Origin: Leptolyngbyaceae cyanobacterium
GTDB taxonomy: Bacteria; Cyanobacteriota; Cyanobacteriia; Phormidesmidales; Phormidesmidaceae
Length of the DNA stretch: 64,000 nucleotides
Direction of reading: 5' to 3'
Assembly: GCA_965263355.1 (NCBI GenBank)
Contig: CBDHHL010000032.1
Location: forward strand, 2,016,001-2,080,000
Of the stretch, positions 1 to 64,000 are shown in pieces; the first letter of the stretch is position 1, and every line of letters starts with the position of its first letter. Both the position numbers and the translations under genes were made by a program. The notes beneath the pieces were generated by a model that was not told where the DNA came from, did not search any database, and saw nothing but the letters and a program-made list of their open reading frames with translations.

Positions 1-939
1 AGCCTGGTAAGACCGCTGATTAATGGATACTGACTGCAGGCTCCCCAACGTGAGTCGATGAATGCTCTCAATGGGGACTCCAACTCGAGCTTCCAAGATT
101 GAATTTTCAGCTAACTGCAATATGGTTTGACCGGGAGCAATTACTGTGCCTTCATCCGCTAATCGAGAGACGATGGTACCTGCAAATGGAGCTTTTAATG
201 TGCTGTTCCCTAAATCTAGTTCAATATTGTCAAGGCTGGCATTCAATTGTTCAACAACGGCGACTTGGGCGGCTATTTCCTCTTTGCGGGGACCTGCATT
301 TAGCTCATCTAAACGACTTTGAGACTGACTCAAACGAGCTTCTAATTGATTGGATGCAGCCTCGACCTCATCTAACTCTTCTTTAGAAATGGCACCCTGG
401 TCATAGAGCTCTTGCCGACTTAGTTGTCTGGCTTGTTCTAGCTTAAGTTGTTCTCTGATTTCAGTAATTTCGGCCTGTGCGATCTCGATTTCTTCAGGTC
501 TTGTTCCTGCCTTTAACTCCTGCAGACGGGCCATTTCTTCGCTATGCTGTGCTTGTATCTGGGAGCGTTGAATAGTGAGTGAACCAGTCCCTAGAACAGC
601 CAGCGGAGTTCCTTGTTCAACCCAGTCACCGTCATCGACCAGAATTTTGGTTACCTTACCTGTCCGTTCAAATCCTAGATCGCTACGACGACGAGCCACA
701 ACCTGTCCAGTATAGACATGGGCTACCTGATAGGTGTCAACTGGTAACGCTTTAACAACTTCAACTGGTAACGCCCCGACTTCGATGCTACTATCATCAG
801 CGGCCTGCACAGGCTGTTTACGAACTAGCCAACGATTCGAGGCCATGCCTACCAAAATGATCGAAAAAAGACATGGTAGGAGAATCCATTGAAGCCGAGG
901 TCGCTTCTCTCTATTTAATATTTGACTGGCACGATTCAT
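1..939 (-). CDS. Efflux RND transporter periplasmic adaptor subunit (5' part; runs off the window edge)
   Basis: Not in the ORF track. Manual translation from ATG at 939 (RBS-like GGGGAGA upstream) gives an N-terminal hydrophobic anchor, then YTGQVVARRRSDLGFERTGKVTKILVDDGDWVEQGTPLAVL, typical of the membrane-fusion lipoyl region. Confidence 0.85.
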   Translation of the reverse strand, partial: MNRASQILNREKRPRLQWILLPCLFSIILVGMASNRWLVRKQPVQAADDSSIEVGALPVEVVKALPVDTYQVAHVYTGQVVARRRSDLGFERTGKVTKILVDDGDWVEQGTPLAVLGTGSLTIQRSQIQAQHSEEMARLQELKAGTRPEEIEIAQAEITEIREQLKLEQARQLSRQELYDQGAISKEELDEVEAASNQLEARLSQSQSRLDELNAGPRKEEIAAQVAVVEQLNASLDNIELDLGNSTLKAPFAGTIVSRLADEGTVIAPGQTILQLAENSILEARVGVPIESIHRLTLGSLQSVSINQRSYQA

Positions 940-1028
940 AGATTCTCCCCGTGTGTTGCGAAAACCCGCTTGTACGCTAGATTGTTGAAATCCAAAGAAA
1001 TTCTACGATCTTAAATAGAATGTAACAA

Positions 1029-1054
1029 TGAATAATTTTTTGAAAAATTATTCA
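1029..1054. promoter_or_regulatory. Perfect 12-bp inverted repeat (TGAATAATTTTT-TG-AAAAATTATTCA), candidate operator
   Basis: Seen directly, about 90 bp upstream of the RND adaptor start; function inferred. Confidence 0.45.
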
Positions 1055-1128
1055 AGGAACTAGGCTGTAACCTATGACAAAGAGTGAGTTTAATAGTTTA
1101 TTGTTAACTAGACTATCAATGCTGCAAA

Positions 1129-2081
1129 CTATACCTGGCTACGAAACCATTGCAAAGTCGTTTCAATAGCCTTTGGCAAAGGTGTTGCGATATTTCCAAA
1201 TGTGTTGACAAACTTATCGTGGTTAACGATAAAAGGCTGCTCAAACTCATAAAATACTTCTAGCAGTTCCCCAGCAGGCTTTTTGAATAGGCCTACTAAC
1301 CGCAGCATCAGTTTGGAAACCATCTGATAGTTTGGCGTTCTTGACCGGCCTGTTGAAAAATTTGGTCAATAAATTGACGGGTTGTGATGGTTTCTGCACT
1401 GGGAATATGCCAGGCTTGGCCCAATGCGGCTTCCTGCTCCCCAAACAAAACAAGTGCAGCCCCTACATCTGAAATGTAGGTAAAGGTATGGGGTTGATCC
1501 ACATCGCCAAATACTTGGGCGGCTTTTCCAGCTAACGCCGCCTGAAAAACCTGTTCCCCCGCCGCAGAGACTCTTACATGGGGGCCAAAAAAGTCTGAAG
1601 CACGACCAATGGCAACCCTCACTTTCCCAGCCTTATGGGCATCCAACAGGTCTGTTGCCATTTTAGCCCTGACTTTACCCTTACGGGTGTGAGCAATATA
1701 AGGCATGGCCTCAGTCATAGGCTGACCATGGGTATCGCCATACATGTATAAATTATCCATAACAACCAGTTTGGCATCTGCGAACGCAGCCGCTTCAACA
1801 AGGCTATTCTGAAGTGCTGGAAAAAGCTCCGGCCAACGATGGTAGGGAGGATTTAGAGCATTATAAATAACAGATGCTCCCTTAGTAACCTCCCGGGCAA
1901 AGCTAGCAGATGATGCATCACCACCGACAACCTCTACACAATCTACTACAGGAGCCTTCCCAGTACGATTTACAAGTCTCACACGCTGTTTTTTATCCAA
2001 CAGGTGTTCCGCAATTGAAAAACCTACTGGACCTGTTCCAAAAACAACATGAAAATCTGTTTCAAGAAAATTATATGACAT
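1129..2081 (-). pseudogene. NAD-dependent epimerase/dehydratase (SDR), split by a -1 frameshift near 1325-1345 (real or sequencing error)
   Basis: ORF 1308..2081 has the Rossmann motif VFGTGPVG and RASDFFGP; ORF 1129..1323 supplies the family-typical C-terminus (FEQPFIVNHDKF..TPLPKAIETTLQWF). Confidence 0.8.
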
Positions 2082-2444
2082 ATTTGATTTGCGCTCGACA
2101 ACCTATCGCTTGAGTAATAATATCCCCCTTTTCATATGGAAAGGCATTATGAATTGACATTACTACCTTCCTTGGCTTGAGCTTAGCAACCCCCTTGAAA
2201 TATCTGCTGAGCCTAACTAAAAAGATATCTGATAACTTATATACATCAGATATCTTTTTAGTTTTTAAGACCTGCGATAAAATCATGAACAAAGCAAAGT
2301 TTTGTGATGATAGATTTGTAGGCTAATATAAGGCATCTAGACCAGAAGTTATGCCATCTAGAGCTTGTTAGCTCAAATTGTGAGCACATACATTTATGCT
2401 GCCAACCATCCTTATAATTCTGGATAAAAGGCCATTTTGACATG

Positions 2445-3254
2445 TTACTCTAAAGAACCGGTGCCTGAGTAACGCTTAAATACCACTAACCCAACTCCCA
2501 TTACAATCATCCCAAAAACGCTATTACTTAAGTCGGGAACGGGAGTTGTTTCAATTTCTTGAAGAACTCTGTCAGCCCTGCCTTCAATAAATAATAAACC
2601 AGTTGTATCGACTGGAGCACCAGCAGCTTGCAGGAAATCACTAAAATCTTGAGCAATTGTAAGATCAATATCTTGCAATATTAAGGTTGAAGCAGCAGGA
2701 TCTAAATCAAATACTCCAACTTCAACATCGAATAAACGAAGCTCTGGATTACGTTGTTCGTCCTCTTGAGCCACGAAGGTCTGAAAATCTGGGCTAAAAA
2801 TATTCGAAGGAACAAAAGTTGAGAAGTTATCAAATTCCAAAACCGAATCTAAATCAAGCTTTGTGGTATCAACATCAAATGTAATAGCCGTATCAAACGA
2901 CTCTATACCCCCTGTAGGGAAAGGCTCTATACCCTCCAATGCAACTGGAAGAAGAAAGCCTCCACCAACGTCAACAGCTTCAAAAGCTAACGTGCTACGA
3001 CGTAAAGATGTCGAATCTGGAGGAATAAATTGAAAACCAAAGTCAAATCCTGGTGCTGGATTAGCCGTTATCTCGGGTGGAAGGAGGGTTAATCCCAAAT
3101 CCTCTAGAATTTCAATTGTTTCGGGTACAAATCGAACGCTTTCACTCCCATCAACCTCTAAAAAAGTTTGAGCTACAGCTGGACTAACTAGTCCAAACGA
3201 GAGAGTTAAGGCAGACAATAGATTTAAGGGAAACTGAAACTTAGGCTCCAACAT
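2445..3254 (-). CDS. Secreted PEP-CTERM-like surface protein (variant VPDL motif)
   Basis: Signal peptide (..SPAVAQ), acidic body, C-terminal TPVPDLS + TM helix + KR; paralogous to 3586..4371. Likely start ATG 3254. Confidence 0.75.
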   Translation of the reverse strand: MLEPKFQFPLNLLSALTLSFGLVSPAVAQTFLEVDGSESVRFVPETIEILEDLGLTLLPPEITANPAPGFDFGFQFIPPDSTSLRRSTLAFEAVDVGGGFLLPVALEGIEPFPTGGIESFDTAITFDVDTTKLDLDSVLEFDNFSTFVPSNIFSPDFQTFVAQEDEQRNPELRLFDVEVGVFDLDPAASTLILQDIDLTIAQDFSDFLQAAGAPVDTTGLLFIEGRADRVLQEIETTPVPDLSNSVFGMIVMGVGLVVFKRYSGTGSLE

Positions 3255-3423
3255 AGCTAAAAACCTGGAAAACACCTTAGATATTTGAATGGATAATACG
3301 CCAAATGATTGTTCGCGTTGGAAACAAAATACACTCATAGCCAGAGAGTAATGTAACTTTTATTATCATTTTTTCTCTTATAGCGCTTTAGGGATAAGGG
3401 AGGATATGGAAATAAAACTATCT

Positions 3424-3531
3424 AATACCAAATCCGAATCCAGTCAGTTCAATTGAAAACAGATAATCCTGTAGGGGCGGTGCCTCGTGCCCGTCCTGCG
3501 ATATCGGATGGAGGCAACTCGAATTCGCATA
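3424..3531. repeat. Short REP/MITE-like element with GTAG-type palindrome
   Basis: GTAGGGGCGGTGCCTCGTGCCCGTCCTGC hairpin (3471-3499) inside imperfect inverted ends (AATACCAAATCCGA ... TCGAATTCGCATA). Confidence 0.45.
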
Positions 3532-3585
3532 AGACCGTTCCCTTACCCTCAAAGCACTAACAGAAAAGAGAGTTGGCAGACCTAA

Positions 3586-4371
3586 TTATGCTGGATGGTT
3601 TAAAGCGACATTAGGGTAGTCACCATCTTTTTTACTTATATACTTGAACTTTTTCAGAGCTAAAAGACCAACCGCTGTAGCTAAAAGACCTGGCCAAACA
3701 TTGGGTTCAGGCACAGCAGCCACCTCTCTGAAAGTTCTAAATTCATGTGCCTCAGCAATCTTTAGACCAGCAACTGACTGAGTCGCACCAGCCTCAGTTA
3801 AAAAGTCACTAAATTCTTGAGAGATGAATACGTCGACGCCATCCACTGTCCAGCTATTAGTGGCTATGTCATAGATTGGTCCACTGGGCAATCCTAAATC
3901 AGTAAGTCGAGCATTTGTTGTCACTGTATCAATCGCAAAGAAATTAAAGTCGTCATCAAACGCGATTGTGTTGTCACCTACAATTAATTGTGATTCAAGT
4001 GCTAGCTTACTGGTATCAACATCAAATGTTAGGGTGCCATCAAATTCCTCAACACCTTCTAAAGGTAAGTCAAAGCCAGTCTCTGGATCATAGAGAAAGC
4101 GATAGGTTGTACCACGGACACCAGGTTCTGAACTAGGTGGAAGGAGATCCCAACCGTAGGTATAGCCTTCAAAAGGTTCTGCTGTACTTTCTCCTTCGAC
4201 GAAGGATAGGCCTATTGATTCTAATACATCAAGACCTTCTGGTACTAGACGAACACTATCTACACCGTCTATCTCTTCATAAACTCTAGGCTGTGCATTA
4301 GCCGACACTGGCAATAGCACGCTCAAAGCAGGCAACAATCCTAAAGTAAATATGGATAGGAAACGAGACAT
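3586..4371 (-). CDS. PEP-CTERM sorting-domain protein
   Basis: Signal peptide ending SANAQ; C-terminal AVPEP + TM + KKFK. Confidence 0.85.
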   Translation of the reverse strand: MSRFLSIFTLGLLPALSVLLPVSANAQPRVYEEIDGVDSVRLVPEGLDVLESIGLSFVEGESTAEPFEGYTYGWDLLPPSSEPGVRGTTYRFLYDPETGFDLPLEGVEEFDGTLTFDVDTSKLALESQLIVGDNTIAFDDDFNFFAIDTVTTNARLTDLGLPSGPIYDIATNSWTVDGVDVFISQEFSDFLTEAGATQSVAGLKIAEAHEFRTFREVAAVPEPNVWPGLLATAVGLLALKKFKYISKKDGDYPNVALNHPA

Positions 4372-4606
4372 ATTTAATATTCTCCCAAGTTATCAAGTTG
4401 ATACAGTTAGCTTAAATAGCACAAGAGTACTATATTGCACTACTAAACATCAGCAATGGCATATTAGAGGTGCTGCAAAATAGATAGACAAAATAGCTCA
4501 ATCCCTTTCGCATTAATGGATTCAGTTTTTGCAACGCAAAATCAACTGGGATCCTTTTTTGCCAAAGGGTTTAAGTCCAGCAGGTCCTTATATCAAAACA
4601 CGTCTA

Positions 4607-5596
4607 TTATTGAGACAATTTTGTCTTCCGCTTAAGCCCCACTAGCCCCCACAGTCCAAACATGGATAAACCTAGAACAATAGAAGGTTCTGGAACTTTT
4701 TCTGCTTCTTCCAAAGGGACAGCTCTTAACGTCATAGGGAATGGAAATGATAAGACACCAAATCCATTGCCTACACTAAAAATAGGATCTTGCACCTGTG
4801 ATTCTTCATAAACTGCTTGAATCCCGCCACCAGAAGAATCAACATCCTGTAAAAACGAATCAGCCAGTCCGGAAAGTAAAGGATCTAATCCATCTACTTT
4901 GGCCACAGAGAATGGATCGGAGAAGATGGCATCAAAGTCATCATCAATCTCCGGCGTTTCACCGTATTCCAAAATGTTATAGAAATCGGAATAGCCAAAG
5001 CTAAGGATCTTAGTAGTATCTTGGACCAAAAAGATCTCTACATCATCTGGATTAGCTGTATAAATTCTTTCTTCTACCGTAGAGTTAGAGTCGGCAAACC
5101 AATCTTTACCAAACTCATCATCACCCAGATTCCACGTTTGAGTAAAGTCTTTTCCTTCTCGCTGTCCGTAGCCTAGACCAATGGAATTGAGGGAAATAGT
5201 ATTATCGTTCAAGTAGCTTGAAAAAGATGAAAACCCAAGGATATCAGTCAAACTACTAGAACGAGTTGTTCCAGTAGAGGGTTCTTCTGGACTGGCACTT
5301 TTTCCTGTAGTGTAATAAGGTGCAATATTACCGGGAGAATTGCGACTGATTTCTACATGACCTACGTCTGGTGCTGTAAAATCCAGATTAAAAAAAGCTG
5401 TAAATCCTTGGTTATCAGCAGGATCTCCAGATAGAAATAGCTGATTGTCTGACTGCAAAGGTCGAGTCGTAATATTTTCTAGCTGAGTATAGTCGTACTG
5501 ACTGAGATCAAAGTCAGCCGCTTTCGCTGGCAATGGAACAAATGCGACCAGACTACCACCCAACAATAAGTGGGTAAGAACAATTTTCTCTTTCAT
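4607..5596 (-). CDS. PEP-CTERM sorting-domain protein
   Basis: Likely start MKEKIVL at 5596; signal peptide ending PAKAA; C-terminal KVPEPS + TM + KRKTK. Confidence 0.85.
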   Translation of the reverse strand: MKEKIVLTHLLLGGSLVAFVPLPAKAADFDLSQYDYTQLENITTRPLQSDNQLFLSGDPADNQGFTAFFNLDFTAPDVGHVEISRNSPGNIAPYYTTGKSASPEEPSTGTTRSSSLTDILGFSSFSSYLNDNTISLNSIGLGYGQREGKDFTQTWNLGDDEFGKDWFADSNSTVEERIYTANPDDVEIFLVQDTTKILSFGYSDFYNILEYGETPEIDDDFDAIFSDPFSVAKVDGLDPLLSGLADSFLQDVDSSGGGIQAVYEESQVQDPIFSVGNGFGVLSFPFPMTLRAVPLEEAEKVPEPSIVLGLSMFGLWGLVGLKRKTKLSQ

Positions 5597-5883
5597 ATTT
5601 AAGGAAACTGTCAACAAAAAAAACAACTCTATAGATCTAATCGGTTCAATGTCCCCTAAAGGCCTAATAAAAAGGTCAGACTTTTTCATGCGCTAAAAAC
5701 ACTTTGATCCTTCTATTGTGCTTGACCTCTTATAAAGTGAAGTTATTGATATAGATCATCTTCATATATTATAACTACTGTTCCAGTCCGTTGAAGGCTC
5801 TTCATCAGTAGTTAGAAAGAAAGTGATCATTTGTAAAAATAAAGTCCATATATAGCAGATTGCTTTTATATCAAACTTTATTT

Positions 5884-6624
5884 TTATTCAGAAAAACGAT
5901 GACGTAATCTAAAAATTACAAAGGCTAAAGCCAGATACCAAAAATTAAGCAACGTCGTACTAATAAAAACGGTAGAGTCAAATAAGCTGATGCCTAAATC
6001 TCCTAACAGACTCAAAAACCATGCGATAGCTACTACAATACCGAACCAACTTATCCACTTAGGCATGTATTGAAAGCGTAGTACTGAGATCGCAATCCCT
6101 CCCACCCAGAGAGCCGTAAAAAATTGCACACCGATATACTCGCCTGTCTTGCCAGCATAGAGATTGAAGCTATCGTACAGTAGTGAAACAGTCTCCTGGG
6201 TTAATGGGGAACTCTCTGGTGCGCCATAACGATCTGCTAAATAAGGCATTAAAAATAGCCATCGCACAATACCCAGGCATTTCATTGCGCCGCTTAGTAC
6301 TCCAAACGCTGTGGCACTTAGCAACAGTAGATTTTGTTTTGATGTAAGCAGGATACAGCACAGTGAGATCGCAAGTGGAACAAGCAAAATAGCAGATATA
6401 AGATAGCTATAATATCCAAAAAGAACTGCCCAGTGATGGGCAGCTAACTGTGGAAGAACAACCGATGCAGGTTCGCCCAGGCTAGCGGGCCAGTCGATCG
6501 CCTGGGCCAGGACACCAAAGGCAATCATAAAAAAGCCAAACTCTAAAACTAATAGTAGTGAGGCAACCCGAGGAAGATTACCCTTTAGTTCCATAGTTTG
6601 TGCATGCTGAGAGGGTATTTGCAT
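5884..6624 (-). CDS. Multi-pass membrane protein, DUF4386-like
   Basis: About 6 hydrophobic helices; IDWPASLGEPASVVL and GIVRW motifs resemble this family. Confidence 0.6.
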   Translation of the reverse strand: MQIPSQHAQTMELKGNLPRVASLLLVLEFGFFMIAFGVLAQAIDWPASLGEPASVVLPQLAAHHWAVLFGYYSYLISAILLVPLAISLCCILLTSKQNLLLLSATAFGVLSGAMKCLGIVRWLFLMPYLADRYGAPESSPLTQETVSLLYDSFNLYAGKTGEYIGVQFFTALWVGGIAISVLRFQYMPKWISWFGIVVAIAWFLSLLGDLGISLFDSTVFISTTLLNFWYLALAFVIFRLRHRFSE

Positions 6625-6697
6625 AATTTATACAAGTAATGCGCCTAAAGTGTTGGCAACTGAAAATCGATCAGCAACACTAGCAAATTTCAGTCCT

Positions 6698-7882
6698 TTA
6701 ATAGGCTTTTCTGTCACCCTTGAAGAATGTCAGGAAAAAGCCCAGAATTATAAATGTTAATAACATTGGGCTAAATAAATGCCGATTGCCCAGGTATTGC
6801 ATGGCTGCTCCAGACAAAATTGGGCCAAGGCTACAGCCCACACTGTAAGCAGTTGTAAACAGACCACTCCCCGATGGTAACTCTCGTTCTGGTAGTTGAC
6901 TAGCAATAATTGCTAGGGCTAGGGGAAAAATTGGGCTCATTGCAGCCCCTGTTACAAATGCAAGCAGTTTTACTAACAGTAGATTTTCTGTTAGAGATAA
7001 TCCCAAAACGGACAACACAATGATGATCGTACTAAGCCAAAGGATTCTTATTCGGTCCCAACGATCGGCAAGGTAAGTAACAGGAATAGTCGCTAGCAAT
7101 CCCCCCAGGATAAATGCACTAAAGGTATAGCCGATTTGAGCTACAGCATATTGTTGTCGTAGTAGAAAAACTGGATAGAGGGACACTAAACTGGCAATGG
7201 CTACACCATAGGAAAATGCTCCCTGGAGGGGTAGTTTAATTCGTTTGAAAACGCGAAAATTCAGTCGTTTGAAACGAATACTCTTTTCAGGCAGACCCAC
7301 TAGGGTAATTAAAATACCGCTGAGGATAATTAAGCTACCTAAACTAAATGTGATCCTGGGAGAAAGATCATAGGCAGCAGCTCCAATCAGTGGGCCCAAG
7401 CCAAACCCTAAGCTAAAACAAAGGGCGTCAATGCCATTAACAGTGGCTCGATTACTGTCGGTACAAAAGTAATTGATAGCCGTCTGACCTGAAATTAGGT
7501 AGAGACAGACCGCACACCCCATCAAGGTTCGCAGAACAAACCACAAAAATAGATTATTGGTTAATGGAAATATAGGAGCGATAATTCCCATAAACGCAAA
7601 CCCAATTATCATGGTTTTACGTAGTCCGATGCGTTGGAGTAGGATTGCTACCATCGGTGTACCAAGGGCAGTTGCCAAGAAGTAGACAGTTGAATTCGCA
7701 CCGATCCAGAAATCTGAAACGCCCTGCTGGGTCATCAGTGTAGAAATAAAGGGATTGAACAATCCTAAGGAAAGCCCCGATAAAAAGGCAACTGCATATA
7801 GGGCTGGAAGCCCCTTGGAAAAGGGAGATACAGATGGAGGCGAAGATACTTTTTGCATTTCAAAACTCGTGATTGATGACAA
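6698..7882 (-). CDS. MFS transporter
   Basis: About 12 TM segments, MFS loop motifs (LLQRIGLRK, YLADRWDRIR). Confidence 0.9.
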   Translation of the reverse strand: MSSITSFEMQKVSSPPSVSPFSKGLPALYAVAFLSGLSLGLFNPFISTLMTQQGVSDFWIGANSTVYFLATALGTPMVAILLQRIGLRKTMIIGFAFMGIIAPIFPLTNNLFLWFVLRTLMGCAVCLYLISGQTAINYFCTDSNRATVNGIDALCFSLGFGLGPLIGAAAYDLSPRITFSLGSLIILSGILITLVGLPEKSIRFKRLNFRVFKRIKLPLQGAFSYGVAIASLVSLYPVFLLRQQYAVAQIGYTFSAFILGGLLATIPVTYLADRWDRIRILWLSTIIIVLSVLGLSLTENLLLVKLLAFVTGAAMSPIFPLALAIIASQLPERELPSGSGLFTTAYSVGCSLGPILSGAAMQYLGNRHLFSPMLLTFIILGFFLTFFKGDRKAY

Positions 7883-8811
7883 CTTTAGATAAGCATTATC
7901 AATGATTTGAAAAATTAAACACGCATTAGTTTGAAGAACTACTAGCCAAGTTGCTTAAAAAATATGATCTACGGGCCTGACAAATAAGTAGCTTTAAAAA
8001 GCTTAGTTTGAATAGCTGGCACCTTCAATAGACTATCCTTTGGTTTTTTTTGAAAAAATTTATAATTTTGTTGATCAAGGCCAGATAGAAGTAGTCCAGG
8101 AGGAAAGCACCGAAATAAAATCTCAGGTAAGGGCTAACAATGACCAATGGTGATGACGTTCTATAATTCATCACTACAATTGGGTAGGCTTTTTGAATTT
8201 TCATGAAGATATTGAAAACTCTGCAGAATTCTCTTGGCTTTCTTTGGAGATCCCTCGAAGAAGTCATCATAATACATCGGGCACTTCAATTTTTGTGTTC
8301 AGATTTTAAGTTGTTTATTGTCTAAAAAGCCATTAAGTACCCTTTAGGGTACTAGGTAAACTAGGCCTCAGGTTTGACAATTCATGTATCAAATGGGTTA
8401 AATCTGTTTTTATGATCAATCACTCTAAACACTAATCAGGCCCTGAAATTGACAGTTAGAATACAGGAGCCTAGCCCATACAAACTAGCCAGACCCCTTG
8501 CAGTTTTCTGCCAGTAAGTCCGCTATTATAGTTGACCAACTGTAGTAGAAAGTGAAGAACTTTCCGATCTGACCAACTCTAATATATAGATGAATCAAGC
8601 TTTATAGAGTTTACAGAGAGTTTTTTGATCCGAACAAGGGAAATTAGCTCTCATAAGCGTTGTTCTTATTTTTTGCAGATTTTTTCAAATTCTACACTAG
8701 TTGTCCGAAGGAATAGGCCCATGATTCAGAAGTGGGCAGCCGTAGAAACCTGTGAGTTGATTTAGCTCATTTGAGTAGAACCGCTATATCTATATTAAGA
8801 AGAGAATTAAA

Positions 8812-9609
8812 GTGATGTCCAAAATTTTGATAATCTCGGATTCTTCAAAGACCCTTGATTTCTTTCGGCAGTGCCTATGCAGTGAAGGATATCAAATACT
8901 CACTGCATCTGATGGGCTAGAGGGAATTAATCTGGCACAATGTAGACAACCTGATTTAATCATCTGTGATGTTCTCGCTTCACAGGACGACTGCTACGCC
9001 GTATTATCTCATTTGCGAGATAATATAGATACAGCGATTATTCCTTTTATATTCCTAACCACCAGATTTTCTAGGGAAGAAACCCGTTATGGTATGGTTC
9101 TTGGTGCCGACGACTATCTGATTAAACCCTATACAACTGAAGAGATCCTGAGTGCTGTCTCAGCTCGACTTAGTAGACAGAAAATACTTAGGCAATGGTA
9201 CACAAGCGAATACCAAATCCAGCAATCTAACCAGTTCTCTCACATAGAACATGAATTGCCTCCTAAGACCGATTCTATTTTCCCTAATATCCCTAAACTA
9301 GAGAAGATTTTTACCTTCATTGAGAAAAATTTTCGTCAGTCGATCACCCTGGGAGACATTGCAAAAGTGATGAATTATTCTCCAACGTACATGACACATC
9401 TCGTTAAGTGCAAAACGCAGCGCAGCGTTCACCGTTGGATCATTGAACGGCGCATGTTAGAGGCCAGAAAGTTATTATTGGAGGGTGGCCTCACAGTTAA
9501 GGAAATCGCACTACAAGTTGGCTACAATGAACCCTGTTACTTTACACGACAGTTTAAAAAACATCACCAGGTCTCTCCTACAGCTTGGCAAGAGAAAAAT
9601 GGTTTCTGA
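8812..9609 (+). CDS. Response regulator, REC + AraC-type HTH
   Basis: PDLIICD, GADDYLIKP receiver motifs; C-terminal ERRMLEARKLL..VKEIALQVGY..YFTRQFKK..SP AraC signature. Confidence 0.92.
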   Translation: MMSKILIISDSSKTLDFFRQCLCSEGYQILTASDGLEGINLAQCRQPDLIICDVLASQDDCYAVLSHLRDNIDTAIIPFIFLTTRFSREETRYGMVLGADDYLIKPYTTEEILSAVSARLSRQKILRQWYTSEYQIQQSNQFSHIEHELPPKTDSIFPNIPKLEKIFTFIEKNFRQSITLGDIAKVMNYSPTYMTHLVKCKTQRSVHRWIIERRMLEARKLLLEGGLTVKEIALQVGYNEPCYFTRQFKKHHQVSPTAWQEKNGF

Positions 9610-9717
9610 TTAATTAGTAGGAAATTCGGACAAGGTACACCCCCTAAGCGATTACTCATTAGGGTATAAGATACACTTCCGAATTTATTGAAACCCGATT
9701 AAAAATGGACAATCCTA

Positions 9718-9745
9718 AAAGGGCACTCACAAGGTAGTGCCCTTT
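9718..9745. terminator. Stem-loop between convergent genes (AAAGGGCACT-8nt-AGTGCCCTTT)
   Basis: Perfect 10-bp inverted repeat about 20 bp past the NRPS stop. Confidence 0.7.
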
Positions 9746-9763
9746 GATACCGGACACCACCAG

Positions 9764-12694
9764 TCAGGATTTTGTATGACTAATCGCTACATCAATTGGA
9801 ATTGAAAGTAAGGCATGGATCAAGTCAAGATACTGCTGGCCCAGCTTTTGAATGGTATGGGCATGGTGGAAGTTTTGTGAATATTCAATTTCTAGCTGCA
9901 GGGTACCTTCAGAAATTGAAAAGAAGAATTCTAGGAGCGTGGTTCGTTTTTGCTCAGGCAGGGCTAAACGGCGATCGCGTTCGGCTTGATTAAATTCAAA
10001 GGTGTCAGAATCTGGTAACGAACGATTGCCTAGATAGTTAGCTCTGATGGGGGTGAGTTTTTCATCAGGGTAGAGATGGGTCGGCAGTCGATCGGCAATC
10101 CAGTCGTAGGTGATGCCGTTCATGGGGAGTTCTGTAAACTGTTGCCCAATTTTTTCGACCAGGGTCTGCCAACTGTCGGTCGAGCTAATATTTAAGCCAA
10201 GTGGGACGTTTACGGCAAAATTTCCAAAGCTTTGCCAGAATACTTGATTATCTCCCAGGTCTCGACCGTGGCTGCGGTGGCTAATTACAACCCATTCTGT
10301 TTGAGCCCAGTTAGCCATCAGTTTATATAAGGGTGCCAGTAGTAGCGAGTAAACGTTACCTTGAAAACGTTGTTTAGCATCTCGCAACAGGGTTTCGGTG
10401 GTTGCTGATGACAGCTGAAATAGTTCACTGGCTGCCGAGCCTTCAATATTACTGTCTCTTGGGAGCTGATCGTAGGGAAACTTAAAGCTTTGAGCTGCTG
10501 TCGGGAATTGATTTTTCCAATAGTCTAAGTGACTGGCTAGTTGACCCTGTTGATCAGCGGCTTGTAGCTGCTGAAGATAGCTAAGATAGGTTGTCTCCAC
10601 ATCGGTCTGGGGAGATGGCCCATGGTTGAGTTGTTCATAGGTGGCCCAAAGGTCCTGGAACAAGACATTGCCTGCTAGTAAATCAGCGATCATATGGTGG
10701 GCAACCATGACAATGTCGTAGCAGGTTTCGTGCACTTTCATCACCAGCAGGTTAAATAGTGGCCACTGGTCTAAGCGTAAACGCTCTATAGCCTGTTGAA
10801 TTTTGAATTCAATGTAGCGATCGCATTGTTCTGGCGCAAAACAGCTACCGTCGCTAAAGGTGATGTTGACATCGGCAGGTGGGGGCAGAACCTTTTGTTG
10901 CCATTGCTCATTTGTTTGGGTAAACACCGTGCGCAGGGCCGGATGACGAACAACCACCTGTTTAAAGGCCTGGGTAAACTGGGCTGCATCCAGTGCCCTT
11001 TGGTAACGAAACCGAGTATAGCCTGCCCATTGATAGGGCGGTTCAAAATAATTGACTATCCAGCGCTGGGCTGGGGCCAGAGGAAAGCTATCAATGTTGT
11101 TATCGGCTGATGGGGTTGACGGCTGAGCCTGGATCGCCAGCAAGGCCTTACGATCCAATTTACCATTGTGATTTTTGGGCAGACTGGGAAGCCACTCAAT
11201 CCGCTGAGGCACCATATAATGAGGCAGCTTTTGGGCGACAAACGCTTTAATTTCTCTCACCGATGTGGTTTGACCGGCCAACCAGGCCACCAGTCGTTTT
11301 TTGCCTTCCTCATAATCCACCGCCAACACCGCCGATTCATTGACAGATGGGTGTTGGGTTAACACATTTTCAATTTCCCCCAGCTCTACCCGAAACCCGC
11401 GAATTTTGACCTGGTGATCAATCCGACCATGGTACTCAAACGTACCATCGGGACGTTCTTTAGCTAAATCTCCAGAACGGTAGAGAGTGTCCCCAGGAAT
11501 GTCGTCAAAGGGATTGGGTTGGAAGGTTTTGGCAGTCTTCTCAGGATTTTTAAGATAGCCCTTGGCCAGCTGCACACCCCCGATCCAAAGTTCTCCCATT
11601 TCACCCTGGGGAACGGGGCGTTTCTCAGCATCCAGAATGCGGATATAAACATTGTCGATGGCCTTGCCAATGGGGATACTCCCCTCAGGACGGGATTCGA
11701 TTAGATGGGCGGTAACATCAATGGAGGCTTCCGTGGGACCGTATAAATTGGCCAACCCGGTGGCCATGCCATGCTGATCAATCCATTGTTGGATAAAGGC
11801 AGCAGGTAAGGCTTCACCACTAAAAATCAACCAGCGCAGATCGGGAAAATCCCAGGACTCATTGACCAGAGCATTGATAAATTCGCCAAACAGGGAGGGA
11901 ACAAAGTGCATCACCTGGATGCGAGTGGTCTTCATCCATTGGGCAAACTCCCAGGGGTTGAGCACAATTTCTCGCTTAACTGGGCAAATGGTGGCCCCTT
12001 CCATCAATGTCCAAAACAGTTCCCAGACAGAAATGTCAAAACAGAAGGAGGTTTTTTGGGCCACTCGATCGCCGGGGCGGAGCTGGAAGGCTTTTTGCAT
12101 CCATTCAAGACGATTCATATAGCCCTGGTGGTTCAGCATTACCCCTTTGGGACGCCCCGTTGACCCCGATGTGTAGAGAACGGTCATCAGATCGTCTGGA
12201 TCTTGGTCGACCAATGGAGCTGTGGTGGCAGCGATGGACCAGGTGTCTGGAAGAATTTGCTCAATCGCTTGGGGAAGTTCAATCGGGGCTCCGTTATCTA
12301 ACAACACCATGGCACGTAGCTGCAGTGGTTCTGCTAAACAGGTGGTTAAGGTATCAGCAACGCCATGTTCACTCAACAACAGTTGAATTTCGGCATGGTC
12401 AAGAATATAGCGGATGCGATCAGCGGGATAGGCCGGATCTAAGGGAACGTAGGCTCCACCTGCTTTAAGAATACCGAGAATGGCAATTACCATTAGGGGG
12501 CCCCGCTGGGTGATCACCCCCACCCGGCTGTTGCGGCCCACCCCCTGGGTGCGCAAATAGTTGGCCACCTGGTTAGAACGGCGGTCGAGCTGGGCGTAGG
12601 TCAACGGCTGATCGGCTTGGAGGACAGCGATCTCATCTGGCGTTTGATGGGCCTGGGCAACAATCTTAAGGTAGGGAATTTCCAGTTTTGACAT
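9764..12694 (-). CDS. NRPS, A-C architecture without carrier domain; A domain predicted Ser
   Basis: A motifs YTSGSTGRPKG, NLYGPTE, YRSGDL, GKLDRKAL followed directly by C1 (FPLAPAQ) and HHMIAD. Manually read specificity residues DIWHISLIDK resemble the Ser code. Confidence 0.92.
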   Translation of the reverse strand: MSKLEIPYLKIVAQAHQTPDEIAVLQADQPLTYAQLDRRSNQVANYLRTQGVGRNSRVGVITQRGPLMVIAILGILKAGGAYVPLDPAYPADRIRYILDHAEIQLLLSEHGVADTLTTCLAEPLQLRAMVLLDNGAPIELPQAIEQILPDTWSIAATTAPLVDQDPDDLMTVLYTSGSTGRPKGVMLNHQGYMNRLEWMQKAFQLRPGDRVAQKTSFCFDISVWELFWTLMEGATICPVKREIVLNPWEFAQWMKTTRIQVMHFVPSLFGEFINALVNESWDFPDLRWLIFSGEALPAAFIQQWIDQHGMATGLANLYGPTEASIDVTAHLIESRPEGSIPIGKAIDNVYIRILDAEKRPVPQGEMGELWIGGVQLAKGYLKNPEKTAKTFQPNPFDDIPGDTLYRSGDLAKERPDGTFEYHGRIDHQVKIRGFRVELGEIENVLTQHPSVNESAVLAVDYEEGKKRLVAWLAGQTTSVREIKAFVAQKLPHYMVPQRIEWLPSLPKNHNGKLDRKALLAIQAQPSTPSADNNIDSFPLAPAQRWIVNYFEPPYQWAGYTRFRYQRALDAAQFTQAFKQVVVRHPALRTVFTQTNEQWQQKVLPPPADVNITFSDGSCFAPEQCDRYIEFKIQQAIERLRLDQWPLFNLLVMKVHETCYDIVMVAHHMIADLLAGNVLFQDLWATYEQLNHGPSPQTDVETTYLSYLQQLQAADQQGQLASHLDYWKNQFPTAAQSFKFPYDQLPRDSNIEGSAASELFQLSSATTETLLRDAKQRFQGNVYSLLLAPLYKLMANWAQTEWVVISHRSHGRDLGDNQVFWQSFGNFAVNVPLGLNISSTDSWQTLVEKIGQQFTELPMNGITYDWIADRLPTHLYPDEKLTPIRANYLGNRSLPDSDTFEFNQAERDRRLALPEQKRTTLLEFFFSISEGTLQLEIEYSQNFHHAHTIQKLGQQYLDLIHALLSIPIDVAISHTKS

Positions 12695-12770
12695 CGGTTT
12701 TTATTTCCTTAATCTCTATTTTCTAAAAACAGCAGCAAACAAAGTCTGGGGAGTACATTGCAACCTAGGG

Positions 12771-15700
12771 TTAACCCATGACAAAGGTTGTTATTTGTAA
12801 GGTTTGTCCCATCTCGTGCAGACTGCGACAGCTTAGTAAAGCTTTGCGATCGACCGTTCCCCACTGTTTTTCTAACTGGGTAACAATGCGAATGCGTTCT
12901 AGAGAATCAAACCCAAGGTCGGCCTCAAGATCGAGGGTCATATCCTGGGGACTGATGGGCATATGACACACTGCGGTGGCCACCTGTTGCAACAGGGTTA
13001 AGATTTTCTCATCTACTGGTAAGGTTGTTGCGGTCTCTGGTTTTGCTGCGGGTGGACTGGTTTCAGCCAAGGCTTTAAGTTCAGCTTGATAGGCCTGCAT
13101 CAGCTGATCAATGGCTCCACCACTAAAGAAACTCCGGTCGTAGCTCACAAATAGATGTAGCTGATCATCAAAAATCTCTTGCAGAATGTCGAGAATGCCT
13201 GCCGCGTTAATGCCGCCAGCCTGATAGTCAATCACGCTCAGGTTACCGTACTGGCCTTGCAGTCGAGTATGACCGGTGTAGGGAAGATATACATTGGCCT
13301 TAATCGCTTCATGGAAGAGAGAAAGACTATAGTCAGGCACTCGACCCTCTTCCAGGGGCACATGATCCTTGAACGTGAGACCCATTTTTTCAGTTTGGGC
13401 CCGGTCAATACCGCTGGTTAAGGCCGTCTGAATGGTTTCATGGGTGCGCAACAGCAGTTGTTGCCAACTCTCCTGGGGGTGAACCCGGGCAAAACTAAGG
13501 GCCAGGTTTTGAGCAAAGCTACTCACCTGATGGGAGGCATCCACCTGGGGATAAATCCGTCCACTGGTGGGCATTTGCAAAATCATCTGGGCGCTTTCGC
13601 GATCGCACTGACTTAGTGCCCGTAAAAAAGCCCCAATCAACAACGAGTTCAACGGCAGCCGCCATTCACGGGTACGGGCAATCAATTGGGTGGTGATGCG
13701 CCGCTCTAGATGGTAGGGCTGGCTTTGATACTGGGGGATGGCAAAGCAAAACGGCTGAGCGTTTGGGTTCCAATAGTAGGTGGCTTGCCCCTGCCGCTCA
13801 ATGTAATCCTCTAGAGCCTGTTCCGCCTGGGGATCCACCTTGGCATTCATGGCGGTAACGGTGGCAGCATAGTCAGTCAGGCTGGTAGCCGGGGGCAAAT
13901 CGGGGGGTTCACCCAGGCTGCGGGCGCGATAGATTTCTAAAAATTCATGGAGAATGATGTGATTGCCCAACCCATCTGAAATCAGATGCTCGTTACCTAA
14001 AAACAGCTGATAGACAGATTCTTGCAGCTGCATGACAGAAAATTGATGGAGTGGCCACTGGGTCAAGGGCCAAGCATGGTTAAGCCAACGCTGGCGTTCG
14101 GCAGCAAGGGCACTGGCCTGGGTCTTGGGAGTCAGCTGCCGCAAATCGGTATAGCCAATCTTAGGTAGCTGGGGTTGCTTAAGCACCTCCAGGCGATAGT
14201 CATGAAAACGCTCGGCCTGGGCTGGAACCCGAAAACGCGATCGCAGCATCGGATGGCGCTCAATCAAATCTTGCCAGCTTTGCTGGGCAATATCTAAATC
14301 GAACGGTCCTGCCAGCCGCACGGTGGCAAAGAGACTGTTGCCATTAACTAACCCATGGCCAATTAGGTGAAAATATTGACCGTGTAAAAGCTCGATAGTC
14401 TGGGCATCGCTGTCTTTTGCTGACTCTAATGCTGTTGATGATGTGTCAACCTTAGGCGCAGTATCGGTGTCGGTGCCAGACGCTTGCCAGGGTGCCAACA
14501 GATCGATCACTGCCTGCAAATGGGGGAGCTGTAGTAAATCCCGGAGGGAAACTTGTTTTTGAAAATCGGCTTGGGCGGTTTTGGGAATCAGCTTAAACAG
14601 ACCATTCATTAATTGGGTCAACATAATTGAATCAAGACCCAACTCCCCTTCTAAAGTCTGAGTTAACCCAATCCGCTGTTGGGGTAGCCCAGTGATGTCC
14701 GCTGTCAGGGTTAATACCCGCTGTTCCAGACTGACGGATGTATCTTTTGCAGGTAAGGCCGATAACTCTGCTTGAACCGCTACTTGGGTAGGCAATTCGT
14801 CAGGTAAATCCACCCAATAGCGCTGACGCTGAAACGGATAGGTGGGAAGTGCTCGACGCTGCCGTGGGTAGTCATGGTCAAATGCTTTCCAATCGATATC
14901 CAGACCTTGGCTGTTGAGCATTGCCAAACTGTTTAGCAGCACGGACCAATCGGACTGACCGTTGCGTAAGGATGGTAGTGCCCGGTTTCCATCGGTCCTT
15001 ATCCGGTTGATTAACTTGTTGTCAGGGCCAATTTCAATATAGAGCTGACAGCCTTGGTTCTGGAGTGTGGCCAGGGCGGTTTCAAAGACATCAGTCGCCT
15101 GAACCTGTTGTTGCCAATAGCGTCCCTGAGCCAGGTCAACAGCGCTAGCGATTTGTCCCGTAACACTGGATATCAGCTGAAACTGCAGGCCCTGGTAGGT
15201 AAGGTTGGAGGCACGTTGCCCAAAGGCATTTAACAAGGTTTGACGGGACTCAGCATTGCCAGACTCCTCCCACTGGTGCATTAGCTGAGCACGTTCTACC
15301 ACTAACTTGAGAGCATCATCCAGGCTCAAGAGTCCAGCCGCACAGGCTGCAGCATATTCTCCCACCCCTTGGCCAAAGACATAGTCGGGGCGTACACCCC
15401 AAGCTTGCCAAAGCTGATAAAGGGCATATTCAATGGCAAACACCGCTGGCTGAGCATAGGCAGGCTGGTTAATTAACTGTTCCTGGGCGATAGAGGACGG
15501 ATAAAGAACATTCAGCAGGGATTGGGCAAAATGAGATCGCAACCCTGCTTCACAGGCTAATAGGGCCTGGCGGAATGTAGGCTGTGCTTCATAAAGCTGA
15601 CGACCCATATGAGCATAGGCTGCAGCGTCACCGGTAAACAGAAATGCCACATGGGTGTTTTGAGCCTTGCCCGTGTAAACCCCTGACCCTAGCTGGCCAT

Positions 15701-17357
15701 TGCTAAAGTCGGCTAGCTGTTGGCTCAATTGTTCTGACGAAGCGGCCACTGCACACAGGCGATGGTCAAAACGGGCACGGGTGGTATTGGCACTAAAACA
15801 AAGGTCTGCCAGGGGCATCTCCGGCTGGGTCAGCAACTGTACCTCATAGCGACTGGCTAGCTGTCGTAGGGCGGTCTCGCTGCGGGCAGAAAGGGTCAAT
15901 AGGTGCAATGGGCGATCGACCTCAGCCACGGGTGTCGTCGGTTGGAACGGGGCTTCTTCGACCACGATATGGGCATTGGTCCCACTGACCCCAAATCCAC
16001 TCAGCCCTGCCCGACGAGGCTGCTCAGCTCTGGGCCAGGGAGTCAGCTGGGTGGGCACCTGAATCGGTAATTGCGTCCAGGGAATATGGGGATTGGGATT
16101 GTTGAAATGTAGATGGGGAGGAATTGCCTGGTTTTGCAGGGAAAGTACCAGCTTGATCAAACCTGCTACACCCGCTGCCGATTCCAAATGGCCCACATTG
16201 GTCTTTGCTGCACCCACCAGCAAGGGCTGATCCCGAGAACGGGTCTTACATAGCTCAGCCGCAAGCGCCTCGATCTCAATCGGATCTCCCAGGGACGTGC
16301 CAGTGCCGTGGGCCTCTACATAGCTGATGTCTTCAGGGCTGACCCCACCATTGGCCAGGGCCTGACGAATGACCGCCCTCTGGGCCGGACCATTGGGCAC
16401 CGTGAGACCACTACTGGGGCCATCTTGATTAACGGCAGAACCGCGAATCACAGCCAAAATTGGATCCCCCTGGGCAATCGCATCGCTCAGCCGTTTGAGT
16501 ACCACCAGACCGCACCCTTCTCCTCGGGCAAACCCATCGGCGGCTTGATCAAAGGTCTTACAACGGCCATCCTGGGCAAGCATTCTAGCTCGACTAGCGG
16601 CCACAAACCCATCTGGAGATAAGGCTAAATTTACTCCACCGGCCAGGGCTAAATCGCACTCTCGCTGCCGCAGACTTTGACAGGCCAGATGTACGGTTAC
16701 CAAGGATGATGAACAGGCCGTATCGACGGCCATACTGGGTCCCTGTAGCCCCAGGGTGTAGGACAGACGCCCCGCCGCCGCATTGAGATGGTTACCGGTA
16801 ATGCTGTAGGCATCAATGGCCGTGCGATCGGCAGCCCGTGTCTGCATTTGTAGATAGTCGTTAATGGTGACCCCCACAAAGACGCCACCGCGACTGCCTC
16901 TGAGCATCTCTGGTTGTAGGCCAGCATGCTCGATGGCCTCCCAGGCAACTTCCAGCAGTAGCCGCTGTTGCGGATCTAGATGAATAGCCTCCCGAGGGGG
17001 AAGGCCAAAAAACGCTGGATCAAACTGGTCAACATTGCGCAGAAATCCCCCCCTAGACACATACATCTTGCCGGGTTGATCCGGGTCTTCCCCATAGAGC
17101 TGGTCGAGATCCCACCCCCGCTCAGCGGGCACTGTCGTAGTGGCATCAATACCATTGGCCAGCAGCGACCAAAACATCTCTGGACTATTAACATTTCCCG
17201 GCAATCGACAGCCCATTCCGACAACGGCCAATGGTTCTGTCTGTCTACTCTCTAAGGATGCAAGCTTAGCTCGCATCTCTCGCATGGCTAACAGCGCAGT
17301 CTTTAAACGATCTTTTTGATCATTGGGTTGGGCACTGGAGGGGGAAGCGGTATTCAT
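12771..17357 (-). CDS. Hybrid PKS-NRPS: KS-AT(inactive)-ACP-C-T
   Basis: KS DTACSSS/HGTGT/KTNVGH; AT GQGVGE lacks catalytic Ser; ACP LGLDSI; C domain EHLISDG; terminal carrier LGFDSL. Likely start MNTAS at 17357. Confidence 0.92.
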   Translation of the reverse strand: MNTASPSSAQPNDQKDRLKTALLAMREMRAKLASLESRQTEPLAVVGMGCRLPGNVNSPEMFWSLLANGIDATTTVPAERGWDLDQLYGEDPDQPGKMYVSRGGFLRNVDQFDPAFFGLPPREAIHLDPQQRLLLEVAWEAIEHAGLQPEMLRGSRGGVFVGVTINDYLQMQTRAADRTAIDAYSITGNHLNAAAGRLSYTLGLQGPSMAVDTACSSSLVTVHLACQSLRQRECDLALAGGVNLALSPDGFVAASRARMLAQDGRCKTFDQAADGFARGEGCGLVVLKRLSDAIAQGDPILAVIRGSAVNQDGPSSGLTVPNGPAQRAVIRQALANGGVSPEDISYVEAHGTGTSLGDPIEIEALAAELCKTRSRDQPLLVGAAKTNVGHLESAAGVAGLIKLVLSLQNQAIPPHLHFNNPNPHIPWTQLPIQVPTQLTPWPRAEQPRRAGLSGFGVSGTNAHIVVEEAPFQPTTPVAEVDRPLHLLTLSARSETALRQLASRYEVQLLTQPEMPLADLCFSANTTRARFDHRLCAVAASSEQLSQQLADFSNGQLGSGVYTGKAQNTHVAFLFTGDAAAYAHMGRQLYEAQPTFRQALLACEAGLRSHFAQSLLNVLYPSSIAQEQLINQPAYAQPAVFAIEYALYQLWQAWGVRPDYVFGQGVGEYAAACAAGLLSLDDALKLVVERAQLMHQWEESGNAESRQTLLNAFGQRASNLTYQGLQFQLISSVTGQIASAVDLAQGRYWQQQVQATDVFETALATLQNQGCQLYIEIGPDNKLINRIRTDGNRALPSLRNGQSDWSVLLNSLAMLNSQGLDIDWKAFDHDYPRQRRALPTYPFQRQRYWVDLPDELPTQVAVQAELSALPAKDTSVSLEQRVLTLTADITGLPQQRIGLTQTLEGELGLDSIMLTQLMNGLFKLIPKTAQADFQKQVSLRDLLQLPHLQAVIDLLAPWQASGTDTDTAPKVDTSSTALESAKDSDAQTIELLHGQYFHLIGHGLVNGNSLFATVRLAGPFDLDIAQQSWQDLIERHPMLRSRFRVPAQAERFHDYRLEVLKQPQLPKIGYTDLRQLTPKTQASALAAERQRWLNHAWPLTQWPLHQFSVMQLQESVYQLFLGNEHLISDGLGNHIILHEFLEIYRARSLGEPPDLPPATSLTDYAATVTAMNAKVDPQAEQALEDYIERQGQATYYWNPNAQPFCFAIPQYQSQPYHLERRITTQLIARTREWRLPLNSLLIGAFLRALSQCDRESAQMILQMPTSGRIYPQVDASHQVSSFAQNLALSFARVHPQESWQQLLLRTHETIQTALTSGIDRAQTEKMGLTFKDHVPLEEGRVPDYSLSLFHEAIKANVYLPYTGHTRLQGQYGNLSVIDYQAGGINAAGILDILQEIFDDQLHLFVSYDRSFFSGGAIDQLMQAYQAELKALAETSPPAAKPETATTLPVDEKILTLLQQVATAVCHMPISPQDMTLDLEADLGFDSLERIRIVTQLEKQWGTVDRKALLSCRSLHEMGQTLQITTFVMG

Positions 17358-17432
17358 AGCATTGGCCAAGGAAACGTCAGGTGAACAAAAGCAAGAAAAC
17401 AACGAGGCTAATTTAGAAAGCTACAGCGATGG

Positions 17433-20400
17433 TTATGGATTGCTAAAGGCAGCTAGCTCCTCATCCAAGAGTGCGGCCAATTCATCTTCAGACAGGTTTT
17501 CTAACTCGGTGGCGGTTTCAACAACCGGTTCGACGACGGGCTCGACAACATCAGCCACCGACTCGATTTCAAGGACTTCTCGGGCCAGATAGTCCGCCAG
17601 ACTTTCTATGTCGGGATAGTTAAATGCCAGGGTAGAACTGAGGGTTTTGCCAAACCCTTTCTCTAGCTGTCCCTTGAGGTCAACAGCCATCAATGAATCT
17701 AAACCGAGTTCAGTAAACCCTTGACGAATACCAATGGAGGTTGATGGAGGCAACCGCAGGACATGGGCCACTTCGCCCTTGAGATAATCGATCAAATAGG
17801 CTTTTCGCTGACTGGCTGGGATGTTTTCTAGACCTTGTAAAAAGGCAGAGGGACCGGTTTCAACGGACTCAGTCTCTGCATTAGTCTCTGCATTACCCAG
17901 GTTAGTGAGCAGAGAGCGGGCTCCCTTAATCTCGTAGACTGGTTTAAAGCGAGTCCAATCAACTTGGGCAGCGGTGATTTGAGCCTTTGGCTGAGCCATT
18001 AAGGCTGCCATTAACTCTAACGCCGCTTGAGGTGGCCATGCTTCGATGCCCACCCGCTGTAGCAGTGCTTGGATCTCATCGGAGGCCATTCCCCCTTCGG
18101 CCCAGGGTCCCCAGTTGATACTGACAGCGGGTTGCCCCAGGGCTCGACGATGGTGGGCGATCGCATCTAAAAATGCATTACCAGCAGCATAGTGGGCCTG
18201 ACCAAACGACCCCCAAACCGAGGCAATGGAAGAGAAACATACAAATTGTTCCAGGGGCATTGCCTGGGATAGTTTGTGGAGATTCCAGGTCCCTAACAAC
18301 TTGGGACGCATAATATCCTGCAGCTGTTGACGACTCATATCAGTCAGCGGCTGTTCGGCCACTACCCCAGCGGCATGAAAAATCCCCTTGAGTGTCTGGT
18401 CTGACTGACTCAGCTGTTCAAAGGCAGCTACCATTTGCCCCCAGTCGCTAACATCGGCCTGCAATACGTCTACCTGGGCTCCTTTGGCCTCTAGGGCTTC
18501 GACAGCCTGTACTCGCTTAGCAAGTTTGTTGTTAGCAGTCAAGTTGAGCCATTGGGCTCTGTCCGGCAATGCAGTCCGCCCCAAAAGTTTCAAGTGAGTT
18601 GCCCCTTGATCCACGAGCCAGTGAGCCACTGCCATGCCCAAGCTGCCAAACCCGCCGGTAATTAAGTAACAGCTATTGGCAACGGGTTTAAAGGGCAACG
18701 CATTGGACGGAGTCGTTGGGGTTAGTCGTGCGGTATAAATCTGTCCATGGCGAATGGCTAGATAGTCTTCTCCTGCATCGGATTGGATCAGACGTAGAAG
18801 ACTATCTGCCGAGGACATCAGTAAATCGACGGCAGGATCTAAGTCCACCAAGCCCCCCCATAGGGTAGGGTGCTCCAATGGCAACACTCGACCCAGACCC
18901 CACAGGGGGGATTGGGCCAGGGCTACGGGTTGGTCGGGGGAGAGCGACTGCGCCCCTTGCGTAACCAGCCAGATTTCTGGTGTCACGTCGGTCTGTTGGG
19001 CCAGGGCCTGCACCAGGGGGGGAATGCTACTGGTGCTAAGAACTTGAGCCATTTCTAAATCAGCCCAATCCGCCGCATCTAGGTCTAAGCTCCACAGGTG
19101 AACAACCCCACGACAGGGCTGAGCCGCTAACAGGGATTGGACCTGGGCAGCAAAATTTTCAGTCTCAGCTGGATTAAGCGTGTACTCAATGGATTCAGTC
19201 GAGTCATGGGCATAGATTAATTTGCATGTTGCGCCCTGGGTCCTCAGTTGATGAGCTAGGGCCTGCCCCACCCCCTGACGGTCTGCAAAAATTAGCCAGT
19301 GACCGGTGACTGACTTTGCTTTATCGGTCACTGGCGATGCTGTTTGCCAGAGGATTTCATAGAGGGCATTGTCGAGGCCAATGGCCCGCTTAGACTGGCC
19401 ATTGGCCGCTGAGGAGCCGGTCCAAGCAGGATTGGCCATTTCAACCCAGTAGCGACTGCGCTGGAAGGGATAGGTGGGTAAGCTAACGGGGACTTGTGGA
19501 GTTGTTTCCACCGCTGACCATTTAATGGTAAATCCCTTACACCATAGAGTTCCCAGGCTAGAGAGAAGATGGGGCCAGGGGGCTTGTCCCCGTCGCAGTG
19601 AGGGCAGCCAAGTACCCTGGCCTGAGGCCCAACACTGTCTGCCCATTCCCAGTAAAACTGGATGGGGACCAACTTCTAAAAACAGGTCATAGCCTTGCTG
19701 AGCAAAGGTTTCCATGGCGGTGGCAAAGTTGACGGACTGGCGCACCTGTCGCCGCCAGTAGTCGGGCTGAGTGACCTCATGGGTGACCAATTGCCCGGTC
19801 ACACTGGACACCATGGGGATTTTGGGTGGGTTTAAGGTAATTGCCGCCGCCTGGTGTTGAAACGCCTCCAACATGGGGGTCATTAATGAGGAATGGAAGG
19901 CGTGGGAAACATGCAGCGGATGCACATCGATACCCTGGGCTACAAATTGATCGAGTACCGCTTGCACCGCGTCGCCAACACCTGAAATAACAATATTTTG
20001 GGGACCGTTGATGGCGGCGATCGCAATGTTCTCTTCATAGGCAGCAATTACCTGATGCACCTGCTCCTGAGGGGCAATAATGGCGGCCATCTGTCCCCCA
20101 GCGGGCAAGGCCTGCATCAGGCGACCCCGTTCAACAATGAGCTTGAGGCCATCTTCTAAGCTGTAGACCCCTGCCACATAGGCAGCGACATATTCTCCAA
20201 TGCTGTGGCCCAAGACGATGTCAGGCTTTACGCCCCAGGACCGCCACAGTTTATATAGGGCATACTCAATGGCAAATAGGGCTGGCTGGGTATAGGCGGT
20301 TTGGTTGAGGGGAGAAGACTCGCCTGCAGGGGGATAGATAACAGAAAGAATAGAGTCTCCCTGCAATAGGGGTTGGAGAATGCGATCGCATTGCTCCATG

Positions 20401-22157
20401 GCTTCCCGAAACACCGGTTGAGTATCATAGAGCTGTCGACCCATGTTCAAGGACTGGGACCCTTGACCGGTAAACAAGTAGGCGATTTTAGGGCGTCCGG
20501 TTTCCGTCAATTGCCCCTGTATCAGAGCAGGGTTGTTGGGAAATGCAGCCAGTTGGTCCAACAGATCTTGGGTGGACTCGGTAACCACTGCGAGGCGATG
20601 GTCAAAGTCAGTGCGCCCAGTGTTTGCGGTGCAACAGATATCGGCCAAAGACTGTTCTGGATGATTGGGGATGTGCTGGGTGTAAGCCTCCACCAGTTCG
20701 GTTAGGGCCGTCTCACTTTTGGCCGATAGGGTAAATAGCTGAGTTGTTCGCTGAGGTGTTACCGGCTCTCTCTCGGGGGCTGCTTCCACCAAAATATGGG
20801 TGTTGGTGCCACTAAAGCCAAAGGAGCTTAACCCGGCAATGTGTTTATCATTGATGGGTTGCCAGGGGGTGAGCTGGGTGGGCACCCGAATCGCCAATTC
20901 ATTCCATGGAATCTGGGAACTGGGATTTTTAAGATGCAAATGGGGAGGAATCTCTTGATGCTGCAGGGAGAGTACCAGCTTAATTAAACCGGCCACCCCC
21001 GCCGCCGATTCTAAGTGACCAAAGTTTGTTTTGACTGACCCCACCACCAGGGGCCGATCGGCGGGACAATGTTGACCAAAAACCGCATCTAACGCCCTTA
21101 GCTCAATGGGATCCCCCAGGGACGTGCCGGTCCCATGGGCCTCAATGTAGCTGACCTGATCCGGGGTCACCCGAGCATTCTCCAACGCTCGGCGAATCAC
21201 CGCTTGCTGCGAAGGACCATTCGGTACCGTTAAACCACCGCTGCGGCCATCCTGGTTGACGGCGGACCCGCGAATAACGGCTAATACTCGATCATTATCG
21301 GCCAGGGCATCGCTCAATCGTTTGAGCACCACCACCCCGCAGCCTTCACCTCGGGCATAGCCATCAGCAGCCTGATCAAAGGTCTTGCAATGGCCATCTG
21401 GAGCCAGCATATGGGCCTGACATTCATTGATGGTACCGATGGGAGAGAGAATGTGATTAACGCCGGAGGCCAGGGCCAGGTTACATTCACCGGAGCGCAA
21501 ACTTTGACAGGCTAAATGGACCGCTACCAGGGAGGAGGAACAGGCCGTATCAATGGCCATGCTGGGTCCTTGAAATCCCAAGGTATAGGAGAGCCGCCCC
21601 GAGGTAACGCTAAAGGCATTGCCCGTGGCTGTATGGGCATCGATCAGGGGTAAGTCGGTGGCCAACTGGAAATAATCCAGATTCATAATGCCAACAAATA
21701 CTCCCGTTGGACTGCCGATGAGGGACTTAGGGATATAGCCTGCATGTTCCAGAGCCTCCCAACTCACCTCTAACAACAGTCGCTGTTGAGGATCCATGCT
21801 GACGGCCTCACGGGGAGAGATGCCAAAAAATAAGGGATCAAACTGGTCAACCTGGTCTAAATACCCGCCGTGGCGAACGTATAACTTACCCGGTTGCCTC
21901 TGGTCCGGATCGTAAAAAGTCTCCATATCCCAACGATCACTAGGAGTGGGACTGGTGGCATCGACACCATCGTGGAGCACTTGCCAAAATTCATCTAGAT
22001 TGTTGCTCCCTGGAAAACGGCAGCCCATGCCTACAATGGCAATTGGCTCTCGACGAGCCTGTTCACTGGCGTCTAGCTTGGCTTGCATGTCCTTGAGAGC
22101 AAGGAGGGCCCGTTTTGTTGGGGAGAGTCCGGTTTGAGCGTTTGCAGTCTGACTCAT
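17433..22157 (-). CDS. Modular type I PKS: KS-AT(malonyl)-KR-ACP
   Basis: DTACSSS, GHSIGE, HAFHS, GGFGSLG, YAAGN, LGLDSL; N-terminal docking helix. Confidence 0.95.
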   Translation of the reverse strand: MSQTANAQTGLSPTKRALLALKDMQAKLDASEQARREPIAIVGMGCRFPGSNNLDEFWQVLHDGVDATSPTPSDRWDMETFYDPDQRQPGKLYVRHGGYLDQVDQFDPLFFGISPREAVSMDPQQRLLLEVSWEALEHAGYIPKSLIGSPTGVFVGIMNLDYFQLATDLPLIDAHTATGNAFSVTSGRLSYTLGFQGPSMAIDTACSSSLVAVHLACQSLRSGECNLALASGVNHILSPIGTINECQAHMLAPDGHCKTFDQAADGYARGEGCGVVVLKRLSDALADNDRVLAVIRGSAVNQDGRSGGLTVPNGPSQQAVIRRALENARVTPDQVSYIEAHGTGTSLGDPIELRALDAVFGQHCPADRPLVVGSVKTNFGHLESAAGVAGLIKLVLSLQHQEIPPHLHLKNPSSQIPWNELAIRVPTQLTPWQPINDKHIAGLSSFGFSGTNTHILVEAAPEREPVTPQRTTQLFTLSAKSETALTELVEAYTQHIPNHPEQSLADICCTANTGRTDFDHRLAVVTESTQDLLDQLAAFPNNPALIQGQLTETGRPKIAYLFTGQGSQSLNMGRQLYDTQPVFREAMEQCDRILQPLLQGDSILSVIYPPAGESSPLNQTAYTQPALFAIEYALYKLWRSWGVKPDIVLGHSIGEYVAAYVAGVYSLEDGLKLIVERGRLMQALPAGGQMAAIIAPQEQVHQVIAAYEENIAIAAINGPQNIVISGVGDAVQAVLDQFVAQGIDVHPLHVSHAFHSSLMTPMLEAFQHQAAAITLNPPKIPMVSSVTGQLVTHEVTQPDYWRRQVRQSVNFATAMETFAQQGYDLFLEVGPHPVLLGMGRQCWASGQGTWLPSLRRGQAPWPHLLSSLGTLWCKGFTIKWSAVETTPQVPVSLPTYPFQRSRYWVEMANPAWTGSSAANGQSKRAIGLDNALYEILWQTASPVTDKAKSVTGHWLIFADRQGVGQALAHQLRTQGATCKLIYAHDSTESIEYTLNPAETENFAAQVQSLLAAQPCRGVVHLWSLDLDAADWADLEMAQVLSTSSIPPLVQALAQQTDVTPEIWLVTQGAQSLSPDQPVALAQSPLWGLGRVLPLEHPTLWGGLVDLDPAVDLLMSSADSLLRLIQSDAGEDYLAIRHGQIYTARLTPTTPSNALPFKPVANSCYLITGGFGSLGMAVAHWLVDQGATHLKLLGRTALPDRAQWLNLTANNKLAKRVQAVEALEAKGAQVDVLQADVSDWGQMVAAFEQLSQSDQTLKGIFHAAGVVAEQPLTDMSRQQLQDIMRPKLLGTWNLHKLSQAMPLEQFVCFSSIASVWGSFGQAHYAAGNAFLDAIAHHRRALGQPAVSINWGPWAEGGMASDEIQALLQRVGIEAWPPQAALELMAALMAQPKAQITAAQVDWTRFKPVYEIKGARSLLTNLGNAETNAETESVETGPSAFLQGLENIPASQRKAYLIDYLKGEVAHVLRLPPSTSIGIRQGFTELGLDSLMAVDLKGQLEKGFGKTLSSTLAFNYPDIESLADYLAREVLEIESVADVVEPVVEPVVETATELENLSEDELAALLDEELAAFSNP

Positions 22158-22252
22158 GGTTTCAGAAAAGAGCTAGGTAAAGGAAAGCGCCTAAATTTAG
22201 GTAAGTAAAACGGTTTAACAGAGCTAGATAACGGTCAAGACTCAATGGTTCA

Positions 22253-25200
22253 CTAAATGGCTTCCAGGGCCTCTAACAGCAGGGCTTCTGCCTCTGCTTC
22301 GGACAGATCTTCCACAGCTTCTCTGGACAGATCGCTGGACAGAACAGTGTCCTCCAGAGGACTGGCTGGCGTCAGGGAAGACGCTGGCGCGGCACTGGGA
22401 ACAGGCTCTTGATTGGGGAAGAGTATTTGGGCCAGGTGTTGGGCCAGGGCATCCAGGGTGGGATAGTCAAATACCAGGGTGGAGGATAGGGATTGCCCCA
22501 GGGATGTCTGCAACGTGTTGCGCAGTTCCACCGAGGTCAAGGAGTCCATGCCCAAATCAAAGAAGCCTTGGTGCAGGTCAAAAACATGGGTGGGACTCAG
22601 CCGTAACACTTTTCTCAGCTGGTCTTGTAAATGCTCTGAGAGTCCTGCAGCCCTCTCTTCAGCCGGTAGTTCAGCCAGGGCCAAAATGACCTCGGAGGGA
22701 CCACTGGCCGCTTGCCTAGTCAGTGGCAGAGATGGAGCTAGGGCCGACAACAGGGGTGAAATGGTGGGTGTTTGACTGAAAAACTGTTCCCAGCGCACGG
22801 GCATGACACCCACCTGAGCTGCAGGTTGTTGTAACAGTTGATCTAGGGCCTGGAACCCGGTGTCGGGCTCAATCATATCTAAGCCCATGGAGAGCAATCG
22901 CTGTTGTTCTCGTTCATCTAACTGGGCTGCCATACCGCCTGCTGCCCAGGTGCCCCAGTTGATACTTAGGGCAGGCAGTCCCAACCCCTGGCGATAGTAG
23001 GCCAGACTGTCTAGAAAGCTGTTGGCAGCCGCATAATTAGCTTGCCCCGGAGAGCCCAGCATGGCTGCCACTGACGAGAACAGCATGAAATAATCGAGGG
23101 AAAGATCTTGGGTTAGCTGGTGTAGATGCCAGGCCCCAGTAACCTTAGGTGCCATCACCCGATTAAATCGCTCAGGGGTTTGTTGAGCCAGTAAGGCATC
23201 GTCTAGCAAACCAGCGGCATGGAACACCCCCCGCAACGGTGGCAGACTTGTTTGGATCTCTGTTATCACCCGGCTGAGGTCGTCAACCTGGGTAACATCG
23301 GCCTGGAATACCCGCACGGTTACGTCAGGTCCTGTTGGCAGTGAGGCCCCATCAGCGGACCGACGGCTCAATAACACGAGATGTTTAGCGCCATGGTCAA
23401 TTAGATGTTGGGCCAGCTGGCGACCCAAACTGCCCAGACCACCGGTAATCAGATAGGTGGCATCTGCCGTTAGCGCTAACGGCTCGGCAGATGTGGCAGT
23501 GGCCCGAGTTAACCGGGCCACATGGCGTTGTTGTCGTATTGCGATCGCATCTCCCGTAGGAGCCAACAGTTCAGGCAGTAGCTGCTGGGCCTCATTTACT
23601 GGCGATGGCGCTGTAGCTAGGTCCACCAGCCCGCCCCAAATAGCAGGCTGTTCCAGGGCAATCACCCGTCCCAGACCCCATAGGGGAGCAGCGCCCACCT
23701 GGGCTACGGTGGTCTCCACGGCCTGGGTTCCTCGGGTCACAAACCAGAGTTTACCGCCTGTGCCACTGAGGGCAGCGCCAAGACCCTGGGCCAGGGTTAG
23801 TCCCGTGTGTACCACTCGCTGTTGAGTTTGGGTCAACGTCTCCCATGGGTCGGGTAAATCAGCCCCCCATAGATGAATGACCCCAGCCAGGGGCATGCTT
23901 TGACGAATAACGGTTTCAAAGAGCTGTTGCCAGTCTTCAGAACGTTGGGGATTCACCTGCCAGAGACTCCCCTCCAATTGCAGGGTTTCCCCAGCCCTAA
24001 TTTGGGTACAGCTATGGCCTTGCTGAGTCAGTTGTTGAGTCAGGGCCTCACCGACACCCTCCCCATCGGCTAACACTAACCAGTGACCATTGGCAGGGAT
24101 AACGCCGGACGGCTCCATGGCTGGCTGAGGCTGCCAATCTACCTTGTAGAACCAGTCTTGCCAGCTGGGTTGGGCCAGCTGTTGGAGAGTTTCCTTGCGA
24201 ATGCGTCGGACCTGGAGATTGTTCAAAATGGCTAAACAGTGGCCGGTCTCATCAAACAGATGCAGGTCTGCCTGACGAATGGGCTGTTCTGCCGCCGCCG
24301 GATAAATTTTGCCATGGATCCACAGGGGACCTCGAACCGGCTGAGCCAATGAGAGTTGTCCTAAACCGATGGGTAAGTAGGTCTCTTCGCCATTCTCTGG
24401 CAGGGTGGCAAACAGTAATTGGAACCCTGCATCCATTAGGACTGGATGGAGCTGATAAACGGCATCGGCGGGCACTCCTGCCGGGAGTTGTACCTGACCC
24501 AGGGCCTCATTGTCGTGTTTCCAGAGCTGCTGGATGCCCTGGAAACTGGGACCGTATTCTAACCCTCGCGATCGCAGCTGTTGATAATAGGCGGCTTTCT
24601 CCACCGGTTCAGTACAGCGGGCCTGGGCCTCTGCCAGGGTCAACGATGGCGTGAGTTTAGCCGTTGTCGCCAGGTTACCAACCGCATGCTGTATCCAGTC
24701 TGTGGAGCTGGATTGGCCATTAGATGTTCCGAGGGAGTCAGTACTGACAATCCGGAAGCTACCAGTGGACGAGACCACCATCTGCACATGGCGACTGCCG
24801 GATTGGGGCAGCACCATGGCGGTTTCAATGGAGATATTTTCGAGACCATAACTATCCTGGCCATAACTACCCTGGTCAGGGTATTGGATCGCGGCCAATG
24901 CCATTTCTAAATAGCCAGCCCCTGGTAGCACCACCAGCCCCGCCACCTGGTGACCCGCTAGCCAGGGCTGTTGCTCCAGACTAAGCTGCGCCGAAAAGAC
25001 AGTCTCATCGAGGGCAAGGGGAATCGGTTCAGCAATTAAAGGATGCCCTGGGTTAGTAACGGTTTCAACGGTTTTTTCGACCCAGTAACGTTCTCGCTGC
25101 CAGGCATATAGGGGCAGTGAGACAACTCGGCAGTCCGGTGGAAACAAACCATCCCAGTTTACTGACTGCCCTTTAACGTAAAGCTTGCCCAGCGTAGATA

Positions 25201-27408
25201 ACATGGTCGCCCGCTCCGGTTGGTCCGGCGATAGCGAAGGCAATACCGTTATCGTTTCAGTGGACTGCAGTTGAGATGTGGGGCTGATTTCCAGCAGGGT
25301 GGCATAGCCAGCTTCGGCAACGGCCCCCAGACTTGCAATTAAATCTCCAGACGCGGTCACTGTTTTCTCCCAGTGCTCAATCTCCAAGGGAGATTCTGTC
25401 AACCAATCCACAGCGACGGTGGAAAACAGCGGTAACTTACCTGGGGCAAGAATAGGCTCCTGTTTAAGAGAACCCCTATTCTCGTCTGACTGGCTGCGAT
25501 CGCAGACCAGCGCTACCGCATCCCGTAGCTTTAATCTACCGGCCACGTGAGCGGCTGTAATCTCTCCTAATCCATGGCCTACAACAGCTCGGGGTTCCAC
25601 TCCCCAATACCGCCATAGCTGGGCCAGGGCAAGTTGAATTGCAAACAGTGCAGGCTGAGCTATGGCCGGTGTCTGTAGACGAGAGGTCGAGACATCAGCC
25701 GTCAGTTCAGCTAATAATGACCACCCCGCACAGTCACGGATCAGAGCATCGCAATCTTTAAGCACCGCCCGAAAAACCGGCTCACTCTGCAATAGGGTTT
25801 TCCCCATACCGAGCCACTGGGTGCCTGTATCGGTAAACACAAAAGCAACCTTGGGTCCACGACGCTTGATGGGTAAAGCGTCGGCCACTTGCTCCAGCTG
25901 CTGTTTGAGATCATCGATAGAACTAGCCACCACCGCCAATCGATATTTTTGATGAGATCGGCGGGCACTGGCGGTATAACAAATGTCCTGCAGAGAGAAA
26001 TCAGCAGATGATTGTTGTTCCAGCCAGGTTTGATACGTTTTCGCCTGCCCCTGAAGTGCTTCAAGGGAATGGGCTGATAGGGGTAACAGCTGGATATCAC
26101 TGAGGGGGGATGACGTCGGCAGCTCAGCTGGAGCCTGTTCTAAGACCACATGGGCATTAGTCCCCGCAAAGCCAAAAGCACTCACACCGGCCTTAGCAAG
26201 TCTCGATGTTTGGGTCCAGGGGGTGAGGGTCTGTTGCACCTTAAAGGGCAATCGGTCAAAGGGAATGTGAGGATTGGCCCTGTCAAAATGTAAGCTGGGC
26301 GGAATATGGCCATGTTTGAGGGCCAGGGTGGTTTTAATCAAGCTGGCAATACCCGCTGCCGCCTCCAGGTGACCGATATTGCTTTTTACCGCCCCCAGGC
26401 TACAGGTGGCATCGGTCGGTCGCTGTTCAGTTAAAACATCCGCCAGGGCCATCACTTCAATGGGATCCCCCAAAGCGGTGCCCGTACCATGGGCTTCAAT
26501 GTAATCCACCTCCCCTGGCGCAATCTCTGCTTTGGTCAATGCTTCCCGTACCACCGCAGATTGGGAGGGACCATAGGGGACCGTTAATCCTTTACTACGC
26601 CCGTCGTGGTTAATGGCGCTGCCGCGAATGGTGGCGTAAATTGGATCACCATCCATCTGTGCTGGGAAAGCGGCTTGAGAATTACACAGCCAGCCCCTTC
26701 ACTGCGGACATAGCCATTAGCACTGGCATCGAAGGTCTTACAGCGACCATCGGGGGAAAGGGCCTTAAGTTTAGTCAGTCCCAAATTACCAATAGGGGAC
26801 AGAATAATATTGACGCCCGCTGCCAGAGCCAGGGTAGACTCCTGGTTCCAGAGACTTTGACAAGCCAGGTGAACGGCCACCAAAGACGAGGAACAGGCGG
26901 TGTCTACGACCAAGCTTGGCCCGCGAAAATTAAATACATAGGAAAGCCGACCGGCAACAATATTGAGGGCATTACCTGTTAAGTCATAGCCCTGGGGCTG
27001 GGTATCATAGTCCGACTCCACCCGGCTGTAATCATTGGTGGAGATACCGACAAACACTCCTGTACGAGAGCCTGCCAGGTCCTCCCGTACCTGACCGCCA
27101 TCCTCCAACGCCTCCCAGGCAACCTCCAAGAGCAATCGTTGTTGCGGATCCATGGAAACCGCTTCTCTCGGTGCAATCCCAAAGGGATGGGGATCAAATA
27201 AATCGACTCGATCTAAAAAACCACCGTAGCGGGAACAGATTTTACCGGGGACATCGGGATCGGGATCATAAAACTGAGATAATGGCCAACGGTCAGTTGG
27301 AATCTCTGTGATAGCATCGACGCCATCACAGAGCAGCTGCCAAAAGGCTTTGGGGTTAGGCGCTTGGGGAAAACGACAACCAATACCAATAATTGCAATG
27401 GGTTCCAT
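22253..27408 (-). CDS. Modular type I PKS: KS-AT(inactive)-DH-KR-ACP, interrupted by a 1-nt deletion near 26662
   Basis: KS N-half in ORF 26584..27408 (MEPIAIIG, DTACSSS), C-half in ORF 22253..26656 (HGTGT). One added G restores ILKPLSQAQMDGDPIY. AT GHGLGE; DH HQVAGLVVLP; KR LDD motif; ACP LGMDSL. Confidence 0.9.
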
Positions 27409-27460
27409 GGAATATGTGCACCTGTATGGACAGCAACAGTTTAAGGAGAGATTGTTACTC

Positions 27461-27730
27461 TTACGCGCTGATCTCTTCAGCTAGTCGTCCGGCCAGTTCG
27501 GCAATGGTGGGATAGTTAAAAATGATAACTGGGTTAAACTCATAGCCTAGCCAGGTTTCAAGCTGACCTAACATGCCCATAGCCTTAGCTGAATCAAGGT
27601 TGTAATTGTCAAAGGGCTCATCAATGTCGATGTCATCAGCATCTACATTTAAACGCTCTGCCATCTGAGCAATTAGCCAGTCTTGAATCTCTTCGGTAGA
27701 GCGGGATTGGGTAGTTTGAACAGAACTCAT
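27461..27730 (-). CDS. Stand-alone acyl carrier protein
   Basis: 89 aa, acidic, NLDS phosphopantetheine motif, FNYPTIAELA C-terminal motif. Confidence 0.92.
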   Translation of the reverse strand: MSSVQTTQSRSTEEIQDWLIAQMAERLNVDADDIDIDEPFDNYNLDSAKAMGMLGQLETWLGYEFNPVIIFNYPTIAELAGRLAEEISA

Positions 27731-27797
27731 GGGAATTTCTTTGAGTAAACAACAAAAAATTTGAAAGCGGTAAACCTATGCGCCCGACCCCAGACTG

Positions 27798-29360
27798 TTA
27801 AGCCAGGGGCACCGGCACATAATGGGTGAAATGAACCGGTAGCTGTAATCCCTGCAGTTGCAGATGATTTAGACGATACCGATAGGCAGCTCCAGTAATC
27901 AGATGATGGGCTACATCACTGACTCGACGGGCCGATGGCTGGGCCAGGTAGGTGTCTTTCACCCAGCTGTTAAATGCCCCCATCGCCGGACCACACCAAA
28001 TCTGGTAATCCATTTTGCGGTTGTCATCTCCCCGAATAGACCAGCGCGATGACAGCCCCAAATACCAGCGAAAGATCAGCGCCATTTTACGTTTGGGATG
28101 ATCTTTCGCCCGTTCAATTTGCTCGGGATCGCGCTGATTAAAATACTCAACGGTTTCTTGCCAAATTGTTTCTAGGGGTTTACCAAAAACCTGTTGTTCT
28201 AATTTTTGCCGCTCAGTGCTGTCAATCTCGTCAATGCTGTCATAGCGTTGGTAAAGCTCGTAGAGCTTTTGTGCCCGCATGGGAAACAATGTTCCCCGTT
28301 TGAGCAACTGTACCTTAACACCCATTTCGAACATATCGGAAGAGGGGGCCATGGTAACATCGGCCATGCCAATCTGGCTTAAGAGGTTTTTGGTGTGGTC
28401 TGAGGTCCCAGCTTCTGTACAAGATTGATTGACTGAGCCTGTCACCACATAGCTTGCTCCCATGGCAAAGGCTGCCAGGGCTGCATCAGGGGTGCCAATT
28501 CCCCCTGCCGCTCCCACCCGTACCGGGGTGGGGTAGCGATACTGTTGTTGGATTTGATCCCTCAGGGCCAGAACCGTGGGAAAGAGACACACCAAGGAGC
28601 GGTTATCGGTATGGCCACCGGAATCAGCTTCAATGGTAATGTCGTCCGCCATGGGCACCTGGGCCGCTAAGCTAGCCTGATGTTGGGTGATCTCCCCTTG
28701 TTCCAACAGTCCCTTTAACAGTTTTTCCGGAGCTGGTTGCAAAAACTGTTGGGCCACTTCTAACCGGGAGAGTTTGGCAATAACTCGGTGGCGACTGTGG
28801 ATGTTACCAGCAGCATCCAATTCCAGGCCAGAGACTCGATACCGGACTAAATCTGGGGTAAGGGAGAGAAACGCAGAGGCTTCAATGGTGGTAATCCCAT
28901 GCTTTAGATAGAGATCAACCGCACTGCGTTCTAAGGCGGCTTCACTGGGGCTGTGGATCAGGTTAAAGGCGTAGGGACCATTGGGCAGGGCAGTTTGGAT
29001 TTGTGCGATCGCAGCCTCAATCCGAGCGGGCACCAATCCAGCCGATCCAAAACTCGACAGAAATCCAGCTTTACCCAAGGCAATGACCATCTCAGCTGAC
29101 GAAATCCCATTGGCCATCGCCCCGGCCATATAGGCATAGCGCACCCCATGGGCGGCTCGAAACGCGGCACTACCCAGATGCTCTGGCGGTAGGGCAGGAA
29201 CAAAACACAGGGCTGACTCACCGGTTGCTAGCTGATGGGTAAAACCAATCTGTTGACCCTGTTTGACGACATAACAGGGGGCCGACAAGTTGTGCAGCCG
29301 GGTTTTGATATCCGCAGGACTGACGGCTAAGGAGGGTGGAGAGAGAGTGGAAACAGTCAT
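27798..29360 (-). CDS. pfaD: PfaD-family enoyl reductase of PUFA/Hgl synthases
   Basis: YMAGAMANGIS, EADSGGHTDNR, GAAGGIGTP, DYQIWCGPAMGAFN. Confidence 0.95.
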   Translation of the reverse strand: MTVSTLSPPSLAVSPADIKTRLHNLSAPCYVVKQGQQIGFTHQLATGESALCFVPALPPEHLGSAAFRAAHGVRYAYMAGAMANGISSAEMVIALGKAGFLSSFGSAGLVPARIEAAIAQIQTALPNGPYAFNLIHSPSEAALERSAVDLYLKHGITTIEASAFLSLTPDLVRYRVSGLELDAAGNIHSRHRVIAKLSRLEVAQQFLQPAPEKLLKGLLEQGEITQHQASLAAQVPMADDITIEADSGGHTDNRSLVCLFPTVLALRDQIQQQYRYPTPVRVGAAGGIGTPDAALAAFAMGASYVVTGSVNQSCTEAGTSDHTKNLLSQIGMADVTMAPSSDMFEMGVKVQLLKRGTLFPMRAQKLYELYQRYDSIDEIDSTERQKLEQQVFGKPLETIWQETVEYFNQRDPEQIERAKDHPKRKMALIFRWYLGLSSRWSIRGDDNRKMDYQIWCGPAMGAFNSWVKDTYLAQPSARRVSDVAHHLITGAAYRYRLNHLQLQGLQLPVHFTHYVPVPLA

Positions 29361-29368
29361 CGACTAAA

Positions 29369-32300
29369 CTAAGCCTCCTGAATGCAAAGGGCAATGTTTT
29401 GGATGGCATAAATGCGCATGGTTTCTTTCCATAGGCTGGCATCACCGATTAGGGTGATACGCCCAGCCTCACGTTGAACCTTGGAAACATGAACTTCTAA
29501 ATAGAGCGTTTGGTTATCGGGGGTAATCTGACCGCGATATTTCCAGGTAATGGCATGATTCAGGGCCTGGGCAAAGCGGGGGGACTTAAAACCCTGATCT
29601 ATGCCCTGGTGCAGGGCATACAGCTGCATGGCCTGCAAAATGGTCTCCACACCCAGGGCCCCTGGCATGACCGGATCGTTATAAAAGTGAAAGGGAAAAT
29701 ACCAGTTGCTAGACGAAATTGCTTTTTCGCCGTAGATATAGCCCTGCTGGTGCGTGCCCCCTCCCGGCACCACAATGGCGCGATCCAACAAATCAAAATA
29801 GCCGGTGGCCAGTCGTCCATGGGGTCGCTGGGCAGGAGCCTGGTAGAAACGTTGACGGATAGCTGCATCCTGGAGAATTAACGTCTCTCCTGTGGCCCCG
29901 GCTGACTCATACCAGGTGGGTTGAAGTTGATTGTTGTCCAAGCCTGACTGATTTGCCAACACCTGATCGCTAAAGTAGCCAAAGACCATGGTGCCGCGAT
30001 AGAACGGGTCTCCTTCACAGGAGAGCTGATAGGCAAAGGATTGTAAAATCGTCCCCTCTAGAACATGGGCGGAGGTTAACTCCACCTCATCGGTGATGGT
30101 TTTGCCTCGCAAATCAATCTCTTTGAGCACCGTGGCTTGGCCGTCAATATTGCGGAAATATAGGTCTTCCGAGGGTGACAATAGCGGTGTATCCAAATAG
30201 AGCCCTAGGAAAATGCAGGGCTGACCAGCGATCTCAATGTGGGCGCAGTAGGGGAGATGGGGGTAGTTGTTCTGTTGATAAAACCAGGCGTCAGGGGCAA
30301 CATCATACTCAGTGATGATCTTTGCCCCTGGTTTGAGCTGACGCTCAGCAGGCACCTCCAACACACGACTGACCAGCTGAAAGTCTCGATTGGGAATACG
30401 CACACATCGTCGCTGGTCAAACATGGCAAAATCAGGGCCTAAACAATCGGCCACTCGACCCATGGCCAGAGTCTTAAGGGACTGATCGTCAAAGGCAACA
30501 GGTTTGACGACCGATGGTTTGGGGACTGGCTGGGAAACCGGTTTACCGTAAATCTGTAGGCCGAGATTATCAATGGTGGCAATGACTTTATCACCCCAGC
30601 TTACGCGGATATTTGCGATCGCAAATGGACAAGGAACCAACCCAATTTGGACAATATCCACCTGGTAATGCAATGTCCCTGTTGCCGGGGTGACCTGACC
30701 TCGAAACTGAAAGGCCACTTTACAATCTGGCAGCGGTTGAAATGTGGCTGCCTGGGTCCGGGTTTGCAGCCCCAACCAAAGCAGATAGATCTGTAACAGT
30801 TGAGAGCCGCCTTCTACCATAAGACTCCCAGGCATCGTGGGGTCATTCTTAAAATGACACTGGAAATACCAATCGTCTGGTGTGACTACCTTACTGCCAG
30901 TTACCTGGCCCAACCCTGCGCCACCACCAGTCGCATCCAGAGTCAACACCTGGTCAACCATGAGTAATTGAGCCGGAGGCAGTCGCAGGGACGGGTTGTT
31001 GTCGTGACCATAGGCTGCCCCTAGAACAGCCAGGTTGCCCTGGCTTAACTGTAAAATTTCAGATTGGTTGAGGGCCACTTTCCCACTGTTGAGTAAGGGC
31101 AAAAATGGGTTTTCTGCAGCAGGTATCGCTTTGGGCTGACCAACAATTCCCTGGCCATCGGCCAGTTCCTCATCAGAAAATAACCCAGCACAGCCACCGG
31201 ACAACCGCATCCAACGGGTTCCATCCGCCCAACATTCACCTTCAAAAAAGATCAGCAGACTTTTAGTGGTCTTGACATGGCTGGTAATTTTGACCCGATA
31301 GCGCAGGGTTTGCAATTTCTCAGGCTGAACCGCAAAAAACTCAGAACATAGATCCAGCAGCCGAAACGATCGCTGACCAAGACTCTCAAAGTCACTCCCC
31401 AAATAGCTCAGTAGTAGCAACAATCCATGGCCGGCCTCAGCACAAACGCCAATGGGAACCTGACCGTCGACGGCGTACCAGGGGGTTGGGGGCAGGTCAT
31501 ACTCGGTCTCAACAACACCCGTTTTATAGTTACCCCGTTCGCCGGAGAGTTCAGTCACTCGGCTAACAAATTGATAGGGCGGACTCGGTAATCTAACCCG
31601 TCGCAAATAGCCATCGACAGTGGCATAATCAGGCCCAAACAATCGAGAAACTCGCTCTTCCGTAATCTCTGTAATCTCAGCTACCGTCAAAATTGCGTTT
31701 TTCTCTCTAGCCACGTTATCTCCAGAGGGTCGGGATAACGGTAATGAAATACGCTGGGGCAGCTTAGGTGGAGGCGTACTCTCTGCATACAGCGGTGAAA
31801 GATCTAGTGGAACACGGTGACTGACTAGCTGAGCAAGCACTTTAACAATGGCGGTGTAGTCATTTGTTCCCCGGCGATTAATGCCCACGACCGTATGGTC
31901 CTGCTGTGACAAAATTTCGCCAATCCAACGGGTACAGGTACCCCCAGACCCTAGTTCAATAAAGATGCGGGCCCCATCGGCATAAACCTGATTAACAAGT
32001 TTAGGGAAATCTAACGGCTGGCAGATACCGGTCGCCAGGTGATGGGCAATTGTCTCCTTATCAAGGGACAGAGGACGATTGTTCGCAGACGTATAAAATC
32101 TAATATCGGACGGGTTTAGGGAAGGGACATGATTGAGGGCAAACAGATCAGGGTACGCTGACGCCATTGCTTCACAGTGAAGTACCAAGTTTGCTGGCGA
32201 ACGGAATGATTCGCAGCCTAACGCAGCGATTACCCGCTGGCAGGCATCTGCCGTGCCGCCGATCACCACCTCTTGAGCCGTATTAATGTGGGTCAGATAA

Positions 32301-34363
32301 ACATAGGGTTCCTGTTGTATACAGGTTTTTACTTCATCGGGAGACGCGAGTAACACATAGCTGCGCCAGCGCAAATCACTGGCATCAGGCCAATGGGATT
32401 GAATGATATTTTGTGCCCCGGCCAATCGCGACTTAAATAACTGTGATTGATGGACAAACTCACTACCATAGTCTGCATTAGCCCACACATCTAGAGCATA
32501 CATCATGGTACTCTCTCCCATGCTGTAACCAAATGCGGACTGGGGTTTGACCTTAAAGATCTTGTGAATAATTTCTGTGAATAATACCGAAAATCCAGTC
32601 CCTGTTTCTAGCAGCACCAGTGGTAATTCATTCAGCTTTGCTTCTAGACCTTCCAGCTCACGCCGTGAGAGTCGTCGCTGACTTTTAGGATAAAGCTGTT
32701 GTACTTGAAAAAAGGCTAACGGATTGGAGCTTAAGCGATCAGCCCGCTCAAATAGGGCAGGAAACCGATGAAACAACGTTTGTCCCATCCCCAGATAGGA
32801 GTTAAAGGCACCAGGGTAAACAAATGCAACCCCTCCCCACTGTCCCTGGGGACGAGCGGTAAAGTAGCTACCCCCAGGACTTTTCCAGTCCTGACCCTGG
32901 GCAAACGCCTGTTTGATCCCTAAACGAGCGCGGTGTATTTCTTTGTACAGTTTCTCTTTAGAACTACCTACTAGGACCACAGCGTAGGGCAATTGCGAAT
33001 TATCAGTTAGGCTTATTTGTTGTGCCAACGCCGCCAGGTTGTCGGTTGCCTCAAGCTGTTGTTCTAGCTGAGTTAATCGGACCATTAATGCTGATTGATC
33101 GGCAGCTGCGATCGCAAACAGTCCCAAAAAGGTAGTGGGTAAATTGGGTTTACACGGATGGTGGGCTTCACTTAGCAACAGATGACCGTAACAACTGTTG
33201 ACAGCGGCTCGTCGCGATAATTGTGGGCCAGCCACCAGCCAAGGGAGAGCCTTGGTGGCCACATAAAACGGACTGTTCTGCCAAAGGTCAGGCTGACGTG
33301 GGCTTTGCCACTGCGGTACTGGCGGTAAATATCGATGATACAGACACAACCCGGTATGAATTATCCCCAGTAAGTCGGCAACAGGTCCTGTATCTCCGAG
33401 ATTGGACTTAACACTACCCACAGCACAGGTCAACTCTGCTGGCTCTTGCCCATAGGCCTGGGCTAATCCGGTCAACTCAATATTGTCAAGGCTAGCATCA
33501 CCACTGGATACCAGCTCTATATAGTCAACAGCGGTTGACTCTACCCCAGTCTGTTGCATTACTTGCTGAACACGTCGGGCCACCATCTCAGCACTATTAA
33601 AAGAGGGGTGACAATGGGATGTTGCTTCAATTACCGCATAAATACGATCCCCCGATTGAATCGCCTTTTCATAGGATTTGAGCAGGATAGCGGCGGCACC
33701 TTCACCAGGGTAGTTTTCTTTGGCCGAGGCATCATAACTAAACGCAGCATCTCCCACTACGGCTGCACCACTGAGTAAATGGGAAGCACCAATGGCAACC
33801 GCCTCTACTTCACCAGCCGTCAACATTAATTGCGCTCGGTCAATGGCCTTAAAGGCAAAGTCATTCCCCGGCTCAAGGGTAAGGGCTGTGGAACGACACC
33901 CCCACAACTTGCCTAGTTTATAGGCCATAGGACTATGGGCCTGTTGGGGGGGGGTTATGGATTTCTGCTGACGTAATTCATCATGGTGAGACGCTTTTCC
34001 AGCTGCAACAGACACTACGGGTGCTAATGTTTCAACTGATTGCTGAATAGTCGAGTCTGGATAGATAACGGCTAATTTAGCCAGCCCATGGGAATTACTT
34101 TGACCCACAGCCCGATTAAGTACTGTCAGTAAAAGTAACTGTTGAGGATCAAGTTGTTCCAAATCCTTAGGGGGGATTTTTAGCTCAAATGCATCTATCT
34201 CAAAATCTTGCAAGTAAGCACCTGGAGGAATATCTGGCAATGTTTCTGGCCCAGGTGTCGAAAAATGTTGTTGACCTTCATAGCTACTTTGCAACAAGAT
34301 ATCAATACCTTGACAGGATCCAACAAAGGTTTCCATCCCTACAATTGCCAGTTTGATCGTCAT
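29369..34363 (-). CDS. PfaB/C-like protein: degenerate KS/CLF - AT - two FabA-type dehydratase regions
   Basis: KS-fold remnants without active Cys; AT GYSMGE; two FabA-like sites CHFKNDPTMPG and FHFYNDPVMPG; AAGGAG RBS before ATG 34363. Confidence 0.88.
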   Translation of the reverse strand: MTIKLAIVGMETFVGSCQGIDILLQSSYEGQQHFSTPGPETLPDIPPGAYLQDFEIDAFELKIPPKDLEQLDPQQLLLLTVLNRAVGQSNSHGLAKLAVIYPDSTIQQSVETLAPVVSVAAGKASHHDELRQQKSITPPQQAHSPMAYKLGKLWGCRSTALTLEPGNDFAFKAIDRAQLMLTAGEVEAVAIGASHLLSGAAVVGDAAFSYDASAKENYPGEGAAAILLKSYEKAIQSGDRIYAVIEATSHCHPSFNSAEMVARRVQQVMQQTGVESTAVDYIELVSSGDASLDNIELTGLAQAYGQEPAELTCAVGSVKSNLGDTGPVADLLGIIHTGLCLYHRYLPPVPQWQSPRQPDLWQNSPFYVATKALPWLVAGPQLSRRAAVNSCYGHLLLSEAHHPCKPNLPTTFLGLFAIAAADQSALMVRLTQLEQQLEATDNLAALAQQISLTDNSQLPYAVVLVGSSKEKLYKEIHRARLGIKQAFAQGQDWKSPGGSYFTARPQGQWGGVAFVYPGAFNSYLGMGQTLFHRFPALFERADRLSSNPLAFFQVQQLYPKSQRRLSRRELEGLEAKLNELPLVLLETGTGFSVLFTEIIHKIFKVKPQSAFGYSMGESTMMYALDVWANADYGSEFVHQSQLFKSRLAGAQNIIQSHWPDASDLRWRSYVLLASPDEVKTCIQQEPYVYLTHINTAQEVVIGGTADACQRVIAALGCESFRSPANLVLHCEAMASAYPDLFALNHVPSLNPSDIRFYTSANNRPLSLDKETIAHHLATGICQPLDFPKLVNQVYADGARIFIELGSGGTCTRWIGEILSQQDHTVVGINRRGTNDYTAIVKVLAQLVSHRVPLDLSPLYAESTPPPKLPQRISLPLSRPSGDNVAREKNAILTVAEITEITEERVSRLFGPDYATVDGYLRRVRLPSPPYQFVSRVTELSGERGNYKTGVVETEYDLPPTPWYAVDGQVPIGVCAEAGHGLLLLLSYLGSDFESLGQRSFRLLDLCSEFFAVQPEKLQTLRYRVKITSHVKTTKSLLIFFEGECWADGTRWMRLSGGCAGLFSDEELADGQGIVGQPKAIPAAENPFLPLLNSGKVALNQSEILQLSQGNLAVLGAAYGHDNNPSLRLPPAQLLMVDQVLTLDATGGGAGLGQVTGSKVVTPDDWYFQCHFKNDPTMPGSLMVEGGSQLLQIYLLWLGLQTRTQAATFQPLPDCKVAFQFRGQVTPATGTLHYQVDIVQIGLVPCPFAIANIRVSWGDKVIATIDNLGLQIYGKPVSQPVPKPSVVKPVAFDDQSLKTLAMGRVADCLGPDFAMFDQRRCVRIPNRDFQLVSRVLEVPAERQLKPGAKIITEYDVAPDAWFYQQNNYPHLPYCAHIEIAGQPCIFLGLYLDTPLLSPSEDLYFRNIDGQATVLKEIDLRGKTITDEVELTSAHVLEGTILQSFAYQLSCEGDPFYRGTMVFGYFSDQVLANQSGLDNNQLQPTWYESAGATGETLILQDAAIRQRFYQAPAQRPHGRLATGYFDLLDRAIVVPGGGTHQQGYIYGEKAISSSNWYFPFHFYNDPVMPGALGVETILQAMQLYALHQGIDQGFKSPRFAQALNHAITWKYRGQITPDNQTLYLEVHVSKVQREAGRITLIGDASLWKETMRIYAIQNIALCIQEA

Positions 34364-34398
34364 TGACCCCAATCTCCTTTTATCTCTGATTTCTGGTC

Positions 34399-36168
34399 TT
34401 AACTGGCGAGTGCAACAGTCTTCGCGGAGTAGACATTTTCTAAGAATCGCTCCTTAAGACGGGGACTCTTCACAACCTGCATTTCTTCAACTTGTATACA
34501 CACCTCACCAGATGCATTACGAGCTGTGGCATTGGCCGTAACCGTACTATTATCTTCAGCCAAAATCTCAAGTGAAAGCTCAAATAGTTGATCGAACAGT
34601 AGAGGCTTAAACTGTTTTAAGCTTTTTAGCTGGGCGGGAAGGCTGGCCAAACCTCGCTGTTTTCTCACCCACACTAGCAAACCTTGGAAAAAGACATCAG
34701 CTGTGTAAGGATTAAAAGATTGCACCTGAAATTGCCCCTGTTGCCAGGGATCAAGGGTGGGTAAATAGCACTGACAGCGGAGCTGTTTTTCATCTAGCTC
34801 AAGTACGCTGCGGATACTTTGAAACGCTGGTTGATGAAAGAGAGTACCGTCTTGATAAAGAGAGGAGACGTCCATAGAGGGGTGCGATCGCACAGCGGCC
34901 ATCACAAATAGCGATTCTGAGGGTTGGGCCGCTGGATCTTTTAATAAACGCAAACGGGAGCGGTAGTGATACCGTGGCATTTTTCTGGCACTTTCACTCC
35001 AAACCACAGCTTCTAAGATAATAGTGTCTTTATCTGACTGTTTTTCAGTTAAGTCCAAGCGATAGAGCGGTGCCAGAGTCTCATCAAAGACAATTCCTTT
35101 AAGTACCTTAAAGTCCTGTACTTCAGCAAATCGATACCCTGGGTAACACTGCTCACCTAAATTAGCAATCCAGCCTAATCCACACATAGCCGGCAACACA
35201 GGTTGATGACCAATGACATGGTTCACAACAAATGGATTAGCCGCTAGAGTGATTTTGCGCTGTACTCGATGACTATAGTCATTTCCATAAGGACTCCCCG
35301 TCGGCAATGTAATCGGACGGCTCATAACGGTTAACTGTGGCTCCTTAGACTCTTCCCTGGCTAGTTCCGCAACCACCACCTTAGCTCCAAATTCAGGCGG
35401 GATAAGGGCCATATCGAGCTGTGCAAAATGTTGTTTTAGCTCAGCCGTAACCATGCCGCCATCCCAGGGACCCCAACCAATGGCCACCACTTTGCAATTG
35501 GGATAACGCTGCTGCAAGCGATGAGCCGATTTATTTAAGATCTCATTGGCCAAGGCATAATCTGCCTGACCAGCATTGCCATAAAGACCTACAAAGGATG
35601 AAAATAAGATCAAAAAATCTAGCTGCTCAGGCTCCACACTGCTCAGTAGATTATTTAACCCCGTCACCTTAGTATTATAGACTCGCTCAAAATCTTGCTC
35701 GGTTTTTTGTTCAATCCGTTTATCGGCTAAGGCCCCTGCTCCGTGAATAATGCCAGTGATCGGGCCTAGGGTTGCGATGGTCTTAGCAATAACCTGGCTA
35801 AGCGCCTCTCCATTGGTAACATCAACACTTATATATTCGGCTTTACCCCCTACTTTCTCAATCGCCTGGAGGGTGCCCATGATCTCTCGATAGGTTTTAA
35901 TAGCGCGATATTGTCGCTGCACAACTAGTGGTTTTGGCTTCTGGCCCTGGGCCAAAAGCACCTGCATAATTTGTCGTTTGAGTTCGGCTTCATCCTCCAA
36001 GCCTACTGCCCAGGCAGGTTCCCCTTGAGAAATTGACGAGCGCCCCAACAACACAAACTGACAGTGATATTGGCGAGCAAGTTCGATTACACATTGAGCA
36101 GTCACCCCCCGCGCACCACCGCTAACCATGATGACAGAGTTTGAGTGAATCTTTGTCGGCGTAGACAT
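34399..36168 (-). CDS. KR-DH didomain (HglG / PfaA C-terminal-like)
   Basis: GGARGVT, GQADYALAN, WGPWDGGMV; DH NHVIGHQPVLP. Confidence 0.9.
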   Translation of the reverse strand: MSTPTKIHSNSVIMVSGGARGVTAQCVIELARQYHCQFVLLGRSSISQGEPAWAVGLEDEAELKRQIMQVLLAQGQKPKPLVVQRQYRAIKTYREIMGTLQAIEKVGGKAEYISVDVTNGEALSQVIAKTIATLGPITGIIHGAGALADKRIEQKTEQDFERVYNTKVTGLNNLLSSVEPEQLDFLILFSSFVGLYGNAGQADYALANEILNKSAHRLQQRYPNCKVVAIGWGPWDGGMVTAELKQHFAQLDMALIPPEFGAKVVVAELAREESKEPQLTVMSRPITLPTGSPYGNDYSHRVQRKITLAANPFVVNHVIGHQPVLPAMCGLGWIANLGEQCYPGYRFAEVQDFKVLKGIVFDETLAPLYRLDLTEKQSDKDTIILEAVVWSESARKMPRYHYRSRLRLLKDPAAQPSESLFVMAAVRSHPSMDVSSLYQDGTLFHQPAFQSIRSVLELDEKQLRCQCYLPTLDPWQQGQFQVQSFNPYTADVFFQGLLVWVRKQRGLASLPAQLKSLKQFKPLLFDQLFELSLEILAEDNSTVTANATARNASGEVCIQVEEMQVVKSPRLKERFLENVYSAKTVALAS

Positions 36169-36301
36169 AATTTAGGTAACAGTAACAGCAGCTAAATAAA
36201 TTAGGAGCGAGGATTCAATAACTTCCAAGATTGTGGTAGCTCATGCATTGTCTTACTCACGTTTGAGTCAATGATTAAGCAATTTATTGGATCCTCGATA
36301 C

Positions 36302-36982
36302 TTAGGCAGTTGTGGCAAGACATGTCAGTGTTACACGCCCTAACTGTCCATAACCAACTTCACGGATAAACACATTAGGGTCATGTATTTCCGCAATCAG
36401 CGCGTTAGCAGCCTCAATGGACGAAAGCTCTGGGCTAACATCAATTGCTCGACAGAAAACCGTAGGCCATTCTAACCGCAGAGTTTTAGTGAGCCCAAAC
36501 AGGCCACCCCCCACTACTCGATAGGGTAATCTTCCTAAACCAAGTTCACCATCTAAGCGTGTCAAGGTAATAAAACTTCGTCGTTCTTGATGTTCAGACC
36601 GAGTCAAAAAGGGCTGCAGTTGTTTAGCCAAAAAGAATACGGCTTTAACCAAGCCCTTGTTTGAAACAGGTTCTTGAGGATGCAGATGAATAAAGGTATG
36701 GATAGTTCCATAGGCTTGCTCAATAGCCAACAGCTGTTGGCGTGTACGAGTCTCATCAGCGATATCTAAAGCCACCGATCTAACAGTCTTCGTATCAAGT
36801 GACGTGTTTCTCTTGACCAAATCCTCAGGAAGTGTTAGTACAACCACTGGCCACCCTTGATCACCCAGACGTTGAATAACTTGTGCTGTTAGCGGTGAAC
36901 CATCGTCAGTCACTAAACAGGCCCCTAAGTGAGGCAGTTGAAACTCCAGGTAATCAGGGGCAGGCAGTAGCATAGGTCTCAC
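36302..36982 (-). CDS. KR structural subdomain (HglF-like); frame is open upstream to the A10 run at 37036-37045
   Basis: LPAPDYLEF, TRLDGELG, GLFGLTKTLRLEWPTVFCRAID motifs of PfaA/HglF. Confidence 0.8.
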   Translation of the reverse strand: MRPMLLPAPDYLEFQLPHLGACLVTDDGSPLTAQVIQRLGDQGWPVVVLTLPEDLVKRNTSLDTKTVRSVALDIADETRTRQQLLAIEQAYGTIHTFIHLHPQEPVSNKGLVKAVFFLAKQLQPFLTRSEHQERRSFITLTRLDGELGLGRLPYRVVGGGLFGLTKTLRLEWPTVFCRAIDVSPELSSIEAANALIAEIHDPNVFIREVGYGQLGRVTLTCLATTA

Positions 36983-37008
36983 TGGATAACGTTTAAGCGA
37001 CGGATGGT

Positions 37009-40000
37009 CTAGAGAGAGAGCGCTGGCTCCACTGATTTTTTTTTTCCGAGCTGTTGTACTAAATAATCAACAATCTGTTGTAAAGTACGAAGTTCTCCCA
37101 GAGCCTCTGTGCTGAGTTTAGGTAGGTCAGTCAGAGTATCCTGCACTCGGCCCATAATCTCAACACGCTTAATCGAATCAATTCCTAAGTCAGCCTCCAA
37201 GTCCATATCCAGCTCTAGCATTTCTGCAGGGTAACCGGTTTTTTCACTGACGGATGCCAACAGAGTCTTGGCTACATCATCTTGCAGAGCCTTATTGTCA
37301 GGGGTATTACTCGGAGCGGTTGTTTCAACCGATGGCATTTCTGCTGCTGGAGCAACTGTCGGGCTAACAGCTACAGGAGGAGCAACTGGTGCGGGAGGAG
37401 CAGCTGGTGCGGGAGGGGTCACCGAGAACTCTGAAGGCGCAGTAAATTGGATAGAATCATTGCCTTCAGACACAGAGGGGTTTACTGCTAAAGGAAGCTC
37501 ATTATTCTGATTGACTGGATTTGGCTCCTTCGAAGCTGACTTAGCAGGAGCTAATGGGGCAGCAGCAGGAGGTACCGTTGGCAACTGTTGTAAAACATTT
37601 GTTGAACCAGGCAAACTACCCTGCTGTATCTGCTGGACTATCTGCAAAAAGGCTTGGGAACAGCCTGCCTGATCTTTGAGGTATTGTTCATGAACGCGAA
37701 GAATTTCAGACTGATGAGAACAAAATTGGGTTAATAGATTTTCGAATGTAGTACCTGATAAATCGCTGGTTTGGGAGTTAAAGTCTGTCATAGTTTCAGT
37801 GTTCAGAGAGTAACTATCAAAATCGTCATCAATCAATGGGTCTGCGACAGATATAGGAACTATTAGATCAGGCGCAGTTTGAGTCTCAGCTGGTGGCTTG
37901 GAAATCACCTCAGCTGCCTCTTCTACAACAGGTATATCTGCATTGTCTGCATTGGGTGCATTGTCTGCATTGGGTGAAACATTGGACAAATTAACTTGAT
38001 GATTATCCAATAAGGCCTCTGCAAATTTCTGCTTAGTCTTATCGCTAACATAGTTGTTGCCATTTAAGGGAATGGACAACCGTGCTTTTTTAGTCGTTTT
38101 AGGTAATGGTGGATCAAGCTGGTAAAAATCAATGTTTTTCAATGGCAATCCAGCTACCTGCAACTGTACCACCGCTTGTCTTAACTGCAAATCACTATCT
38201 TTCTGACGACTGGGATTTAAGGCAACCGCAAAATGAGGACGGTCACCTAAAATACTTTCCACCAACCCTGTCAGAATACGACGGGGGCCAATCTCAATAA
38301 AACAGTCTCCACCTTGGGCATAGATATTCTCAATTTCCTGCTCAAACCGAACGGGCTTTATCAAGTGTTCCTTCAAGATTGCCTTGATTGCCTCAGGCTC
38401 TGCTGGATAGGCTTCGCCAGTTGTATTTGAATAGACTGGGATTGTTGGTGACTTAAATGTAATTGAGTCAATTGCTTCAGCTAATGGCTGACTGGCATGA
38501 CGAATAAATGGGGAATGGAACGCTGCAGAAACTGGCAAGAGCTTAACGTCATAACCACGGTTATTGAAAATTTGTTGTACAGCTGCAATTTCTGGCTTAC
38601 TACCCGATAAAACCACCTGGTTAGGGGCATTGTAATTGGCAATGATTACATGGGAAAGATTTTGAATTACAGCTTCAATTTCACTGATCTCTCCCATCAC
38701 TGACAGCATTGCACTGGCTTCACAGTGATGAGCCTGCGGTGATGGCGTCGCCATTGCCTCTCCCCGAGCTTTGACTAGCTCAAAATAATCCTCATCGCTA
38801 AGGACCTGAGCTGCCCATAGTGCAGTAATTTCACCAAAGCTATGCCCCGCCACAAAATTGGGTTGCAAATTGGCCTGTTGCAAAATTCTATACAGTCCAA
38901 CACTTAAGGCTCCAATGGCTGGCTGGGCATTACGAGTGCACTGTAGCGCCTCTGTTTCCTCTATTTCTAATGCGCTCTCAAAGGCTGGTCGTGGAAACAC
39001 AACCTGTGAGAGAGGGGATTGACCATCACGGATGAATAAATCATCCATACGCTTGTAGGCTTGATGCACCGGTGGAAAATCAATCGCTAGCTTGCGCCCC
39101 ATATTGAGATATTGTGAGCCCTGACCAGGAAACAGAGCAACCACCCGACCGTTAAGCTGCATTCCCTGTTTGCGATAGTAAAGCCCTCTTGGGTGCTCCC
39201 ATTTCTCTGATTGTGCTTGCCTGTCTAAAAGTTGTACACCAATCTCCAAAAGCTCTTTAAGTTCATCGATGGAATTAATAACCATACCCATGCGGGCTGC
39301 TTCTGTTGGGACCGCAGTCGTCTTGTAGGCAATGACTAAATTCCGATAAACAGTGTCAGCATCCTGATTTTTAAGTTCATATAAGACAGCCTTGCATTTA
39401 TCTTTTAGCTGACTATGATCATCCCCCCATAGCAAAATTGCCTGTGGCACCGAATGTAATCGATAGGCACAGCTGTGAACATGGTCATATTCTTCTAAAA
39501 CAATATGATAGTTTGTTCCACCAAACCCGAACGAACTAACACCTGCTCGGCGTAATGAATCTCCTTCTTGAATCCAGGGTTTCACCTCAGTATTAATGTA
39601 AAAGGGTGAATCTTCGATTTCAAATTTAGGATTAGGCTTAAACACGTTAATGGTCGGAGGCAGAATCTTGTGATGTAGGGATAATACCGCCTTGATTAAA
39701 CTCGCTGAGCCCGCTGCTGCCTTAGTATGGCCAATTTGAGACTTTACACTGCCTAAAGCAATGTATTGCTTTTTAGGATTGTTTTCGCCAAATATTGTTT
39801 TGAGCGATGTAAATTCACAAAGATCGCCTCGCGGAGTTCCGGTGCCATGGGCTTCCATCAAACCAACAGTCGATGGAGAAAACCCTGCATCCTCATAGGC
39901 ACGTCGAAGGGCCAACATTTGCCCTTCAGGTCGAGGCGCATAGATGCTTTTGTAGCGACCATCACTAGATGTCCCAACACCTTTGACAACGGCATAGATA

Positions 40001-40914
40001 CGATCGCCATCCCGTTCGGCATCGTCTAAACGCTTAAGCACCATCATGCCAATGCCTTCACCCACCATCATGCCGTCGGAATCAGCATCAAATGGACTGA
40101 GATGGTCTCGTTTAGAAAAAGCGGGTGTTTTGCTAAAGCACATGTAGTTGAGGATAGAATTATCCGTATCTACTCCACCCGTAATCATTAAATCGCAGCG
40201 TCGCTCGATCAGCTCACCCACAGCCATTTTGAAGGCACTTAGTGAGCTGGCACAAGCAGCGTCGACCGTGCAATTAGTCCCGCCTAAGTCCAATCGATTT
40301 GTAATTCGTCCAGCAACCACATTGGTTAACATGCCAGGGAACGAATTTTCTTGCCAGGGAACGTAAGCAAGCTTGATTTTTTCGATGATCCTGTCACTGT
40401 CCTCGTCGGAAAGTCCACTACTTTTAAGGACCTTTTTCCAAATGGGATACTGGAGTCGGCTGGTTAGTGGTGTGATCATTTTCCAAAGACCACTGGCCCC
40501 TAAAACCACTCCAGTTGTTTCTCGATTAAACTCCCGCGATTCGCTATAGCCAGCATCGTCTAATGCAGCCTTAGCGACAATTAAAGACAGTAATTGAGCT
40601 GAATCGATAGCTTCTAGACTATCAGGGGGCAATCCAAACTCAAGCGGATCAAAATTAACAGTGGGAAGAAAACCACCTCGACGCGAATAGGTTTTATCGG
40701 CAGCTGCTGGATCTGAATCATAGTACTCTGCTGTGTCCCAGCAGGACTTTGGAACATCAGTAATACAGTCTTTCTTATTGATAATGTTGCACCAGTATTC
40801 CTGCAGATCACGCGCTCCAGGGAATAAAGAGGCCATACCAATAATGGCAATAGGAATACGCTGAAGCTGGCAGTGCCATTCAGTTCGCCCTTGATATGTC
40901 ACTTCGTGTTTCAT
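37009..40914 (-). CDS. pfaA: PfaA/HglE-type iterative synthase: KS-AT-(Pro/Ala linker)-ACP
   Basis: DAACASS, EAHGTGT, KSQIGHTKAAAG; AT GHSFGE/AAFHS; single ACP EKTGYP..DLGIDSIKRVEI. Confidence 0.93.
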   Translation of the reverse strand: MKHEVTYQGRTEWHCQLQRIPIAIIGMASLFPGARDLQEYWCNIINKKDCITDVPKSCWDTAEYYDSDPAAADKTYSRRGGFLPTVNFDPLEFGLPPDSLEAIDSAQLLSLIVAKAALDDAGYSESREFNRETTGVVLGASGLWKMITPLTSRLQYPIWKKVLKSSGLSDEDSDRIIEKIKLAYVPWQENSFPGMLTNVVAGRITNRLDLGGTNCTVDAACASSLSAFKMAVGELIERRCDLMITGGVDTDNSILNYMCFSKTPAFSKRDHLSPFDADSDGMMVGEGIGMMVLKRLDDAERDGDRIYAVVKGVGTSSDGRYKSIYAPRPEGQMLALRRAYEDAGFSPSTVGLMEAHGTGTPRGDLCEFTSLKTIFGENNPKKQYIALGSVKSQIGHTKAAAGSASLIKAVLSLHHKILPPTINVFKPNPKFEIEDSPFYINTEVKPWIQEGDSLRRAGVSSFGFGGTNYHIVLEEYDHVHSCAYRLHSVPQAILLWGDDHSQLKDKCKAVLYELKNQDADTVYRNLVIAYKTTAVPTEAARMGMVINSIDELKELLEIGVQLLDRQAQSEKWEHPRGLYYRKQGMQLNGRVVALFPGQGSQYLNMGRKLAIDFPPVHQAYKRMDDLFIRDGQSPLSQVVFPRPAFESALEIEETEALQCTRNAQPAIGALSVGLYRILQQANLQPNFVAGHSFGEITALWAAQVLSDEDYFELVKARGEAMATPSPQAHHCEASAMLSVMGEISEIEAVIQNLSHVIIANYNAPNQVVLSGSKPEIAAVQQIFNNRGYDVKLLPVSAAFHSPFIRHASQPLAEAIDSITFKSPTIPVYSNTTGEAYPAEPEAIKAILKEHLIKPVRFEQEIENIYAQGGDCFIEIGPRRILTGLVESILGDRPHFAVALNPSRQKDSDLQLRQAVVQLQVAGLPLKNIDFYQLDPPLPKTTKKARLSIPLNGNNYVSDKTKQKFAEALLDNHQVNLSNVSPNADNAPNADNADIPVVEEAAEVISKPPAETQTAPDLIVPISVADPLIDDDFDSYSLNTETMTDFNSQTSDLSGTTFENLLTQFCSHQSEILRVHEQYLKDQAGCSQAFLQIVQQIQQGSLPGSTNVLQQLPTVPPAAAPLAPAKSASKEPNPVNQNNELPLAVNPSVSEGNDSIQFTAPSEFSVTPPAPAAPPAPVAPPVAVSPTVAPAAEMPSVETTAPSNTPDNKALQDDVAKTLLASVSEKTGYPAEMLELDMDLEADLGIDSIKRVEIMGRVQDTLTDLPKLSTEALGELRTLQQIVDYLVQQLGKKKSVEPALSL

Positions 40915-41176
40915 CGGCTCTATTCAACTCGCTACGAAAAGATTTTCTAAACTCAGCAGCTAGATATATCTATTGCCCTTGAATACAATCACTTAGCCAA
41001 AAACAAGAGAATACCTGTGGACGTACGTGTGCCCCATCTAAAATGCTCACAGGATATAAGCCTTTAGATTCAGAGAGATTGAGATATTTGCCCCTATCTC
41101 CATTGCCGCTTTGGAAGGCTCTCATATGAAAGCCTCCTACACTGCTGGCTCTGCTGGAAGATACCTTTACTCCAAG

Positions 41177-41214
41177 AGATTGCCTTAAAAGGCTTAGATT
41201 GCCTTAAAAGACTT
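41177..41214. repeat. 19-bp tandem direct repeat (AGATTGCCTTAAAAGRCTT x2) upstream of pfaA
   Basis: Seen directly; one mismatch between copies. Confidence 0.7.
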
Positions 41215-41654
41215 AAATTCCAGTAGCTAATGGCATCAGAGTACGGATTTTAAAGTCCAAAAAAGCTGGACTTTGACAAGTTGCTATAGGGCATCTGAGC
41301 TAATCAATAACGGCAAAAACAATGGCTAAAAACTTACCTCTGCCTCTTCAGACTCAACAACTTATCAAGTAAGTAACGATTCCAGAGACATTTAGAGTAC
41401 ATCGGATTTAGACCACGCTCTGGACGTGTTAGCTAAACCGAGAGTTACCCAGAAAATCGTTTTTCGATTAAAACAATATTAAATAAAGAGTGTTGCGTAC
41501 ATGTTTGTAAGTAACATGATTACTTTATAAGGATTTCTTTAAAGCAACAATGACCTATCTTTAGGTAAACATGGATTTTTCTTAGGGCACCCCTATGTAT
41601 TCGGGAACCATTGGAAAACTAGCGATTCTCCCATAGTTTCCGAAGTATTTGGGG

Positions 41655-44600
41655 TTAAACAACCTCAGTAGGCACCTGTGTAGCGCCTAAATCCATTAGG
41701 GCAGACATCATTACATCGGTTAACCCGATCACTCCGTTAATATTCATTCCCTCGTAGGGGCGGGCAGTTTTCATCGTCCTAATGCACTCACTAGATTGGA
41801 TATCCCATAGCCTGATTGTTTCGTCGTCACTGCTGCTAGCGAGTAGCTGACCATTAGCAGAGGGCTTGATCGACCAGATAGACCCCATATGTCCCTGCAA
41901 CTTTCTGATACAGCAACCACTTTCGATATCCCAACATCTGATCGTATTGTCATCACTGCTAGTCGCAATCAGGTTGTCTTCTGCAATAAAGCAGATAGTC
42001 TGCAACCAAGTTATGCCTGTTTGCAAGACTGTCAAGCATTCCCCTGTTAAAACAGAATAGATATGAATGGTTTGGTCAGGGCCAGCAGTCGCCAGTCGTT
42101 TGCCGTTAGCACTGATTGCGATCGCCCAAATCAAGCTAGTATGTCCTGACAAAATCTTCAGGCACTTGCCTGTTTGAACATCCCATAATCGAGTGGTTTT
42201 GTCCCATGAACCACTGGCAAGAATGCCAGCTTGAGCGCTAAATGCTACCGACCACACAGCCCCCTCATGACCTGTGAGGGTTTTTACTAATCGTCCTGAG
42301 GCCGTATCCCACAGATTAATGGTGCAATCTTCAGAACCGCTGGCCAGCATTTGCCGTTTGCCATCTTTGAGAAACGTGACCGATAGTACGGCTGCCTGAT
42401 GCCCTCGCAGTGTTCGAATAGCACAGCCTGATTTTACGTTCCACAGCTTTAAGGTGGTATCGCCGCTAGCGCTGACCAGCATCTCATCATCGTCAGGGTT
42501 AAATACTACATCGTGAATACAGTTAGAATGCCCCGCACAGATTCGTATACACTTTCCTGTCTCGATATGCCATAGCTTCAGGGTTCTGTCACGGCCACCA
42601 CTAACTAAAACGTTGCTGTTGGGGCTAAACGCCACGGAAAGAACTTGATTGGTATGACCTTGCAATGTCTTTAAACATTGGCCTGTCTCTGGATTCCAGA
42701 GCTTTACAAGTTGACAGTGACCACCACTGGCCAATAGATTTTCACGGGGACTAAACGCTACTGAAAAAACCCAGCTATCATGGCCCTGCAGAGTATTGAC
42801 ACAGTCCCCCTGTTTCAGATCCCAGATCTTAACGGTTTGGTCATGGGCACCACTGGCAACAAACTTACTTCGAAAGTCAAAGGCTACAGAAAAAACTCGG
42901 TTTGTATGTCCCTCAAATGTTTTAATGCATTGCCCCGTATTGGTATCCCACAGGTGAACTCGGTAATCTTCATCACCACCAGCAATAAATTGGCCACAGG
43001 TCGAAACTGCAATTGAGCGGATACTACTACCGATACTCTCAAAGGTGCGATCGCACTCACCAGCCTCAATATCCCAAGTTTTGACTGTAGAATCATCGCT
43101 ACAACTAACTAACAAATCTTTCCTCGCTTTATGCCCTTGGCAAGAAACTGAACTGTCTTCGCCATTGACTTGCATAAATTTGACAGAAAGCACCCAGCTC
43201 TGATGGCCTGTCAAGGCTTGAAAGAGCTCACCTGAATTAACATGCCAAAGTCGAATTTTTCGATCATCACAACCACTGGCCAATAACTCACCATCAGGAC
43301 TGAACTCAACCGCCCAAACTTCATCGTCATGCTGACCCAGGATGTTTAAGCAATGCCCCCTTTTGATGTCCCATATTCTAGCAGTACGATCAGTACTTCC
43401 ACTTGCCAGTAAACAACCGTCTGGGCTAAAGGAAATTGAGGTAACCCAACCGGCATGGCTGCCTAGACTATGTAGCAATTGACCAGTGTCAACTTGGTAT
43501 AAGTATATTTCTCCATGGTTATCGCCTACGGCTAAAAGCTTGCCATCAAGAGAAAACGCCACCGAGAAAATGGCTCCAAAGGTATTGGTAAATAAGCAGC
43601 GATCAAAACTAACCCTGGCAAAATTAGTCTTGTTCAGATGTACATTCGTAAAATCTGCTTGCCGAATCGCAATACTTGAAAAGTCACGATTATTTAGATT
43701 TGTTCCCAATTGAATCAGAAGATTGATGATGTTGCCGCCAAGATAGCCAGCATCTAAGTTTACGTTTGTTTGCTGTTGGCTTAAAACTTCGTACAGATGC
43801 AGCTCCAGGTTAGAGCTGCCTCGAAAATTTTGTTTTAGCCGCTCCAGAACAGGCAAAATAAACAAACGGATTTGAACTTGCTTCACATAGTCATCTGCAG
43901 TTGCTTTCATCAAAGCATGTGTAATCAGTAAAGAGAAGTCCTGCTCAACAATTTCTCGACAAGCTTCTTCGACTATCATCATGTTAATGTGGCTGATGAC
44001 AACAGATTGCATAGAAAAACATGAGTCAACCTGTTCAATCAAACAGCGCCGATTTAACGACTCAATAGCTTCAAAAAGATCAGATTTTGACGTTACGGTA
44101 ACTATGTCCTGGCATAGGTCACTTAGGGTAATAGGCTCATGATTAATGGCAAGCCAAATCAATATCTCTCTCTCAAGTTTAGTAAGCCGCCGACAGTGCT
44201 GCTCAATTAAATCTCGAATCCCACCAAATACAACTATTTCTTGAGCTAAAAATTCTGAAATATTGCCATCAAAAACCTCCCTGATCAACGTCGAAGTCAT
44301 TTCCAACGCAAGCGGGTTTCCCTTATAGCGTTCAACGACTTGGTTGAGATGCTCAACTTGACCATTGACCCTCTTTTTCTCAAGAATTTTCCTGCCAAAT
44401 TCAGTCTCTAGCCCTTCTAGTCTCAGGGCTTTGACAGGTATTCCTTCCCCCTCCATAAACGATGTTTCTTTGGGCTTCTCACGAGTTATAATTAACAAAC
44501 AGCTTTGATGAGCAGTTTCGATAACTTTTCTGAAGAGATCGCCATAGGCTTCATAGCCGTTGAGAAATCGCCCAGCATAGTGATTATCACAGAATAAAGC

Positions 44601-45233
44601 ATCAACATTATCTAATACAATCAAGCAGCGAGATGTGCGCAGGCAATCAATCAGTTTTAGTATTTTCTGAAGGTTATTGGCGGATTTGCTAGCGCTTTTA
44701 GATTCACCTGATATTGACTGAACTAAATCGTTTACCAAAATATCAAAGGCGGTCATATTGCGAAGTGATTTCCAAATCACGCAATCAAACTTTTCTATTG
44801 AAGATTCCAGTAGCCGCACAGATAAACTCGTTTTGCCCAGACCACCTATGCCGAACACAGTTACCAAACGGCATTTGTCCACGATGATCCATTGCTGTAG
44901 AAGCTTAAGTTCCTGATCTCTGCCAGCAAAAAACAGGGGAGATGGCATACTCCTTAAGTCTTTGCAAGTTTTCCTAGTTTCACTAGAGTAAAAATCTTCA
45001 GATAACTCAATCTCAAACGCTTGAAAGAGGAGTTCAAGTGTTCGCTTATCAACCTTTTCGCGACTGTTTAACGCTTTTCTAGCGGTGGCAGGATCTAAGC
45101 CTGCTATTTGACCTATTTTCTCAAGTGATAACCGTCCAACTTCATAATGTATGCTTTCATATTCTTTGAGGACCGCTTGAAACTTTTCTAACCCTTCAGT
45201 GGTTAATCTAACCCCTCGATTTCGCCTTTTCAT
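41655..45233 (-). CDS. NB-ARC (STAND) NTPase with N-terminal HTH-like domain and WD40 repeats
   Basis: FAGRDQEL, Walker [21 protein letters not shown]; more than 12 GH..WD repeats. Confidence 0.92.
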
Positions 45234-46161
45234 AATTTATGAGTTCTACCAAAAGGCACCTTTGGGAAAAAGGACTTATTTTTCTACACAAGGATAATAT
45301 CGCATTACTTAAATTTTCGATAGACTTCCTGCATAATATTTCTATGGTATACTAGAGAGTTTTTGCTACTTTTTATCGTCCTATTGACAGGGGCGAAAAT
45401 TTTAGGATGTTCAAACCCTCTAACGTTTACTTTCATATCGAGCTGAGCCCCTGAATCCGGAAGATAAGCAGTACCAGAGGGGAATAGCTGGCTATCATGC
45501 CAATGCTCTATCCTCAAAAAAGCCCAAGTAATGTACTCATGTAGCTTGATCCCCGATTTGGGTTGTTCACCGTCCATGCCTGCAAACAACTTGAGTGATG
45601 GTGTTCTATTTATATGCAAATGTCTTAAAGTATAAAGATATTTAGGTGCGAATATCTCAAGATTGTTTTTATATTTTTAACGTCTGGTTAAAGACTCCAA
45701 GAAACATAAGGAAGTTAAGCAGGAAGTTAAGCGCGCTCAACTGTTAAAAGACGATTTTCTGTACACGATTACCGTTGCACAACACCGATCTGACTATAAG
45801 GCTAAGTATTTTTGCTTATCAAACTTAAGCTCGGCCTGTTCTTTTGTTTTTTTATATTATTGGTGAAAGTGATTGATTTTTAGATAGTTACAAGCCTCTA
45901 TCGATGCCGATAGACATAACTTTCTCCGTAAAATCCTTATCATTTCTGGTCAAGCTCTAGGTGATAACCGATAGTAGGCCCAGTGGTTTTTTTGGACTTT
46001 GGTCAATTGTTCTCTCAATGGCTACAGGGGTTAACTAACATTCTGCCCACTGACAGGATTGTTATTGATTTGCATCTTTTGGGCCTCTATGTGTGAGGTG
46101 CTTATTTTTTGGCTATACAACTAATAAATAACAAAGTGACCTACGAAAAATCGTTTTTAAG

Positions 46162-46503
46162 GTGAGATCGTTTTTTGAGGTGAGTAATTTGCAAGAATCT
46201 GTTGTCAAAATTCGTTTGTCCAAACCACTTAAATATCATTTCAAGTCACTTTGTGCCAAAAAGGGATTAAAAATGAAGCTTGTACTTGAATCATTGATCC
46301 GTGAATGGGTTGAGTCGAACGGTTCAGTCTCAGGTTTTATAAAACCCTTAGTAGCCAAATCAGATATTACTGAAGAGGACGTTAAAGCCTATATTCATAG
46401 CGAGTTAAAGACTCAGTTTAAGATTCTCTGTGTTCAGCACAATGTGCCCCAACGCTTTGTTCTCTATAACTTAATCCGCCAGTGGATTAGTGATGCATCA
46501 TGA
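46162..46503 (+). CDS. Tandem ribbon-helix-helix (ParG-like) DNA-binding protein
   Basis: Two internal repeats VKIRLSKPLKYHFKSLC..LIREWV / VKAYIHSELKTQFKILC..LIRQWI; ATGA overlap with the next gene. Confidence 0.65.
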   Translation: MRSFFEVSNLQESVVKIRLSKPLKYHFKSLCAKKGLKMKLVLESLIREWVESNGSVSGFIKPLVAKSDITEEDVKAYIHSELKTQFKILCVQHNVPQRFVLYNLIRQWISDAS

Positions 46504-47246
46504 CATTCTCGATTCCTGCTCCCAAGTCCTATTTAGGATGTCTGCTGCAATCTTTCAAAACCAGAAAAGATCTGAGGCAGTATCATTTAGATCAAACTCG
46601 TCAGCTTTTGGATAAATCTGTCCTCAGAGCTGCTGAAACAGTACTGAAAGATTATCAACCATTGCCGTTTACGACGTCTCAATGGGTTTGGAAGCTTGCT
46701 AACTTTTACTATTTGACCCATTTTACCTCGCAGTTTATGGCGATGGCTGCTCAGAAATTTGCCGCTCAAGGGCGATCACACTTAGCCAATTGGGCATGGC
46801 AAAAAGCTAAAGAGGAAGATCATCATGATCAACTAGCGTTGCTCGATATTGAATCGTTGGGATATGACCCAATTGCTGTAGTTGAAGCCTTTTCCAGTCA
46901 GTCTGCGCAGCTTATTGACTACTTTCGCCAAACTGTGCAAACCGATGATCCAATTGACTGTGTCGGTTACTGCTATGCGATGGAACGGATTGCAATGAGT
47001 GTACGAGCAGAGCACATTCAAGCGATCGCCGATTCCCTGCCTGTGGGTGTGAGTGCAACACGTTGTTTACACACCCATAGCGCGATCGGTAGCGATGCAT
47101 CCCACGTCAACGAAACTGTTGAAGTTGTTGCAGGACTTAGCCAGCAAACACGCTACAGAATTGCCCAGGCCTGTGAAACAACTACTTTTCTCCATTTTAA
47201 TATGATTAAGGAGTATAGCCTATCGGAACAAGAACTACAGATCTAA
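46500..47246 (+). CDS. Heme-oxygenase-like (iron-containing redox / HDO superfamily) protein
   Basis: KAKEEDHHD, GYCYAME and THSAIGSDASHV are E/H-rich metal-ligand patterns typical of HO-like diiron enzymes. Confidence 0.7.
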   Translation: MTFSIPAPKSYLGCLLQSFKTRKDLRQYHLDQTRQLLDKSVLRAAETVLKDYQPLPFTTSQWVWKLANFYYLTHFTSQFMAMAAQKFAAQGRSHLANWAWQKAKEEDHHDQLALLDIESLGYDPIAVVEAFSSQSAQLIDYFRQTVQTDDPIDCVGYCYAMERIAMSVRAEHIQAIADSLPVGVSATRCLHTHSAIGSDASHVNETVEVVAGLSQQTRYRIAQACETTTFLHFNMIKEYSLSEQELQI

Positions 47247-47276
47247 CTGAAGACATTGAGTCTGAAGACATTGAGT
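47247..47276. repeat. 15-bp tandem duplication CTGAAGACATTGAGT x2
   Basis: Seen directly after the stop of the HO-like gene. Confidence 0.8.
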
Positions 47277-47371
47277 CTTTGACTTAACTGAACAGATGAA
47301 TCAGTTAACCTTAACGGTGAGCTTTAATTTTTCCAACAAATCGATACCCAAAATCAAACAAGGAGCTATCC

Positions 47372-47533
47372 ATGACTATAGCAATGATGTCTGTCAAAGC
47401 GCAAAACTGGTCTCTCTTAAACACACTTTTTTCAAGAGATAAACCCACAACTAACGCTACACATGACCTGGAAAAATTTCTGGATAGCCAACTGAACAAG
47501 GAACTGCTGCCCCTTATTTCAGCAGCTTTCTAA
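47372..47533 (+). CDS. Small 53-aa protein MTIAMMSVKAQNWSLLNTLFSRDKPTTNATHDLEKFLDSQLNKELLPLISAAF
   Basis: Below the ORF-track cutoff; strong RBS AAGGAG 6 nt before ATG; co-oriented downstream of the HO-like gene. Confidence 0.65.
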   Translation: MTIAMMSVKAQNWSLLNTLFSRDKPTTNATHDLEKFLDSQLNKELLPLISAAF

Positions 47534-47639
47534 CAGCAGGTCTGATGAGTGAATGAGTAGTCTGTCAAGTTTAAAGTTTTGGGCAAGACGATGGGGGGTG
47601 CATAGTGTTTCACCGATAACAACTATATTACCTTTTCCA

Positions 47640-47770
47640 GGCTTTGGTGCATAATTCAGCCCTTGATTTACAAGGGTTTCAGGCATTGAACAGGCTATAA
47701 ATAGGGCATTTTACCGGATCTTGATCGCTGAAACCCTTGATATGACTGGATTTATTTATGCACCAAAGCC
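47640..47770. mobile_element. 131-bp MITE, IS903-like ends (IS5 family)
   Basis: 15-bp perfect TIRs GGCTTTGGTGCATAA/TTATGCACCAAAGCC; 9-bp target duplication CCTTTTCCA (47631-47639, 47771-47779); internal IR CAAGGGTTTCAG/CTGAAACCCTTG. Confidence 0.88.
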
Positions 47771-47854
47771 CCTTTTCCACCCAAAATTAAATTCTGACAG
47801 ACTACTCGTATTCTAAATAAGTAGATTGATAGTTGTTAACTTTCGGTTCCGGCT

Positions 47855-49417
47855 ATGCCTCCAGATTACCAAAGTCATTCACTTAACAATCTGACGATGT
47901 TAAAGCATTCGGCTCCATCGCCATACGCACTGAAGTTACTTCTTGATAATTTACAAGACCCCATTATCTGGGTTTCTCACGAGGCTCAGGTTCTCCATGC
48001 TAATTCTGCGACCCTTGAACTATCCACTGAATATCCACAACTGTTGGCTGATACCCTGCTCTATAAACAGGGTTGGAACCTATCCACAAGTGTTTGGCAG
48101 TCCCATTGGCAAAATGCCTTGGAAAGGCATTCCAGTAGTTGGCCAATTAAACTGCAATCACACCATGGCTCGTCACTAAATTTACGAGTACAACTAACTG
48201 CAGTTAGTTTGGAATATGGTTTTTTACAGTTGCAAATACAGTCTCCTTTGTGTGCTACGGATCCTGAAGGTAGCCCTTCGATGGATGCTTCAGTTAATAG
48301 TCCTGCTAGCGATAATAATAAACAATTAATAGAGAGGGCACGGCTTAAATCTATAATTGATGCAACTGGGTTAGGCATCGTTATTTTCAATCTCTCAGGT
48401 GAGATTATTGAAATCAGCTCAGTATTTATGGAAATGTGGTGTCAAAATCACCGCCAAAGCGATTTAAAGACACAAGAGCAGATAAAAGCACTTATTAATA
48501 AATATCTTCAATCACCCAGTAAATTTTCATTCAAAGAAAATTTTGCAGATATTGATCCACAATTAGATTGTCCGCGTTTAAAGCTAGTAGATGGTCGTAC
48601 TATTGAGTATTGGGTATGTTCTGAAAAATCAAATAGTCATGTTATAGGATACGTTTGGAGCTTTCGCGATATTACTCAACGCACAAAAGTAGAGAACGAA
48701 CTGACGCAATCACTCAAACAAGAGCGTGATTTAAGTGATTTAAGAGCCCAATTTTTGCGTGTGATTTCCCATGAGTTCCGTTCTCCACTAAATGACATCG
48801 CCATCTCAGCCAATGCTCTAATACGCTATCAACAACGATGGACAGAAACCGATAAAATTGACTGTATTGAAAGTGTACAATTTGATGTGCAGAAACTTAC
48901 CAAGTTATTAGATGATGTACTTTCAATTAGTCAGACAGATTTATCCCATATTCATTCTCAAAACCAGTCCTTAAACCTCATCCAATTCTGCACTAATCTT
49001 TTAGATGAGTTAAAAAGGCGTGATAATCATCAGCATCCAATAGTGGTTAATCACTATGGTGATTACAATACTATTTTGATCAATGATCAGCTACTTAGGT
49101 TGATTTTAATTAATTTACTATGCAATGCTATCAAATACTCTCCCAACGGTGAGCCTATTCAGCTTGACATTCATTGTGAACAAACCCTCTTAACCATTGA
49201 AGTTCAAGACCGTGGTATTGGGATTTCTAGCGCTGACCAAGTCAATATTTTTAATCCTTTTTGTCGTGGTAGCAACGTTAAATATATTTCTGGATTAGGG
49301 TTGGGCTTGACAATTGTAAAAATGGTTGTTGATTTCTACGGGGGATCCCTTGAAGTCATTAGCGCTATTAACAGAGGAAGTCTATTCCGCATAATACTGC
49401 CTCTCTGTCCTACTTAA
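47855..49417 (+). CDS. PAS-domain sensor histidine kinase
   Basis: PAS-like segments (WSFRDITQR), H box SHEFRSPL, N box NAIKYS, G boxes DRGIGI and GLGLGL. Confidence 0.92.
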   Translation: MPPDYQSHSLNNLTMLKHSAPSPYALKLLLDNLQDPIIWVSHEAQVLHANSATLELSTEYPQLLADTLLYKQGWNLSTSVWQSHWQNALERHSSSWPIKLQSHHGSSLNLRVQLTAVSLEYGFLQLQIQSPLCATDPEGSPSMDASVNSPASDNNKQLIERARLKSIIDATGLGIVIFNLSGEIIEISSVFMEMWCQNHRQSDLKTQEQIKALINKYLQSPSKFSFKENFADIDPQLDCPRLKLVDGRTIEYWVCSEKSNSHVIGYVWSFRDITQRTKVENELTQSLKQERDLSDLRAQFLRVISHEFRSPLNDIAISANALIRYQQRWTETDKIDCIESVQFDVQKLTKLLDDVLSISQTDLSHIHSQNQSLNLIQFCTNLLDELKRRDNHQHPIVVNHYGDYNTILINDQLLRLILINLLCNAIKYSPNGEPIQLDIHCEQTLLTIEVQDRGIGISSADQVNIFNPFCRGSNVKYISGLGLGLTIVKMVVDFYGGSLEVISAINRGSLFRIILPLCPT

Positions 49418-49491
49418 TTTTAAGAAGTTAACGTCAGTCTCTTAAACCATGAGCAAGTTGATGCATCTACACCCAGGGAGTCCTAAAACCA

Positions 49492-50289
49492 ATGTCAAAG
49501 ATTTTGCTGATTGAAGATTCGTCGCGTACAATTGCTCTTTTTGAAAAGTGTTTGAGTAGCGAAGGGTACGATATTCTAACCGCGCAGAATGGGCAAGACG
49601 GAATTCAGTCTGTTCACAGACATCAGCCTGATCTGATTATTTGCGATATAGCAATGCCGCAATGCAATGGGTTTGAGGTTTTGTCTAGTTTACGTCAAGA
49701 CCCTATGACAGCTATGATACCATTTATTTTTTTGAGCGCGCGCTCTGCCAGGGCAGATGTTCGATATGGCATGGATCTGGGGGCTGACGACTATCTGACA
49801 AAACCCTGCTCAATAGATGAACTTCTCCGTGCTGTGTCAAGTCGTCTAAATCGGCAAAAAACATTTCAGCAATGGTGTATCACTGTGTGTCAGAATGACC
49901 CTTCTGGGGGGCTAAACACCTTTGAAGATCAAGACTCAATTACTCCAGATTCGATTTTTCCTAGTATTCCAAAACTTAGAAAAATTTTTGACTTCATCGA
50001 GGAAAAATTTCGGCAACCAATTACTTTAGCAGATATTGCTAGAGCCACGAATTATTCACCCGCTTATATGACCCACTTGGTTAAACTTCAAACCAAGCGG
50101 AGTGTCCACTGTTGGATTATTGAACGCCGTATGTTAGAGGCGAGGAAACTTCTCTTAGAGGATCATCTTACCGTTAAAGAGATTGCGCTTCAAATTGGTT
50201 ACAGTGATCCTAGCTATTTCATGCGACAGTTTAAGCAGCATCACAAAATATCTGCTAAAGCATGGCAAAAGAAACATTTGCAGGATTGA
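49492..50289 (+). CDS. Response regulator, REC + AraC-type HTH (paralog of 8812..9609)
   Basis: IEDS, DLIICDIAMP, GADDYLTKP; AraC C-terminus; same 265-aa length as its paralog. Confidence 0.93.
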   Translation: MSKILLIEDSSRTIALFEKCLSSEGYDILTAQNGQDGIQSVHRHQPDLIICDIAMPQCNGFEVLSSLRQDPMTAMIPFIFLSARSARADVRYGMDLGADDYLTKPCSIDELLRAVSSRLNRQKTFQQWCITVCQNDPSGGLNTFEDQDSITPDSIFPSIPKLRKIFDFIEEKFRQPITLADIARATNYSPAYMTHLVKLQTKRSVHCWIIERRMLEARKLLLEDHLTVKEIALQIGYSDPSYFMRQFKQHHKISAKAWQKKHLQD

Positions 50290-50461
50290 TCTATTAAGAT
50301 AGATACTATTTTTTTGTCCTCAAGATGTACATTTTTGAGGGAAGAGTTCAAAATTTTTTCTATTGTTTACATTCAGACAAGTATCTATGCTTAAGTCAAA
50401 TATTTGTTGGCTTGCAAAGAAATTAAAGCATGACTTGTCATTAGATTATTATGGAGAGACT

Positions 50462-51745
50462 ATGGAAAAACTAGCAATCATTGGGGCTGGCATTTCAGGT
50501 ACCCCTGCTGCATTTTACTTACAAGATCACTATGAAATCGATATTTTTGAAAAAAGCGATCGCGTAGGTGGTCATGCTAATACGCTAGATGTAGCAGAGG
50601 GGGATAAAATTCTCTCTTTCGATACAGCTTTTGTTGTTTGCAATAAGCCTAACTATCCTAATTTATTCAAGTTTTTTGAAGATATTGGCGTCTCAACACA
50701 GAAGCATCTTGGCGGATTTAATTTTTATAATCTGAGCACAGGTCTTCAGTTTAACTCAGATGACTTTAGTCTCACTCCAGCTGAGGTTGAAGCTAAGTAT
50801 GATGCAAACTTTGTTGAAATTTACCGTGAAGCTAATCGATTCTTTGCGGAGTCTAGAAAAGATTTTTGGGCTGGAAAAACTCGACTTCCACTACGGGACT
50901 ATTTGGATCAAAATCAATATAGCCAAGCATTTCGCGATGATTTTGTGATCTTGATGGGCTCAGCTGTTTGGTCAATTCCTGCTGAGTCCTTAATGGACTT
51001 TCCTGCATCTACCTTTATTAGCTTTTTTATGACCCACGATAAAGGTGGATTAGGGGGGCGTGCTGTTGAATGGGAAACCGTAGCCGGAGGTAGCACGCGC
51101 TATGTAGAGAAAGTCAAATCATTGCTCAAACGTCCCATTCGGATCCAAGAAGAGGTATTGTCCGTTAGTCGTGATAATGGTGGTGTAATCGTTAAAACAG
51201 CCAATGGCGAAGAACGCTATGACAAAGCCATTATCGCCACCCATGCGGATCAAGCCTTAAAGCTTCTAACTGCACCAACAGACTTAGAAACATCTATCTT
51301 GGGTTGCTTTAAGTACCACACGACAGACGTGACGGTTCACACCGATCCTGTCATTTTAAATGAAGACAAAACCAAGTGGCAATCCTGGAACTATGGTCAA
51401 ATAGAGAAAGAAGATACGCTATACACATTTGTCACGTACTATGCGAACAAAGTGCATGACTTTGAAGCAGAGAACGACTATTTCGTTTCATTGGATACGC
51501 CGCCCTTAGCACTTGATCCAGAGAAAGTGATTAGAGTTATCCGCTATCGACATCCAGAATATGACATGAATACACTGGAGGCTCAAAAGCAAATTCATGA
51601 TCTAAACGAGAACGGTCCTATTTACTTTTCTGGAACTTACTTTCATGTTAAAAATCGTGGGATTGACTCCTATGGATTCCATGAAAGTGGCATTTCAGCA
51701 GCTTTAGCAGTTGCCAATAAGTTGTTGCCTGAGTCTGTCAATTAA
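50462..51745 (+). CDS. FAD-dependent oxidoreductase (amine-oxidase fold, COG2907-like)
   Basis: IIGAGISG, RVGGHANT, DTAFVVCN..NYPN, ATHADQAL, SWNY, GFHESG; RBS GGAGAG before ATG 50462. Confidence 0.85.
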   Translation: MEKLAIIGAGISGTPAAFYLQDHYEIDIFEKSDRVGGHANTLDVAEGDKILSFDTAFVVCNKPNYPNLFKFFEDIGVSTQKHLGGFNFYNLSTGLQFNSDDFSLTPAEVEAKYDANFVEIYREANRFFAESRKDFWAGKTRLPLRDYLDQNQYSQAFRDDFVILMGSAVWSIPAESLMDFPASTFISFFMTHDKGGLGGRAVEWETVAGGSTRYVEKVKSLLKRPIRIQEEVLSVSRDNGGVIVKTANGEERYDKAIIATHADQALKLLTAPTDLETSILGCFKYHTTDVTVHTDPVILNEDKTKWQSWNYGQIEKEDTLYTFVTYYANKVHDFEAENDYFVSLDTPPLALDPEKVIRVIRYRHPEYDMNTLEAQKQIHDLNENGPIYFSGTYFHVKNRGIDSYGFHESGISAALAVANKLLPESVN

Positions 51746-51777
51746 TTTCACTCATGTCCAATTTTAATTTTTGAAAA

Positions 51778-51812
51778 ATTACTCTCTTAAAATGTAATTT
51801 TAAGAGAGTAAT
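51778..51812. terminator. Perfect 16-bp inverted repeat (ATTACTCTCTTAAAAT-GTA-ATTTTAAGAGAGTAAT)
   Basis: Intergenic between flavoprotein and thioesterase; could be a terminator, processing stem or operator. Confidence 0.5.
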
Positions 51813-51856
51813 ACTGGTACACAGTTTCAAAATCTGTAGTAACAATAGCTGGATAT

Positions 51857-52651
51857 ATGAGTTTTCCCCACATATCAACTAGTTGGCTTGTCTGTCCTAA
51901 TCAGAATTCTGCAGCCAGATTACGATTATTTTGTTTCCCCTGTGCGGGAGGAATGATATCTGCCTATACTCGTTGGGCTAAATTGTTACCTTCAGACATT
52001 GAAGTTCATGTCGTGCATTTGCCGGGTCGAGGGAAGCGTTTTGAGGAACCACTTTTTCTGCGTTTAACTGATCTGCTACCTGTTCTTGCTGAGGCGATGA
52101 TGCCCTATTTGGATATTCCTTTTGCTTTTCTGGGGCATAGCATGGGAGCTGTTCTATGTTTTGAGTTAGCACGCTACCTGCGCAAAGAAAAAGCCAACTT
52201 TCCTTTGCACTTAATCTGTTGTAGCTGTCCAGCACCACAAACGCCCATAGCTACACCGCACATTCATACCCTGGACCAGAAAGAATTTTTGGCTGAATTG
52301 AATCTTCGCTACAATGCTATACCTTCCCATATTCAGAATGATCCAGATATTCTCGGTCTCTTTTTGCCAAGTTTACGTGGAGATTTTACAATACTTGAGA
52401 ATTATGAGTATACGCCTGATTTACCATTAAATTGTCCAATTAGTGTTTATTCTGGACTACAAGATAAAGCTATTAGTGATTCTGACCTTGCTGGATGGTG
52501 TGATCAAACCAGTAAGGACTTTGAATTGATTATGTTTAAAGGAGATCACTTTTTTCTGCACAATCCTTCTCAAGCGTTAGTAGATAGATTAACTCATACA
52601 TTAAAAAATCTTAGTAGCGCTAAGGAGTCAATGTTGGGCACATTTGTTTGA
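51857..52651 (+). CDS. Type II thioesterase
   Basis: RLFCFPCAGG, GHSMGA, GDHFF. Confidence 0.93.
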   Translation: MSFPHISTSWLVCPNQNSAARLRLFCFPCAGGMISAYTRWAKLLPSDIEVHVVHLPGRGKRFEEPLFLRLTDLLPVLAEAMMPYLDIPFAFLGHSMGAVLCFELARYLRKEKANFPLHLICCSCPAPQTPIATPHIHTLDQKEFLAELNLRYNAIPSHIQNDPDILGLFLPSLRGDFTILENYEYTPDLPLNCPISVYSGLQDKAISDSDLAGWCDQTSKDFELIMFKGDHFFLHNPSQALVDRLTHTLKNLSSAKESMLGTFV

Positions 52652-52661
52652 AGGAGACTAA

Positions 52662-53072
52662 ATGAATATGTTGGATAAAAATTCTCAAATCATTGATAGT
52701 AGGCTCTGCTGCCAAAGCTGTGGGAGAGAAGATAGGGTTAACCTACTTAACTGCTTTACCAACTGGCCTTATTGTTGCCAACGACCGATGGCAGTCACAT
52801 GGATAAAGTCTAAATCCAGGCTGGATCTAGCTATTAACTCGGCCATCGCTAATGGTCGCTTTTGTCTGGAGTTGTTTATAGCTATTCCACAGTTTTCTAG
52901 TTGGCAATTTTTTTGGAGAAATGAAGAGAGTGATTGCCCTTTAGGTTTAAATTGTTCCAGCAAAATATCTGTAGATAAAGGCAATAATACAAGTTGTACG
53001 AATTTTGGACAATGTCTTGAACAACATATTGAATCCGAGGGTCAACCTTACGAAATTCTTCTTGTAGAGTAG
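52662..53072 (+). CDS. Cys-rich hypothetical protein
   Basis: AAGGAG RBS; CCQSC, YCCQRP, CPLGLNC, CTNFGQC clusters. Confidence 0.6.
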   Translation: MNMLDKNSQIIDSRLCCQSCGREDRVNLLNCFTNWPYCCQRPMAVTWIKSKSRLDLAINSAIANGRFCLELFIAIPQFSSWQFFWRNEESDCPLGLNCSSKISVDKGNNTSCTNFGQCLEQHIESEGQPYEILLVE

Positions 53073-53088
53073 TTGCCTAAACGCACCA

Positions 53089-54384
53089 CTAGGCTGGCCA
53101 ACGTAGCAGAACCACTTCTTCTTTAAGGTCCACTTCGGTTTTTGAGGCACGTCTGGTGCGGAAGAGGTCGATACCGATTAGTTCATAGCCGAGGTCTTGA
53201 GCAATTTGGGCTAATAGAGAACCGGTGGGAATATGCACCTGCAGGTAAGATGCTTGTTCACCGACGACATAGGCTAACTGAGCATTGGGGCGAAGGAGCG
53301 ATCGCAAATTAGCCAGGTGGCAGGCCATACCCCCAAAGTACAGCTTAGTGGCCCGAGCATACAGTCGAGAGAAGCCACTGGTTTTGCCTAACTCATCCCG
53401 GCGTTGATTGATGGTGTCGGCAATCTCTAAAATTTGCGGATAATTTTGAATCCATTGATCATCATCGTCATCTCGATAAACACTGCGGCTATTGGAACGC
53501 AATAGGTCATGCTTAATTGCTTGCAACCCTGCCTTATTTTCGACAAACCCCAATAAAACTGATTCTAGGCGGGTGGTACGGGTGTAATCTTTTTCATTGG
53601 GATAGGGGGGAGACGTAATTACCATATCAATGGAGCCTGGAGCAATATGCCGATGGGGTTGGCGAGCATCGCCCAGATATACGACTGCGGGTTGGCTGAT
53701 CAATGACTGGGTATTGAGACGATTCAAATCGTCAGCCATCACAGTGACTTGCCCTAGCCAATGATCAACCACCTGGGCATCTAGCTTGTGTTTACGGGCA
53801 ACGCTGACCTCCGGCGCAAACCGTAGATTACTAGCAACCACGGCTGAATTTGCCAGGGCCAGACGATAGTGTCCTAAAAAGGTGCGATCGCAAATACGAT
53901 CAATGTGTCCTAATAACGTCAGTACTTTTTGTAGCGGTCGTGGGCTAATAGCATCCTTAAACAGAAGTGCCGCCGCATCTGGAGATAATGTAGGGGCCAG
54001 ATGCGGCAGTAAGGCAATTTCCTCGTGAGCAGCTGTGGCAATGGTTTGAGCCGTTTGGGATAGAGCTTCAGGCCGAGATGACCAATCTAATTTTACACAG
54101 CAGGCAAAATGGGCCATCGGGTTAGCTTCAATCCCAACAGCAGACAGGCCCAGTTTTTTCACCTCGACCAGAGTTGTACCCGTTCCAGCAAACGGATCTA
54201 AAACAACAGTTGTGTCAGTTGCTTGAAATCGCTCAAGATAGTGTCTGACAAGATGGGGCGGAAAAGACAGAACAAAACGATACCAGCCATGAATAGCCCG
54301 ATCCTTAGAACTAAGCTGATTACGGGCTTTACGACCAAGCTCAAGGCCAAGCAGATCGGAATCAGATAACTTAAAAGATGCCAT
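53089..54384 (-). CDS. Amino-DNA methyltransferase (probably N4-cytosine, alpha motif order), orphan
   Basis: Motif I DPFAGTGTT precedes motif IV ITSPPY. Confidence 0.85.
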   Translation of the reverse strand: MASFKLSDSDLLGLELGRKARNQLSSKDRAIHGWYRFVLSFPPHLVRHYLERFQATDTTVVLDPFAGTGTTLVEVKKLGLSAVGIEANPMAHFACCVKLDWSSRPEALSQTAQTIATAAHEEIALLPHLAPTLSPDAAALLFKDAISPRPLQKVLTLLGHIDRICDRTFLGHYRLALANSAVVASNLRFAPEVSVARKHKLDAQVVDHWLGQVTVMADDLNRLNTQSLISQPAVVYLGDARQPHRHIAPGSIDMVITSPPYPNEKDYTRTTRLESVLLGFVENKAGLQAIKHDLLRSNSRSVYRDDDDDQWIQNYPQILEIADTINQRRDELGKTSGFSRLYARATKLYFGGMACHLANLRSLLRPNAQLAYVVGEQASYLQVHIPTGSLLAQIAQDLGYELIGIDLFRTRRASKTEVDLKEEVVLLRWPA

Positions 54385-54645
54385 TGGCAACTGTAGTACA
54401 ACACTTGGCTTGACCCCATACAAACTATAAAGACACCAAATTCAGTATGGATTAACGCAAAGGTTAGGCTAAGAGTTTGATACCTTAGACAAAGGATGGG
54501 CCAGGGGCAGTATAGCGGATGTCGCCTTTCAGTACAAATGAATTATACAAACGGCGGCAACCGGGTTTCTAATTAGCCTGGGCCGACTATTTTTTATGGT
54601 ATTGATGGGGACCTGGTTCTATTCGACTGTTTCAAAGCAAATCAG

Positions 54646-55329
54646 GTGAGACAGCTTCGACACAATAAGCGTGAACTCGTTATACGCTTCTCAAATTTAG
54701 GTCGCCATCACATTGCCGGAAGCATTACAAGCCTAGCGCGACTAGGCGCACTGAGTTTAGTGATTGTGGTGTGGTTAGGCTATCAACAAGCACCACTGCT
54801 ATGGATGGTTTTGATGGCTTTGGGCATTTTAATGATTATGGCAGAGCCATTTTTCCCAGCCCTTTACCCTGAAATTGCCACCTGCGTTTTTAACAAGGCC
54901 TTTGATCGACTAACCGTTATCCATGAAATTCCCCGTGGTCGCAAACGTCAGCGGCAAGTCAATCATTATCGCCTCAGTCATATCCAACAGGTACAGGTCT
55001 ATCGTCAGCGGATAGGGTTATGGCGATGGAACTATAGGATGCTTATCCGAGTATCGTCTCCAGCCAATACCGTTATTCATGTCAATGGTTTATCAGACCA
55101 GGTACTGATTCAAACTGGCATTCGTCCAATTCAGTTATTATCTAAAACCGTTCGCTATCATCTGGGCCGACGTACGGCTGTGGACTGGTCATTTATCAAG
55201 GTGCCCCAAGGGTTATCGCCCCCTGAGGTTGGTCGACGCATCGTTGCTCGTAACTCGATGGAAAAATTAGATAAATTTGATCTGCGGTGTTTAGCCCAAA
55301 CAATTGAGCAATTTATTTGGTCACCGTGA
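54646..55329 (+). CDS. Hypothetical membrane protein (2 TM)
   Basis: 227-aa ORF with two hydrophobic helices and a basic soluble domain. Confidence 0.55.
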   Translation: MRQLRHNKRELVIRFSNLGRHHIAGSITSLARLGALSLVIVVWLGYQQAPLLWMVLMALGILMIMAEPFFPALYPEIATCVFNKAFDRLTVIHEIPRGRKRQRQVNHYRLSHIQQVQVYRQRIGLWRWNYRMLIRVSSPANTVIHVNGLSDQVLIQTGIRPIQLLSKTVRYHLGRRTAVDWSFIKVPQGLSPPEVGRRIVARNSMEKLDKFDLRCLAQTIEQFIWSP

Positions 55330-55386
55330 TCCATCCTGCCCAACGTTCAATCGTGGGTTCAATCAGTGGCTTGCCCTACGATAAAA

Positions 55387-56262
55387 CTACAGTTCTGAAT
55401 TTAGGCAGGGGTTAGCCCTTACCATACCAAGACCTAAAAACGTTTTTTGGCCAATGCCACAGTAGCGGCTAAAGTTAGTCAACGCGTTAATGCGCTTAAT
55501 AATTAACGGATCAGTTGCAGCGGATATTTGAAACGTTACATTGCCCAGACAGCCGGTAATCGTTTCATTTTTGCCTAGGGGTACGGATATGGTGCGTAGA
55601 TTAAACGTTTTTGTCGTAATCGAGTTAACCGTATCAGGAGCAAAGACCAGACCACTATAACGGTTCCAACATTTGCGTAAACTGTGAAACACCGCTTCCC
55701 GTGTCGGTAGTGGCGACTCTTGTTCGCCCTGATGAAAAACAGCCGGGGTAACAAACTGAAAGATCAGATCACGGTTAGTGTCAGAGGCTCGTTCATAAAG
55801 TTTTTGATAGCTACTATGGCTAGACCATTCAGGGATATTAGCCGGTAGAAAATTGGTGACATGCAATCGCGCTGGTCCTAGATACCAGGGTTTACGGGCA
55901 ACTGCTCGCTCCAGACGTGGACTGATGTGATCAAACAGAGTGTCATCTAATAATGAAATCCGCCACCAGCAGTGGGACCCAGCTGGTACAGAACTATTAA
56001 CATATTGAAATTGGGTAGTTTCAAGCTGCTGACGTGGTAGCAAAAACTTTAAATTACGCGCTGATGTAGGTTGGGGTTGGGATGCTATTTGCAGAGGGCT
56101 GAGGGTAAAGGCTGGGTATTTGTAGTTTTGAAGTGATTGACCCAGCTCGCCATCAACAGCACTGACAAGAGCTAAAAATAGCCGATATAGGTGATGCCCT
56201 CTAAGGTATTGAAATGGGATGGTTGATTCGGAAACTAGATTAATAACTAAACTTTCAGGCAT
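55387..56262 (-). CDS. cas6: Solitary CRISPR-associated endoribonuclease Cas6
   Basis: N-terminal MPESLVINL, FTLSPL, WWRISLLDD, FVTP and C-terminal G-loop YCGIGQKTFLGLG. Confidence 0.88.
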   Translation of the reverse strand: MPESLVINLVSESTIPFQYLRGHHLYRLFLALVSAVDGELGQSLQNYKYPAFTLSPLQIASQPQPTSARNLKFLLPRQQLETTQFQYVNSSVPAGSHCWWRISLLDDTLFDHISPRLERAVARKPWYLGPARLHVTNFLPANIPEWSSHSSYQKLYERASDTNRDLIFQFVTPAVFHQGEQESPLPTREAVFHSLRKCWNRYSGLVFAPDTVNSITTKTFNLRTISVPLGKNETITGCLGNVTFQISAATDPLIIKRINALTNFSRYCGIGQKTFLGLGMVRANPCLNSEL

Positions 56263-56550
56263 ACCGTTGGGTTTATAAACCGTGGTAGATATCCCTTTTT
56301 TCTTAGCCTAGTAGTTATGTCCGGGGAAGTAGTACTGTTCTCAGGTGTGGATCATATTTGACATAAATAACCCCAGCCTCACCCTATGGTCAGACTGGGA
56401 TACAGCAGACTATGTATAGCGAAAACGTTTAGACAAAAATGTTTCCAAGCGCAAATGTTTTGAGTTTTCCCTGACAACCACACAGCTGATGACGAAGCCG
56501 TATGCGCTTAAGACCTGAGGGAATGAATCAATCTAGGGTCAATATAAACC

Positions 56551-56748
56551 TTATTTAAGAAGACGAGTGAGTCGGACGTCATATTCGGTTGCTTTAGGAT
56601 AGTCTTTACCTGCCCTGAATAGCGCTGTATCGTGGGCATCGGTTCGACCGCTAGCGTTGATTTCATAACGAGTGGCCATAATCCGATCGACCGTAGGATT
56701 TTTGTCAGTGCATTCCTTTATATCAACAAACACTTCAAATGTGTGCAT
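56551..56748 (-). CDS. Small hypothetical protein
   Basis: 65 aa with AAGGAGAG RBS upstream. Confidence 0.65.
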   Translation of the reverse strand: MHTFEVFVDIKECTDKNPTVDRIMATRYEINASGRTDAHDTALFRAGKDYPKATEYDVRLTRLLK

Positions 56749-56986
56749 AATGGGCTCTCCTTATCCACCGGGTAGCAGTATCGGCGAATACTCAAGTATG
56801 TTGCGTAAATCCCAGATTGCTGATGATCTAGGGAACGATAATTGACGAATCTTGGCAGTTCGATACAACTTTTTTAGAAACATAAAGCGATATGCTATCT
56901 AAGGGTATCCACGGTCGACTCTTAGTGATCTAGAGATGAATTAGATTGCTTTAAGCACACTAGTTCAAAAGCTGTGCGGTATGATA

Positions 56987-57043
56987 TCTCCCGAGTAGGC
57001 TGCCTACCTCCAGCCCGGTAGCTGCGCACACAATCATCGGAGA
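56987..57043 (+). promoter_or_regulatory. rbp-type 5'UTR complementary boxes (TCTCCCGA ... TCGGAGA)
   Basis: Resembles the conserved paired boxes in cyanobacterial rbp leaders; the 3' box overlaps the RBS. Confidence 0.5.
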
Positions 57044-57049
57044 GTAATC

Positions 57050-57352
57050 GTGACTATCTACATTGGAAATCTGTCATTTCAAGCTACAGAAGATGACATT
57101 AGGGATGTGTTTATCGAGTACGGTGAAGTTGCTCGCATTACCCTACCAATTGATCGTGAAACTGGAAAACGTCGTGGTTTTGCCTTTATCAATATGGTTA
57201 ATGATGAAGAGGAAGACTTAGCTATTGCCGAATTGGATGGGGCTGAGTGGCTTGGGCGTGAGCTACGGGTTAATAAAGCTAAACCCAAAGGTGGTGATGA
57301 TAATAATCGCCGACCCAGCCGAAATAGCAACTTTTCACGTAATCCCCTGTAA
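57050..57352 (+). CDS. rbp: RRM RNA-binding protein (Rbp family)
   Basis: IYIGNL (RNP2), RGFAFI (RNP1), LDGAEWLGRELRVNKAKP. Confidence 0.95.
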   Translation: MTIYIGNLSFQATEDDIRDVFIEYGEVARITLPIDRETGKRRGFAFINMVNDEEEDLAIAELDGAEWLGRELRVNKAKPKGGDDNNRRPSRNSNFSRNPL

Positions 57353-57369
57353 ATCTTGGTCAAGATTTA
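57350..57369. terminator. Palindrome TAAATCTTG-GT-CAAGATTTA spanning two convergent stop codons
   Basis: Seen directly between rbp and the MBL-fold gene. Confidence 0.45.
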
Positions 57370-58224
57370 GCTCTGCAGCAGATTAATGACCATGCCTTCA
57401 TGGGCCAATAATAACTGAGGTTCAATTTCCTTGAGTTGATGTGCCAGTGCATTTAGCGTGGCATCGGTTTGACGGGGACCGTAATGAACCATCGCTAGCC
57501 GTTTTACCTGGGCTGCTTGGGCTAGTTCAATTGCAGCTTGCCACGGTTTAGTTGAGGAGGACGGTTTGATTTGATCGCACATGTCTACATACATGCCATC
57601 GTAAATCAGTAAGTCGGCTTGATGGGCAAGAAATAGAAGGTTTTCGTCAATGTGTTCATAGTCAGTATCGGTGGCATACACCACTGATCGGTTCTGATAG
57701 CTAAGCCGATATCCCAGGGCATTATTTTGGCCATTCAAACCAATGGGTTCGATGTGGGTGTCACCGATTTGAATAGTGTCGCCTGGGGTAATATCGTGAA
57801 ATGTCAAATTCGCCTGCATTGCCTGAAGTGGTAGGGCAAAGCCTGGCTTGAGCATCTGTGTAGTCAGACATTGCTTAATAGACGCCCCATTAGCAGCGGT
57901 GCCACCGTAAATATGAAAGTGATTGCCTGGTTCAAACGCTGGCAAAAAAAACGGAAAGCCCTGGATTCGATCCCATTGGGTATGGGTAAAGAATATATGC
58001 CCTTTTACGGGATTGGAAGCTTGGTATAACGTTTCACCCAGGACCCTGATACCGGTTCCACCGTCAAAAATAAAACGCTGCTGGTCAGTCAAAATTTCAA
58101 TACAGGACGTATTCCCCCCGTAGAACGCTGTGGCAGCACCTGGTGTTGGGACACTGCCGCGCACCCCCCAGAACTTAATTGAGAGGTAGGGTTGATGCTG
58201 TAATGTGCTTGCTTGACCTGACAT
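57367..58224 (-). CDS. MBL-fold metallo-hydrolase-like protein with degenerate metal motif
   Basis: FWGVRGSVPTPG, YGGNTSC, DGGTG; THTQWDRIQG replaces THxHxDH. Confidence 0.85.
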   Translation of the reverse strand: MSGQASTLQHQPYLSIKFWGVRGSVPTPGAATAFYGGNTSCIEILTDQQRFIFDGGTGIRVLGETLYQASNPVKGHIFFTHTQWDRIQGFPFFLPAFEPGNHFHIYGGTAANGASIKQCLTTQMLKPGFALPLQAMQANLTFHDITPGDTIQIGDTHIEPIGLNGQNNALGYRLSYQNRSVVYATDTDYEHIDENLLFLAHQADLLIYDGMYVDMCDQIKPSSSTKPWQAAIELAQAAQVKRLAMVHYGPRQTDATLNALAHQLKEIEPQLLLAHEGMVINLLQS

Positions 58225-58398
58225 ATAGGCAGATACACTCACAGTGTATATCCCCAAATTGTGCACATGCTCATGGAAGTTTGGTCATCCTCCATAATGC
58301 CAAAATAAACAGTGGACACTATAGGGACACATTTTATACGTTGATGTGCCCCTATAATGCTTAATCCACTATTCCGAGAGTATTACCTCAAGACCGGA

Positions 58399-58908
58399 CT
58401 ACTTAGCAGCAGCAATACACTTTTCTACCAAAGGCTGGACGTCGTCCAGCCCTTTCCAACCTAAGATTTCAGTTACTTTCTTCTCTAGATTTTTATAGGT
58501 CTTAAAGAATTCTGCAATTTCATCTAGGCGATGGGAGGCAATATCGTCCAGACTTTTAACACCCGTATAACGAGGGTCTTTGTCAGGAACACATAAAATT
58601 TTCTCGTCACGATCGCCACCGTCAATCATTTCGAGCATACCGATAGGTCTAGCTGCAATAACGCACCCAGGAAATGTGGGTTCGTCCATGATGACCATGC
58701 CATCTAGGGGATCGCCATCGTCAGCCAGGGTATTGGGCACAAAGCCATAATCATAGGGGTACTGCACCGATGCATAGAGAACTCGATCCAGGGCAAATGC
58801 ATTGATATCCTTATCAAATTCATATTTATTCTTGCTGCCGCCTGTGATCTCGATCAATACGTTGATCAACCCAGGCTTAGGTTGAGCAGGAATACGAGAT
58901 AAGTCCAC
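58399..58908 (-). CDS. ppa: Inorganic pyrophosphatase
   Basis: [35 protein letters not shown]. Confidence 0.97.
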
Positions 58909-59015
58909 GATACTTCTCCAAATACTTACGATTCAGCCAGGATAAACAATTAAATCGCCTATCCCGATAGCATTTTAGGAGAAAAGGGAGCTGGCACCCA
59001 TGGTGTAGCTAGATC

Positions 59016-59201
59016 TTATTCGTTTGTTTGTATTGCGGAATAGGGCAAGCCGTTGAATGTGTCTATCGGTGTTGAGGAAAAATAGGCAACTGTGAACAGC
59101 GGCAGGGTCAACGTAGCAAAGGCAATAAACGTACCCAGGGCTTCTACAAACGGACTGTGGGGGGGTTCAGAATTAGACTCTAACTGACTGGCAGATTCCA
59201 T
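59016..59201 (-). CDS. Small single-TM hypothetical protein
   Basis: 61 aa with one hydrophobic helix (LGTFIAFATLTLPLFTVAYFS). Confidence 0.6.
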   Translation of the reverse strand: MESASQLESNSEPPHSPFVEALGTFIAFATLTLPLFTVAYFSSTPIDTFNGLPYSAIQTNE

Positions 59202-59504
59202 GCTGGGGGATGTGAAAAACCGATAAAAACAACTGGTGTATGCGCCTTAGGGCTTGGCTTATACGCCTGGAAAAGATAGATTCTAAAGAAATAACCCTAT
59301 GGTGGTCTATTCATCGAAAACTGGTTTCATGTCAGTTAATGTCACAACCTTGCATTTATCTTGCAATGCTCACTTGCTCCAAGGGTAACATTGCTTTGTG
59401 GATCTCGGCTCAGGGGAAAACACAAAACATATAGCTTGCTGGGCTACAGGGTCTTATGCATACAACTAGATAAATTAGATTTAGATTTCCGTGAGGTTTT
59501 CCGG

Positions 59505-59933
59505 CTAATGGGTTTGCTCAATTAGCTCTCGGATCACTTTAAGTTCATCCAGTACCTGACGCAGTAGTTGATGAGTCAAAGTTTCTGTGGGTTGACTAAT
59601 TTCGATAGTAACTTGCTTAATTCCTAAGACATCCTGGGCAAAGCGGGCTACTTCGTTGGGATGAAACATCAATGGATCTTCCTTATGTTGTCTTGACTCA
59701 GGATTAAGACGCTTGTGGTCAAAGGTGGGATTCAGAATTAATGTGTCGGTATTGGCATAGCGATACACTGAGGCGCGGGAACGATTAAGGACTTTTTGCA
59801 CCGCTTCAACACTCATCAAGTTCTGCGAGCCGGTTTCGGCAGGTTCGAGGGTATCAATGGCTGTGGTGATACCGTCTAATGCATTGACTAAATCGGACAT
59901 AGATATCCCAATCTGTGTTTTATGGTTAGACAC
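59505..59933 (-). CDS. Small HTH DNA-binding protein (cyanobacterial 'resolvase'-annotated type) with C-terminal coiled coil
   Basis: LMSVEAVQKVLNRSRASVYRY HTH; C-terminal LLRQVLDELKVIRELI amphipathic helix; no recombinase catalytic domain visible. Confidence 0.75.
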   Translation of the reverse strand: MSNHKTQIGISMSDLVNALDGITTAIDTLEPAETGSQNLMSVEAVQKVLNRSRASVYRYANTDTLILNPTFDHKRLNPESRQHKEDPLMFHPNEVARFAQDVLGIKQVTIEISQPTETLTHQLLRQVLDELKVIRELIEQTH

Positions 59934-59937
59934 ACCG

Positions 59938-60563
59938 TACTCATATTGAGCCTTATGTCAATACTTTGATGTCTATTGTTAAGACAGTAACGAGTTCTGA
60001 CTGTGGGTCAGGACGGCTAATTACAGTATTGACTGTCTTGAATTAAGACCAATAAAAATCAAAGTGAGTCTAGACTTAATCAATTGTATCTTAAATCAAG
60101 ACAAACAATTGCGATCGCATTTTCTGCGAGTTGTCAGCTCGCACTGATGTCACCTTCGATCTAAAAAAACATTGTCTAAATTTGGGTACCAACTTAAAAC
60201 GGGAAGTTTTCCTAAGGATAGACGTCAGAAGTCAGTAGCCAGAAGCCATATCCCTTCTAAATGCTGCATTGAGTCATCGTCAAATTGATCGGACAACTAA
60301 ATTCAATATTGATTCATCTTAGCTTAAGACTACTTTGCCTTGAAATGAGTCCCAACAAGAAAGTCATAGTCTTATTTTAAGATTTTTAAGTTTAATTGCG
60401 TCCAGTCTAATTGGGCTATCGGATAGTTTATTGGCTGTATTGATCGGAACGACGCTTCAAGTAACTGCGCCATCTCCGTCGACAGTAACGTGTTGAATCA
60501 AAATAAGACAAAGCTATATTGCACTAAGACTTAAAGTAAGACTTAGCTATCTTATTTTAAGTC
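59938..60563. promoter_or_regulatory. Array of about 10 imperfect 15-bp palindromes, consensus GWCTYA-N3-TRAGWC
   Basis: Copies start at 59938, 59971, 60035, 60056, 60088, 60316, 60337, 60369, 60495, 60528, 60549. Confidence 0.75.
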
Positions 60564-60836
60564 AACTAAGATGCGTGCAATTGTCAGCCTATCTGTTGGG
60601 GGTAGGGCTTAACGGATGGCACCTTTTCAAGGAGTGTCACTATGTACTACAAATTATTTGTGCCGGGTGCGATCGCAATTAGGTTGCCGTGTGTTGGTGG
60701 CATGGGTGTATTGTGGGGATGCGATCGCGCTTTGGAAGGATGTTTTTGGCTTAAAAGTAGCTTGAAAATTTAGTCCATTTTTAGTCCAGTCTGATTTCTT
60801 GATCCTCAAAAATCAATAAAATAAAGGCTTTTAGAC

Positions 60837-60871
60837 CTTTGACTAGTTGCGTATACCGCAACTAGTCAAAG
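60837..60871. terminator. Perfect 15-bp hairpin CTTTGACTAGTTGCG-TATAC-CGCAACTAGTCAAAG overlapping the TPR gene stop
   Basis: Seen directly. Confidence 0.6.
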
Positions 60872-62876
60872 ATGTTTTCTGAGGATTTCCAGGTTGCCCT
60901 GCACGACCTTGGTTGATGGATGATCTGCCCCCAAAATCCGCTCGAAAATCTTCAGCGCTTCAAGATAGAGCGGTTCGGCTGCCTCATAACGGCCTTGATT
61001 GTCGTAGAGTAACGCCAAGTTATTGAGGCTTAATGCGACATCGGGATGCTTGTCGCCCAACAGCTCTTTGCTCATCTCAAGCGCTTCAAGATAGAGCGGT
61101 TCGGCTGCCTCATAACGGCCTTGATTGTCGTAACGCCAAGTTATTGAGGCTTGACATCGGGATGCTTGTCGCCCAACAGCTCTTTGCGCATCTCAAGCGG
61201 TTGCCGCCAAGTTATTGAGGCTTAATGCGCTTCAAGATAGAGCGGTTCGGCTGCCTCATAACGGCCTTGATTGGCGTAAGTGCCGCCAAGTTATTGAGGC
61301 TTAATGCGACATCGGGATGCTTGTCGCCCAACAGCTCTTTGCGCATCTCAAGCGCTTCAAGATAGAGCGGTTCGGCTGCCTCGTAGCGCCCTTGAGCATT
61401 TAAATAAAAACCGGCTTGATTACAAATTAATCCCAGCGCTTCAGTTCGCACATTCTCTTGCTCAGCATAGTTCCGCACTTGTAACCAATGAGGCAATAGC
61501 CCAGCACAGTAAACCCAATACTTAAATTCACTTCCAGGATACGCCGCATTTAGCCCCTCAACTCCAAAGGTCACCCAACCAGTCCGCACCGCCTCATCCA
61601 TCTCATCCCGCACCACCGACTGCACCAACCGATGCACCCCATAGCGCTGGTTCTCCCCATCCCACCGCACCAGCGAGTACTGGCTCAATGGTTCCAATAA
61701 TTCCGCCATCGTCACCACCGCCAGGTCATACTCCTCCTGCCCCAGCAGTTCTGCTAGAGTCTTCCCCAAGTGCTTGGCCCCAGCAATCACCATCCAATAG
61801 GGAATATCATCCGGCGCAAAAAAAGCACTTAGTTGCAATAGCTCCGACGAAGCCGGACTTTTTTCTGCCACCGCCTCAACGTTCAGCTTCCAGGTCTTCA
61901 GCACCGACGATGGATACTTGCCCGTCTTGGCCTTAGCCTTTTCTAACTGCGTCAGCCCCAACCGATCATAGAGCTTCAAATAACTCTCAAACCCAATATG
62001 CTGCTGCTTGATATACGCCCCAGCCTGCTCCAACGCCAAAGGTAATCCATCCAATTTTTCATTCAACGCCGCTGCACTGGCTTCCTCTTTCCGCCCCGTC
62101 CGCTGCAATAGTAGTGCTACCGCCTCATCTTCGTGCAACACATCCAACGCAATCGGCTGCTTAATCCCCACCGAGTCAAACACCGCTGCCCGCGATGTCA
62201 GCAATACCGTTCCTTTAGGATTATTCGGCAACCAATCCACTAGCAGTTCTGGCTCATCCGCATTGTCAAACACCAGCAGCCAGCCATCTTGGTTCGTCAA
62301 CCACGCCCGCACCGCCGGAATTTTCTCCTCTTCAGTCCCCTTTGCTTCCGGTAACACCAACTGAGCCGCCAGGTTAGCAAAATCCGTCGCCAGGTTAGTC
62401 CCCGTATCCGCCTTTACCCAAAACACATAGCTATAAAACGTTTCGTCATAGAAATACCGATAGGCATACTCCACTGCCGTCTGGGTTTTACCAATGCCCC
62501 CCAATCCGCTGATCGCCTGCACCTGACTAATCGCCACCGCCTTCATTTGCGTTAGCTGCCGGTGCAATTTTTTCAGGATCTCAGTTCGTCCCGTAAAGTA
62601 AATATTCCGCTGGTAAGGCACCCCAAAACATACCGGTTCCCCTGGCTTTGCTGCCGTCATCCCTTGGTAAATCTCAACCTTGGCATTTTCTCCAATTGAG
62701 CCAATACCAATATTTTTATCTCCTGTAAATTGTTGCTTTACCTGAGTTGTTTCTGGTGTGGCAACATTATTTTTTTGCACAACAGCATCCCGTTTCCCTC
62801 GACCCCACAACCGAGAAACCCACGCCGCAATGCGCTGTATCAACCGCCTGAACCAGCTCCGCCGTCGCCTCACCAC
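60866..62876 (-). CDS. NLR-like NB-ARC + TPR protein; TPR tail frameshifted or scrambled (about 61120-61290)
   Basis: FTGRTEIL, GLGGIGKT, WLLVFDNA, GLPLALEQA; near-identical TPR units (QGRYEAAEPLYLEALEM.KELLGDKHPDVALSLNNLA) continue in ORF 60866..61075. Confidence 0.85.
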
Positions 62877-63302
62877 CTAACCCTGGGTAATGTTGACCGA
62901 CCCACTGGAGCTACCAATCACAATATTCCTATCCCCAACCACCGACTGCGCCACACTTACCGCCTGACCAACAGTCTCAGCATCCTTATCCAACAGCCCC
63001 TGCAATTCCTGTGCCAACTCCGGATTTGCCACCAGCACCTTCTTCAACTGAGACAACCAAATCTCCTGCGCCTCATCATCCTCACCATTTTCCGCCAACG
63101 CTTCCGCCGCCCCCTTCGCCAACGGCTTTTCCGTCACCTTCGGAGCCAGCTTACCCCACGCCTGCTTCGCCGTTTCCCAAGTCCCTTCCCCCAGCTTTTT
63201 ACCCAGCGCTTTACCAGTTTCCTCTGCAACAGGTTTACCCAACTTCAACAAATGAGGCAAAAACGGAGACAAAAACGAAGCCAAAAGAGCCGCCAGTTCC
63301 AT
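62877..63302 (-). CDS. Bell-domain-like helical protein with C-terminal amyloid-like motif
   Basis: Likely start MELAALLASFLSPFLP at 63302; helical body; C-terminus VAQSVVGDRNIVIGSSSGSVNITQG; abuts the NLR gene. Confidence 0.75.
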   Translation of the reverse strand: MELAALLASFLSPFLPHLLKLGKPVAEETGKALGKKLGEGTWETAKQAWGKLAPKVTEKPLAKGAAEALAENGEDDEAQEIWLSQLKKVLVANPELAQELQGLLDKDAETVGQAVSVAQSVVGDRNIVIGSSSGSVNITQG

Positions 63303-63397
63303 GGTCACTATTTTCCAAACTACTGCCCACAGTTTAGCCACAAATTCCCAAAATCAGGCCCCATCAATATAAAAATCACCCCAACGGGTACCACAAA

Positions 63398-63720
63398 CCC
63401 CCCTCGTAGGGTGGGTAAACACCCCACCACCCCCCTAATCATCTCGCCGAAGAATTATAACCTTACCCACCGTTCACCCAAATTCGAATATGACCAAATC
63501 CCTATGAGCCAAATCCCCCCTCGTAGGGTGGGTAAACACCCCACCAACCCCTTTACCATCTCGCCAGACTATAACCTTACCCACCGTTCACCCAAATTCG
63601 AATATGACCAAATCCCTATGAGCCCCCCCCCTCGTAGGGTGGGTAAACACCCCACCACCCCCCTGATCATTTCGCCGAAGAACTATAACCTTACCCACCG
63701 TTCACCCAAATTCGAATATG
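63398..63720. repeat. Three tandem units (periods 117 and 111 bp) each with a GTAG-type REP-like palindrome
   Basis: CGTAGGGTGGGTAA...TTACCCACCG at 63405, 63522 and 63633; units nearly identical. Confidence 0.88.
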
Positions 63721-63763
63721 CTCCAAAATGTTACAAGCCGAGTCTATAACCAGCTTAAAAGCA

Positions 63764-64000
63764 TCAACCAACCAGCCAATCCTCCATATGCAGATGAAGA
63801 ATATTCTCAAAATGACGAATATTATTAGTCACAACAATATCCCCACGAGAACGAGCCACAGCAGCAATCAGCGCATCCACTTCACCAGTCGGTTTACCTA
63901 TACGTCTCAATTCTCCTTGGAGCTTACCAAATTCTTCAGCTGCCAGCTGATCAAACGGAACAACCAACAAAAGGCTTAGTAATTGCTTCAGCACAGCCAG
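63764..64000 (-). CDS. vapC: PIN-domain toxin (3' part; start outside window)
   Basis: VPFDQLAAEEFG..GKPTGEVDALIAAVARSRGDIVVTNNIRHF..EDW. Confidence 0.88.
   Translation of the reverse strand: MAVLKQLLSLLLVVPFDQLAAEEFGKLQGELRRIGKPTGEVDALIAAVARSRGDIVVTNNIRHFENILHLHMEDWLVG

Follow-up and report, generated by a model that had tools for sequence, protein, structure and literature searches.

A colinear pfa-like/PKS/NRPS cluster in a Leptolyngbyaceae cyanobacterium, a probable member of the Type G / clade II family, ends in an epimerase-like domain with an altered motif

A locus of a Leptolyngbyaceae cyanobacterium, in which pfa-like lipid-synthase genes stand in front of polyketide synthase (PKS) and non-ribosomal peptide synthetase (NRPS) genes, raises the question of whether these parts form one assembly line, what it would make and how the product would leave it. 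The window is the whole stretch of DNA analyzed (64,000 nucleotides, contig CBDHHL010000032.1), and positions are counted from its first letter. All ten genes listed in an earlier note on this DNA were found again by Pfam, NCBIfam and ORF layout as one co-oriented minus-strand operon, running from 40914 to 9764 with intergenic gaps of 8–133 bases. The gene order is fully colinear (pfa, ACP, PKS1–3, NRPS), and begins with a split PfaA and a fused PfaBC; PfaD and a free ACP follow, then three type I PKS modules, then C-T and finally A-E*, where E* denotes an epimerase-like domain (Table 1). Motif inspection found the KS, DH, KR and ACP motifs to be present, and the ~31 kb of coding sequence holds no stops other than a frameshift in PKS module 1. 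We put at about three in four the chance that the cluster is an intact representative of the catalogued cyanobacterial "Type G / clade II" pfa-like/PKS/NRPS family, predicted from its domains to make a long acyl chain, likely with three malonyl extensions and likely joined to serine; beyond this, we infer a product and a release chemistry.

Table 1. Features of the cluster and its surroundings in the window, with the basis of each assignment; L numbers are loci in other genomes.
Feature	Position	Strand	Basis
PfaA-like first part, KS-AT-ACP	37009..40914	-	Pfam; NCBIfam TIGR02813 PfaA, 1428 bits
Small HglF-like protein	36302..36982	-	NCBIfam TIGR02813 E 1e-24; Pfam SDR matches weak
PfaA-like last part, KR + PKS-type DH	34399..36168	-	Pfam, NCBIfam
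Fused PfaBC: KS-like, PfaB-type AT, two FabA-type dehydratase/isomerase domains	29369..34372	-	Pfam, NCBIfam, motifs
PfaD enoyl reductase	27798..29360	-	TIGR02814, 692 bits vs cut-off 449
Free-standing ACP, 89 aa	27461..27730	-	Pfam/NCBIfam, ORF layout
PKS module 1, KS-AT(remnant)-DH-KR-ACP	22253..27408	-	Pfam, motifs
PKS module 2, KS-AT-KR-ACP	17433..22157	-	Pfam, motifs
PKS module 3 + half NRPS module, KS-AT(remnant)-ACP-C-T	12771..17402	-	Pfam, motifs
A domain (serine-type pocket) + epimerase-like E*	9764..12694	-	Pfam, structure-database matches, alignments
Response regulator with AraC-type DNA-binding domain	8812..9609	+	Domain search; paralogue 49492-50289
MFS transporter	6698..7882	-	48-65% identity in L001, L006, L007, L022, L024, L026
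DUF4386 membrane protein	5884..6624	-	Domain search; homologue in L005
Secreted PEP-CTERM-tail protein u360	4607..5689	-	Homologues in L001 and L023
Secreted PEP-CTERM-tail protein u261	3586..4371	-	Adjoins cluster in four other genomes
u261 paralogue, tail motif degenerate	2445..3338	-	By eye vs u261 alignment
Histidine kinase + second AraC-type response regulator	47855..50289	+	Directly upstream of oxidase
FAD amine-oxidase-family enzyme	50363..51745	+	66-71% identical to genes within relatives' clusters
Stand-alone thioesterase	51857..52651	+	Homologues adjoin A-E* gene in L005, L006, L007

By sequence, the lipid-synthase part comprises one active-type KS and a KS-like partner, with a KR, one PKS-type and two FabA-type DH domains, an ER and a single ACP. 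The first PfaA-like protein has both the Cys and the His motifs of its KS, an AT reading GHSFG and a single ACP. Together with the two proteins that follow, it covers positions 3–1068, 1757–1980 and 1990–2582 of the PfaA profile, in operon order. Because the small HglF-like protein matches the PfaA stretch just before the KR, it is likely the structural half of the KR, and homologues are found at the equivalent place in Microcystis and Xenococcaceae. The AT of the fused PfaBC reads GYSMG, and its N-terminal KS-like domain is without active-site Cys or His here as well as in Microcystis and Xenococcaceae. The available sections of PMC13291983 describe pfaBC of clade II as having no CLF domain, which disagrees in wording with this KS-like domain. 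The free ACP, which shares 46% identity with the ACP at the beginning of an HglB-like protein in locus L030, is likely the carrier that hands the chain over from the lipid synthase to PKS module 1.

All three PKS modules are KS-first, and module 1 begins directly with its KS and has no loading module, which together with the short gaps in the operon argues for a colinear hand-over. In the window, module 1 is divided by a 1-base frameshift into ORFs 26584–27408 and 22253–26656. Contigs of three sequencing runs (X1, X2 and X3), which represent two samples of one study from which this DNA possibly comes, all have an additional base after 26661 and so restore a single frame; run X4 gave short, less similar pieces only. 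The module 1 gene is therefore whole, one base being missing from the assembly between 26661 and 26662, and the split that had appeared earlier is a base loss of the assembly. The modules as previously read were recovered, but degenerate AT remnants in two of them had been overlooked. The AT of module 2 is intact (GHSIG and HAFH), whereas those of modules 1 and 3 read GHGLG and GQGVG, each with a Ser-to-Gly change and with the HAFH region deleted; judged by these motifs, both are dead, internally deleted domains. An LDD motif, from which KR stereotypes are conventionally assigned, is present in the KR of module 1 and absent from that of module 2. The domains of the successive modules (DH-KR, KR and none) agree with the reduction pattern already proposed for them, namely enoyl, then β-hydroxy, then β-keto.

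The C domain that follows module 3 carries the motif EHLISDG. The pocket of the A domain reads D-I-W-H-I-S-L-I-D, equal to that of EntF in the alignment, with FDISVWE, HFVPS, IFSGEA and NLYGPTEASID in the window facing FDVSVWE, HFVPS, FCSGEA and NLYGPTEAAVD in EntF, which was the second-best solved match of the pocket segment. EntF is a serine loader, and the pocket positions are taken as conventionally assigned. All 10 aligned relatives show this pattern without variation, as do all 66 family proteins with an A domain (66/66). The coupled amino acid is thus likely serine, as the earlier note had proposed. C-T followed by A-E* is a real unit, since C-T-A-E*-SDR is fused in one protein in both L006 and L007.

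The last domain of the line had been taken for a terminal C domain; it is instead closer to epimerization than to condensation domains, and its best solved matches are PvdL E (1e-35), TycB (1e-29), TycA (3e-24) and GrsA (3e-17). With the epimerization domains of TycA, GrsA and PvdL E it shares a match over the full domain and the HHxxxD, xxHGRx and NYLG motifs, HHxxxD being kept in 10 of 10 relatives and reading HHMIADL here. It differs from them in following A rather than T, in ending the line, and in reading SHRSHGR in place of EGHGRE, which we take to be the catalytic motif of epimerases and which was seen here in PvdL E and in outgroup proteins. The catalytic Glu aligns to Arg here and in all 10 relatives; of 75 family proteins, 55 have SHRSHGR unchanged and 10 more have SHRxHGR. 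Against TIGR01720, E* scored 35.8 bits, below the cut-off of 74.2, and an E-value gap from 1e-85 to 1e-27 sets it off as a separate family; a match at E 1e-60 occurred in at least 2 of a sample of 401 genomes of the phylum, with at most four candidates scored per genome. With an epimerase-like last domain and a changed motif, release by a C domain becomes only one possibility. E* as the release step is suggested by the Microcystis and Xenococcaceae clusters, in which no thioesterase or reductase domain was found when they were scanned to housekeeping or transposase genes. Since a thioesterase is encoded in the window, E* need not be the release catalyst.

The layout, which the earlier note had not recognized, matches both the secondary lipid synthase that Shulse and Allen (2011, PLoS One, PMC3098273) call "Type G" and the "clade II" triple hybrids (JACS Au 2026, PMC13291983), for both of which the parts of the papers available to us give the product as uncharacterized; in keeping with the note, which recognized no characterized product for it, none was found in the literature. 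Within the same parts, clade II is placed in Microcystis, Trichormus, Anabaena and Scytonema as well as Nostoc (PMC13291983). Common to these systems, as far as those parts describe them, are a pfaA split around a small Rossmann-like gene, a fused pfaBC that carries an AT as well as one or two DH/I domains, PfaD, two or three adjacent type I PKS modules along with a single NRPS module. The order differs, being PKS-NRPS-pfa in Microcystis, and the window has in addition a free ACP, dead ATs in modules 1 and 3, and an oxidase and a thioesterase ~10 kb off. The available parts of PMC3098273 and PMC13291983 make no mention of an E*-type terminal domain, an amine oxidase or PEP-CTERM proteins. Zeamine and fabclavine synthesis ("clade I") likewise combines PUFA-synthase-like, PKS and NRPS parts working together, but belongs to a different phylum and architecture; the window lacks the thioester reductase and the aminotransferase domain of those systems, and the latter's absence, already asserted in the earlier note, was borne out by the Pfam matches of the window, none of which is to an aminotransferase family.

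Among the relatives, three Microcystis loci (L002, L024 and L025) have the same set of nine core genes at 40–64% identity in another order, the comparison genome being a Microcystis aeruginosa MAG and not NIES-843 itself. Homologues are grouped in clusters in Microcystis, at 47–64% identity, and likewise in Xenococcaceae. The pfa and PKS/NRPS parts are linked there and in a Xenococcaceae genome, with differing gene orders, so that the two parts are not unlinked in all relatives. Linkage is readable in these two; contigs end in Moorena, Crocosphaera and genome G305, and in the last E* and PfaD were matched on separate contigs.

Limits of 9764..40914, as drawn before, prove too narrow for the cluster, given the conserved accessory genes at 2445–9609 and 47855–52651. 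In Xenococcaceae, a homologue of the response regulator at 8812–9609 has the PKS genes on one side and the pfa genes on the other. Read directly, u261 and u360 each have a signal peptide, a PEP motif, a membrane helix and a basic C-terminal tail; the Pfam PEP-CTERM match of u360 reached only E 0.01, and the nearest Atlas clusters are PEP-CTERM proteins. The oxidase and thioesterase of the window lie on the opposite strand to the operon, behind a WD40 gene. That the oxidase, the MFS transporter and u261 belong to the cluster is supported by Moorena, Microcystis, Crocosphaera and Xenococcaceae, where they lie within it or immediately next to it.

The closest solved structure to the flavoenzyme is LkcE, the lankacidin amide oxidase/Mannich cyclase (E 4e-25, nearly full length, ~25–30% of aligned residues identical by eye), and the likeness extends to a substrate with a 5-hydroxy-3-oxoacyl end and an amide nitrogen, predicted here and known there. 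In LkcE-type cyclases, E64 is described in the accessible part of PMC6162330 as the strictly conserved general base. Opposite the "EH" of LkcE the window enzyme has "VV" in the alignment, placing Val at E64 (with a numbering offset of four by our own reading), and cyclization of the Mannich type is therefore not supported and was set aside. A literature search returned nothing relevant linking LkcE with cyanobacteria, pfa-like genes with tetramic acid, or PEP-CTERM with polyketide synthases.

E* could be a working epimerase (giving D-serine) or dehydratase (giving dehydroalanine), with the thioesterase at 51857–52651 releasing a linear N-acyl-amino acid. The epimerization domains among its solved matches, the retained HHxxxD and the thioesterase homologues beside the A-E* gene in three loci speak for this, and we consider it possible but doubtful in view of the family-wide Glu-to-Arg replacement, the TIGR01720 score under the cut-off and the absence of a thioesterase from the Microcystis and Xenococcaceae clusters. 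It is improbable that the pfa-like and PKS/NRPS genes are mere neighbors making two separate products. L006 and L007 do have the A-E* unit with PKS genes and without pfa genes nearby, the sole PfaD match of the L006 genome, the one of the two that was searched, lying in an hgl-type cluster, and Moorena has its pfa genes on separate contigs, with a transposase after them. Yet the operon of the window is tight and co-oriented, its PKS module 1 has no loading module, a free ACP stands between the two parts, and the two stay linked in Microcystis and Xenococcaceae although the gene orders differ; Type G, moreover, always has PKS genes beside it in the part of Shulse and Allen (PMC3098273) available to us.

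A cluster in decay that makes nothing would account for the frameshift in the PKS gene, the AT deletions and Ser-to-Gly changes, and an E* without the catalytic Glu, but the frameshift is missing from the contigs of three runs, and we have set this reading aside as very improbable. The AT remnant of module 3 is also common to Moorena while the KS, ACP, C and T motifs are intact, the E* motif recurs throughout the family, unlike random decay, and no other stops interrupt the coding sequence. That the genes encode a variant heterocyst-glycolipid synthase is hardly credible, since the family is present in Microcystis, which forms no heterocysts, and the true hgl-type cluster of Heteroscytonema (L030, L031) looks different. 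The resemblance is real: hgl "Type F" shares the PfaA-like KS-AT-ACP, the small HglF-like gene splitting PfaA, KR-DH, a protein with KS-like and AT domains and a PfaD-like ER, and the free ACP is similar to the beginning of an HglB-like protein. The window has no HglB-type reductase and does have a PKS/NRPS tail; its ORFs of at least 150 aa yielded neither a thioester reductase nor a glycosyltransferase nor a HetN-like gene. Two FabA domains are present, and Type F is without them according to the accessible part of PMC3098273. The hybrid nature of the cluster, neither heterocyst-glycolipid nor zeamine-type, is supported, and the earlier interpretation stands in this as in its reduction pattern, serine and want of a characterized product, and fails in its unrecognized layout and terminal C domain.

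For a single pfa-like/PKS/NRPS assembly line, the following route may be proposed. The free ACP would bring the lipid chain to module 1, which would give the enoyl stage, and from there the chain would go on to module 2 (β-hydroxy) and module 3 (β-keto), with modules 1 and 3 assumed to be loaded in trans by the AT of module 2 or by one of the Pfa part. Amide formation with serine on the T domain would fall to the C domain; the T domain itself would be loaded in trans by the A domain, which belongs to the next protein, and E* would act on the T-bound N-(5-hydroxy-3-oxoacyl)-serine. E* might catalyze a cyclizing release, for which a 3-acyl-tetramate is our first guess and a lactone the second; alternatively, serine might be changed to D-Ser or dehydroalanine and the stand-alone thioesterase would then release the product. 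The conserved flavin amine oxidase may oxidize the product at a C–N bond, and export would be by the MFS pump. We put forward tentatively, as an idea that may well prove wrong, that C-T/A(Ser)-E* is a new NRPS ending in which E*, with Glu changed to Arg, is a releasing or serine-transforming catalyst, and that the lipid-serine product and the secreted PEP-CTERM proteins form a cell-surface lipid system of Microcystis, Crocosphaera, Moorena and relatives.

The family occurs in ecologically important cyanobacteria, among them bloom-forming Microcystis and marine Crocosphaera and Moorena, and has been flagged since 2011 while still having no known product. Because the copy in the window is fully colinear, the order of biosynthetic steps is easier to read from it than from its relatives. 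The serine pocket, the unusual order of C-T then A-E* and the altered epimerase-like end domain, along with the dead ATs, the conserved flavoenzyme of the amine-oxidase family, the MFS pump and the secreted PEP-CTERM proteins, provide concrete starting points for tracing the compound and what it does.

The core genes form a single co-oriented series on the minus strand, running from 40914 down to 9764 with intergenic gaps of 8-133 bases, and an ORF listing together with Pfam and NCBIfam scans confirmed the gene list that the earlier note had given for this stretch. When the wider cluster was defined by comparing the ORFs of relatives with the window proteins, that core stood as proposed, but its ends did not prove to be the boundary, as conserved accessory genes lie beside the relatives' clusters. 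The G+C content of the megasynthase genes (9764-40914) is 0.45-0.55, highest in the PKS genes, compared with 0.38-0.43 for the conserved accessory genes and flanks (1-9600 and 41000-52651), which may reflect acquisition from elsewhere or the mere composition of such genes.

Features of the window, with core genes on the minus strand and conserved or neighbouring features on either side
Feature	Position	Strand	Observations
HlyD-type gene	1-939		at window end
Paralogue of 261-aa protein	2445-3338		
261-aa protein (u261)	3586-4371		homologues in four genomes
360-aa protein	4607-5689		homologues in two genomes
MFS gene	6698-7882		homologues in six loci
AraC-type response regulator	8812-9609		
A domain fused to condensation-fold domain	9764-12694	-	
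PKS module 3 with C-T	12771-17402	-	
PKS module 2	17433-22157	-	
PKS module 1	22253-27408	-	
Free ACP, 89 aa	27461-27730	-	
PfaD	27798-29360	-	
PfaBC fusion, 1667 aa	29369-34372	-	
KR and PKS-type DH	34399-36168	-	PfaA positions 1990-2582
226-aa protein	36302-36982	-	matches PfaA positions 1757-1980
KS-AT-ACP	37009-40914	-	NCBIfam PfaA, 1428 bits
WD40-repeat gene, 1192 aa	41655-45233		between the pfaA-like gene and the kinase-regulator-oxidase-thioesterase group, which it separates from the core
AraC-type response regulator	49492-50289		behind histidine kinase
FAD amine-oxidase-family gene	50363-51745		homologues of 66-71% identity, within the cluster or adjoining it, in Moorena, Microcystis, Crocosphaera, Xenococcaceae
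Thioesterase	51857-52651		homologues in three loci
Orphan Cas6-like gene	55387-56262		
146-base repeat, 1.8 copies	61081-61354		overlaps 3' end of NB-ARC/TPR gene (61212-62876)
Tandem repeat, 114-base unit, 2.9 copies	63394-63720		C-rich; GC skew -0.38 in that stretch

Within the lipid synthase, Cys and His motifs occur only in the PfaA-like KS. The KS-like N-terminal domain of PfaBC has neither, as is also the case for this domain in Microcystis and Xenococcaceae and, in a true hgl cluster, for the protein that combines a KS-like domain with an AT. PfaBC further carries an AT motif, GYSMG, and two FabA-type domains, and the ACPs of the synthase comprise one in PfaA plus the free ACP. This domain set fixes neither the length nor the unsaturation of the acyl chain; with the FabA domains, cis double bonds are possible. 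A Pfam scan of the 226-aa protein gave no significant match.

PKS module 1 is broken in the window, the N-terminal half of its KS lying in one ORF (26584-27408) and the remainder in another (22253-26656). On reading the DNA, one added base in '...cccag/cacag...' would restore the usual KS sequence ...LSQAQMDGDPIYA..., and contigs from three public sequencing runs (X1, X2 and X3) carry one more base behind 26661. These runs come from the same organism in two samples of one study and are near-identical to the window, so they are possibly the source of its DNA. Because all three carry the extra base, the module 1 gene is whole, encoding ~1718 aa, and the frameshift most likely arose as an assembly error in the window sequence. 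The domain orders are KS-AT°-DH-KR-ACP, KS-AT-KR-ACP and KS-AT°-ACP for modules 1, 2 and 3, where AT° denotes a dead AT remnant, and the KS, DH, KR and ACP motifs of the PKS part are intact. The module 2 AT is complete (GHSIG, HAFH), whereas in modules 1 (GHGLG) and 3 (GQGVG) the active-site Ser is replaced by Gly and the HAFH-bearing stretch is missing. Moorena sp. SIO3H5, the closest relative, has the module 3 remnant too, which is therefore an inherited state rather than an artefact; a full AT occupies this position in Microcystis, Crocosphaera and Xenococcaceae. Modules 1 and 3 would presumably be loaded in trans.

The module 3 protein runs on into a C domain (EHLISDG, with EHxxxDG kept in six of six relatives) and ends in a T domain, the A domain being encoded on the next protein. 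That this C-T-then-A order is real is shown by Heteroscytonema and Spirirestis, in which the same parts are fused in one protein, C-T-A-E*-SDR, whose C-T part is 46% identical to that of the window (E* being the epimerase-like terminal domain after the A domain). When the A-domain pocket segment was searched alone against solved structures, EntF came second and agreed with it in the pattern of pocket residues, as did the other top matches, FscH, Txo1 and Txo2. This pattern is constant, bar one Ile/Val change, in 10 of 10 aligned relatives, and all 66 family proteins with a detected A domain (75 examined) show a pattern of the same type. EntF activates serine, and the match to it at the pocket positions and the constancy in relatives agree with the serine proposed earlier.

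The terminal domain, previously read as a C domain, is not an ordinary one. Among solved structures it matches epimerization domains best (PvdL E 1e-35, a bacitracin synthase E-C construct 7e-30, TycB 1e-29, TycA 3e-24, GrsA 3e-17), whereas true condensation domains match at 1e-9 or worse. True epimerases use the Glu of the EGHGRE motif. Aligned to the E domain of PvdL, the window protein has HHMIADL opposite HHLVVDG and SHRSHGRD opposite LEGHGRE, so that this Glu is replaced by Arg in the window; TIGR01720 scored 35.8 bits, below its cut-off of 74.2. SHRSHGR is present in 10 of 10 aligned relatives. A query with E* against 5.8 billion proteins returned 75 relatives with E-values of 1e-85 or lower, the next matches, at 1.7e-27, being ordinary E domains with EGHGRE-like motifs. 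The motif is exact in 55 of the 75 and has the form SHRxHGR in 10 more, the pattern search giving no call for the other 10. Cyanobacteria predominate among the named carriers (Nostoc, Scytonema, Moorena producens JHB, Microcystis, Calothrix, Chamaesiphon, Merismopedia and others), and a few SDR-fused proteins belong to Clostridium pasteurianum and to proteobacterial MAGs.

The linkage of pfa and PKS/NRPS genes, checked in relatives, was borne out on single contigs in Microcystis aeruginosa (PKS, PKS-C-T, A-E*, pfaA to pfaD, MFS, oxidase, u261 twice) and, with a divergent arrangement of the two parts, in a Xenococcaceae MAG. Contigs of Moorena, Crocosphaera and a further relative's genome (G305) end between them. 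The A-E* unit of Heteroscytonema is surrounded by genes for PKS, KAS III and exporter proteins, and the sole PfaD match of that genome falls within an hgl-type cluster; the Spirirestis A-E* locus resembles the Heteroscytonema one. The Heteroscytonema locus (L006, 16687-22313) has the C-T-A-E*-SDR gene followed by MFS, thioesterase, KS, KAS III, HlyD-type protein and FtsX-type permease genes; taken with the HlyD-type gene at the end of the window, this hints at lipid export to the envelope. IS605 OrfB/TnpB-type transposase genes adjoin the pfa genes in Moorena (L028, 7989-9104) and lie near the cluster end in Microcystis (L024, 4435-5766), which fits gene orders that differ between genomes.

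Among the accessory genes, the FAD oxidase has LkcE, the lankacidin amide oxidase/Mannich cyclase, as its closest solved structure (E 4e-25, residues 32-429 of 460). The window protein is thus an oxidase of that fold, but it has 'VV' where LkcE has 'EH', so that an LkcE-type cyclase is not supported. Its Moorena homologue sits between the C-T and A-E* genes. The Xenococcaceae cluster also has one AraC-type response regulator. The 261-aa and 360-aa proteins each carry a signal peptide together with a clear tail of the PEP-CTERM type; these two and the paralogue of the former are all secreted proteins that belong to no known family. Cluster-adjacent homologues of u261 occur in Moorena, Microcystis (two copies), Crocosphaera and Xenococcaceae, and our literature search found no paper tying PEP-CTERM proteins to such clusters. 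The first 540 residues of the WD40 protein had no assignment among the 25 matches listed.

The observed domain set and order suggest a route in which the lipid chain of the Pfa-like enzymes would pass, probably via the free ACP, to module 1, which begins with a KS and has no loading module. Three extensions would give enoyl, then beta-hydroxy, then beta-keto groups, and the C domain would form an amide with serine held on the T domain. From its fold, E* is expected to bind a single carrier protein, and its substrate would then be the T-bound N-(5-hydroxy-3-oxoacyl)-serine. The main rival has E* making D-Ser or dehydroalanine, with release left to the thioesterase encoded in the window. The Microcystis and Xenococcaceae clusters, followed out to housekeeping or transposase genes, gave no match to a thioesterase or reductase domain, and the lack of a thioesterase there leads us to favour E* as the putative release catalyst. 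Release by E* might proceed by Dieckmann-type closure to a 3-acyl-5-hydroxymethyl-tetramate, our first guess, or yield a lactone, our second; the oxidase may then oxidise a C-N bond of the product after its release, and export may fall to the MFS protein.

The layout, for which the earlier note recognised no characterised product, fits published descriptions. Type G was defined by Shulse and Allen 2011 (PMC3098273) in Anabaena variabilis, Microcystis aeruginosa NIES-843 and Nostoc sp. PCC 7120. A 2026 JACS Au survey (PMC13291983) gives clade II a split pfaA with an intervening Rossmann-fold gene, a pfaBC fusion, and one NRPS module alongside two PKS modules, or three in some strains of Nostoc and Scytonema; it calls the product uncharacterised, and the window cluster fits that account. 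In its section 7 the survey reports genes for a 'putative tryptophan halogenase' from clusters of Microcystis; in the Microcystis MAG, the cluster-adjacent FAD enzyme is the amine-oxidase-family homologue. Our search, confined to the literature, found no product for such clusters. That note's observation thus stands with corrections, its interpretation only in part. The window cluster is a well-preserved, unusually colinear new member of a chemically unsolved family that is already in print.

Follow-up and report, generated by a model that had tools for sequence, protein, structure and literature searches.

Does the small Bell-domain gene at this cyanobacterial locus, together with the NLR gene directly behind it, encode an amyloid-signaling pair, and is the motif that the two proteins share a new one? 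Bell/NLR pairs were described in 2020, and the Bab paper (10.1101/2024.11.07.622273), in the part of its text available, still calls their biological function unresolved. An earlier note on the window, that is, the whole stretch of 64,000 nucleotides analyzed, had recognized here the layout of bacterial amyloid signaling (BASS), namely, a Bell effector and an adjacent NLR with a common motif. All testable features were found to agree with this layout, which is built from the following genes and domains.

62877..63302, minus strand: Bell-domain effector gene, 141 aa (P0001), from ATG at 63302 to TAG at 62877; the protein has a hydrophobic N-terminal helix with Glu2, a helical bundle to about residue 122, and then an unstructured tail
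60866..62876, minus strand: NLR gene (P0002), encoding in order helix, linker, motif, NB-ARC, DUF7779, and TPR array
61926..62576, minus strand: NB-ARC domain (Pfam, residues 101–317, E 3.8e-10), with Walker A at 124 and Walker B at 200
60866..61420, minus strand: TPR_10/TPR_12 array whose 126-nt units are nearly identical and which several deletions have scrambled in the assembly

With its 141 residues and the acidic Glu2, the Bell protein corresponds to the BASS definition of a Bell (about 120–140 aa, acidic residue at position 2 or 3), and the acidic residue is kept in 42 of the 44 homologs that have a residue at this site. An AlphaFold2 model shows a helical bundle over residues 2–122 followed by a low-confidence tail, with pLDDT of about 80–88 over residues 1–110; the mean hydropathy of the first helix is 1.33. 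Neither a comparison of this model with solved cell-death helical bundles (no hit with an E-value of 0.001 or below; best E 1.4; best Z 4.7, with rmsd 5.1 and 97 aligned residues) nor a sequence and fold search of solved structures gave anything significant, which does not imply a new fold. Variable topology among Bell folds is reported in the available part of the Bab paper (10.1101/2024.11.07.622273). The Bell protein belongs to no family in Pfam, NCBIfam, or PADLOC, and the NLR gene was likewise matched by none of the PADLOC families. Its ortholog EKU96909.1 from Leptolyngbya PCC 7375 (P0009) is 69% identical; the named homologs are filamentous-type cyanobacteria, with Leptolyngbyaceae the closest, and a search of 401 cyanobacterial genomes found Bell in 28.

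The NLR gene starts with GTG at 62876, with a gap of 0 nt to the Bell stop codon, and the two genes are collinear. Pfam assigns NB-ARC (101–317), DUF7779, and TPR_10/TPR_12 to the product, which scores 299.7 bits with NF040586 (cut-off, 300) and is 57% identical to the PCC 7375 NLR, EKU96908.1, whose reading frame is open over 725 aa. Thus, as in published BASS pairs, the Bell gene is followed by an adjacent, collinear NB-ARC and TPR gene whose N-terminal region lies within 10–150 aa, the NB-ARC domain beginning at residue 101. Translation mainly from an internal start at Met74, which would omit both the helix and the motif, was rejected, because it is not conserved, close relatives carry a start codon behind the Bell stop, and the helix is under selection (see below).

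The two proteins share one short segment each.

62880..62954, minus strand: Bell-side amyloid-type motif, residues 117–141, VAQSVVGDRNIVIGSSSGSVNITQG, of QTVTGD type at the BASS6 fringe
62661..62741, minus strand: NLR-side amyloid-type motif, residues 46–72, VKQQFTGDKNIGIGSIGENAKVEIYQG, ahead of NB-ARC

The sharing of a motif between the Bell tail and the NLR segment preceding NB-ARC, claimed previously, was confirmed, 13 of 27 positions being identical (48%) with one 2-residue gap. One correction concerns position: the NLR-side motif does not stand at the start of the NLR, being preceded by a 26-residue amphipathic segment and a linker. Local alignment, run with the parameters published for BASS (BLOSUM62, gaps 14/4), scored 44 across 19 columns; published BASS pairs are defined by a minimum score of 40 and a minimum length of 15 residues. 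When the NLR N-terminus was shuffled 5000 times, one shuffle attained this score of 44; for the Bell tail, 5 of 5000 did. Moreover, a profile of Bell tails only, including the window's own, matched NLR residues 43–60 with an E-value of 6.5e-6 for one sequence. Both motifs have the composition described for BASS motifs (rich in Q, N, G, V, and I; poor in K, P, and L): these five residues account for 16 of 25 positions on the Bell side and 16 of 27 on the NLR side, P and L are absent, and three K occur on the NLR side. The core of the Bell motif is kept in 42 of 46 homologs, both motifs contain a conserved Asn (Bell N126, NLR N55), and the NLR motif has a dN/dS of 0.32 in 10 Nostocales genes, indicative of purifying selection. 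In the published data available, the motifs of cross-seeding BASS pairs are 43–56% identical; the 48% found here falls inside this range and thus counts in favor of an amyloid switch.

Is this motif new, as the earlier note had considered possible? The sequence of EKU96909.1 closes with a 30-residue string identical to the BASS training entry C09_s012 / K9EIA1_9CYAN (PMC8086366, supplement 1), from which we infer that K9EIA1 and EKU96909.1 are the same protein. In the part of the BASS data available, the README maps C09 to BASS6, so that the Bell side of the PCC 7375 pair is in the BASS6 set, whereas its NLR, EKU96908.1, is found in the file of NLR N-termini under 'class not assigned', in the same unassigned group as the Nostoc-type pair BAY13571.1 and BAY13572.1. 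A surrogate BASS6 profile, built from six canonical-type tails and distinct from the published HMMs, gave 25–45 bits for canonical pairs, 7.8 for the PCC 7375 tail, 3.1 for the window Bell, 0.4 for the window NLR, and 0–8 for the QTVTGD type in general. The central G-hydrophobic-Q-hydrophobic-G signature, given for BASS3 in the literature covered and RHIM-like, occurs in neither of the window motifs. By these sequence comparisons, the window motif is an already known, poorly modeled fringe of BASS6. A wholly new family is therefore not found, since the PCC 7375 and Nostoc-type pairs are already in the BASS data; what stands, weakly, is that the motif lies at the BASS6 fringe and that its NLR side was left without a class there. 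The locus is a real Bell/NLR pair of a known kind that opens no new family, and it is less novel than had been hoped, because its ortholog is already in the published BASS data.

The two motifs were further compared across homologous loci. Among 108 loci fetched, a Bell match was present in 107, a complete short Bell in 92, and a P-loop gene downstream in 41; these 41 and the window, minus one truncated and eight duplicate rows, gave 33 non-redundant pairs, 27 of which reached the published pair score and length. Motif scores averaged 65.6 for own partners and 39.4 for other partners (0 of 100000 permutations, a value inflated by relatedness). Cross-scoring of the 33 pairs revealed no pair-level co-evolution within the QTVTGD group, and the window Bell tail ranked its own NLR 17th of 33. 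Motif specificity is thus at the family level only.

The strongest evidence of co-variation is the exchange of motifs at two loci, L002 and L052. Their Bell domains are 88% and 84% identical to that of the window, yet their tails consist of a double motif which, judged by eye, is similar to BASS4 entries (BASS4-like), and their NLRs lack the window-type motif and carry a BASS4-like motif in their N-termini. The own-pair scores were 27 for L002 (rank 3, below the cut-off) and 44 for L052 (rank 1), and cross-scores with the window pair were 21–31. The DNA identity of the Bell genes between the window and L002 is 63–97% per 30 nt through the first 330 nt and 13–17% after nt 360. A clade of QTVTGD Bells that excludes L002 and L052 was rejected (AU p 0.00015; a first tree had been seen before the group was named). 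Conversely, the QTVTGD cassette also occurs on NLR bodies just 23–36% identical to that of the window (L003, L006, L007, and L053, in a quick NLR tree), and at least six motif types change jointly on both genes of related Bells. These results show a cassette of Bell, helix, and motif grafted onto differing NLR bodies, in which the motif is exchangeable if both genes change together. The co-variation of motifs in homologous pairs, which the earlier note had set as its own check, has accordingly withstood the comparison, the motif type switching on both genes. All-in-one Bell–NB-ARC–TPR fusions were found in 4 of 118 NLR homologs (P0206, P0049, P0284, and P0234), as expected if Bell is the effector of the NLR.

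As side observations, a worn motif persists at the junction of the P0206 and P0049 fusions, from which the helix is gone, and in one further Bell clade (L126–L137 and L145) two more motif types, BASS9/10-like (by eye) and a SYDES type, alternate on one NLR family. An orphan Bell at L001:5001-5435 has an intact motif and no NLR behind it, with ParA, recombinase, and IS256 genes nearby.

The segment preceding the NLR motif had been overlooked previously, as had the TPR frameshift described below.

62799..62870, minus strand: Arg/Trp-rich amphipathic helix, NLR residues 3–26, predicted membrane anchor

The net charge is +10 over NLR residues 1–30, the apolar face is continuous (W8, F9, L12, I13, I16, A17, W19, V20, L23, and W24), and the mean hydropathy is −0.14, as compared with that of the first Bell helix given above. 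A twin-arginine signal, judged by the twin-arginine rule, was rejected by eye, arginines being present throughout and a hydrophobic core absent. Such a combination of high positive charge and an apolar face bearing Trp and Phe is characteristic of interfacial membrane anchors; the cationic, Trp-rich make-up also resembles that of lytic peptides. From this composition, a role of the helix in keeping the switch at the membrane is predicted.

The distribution of the helix was scored by a rule (an 18-mer with hydrophobic moment of at least 0.6, charge of at least +3, Trp present, and no Pro; loosened once). Over 52 pairs, it was detected in 18 of the 21 with the window motif group (QTVTGD, 8 of 9; Nostoc-type, 10 of 12) and in none of the 31 with other motifs. 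Of the three misses, L009 encodes the helix ahead of a premature stop. The helix is optional in some pairs, L018 and L053 being without it; L120, outside the 52-pair count, is a Bell neighbor with the helix and a related motif. The rule also holds for 5 of 226 long ORF starts in the loci, 4 of which are such Bell neighbors. In an NLR-selected sample (n = 118, relatives that are not independent), helix and motif occurred together in 9, helix only in 1, motif only in 6, and neither in 102. A helix profile matched 3 of 401 cyanobacterial genomes (at most 19 candidates scored per genome), each time directly behind a Bell gene; one of the three is a training member, and one had already been sampled. 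With residues 1–100 of the PCC 7375 NLR as query, no match was scored among 27 candidates, and an Atlas search with NLR residues 1–80 gave no usable match. In the 10 Nostocales genes, the helix has a dN/dS of 0.43, as against 0.84 in the linker and 0.18 at the start of NB-ARC; two close pairs give 0.19 and 0.17 for the helix. Judged from these values, the helix is translated and under purifying selection. No passage on an amphipathic or anchoring helix occurs in the covered texts of 10.1101/2020.01.06.895854, a fungal NLR paper, and a 2026 review, and no paper describing the helix was found; figures, bioRxiv supplements (Table S2, motif logos), and subscription journals may bear on it.

In the assembly, the NLR reading frame is open for 554 aa (62876–61212), the final TPR units and the stop codon lying in another frame, and the array contains five deletions (1 nt, 46 nt, one complex, 5 nt, and 5 nt). 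At 61278, a base absent from the assembly is carried by all depth in runs X2 and X3, which derive from one sample. Read depth, which does not give copy number here, peaks on the intact unit of the array and is 0–10 on the scrambled part. Over the stretch that runs from the NB-ARC gene to within or beyond the Bell gene, the contigs of runs X1–X3 (two samples) differ from the assembly at 0–1 positions; no contig of the listed runs covers the entire array. The TPR frameshift is probably an assembly error and the true array probably longer, since contigs from two runs, both of one sample, do not have the first frameshift. In the literature covered, NLRs of bacteria and fungi are described as having internal repeats of high identity. 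The end of the gene is marked by one further element.

60837..60871, no strand assigned: 15-bp perfect inverted repeat covering the NLR stop codon, terminator-like by consensus match only

Run X1 also contains a second Bell allele at 63053–63339 of the window, with 21 differences in 287 nt and a depth of 8.2; the contigs of this run end near 63053–63082, and the depth is higher on the 5′ side. This allele is possibly another Bell copy or a strain with a different 3′ end.

Collectively, we favor, with a probability of about 0.75, a Bell/NLR module in which a ligand triggers amyloid formation by the NLR, templating of Bell, and killing, with the helix tethering the receptor. The NLR would sense a ligand, likely phage-derived, via the TPR array and oligomerize; its motif would take the amyloid fold and template the Bell tail, by analogy with BASS1 and BASS3; the hydrophobic first helix of Bell would then be freed to enter the membrane, likely killing the cell, by analogy with Bab/Agp; and the cationic helix at the start of the NLR may tether the receptor to the membrane. 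Gene order, domains, the common motif, family-level co-variation, and selection on the helix are the directly observed basis of this model. In the literature covered, where tests extend to BASS1, BASS3, and BASS11, the NLR-side motifs of BASS1 and BASS3 seed their Bell-side partners, and Bab uses amyloid templating together with its first helix to kill phage-infected cells (10.1101/2024.11.07.622273). By this analogy, the receptor would likely hand an amyloid fold to its small, membrane-damaging partner and so kill the infected cell. Counting against the model are motif specificity at the family level only, with the own-pair score of L002 below the cut-off; the lack of a significant structural match for Bell and of a PADLOC family for either gene; neighborhoods of related loci that show no defense island; the dispensability of the helix in some pairs; and NLRs that are broken or missing at several related loci.

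The same amyloid switch might operate with a helix that is no anchor, folding instead on the motif or NB-ARC, or binding Bell, and thereby blocking spontaneous seeding. An amphipathic helix could pack on protein just as well, and this one travels with one motif group (9 of the 10 helix-positive NLR homologs have the motif); neither the four all-in-one fusions nor the exchanged-motif pairs contain it. We nevertheless consider this unlikely, if worth keeping in mind: a charge of +10 together with an apolar face bearing Trp and Phe is that of an interfacial anchor, and the widely variable length of the nearly neutral linker between helix and motif, together with the presence of the helix on unrelated NLR bodies, argues against a fixed docking site on NB-ARC. 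The helix could also give the module a dual output, the NLR oligomer itself damaging the membrane by a ring of N-terminal helices like plant resistosomes, as might be suggested by an oligomerizing STAND protein that has, at its very N-terminus, a conserved amphipathic helix, cationic and Trp-rich like lytic peptides. This seems highly unlikely, since the helix is too weakly hydrophobic to span a membrane (−0.14 versus 1.33 for Bell) and all three profile matches lie directly behind a Bell, the helix never being seen to replace it.

If the TPR array were truly frameshifted, the pair would be a decayed remnant whose receptor cannot sense, in keeping with the five lesions as assembled, the lack of a listed contig spanning the array, and the broken or missing NLRs at five related loci (L001, L003, L005, L009, and L049). 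Against this improbable reading stand the missing base carried by all X2/X3 depth at 61278, the depth profile with its peak on the intact unit, the adjacent 114-nt repeat (see below), which is likewise off against the reads, and the intact remainder of both genes, which agrees with the runs. The least probable of the readings weighed is that the similarity reflects a low-complexity beta-arch linker or an old duplication, the two proteins acting independently. A score of 44 is barely above the cut-off, pair-level specificity was not seen, and stretches rich in G, N, Q, V, and I are easily aligned; yet shuffles that keep the composition rarely reach this score, motif types change jointly on related Bells, the NLR motif is constrained, and analogous pairs have been proven experimentally.

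Comparison with known systems places the tethered switch among close relatives. The PCC 7375 pair (EKU96909.1/EKU96908.1) is orthologous and agrees with the window in gene order, motif type, and the NLR's N-terminal helix, which is present in the deposited sequence and undiscussed in the BASS texts covered; the window differs in a shorter linker and in near-identical TPR units forming a mis-assembled or broken array. The BASS6 pairs of Dyrka et al. (10.1101/2020.01.06.895854), in the part of the paper available, likewise comprise a short Bell and an adjacent, collinear NB-ARC/TPR gene with a common motif of about 25 residues rich in G, N, Q, V, and I. Typical members have (A)SGERSVAIGG..TGD, whereas the window has the QTVTGD type, and, unlike the window, none of four canonical BASS6 pairs has the helix. 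Bab/Agp, a BASS11 system of antiphage abortive infection in E. coli (10.1101/2024.11.07.622273, as far as available), has a Bell-related effector templated by the adjacent gene product, as modeled here; its partner is TPR-GreA/B-PIN instead of NB-ARC-TPR, and Bab has a shorter Babybell domain and a different motif family. In fungal HET-S/NWD2, an NLR templates a membrane-targeting helical effector, as in our model, and two-gene and all-in-one forms coexist; it differs in having a NACHT-WD receptor and the HRAM motif, of which the effector carries two repeats, and the likeness drawn here is one of layout.

The pairs of this motif group may, tentatively and at somewhat less than even odds, constitute a distinct cyanobacterial BASS subfamily in which a helix-tethered NLR would nucleate amyloid at the membrane that Bell attacks, the cassette would move between unrelated NLR sensors, and natural motif exchanges would provide ready orthogonal pairs; if true, this would be a membrane-localized prion switch. 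The selected helix offers a handle on where in the cell amyloid signaling is nucleated, and natural Bells that are 84–88% identical with a different motif family allow a test of motif specificity with the effector nearly constant. The selected helix and the natural motif exchanges make the locus a modest, testable variant.

In the 11 related loci (61 neighbor ORFs, NCBIfam E up to 1e-12), neither a recognizable defense island nor conserved neighbors were found, and a search for a sigma-70-type promoter gave none (0 versus 3.1 in shuffles). Three tandem 114-nt units with a short palindrome lie at 63398–63720 of the window, between a PIN gene and the Bell start; they fold no better than shuffles (z −0.11) and are absent from the six related loci checked, and the assembly differs from the reads here, too. 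Upstream of Bell and co-oriented with it is the 3′ part of the PIN-domain (VapC-like) gene (63764–64000, minus strand). Elsewhere, the window carries a large hybrid biosynthetic cluster with NRPS and modular PKS genes (9764–40914, minus strand), and a thioesterase gene at 51857–52651 (plus strand). In the cluster, one KS is divided between overlapping ORFs (26584–27408 and 22253–26656), and further genes encode FabA-like, iterative KS/AT, and FabD-insert domains, which we take to resemble those of PUFA synthases. The remaining minus-strand genes include a Type II-like DNA methyltransferase (53089–54423), a Cas6 (55387–56262; best model Cas6d) with no further cas gene among the ORFs scanned, and a 1192-aa protein with a long WD40 array (41655–45233).
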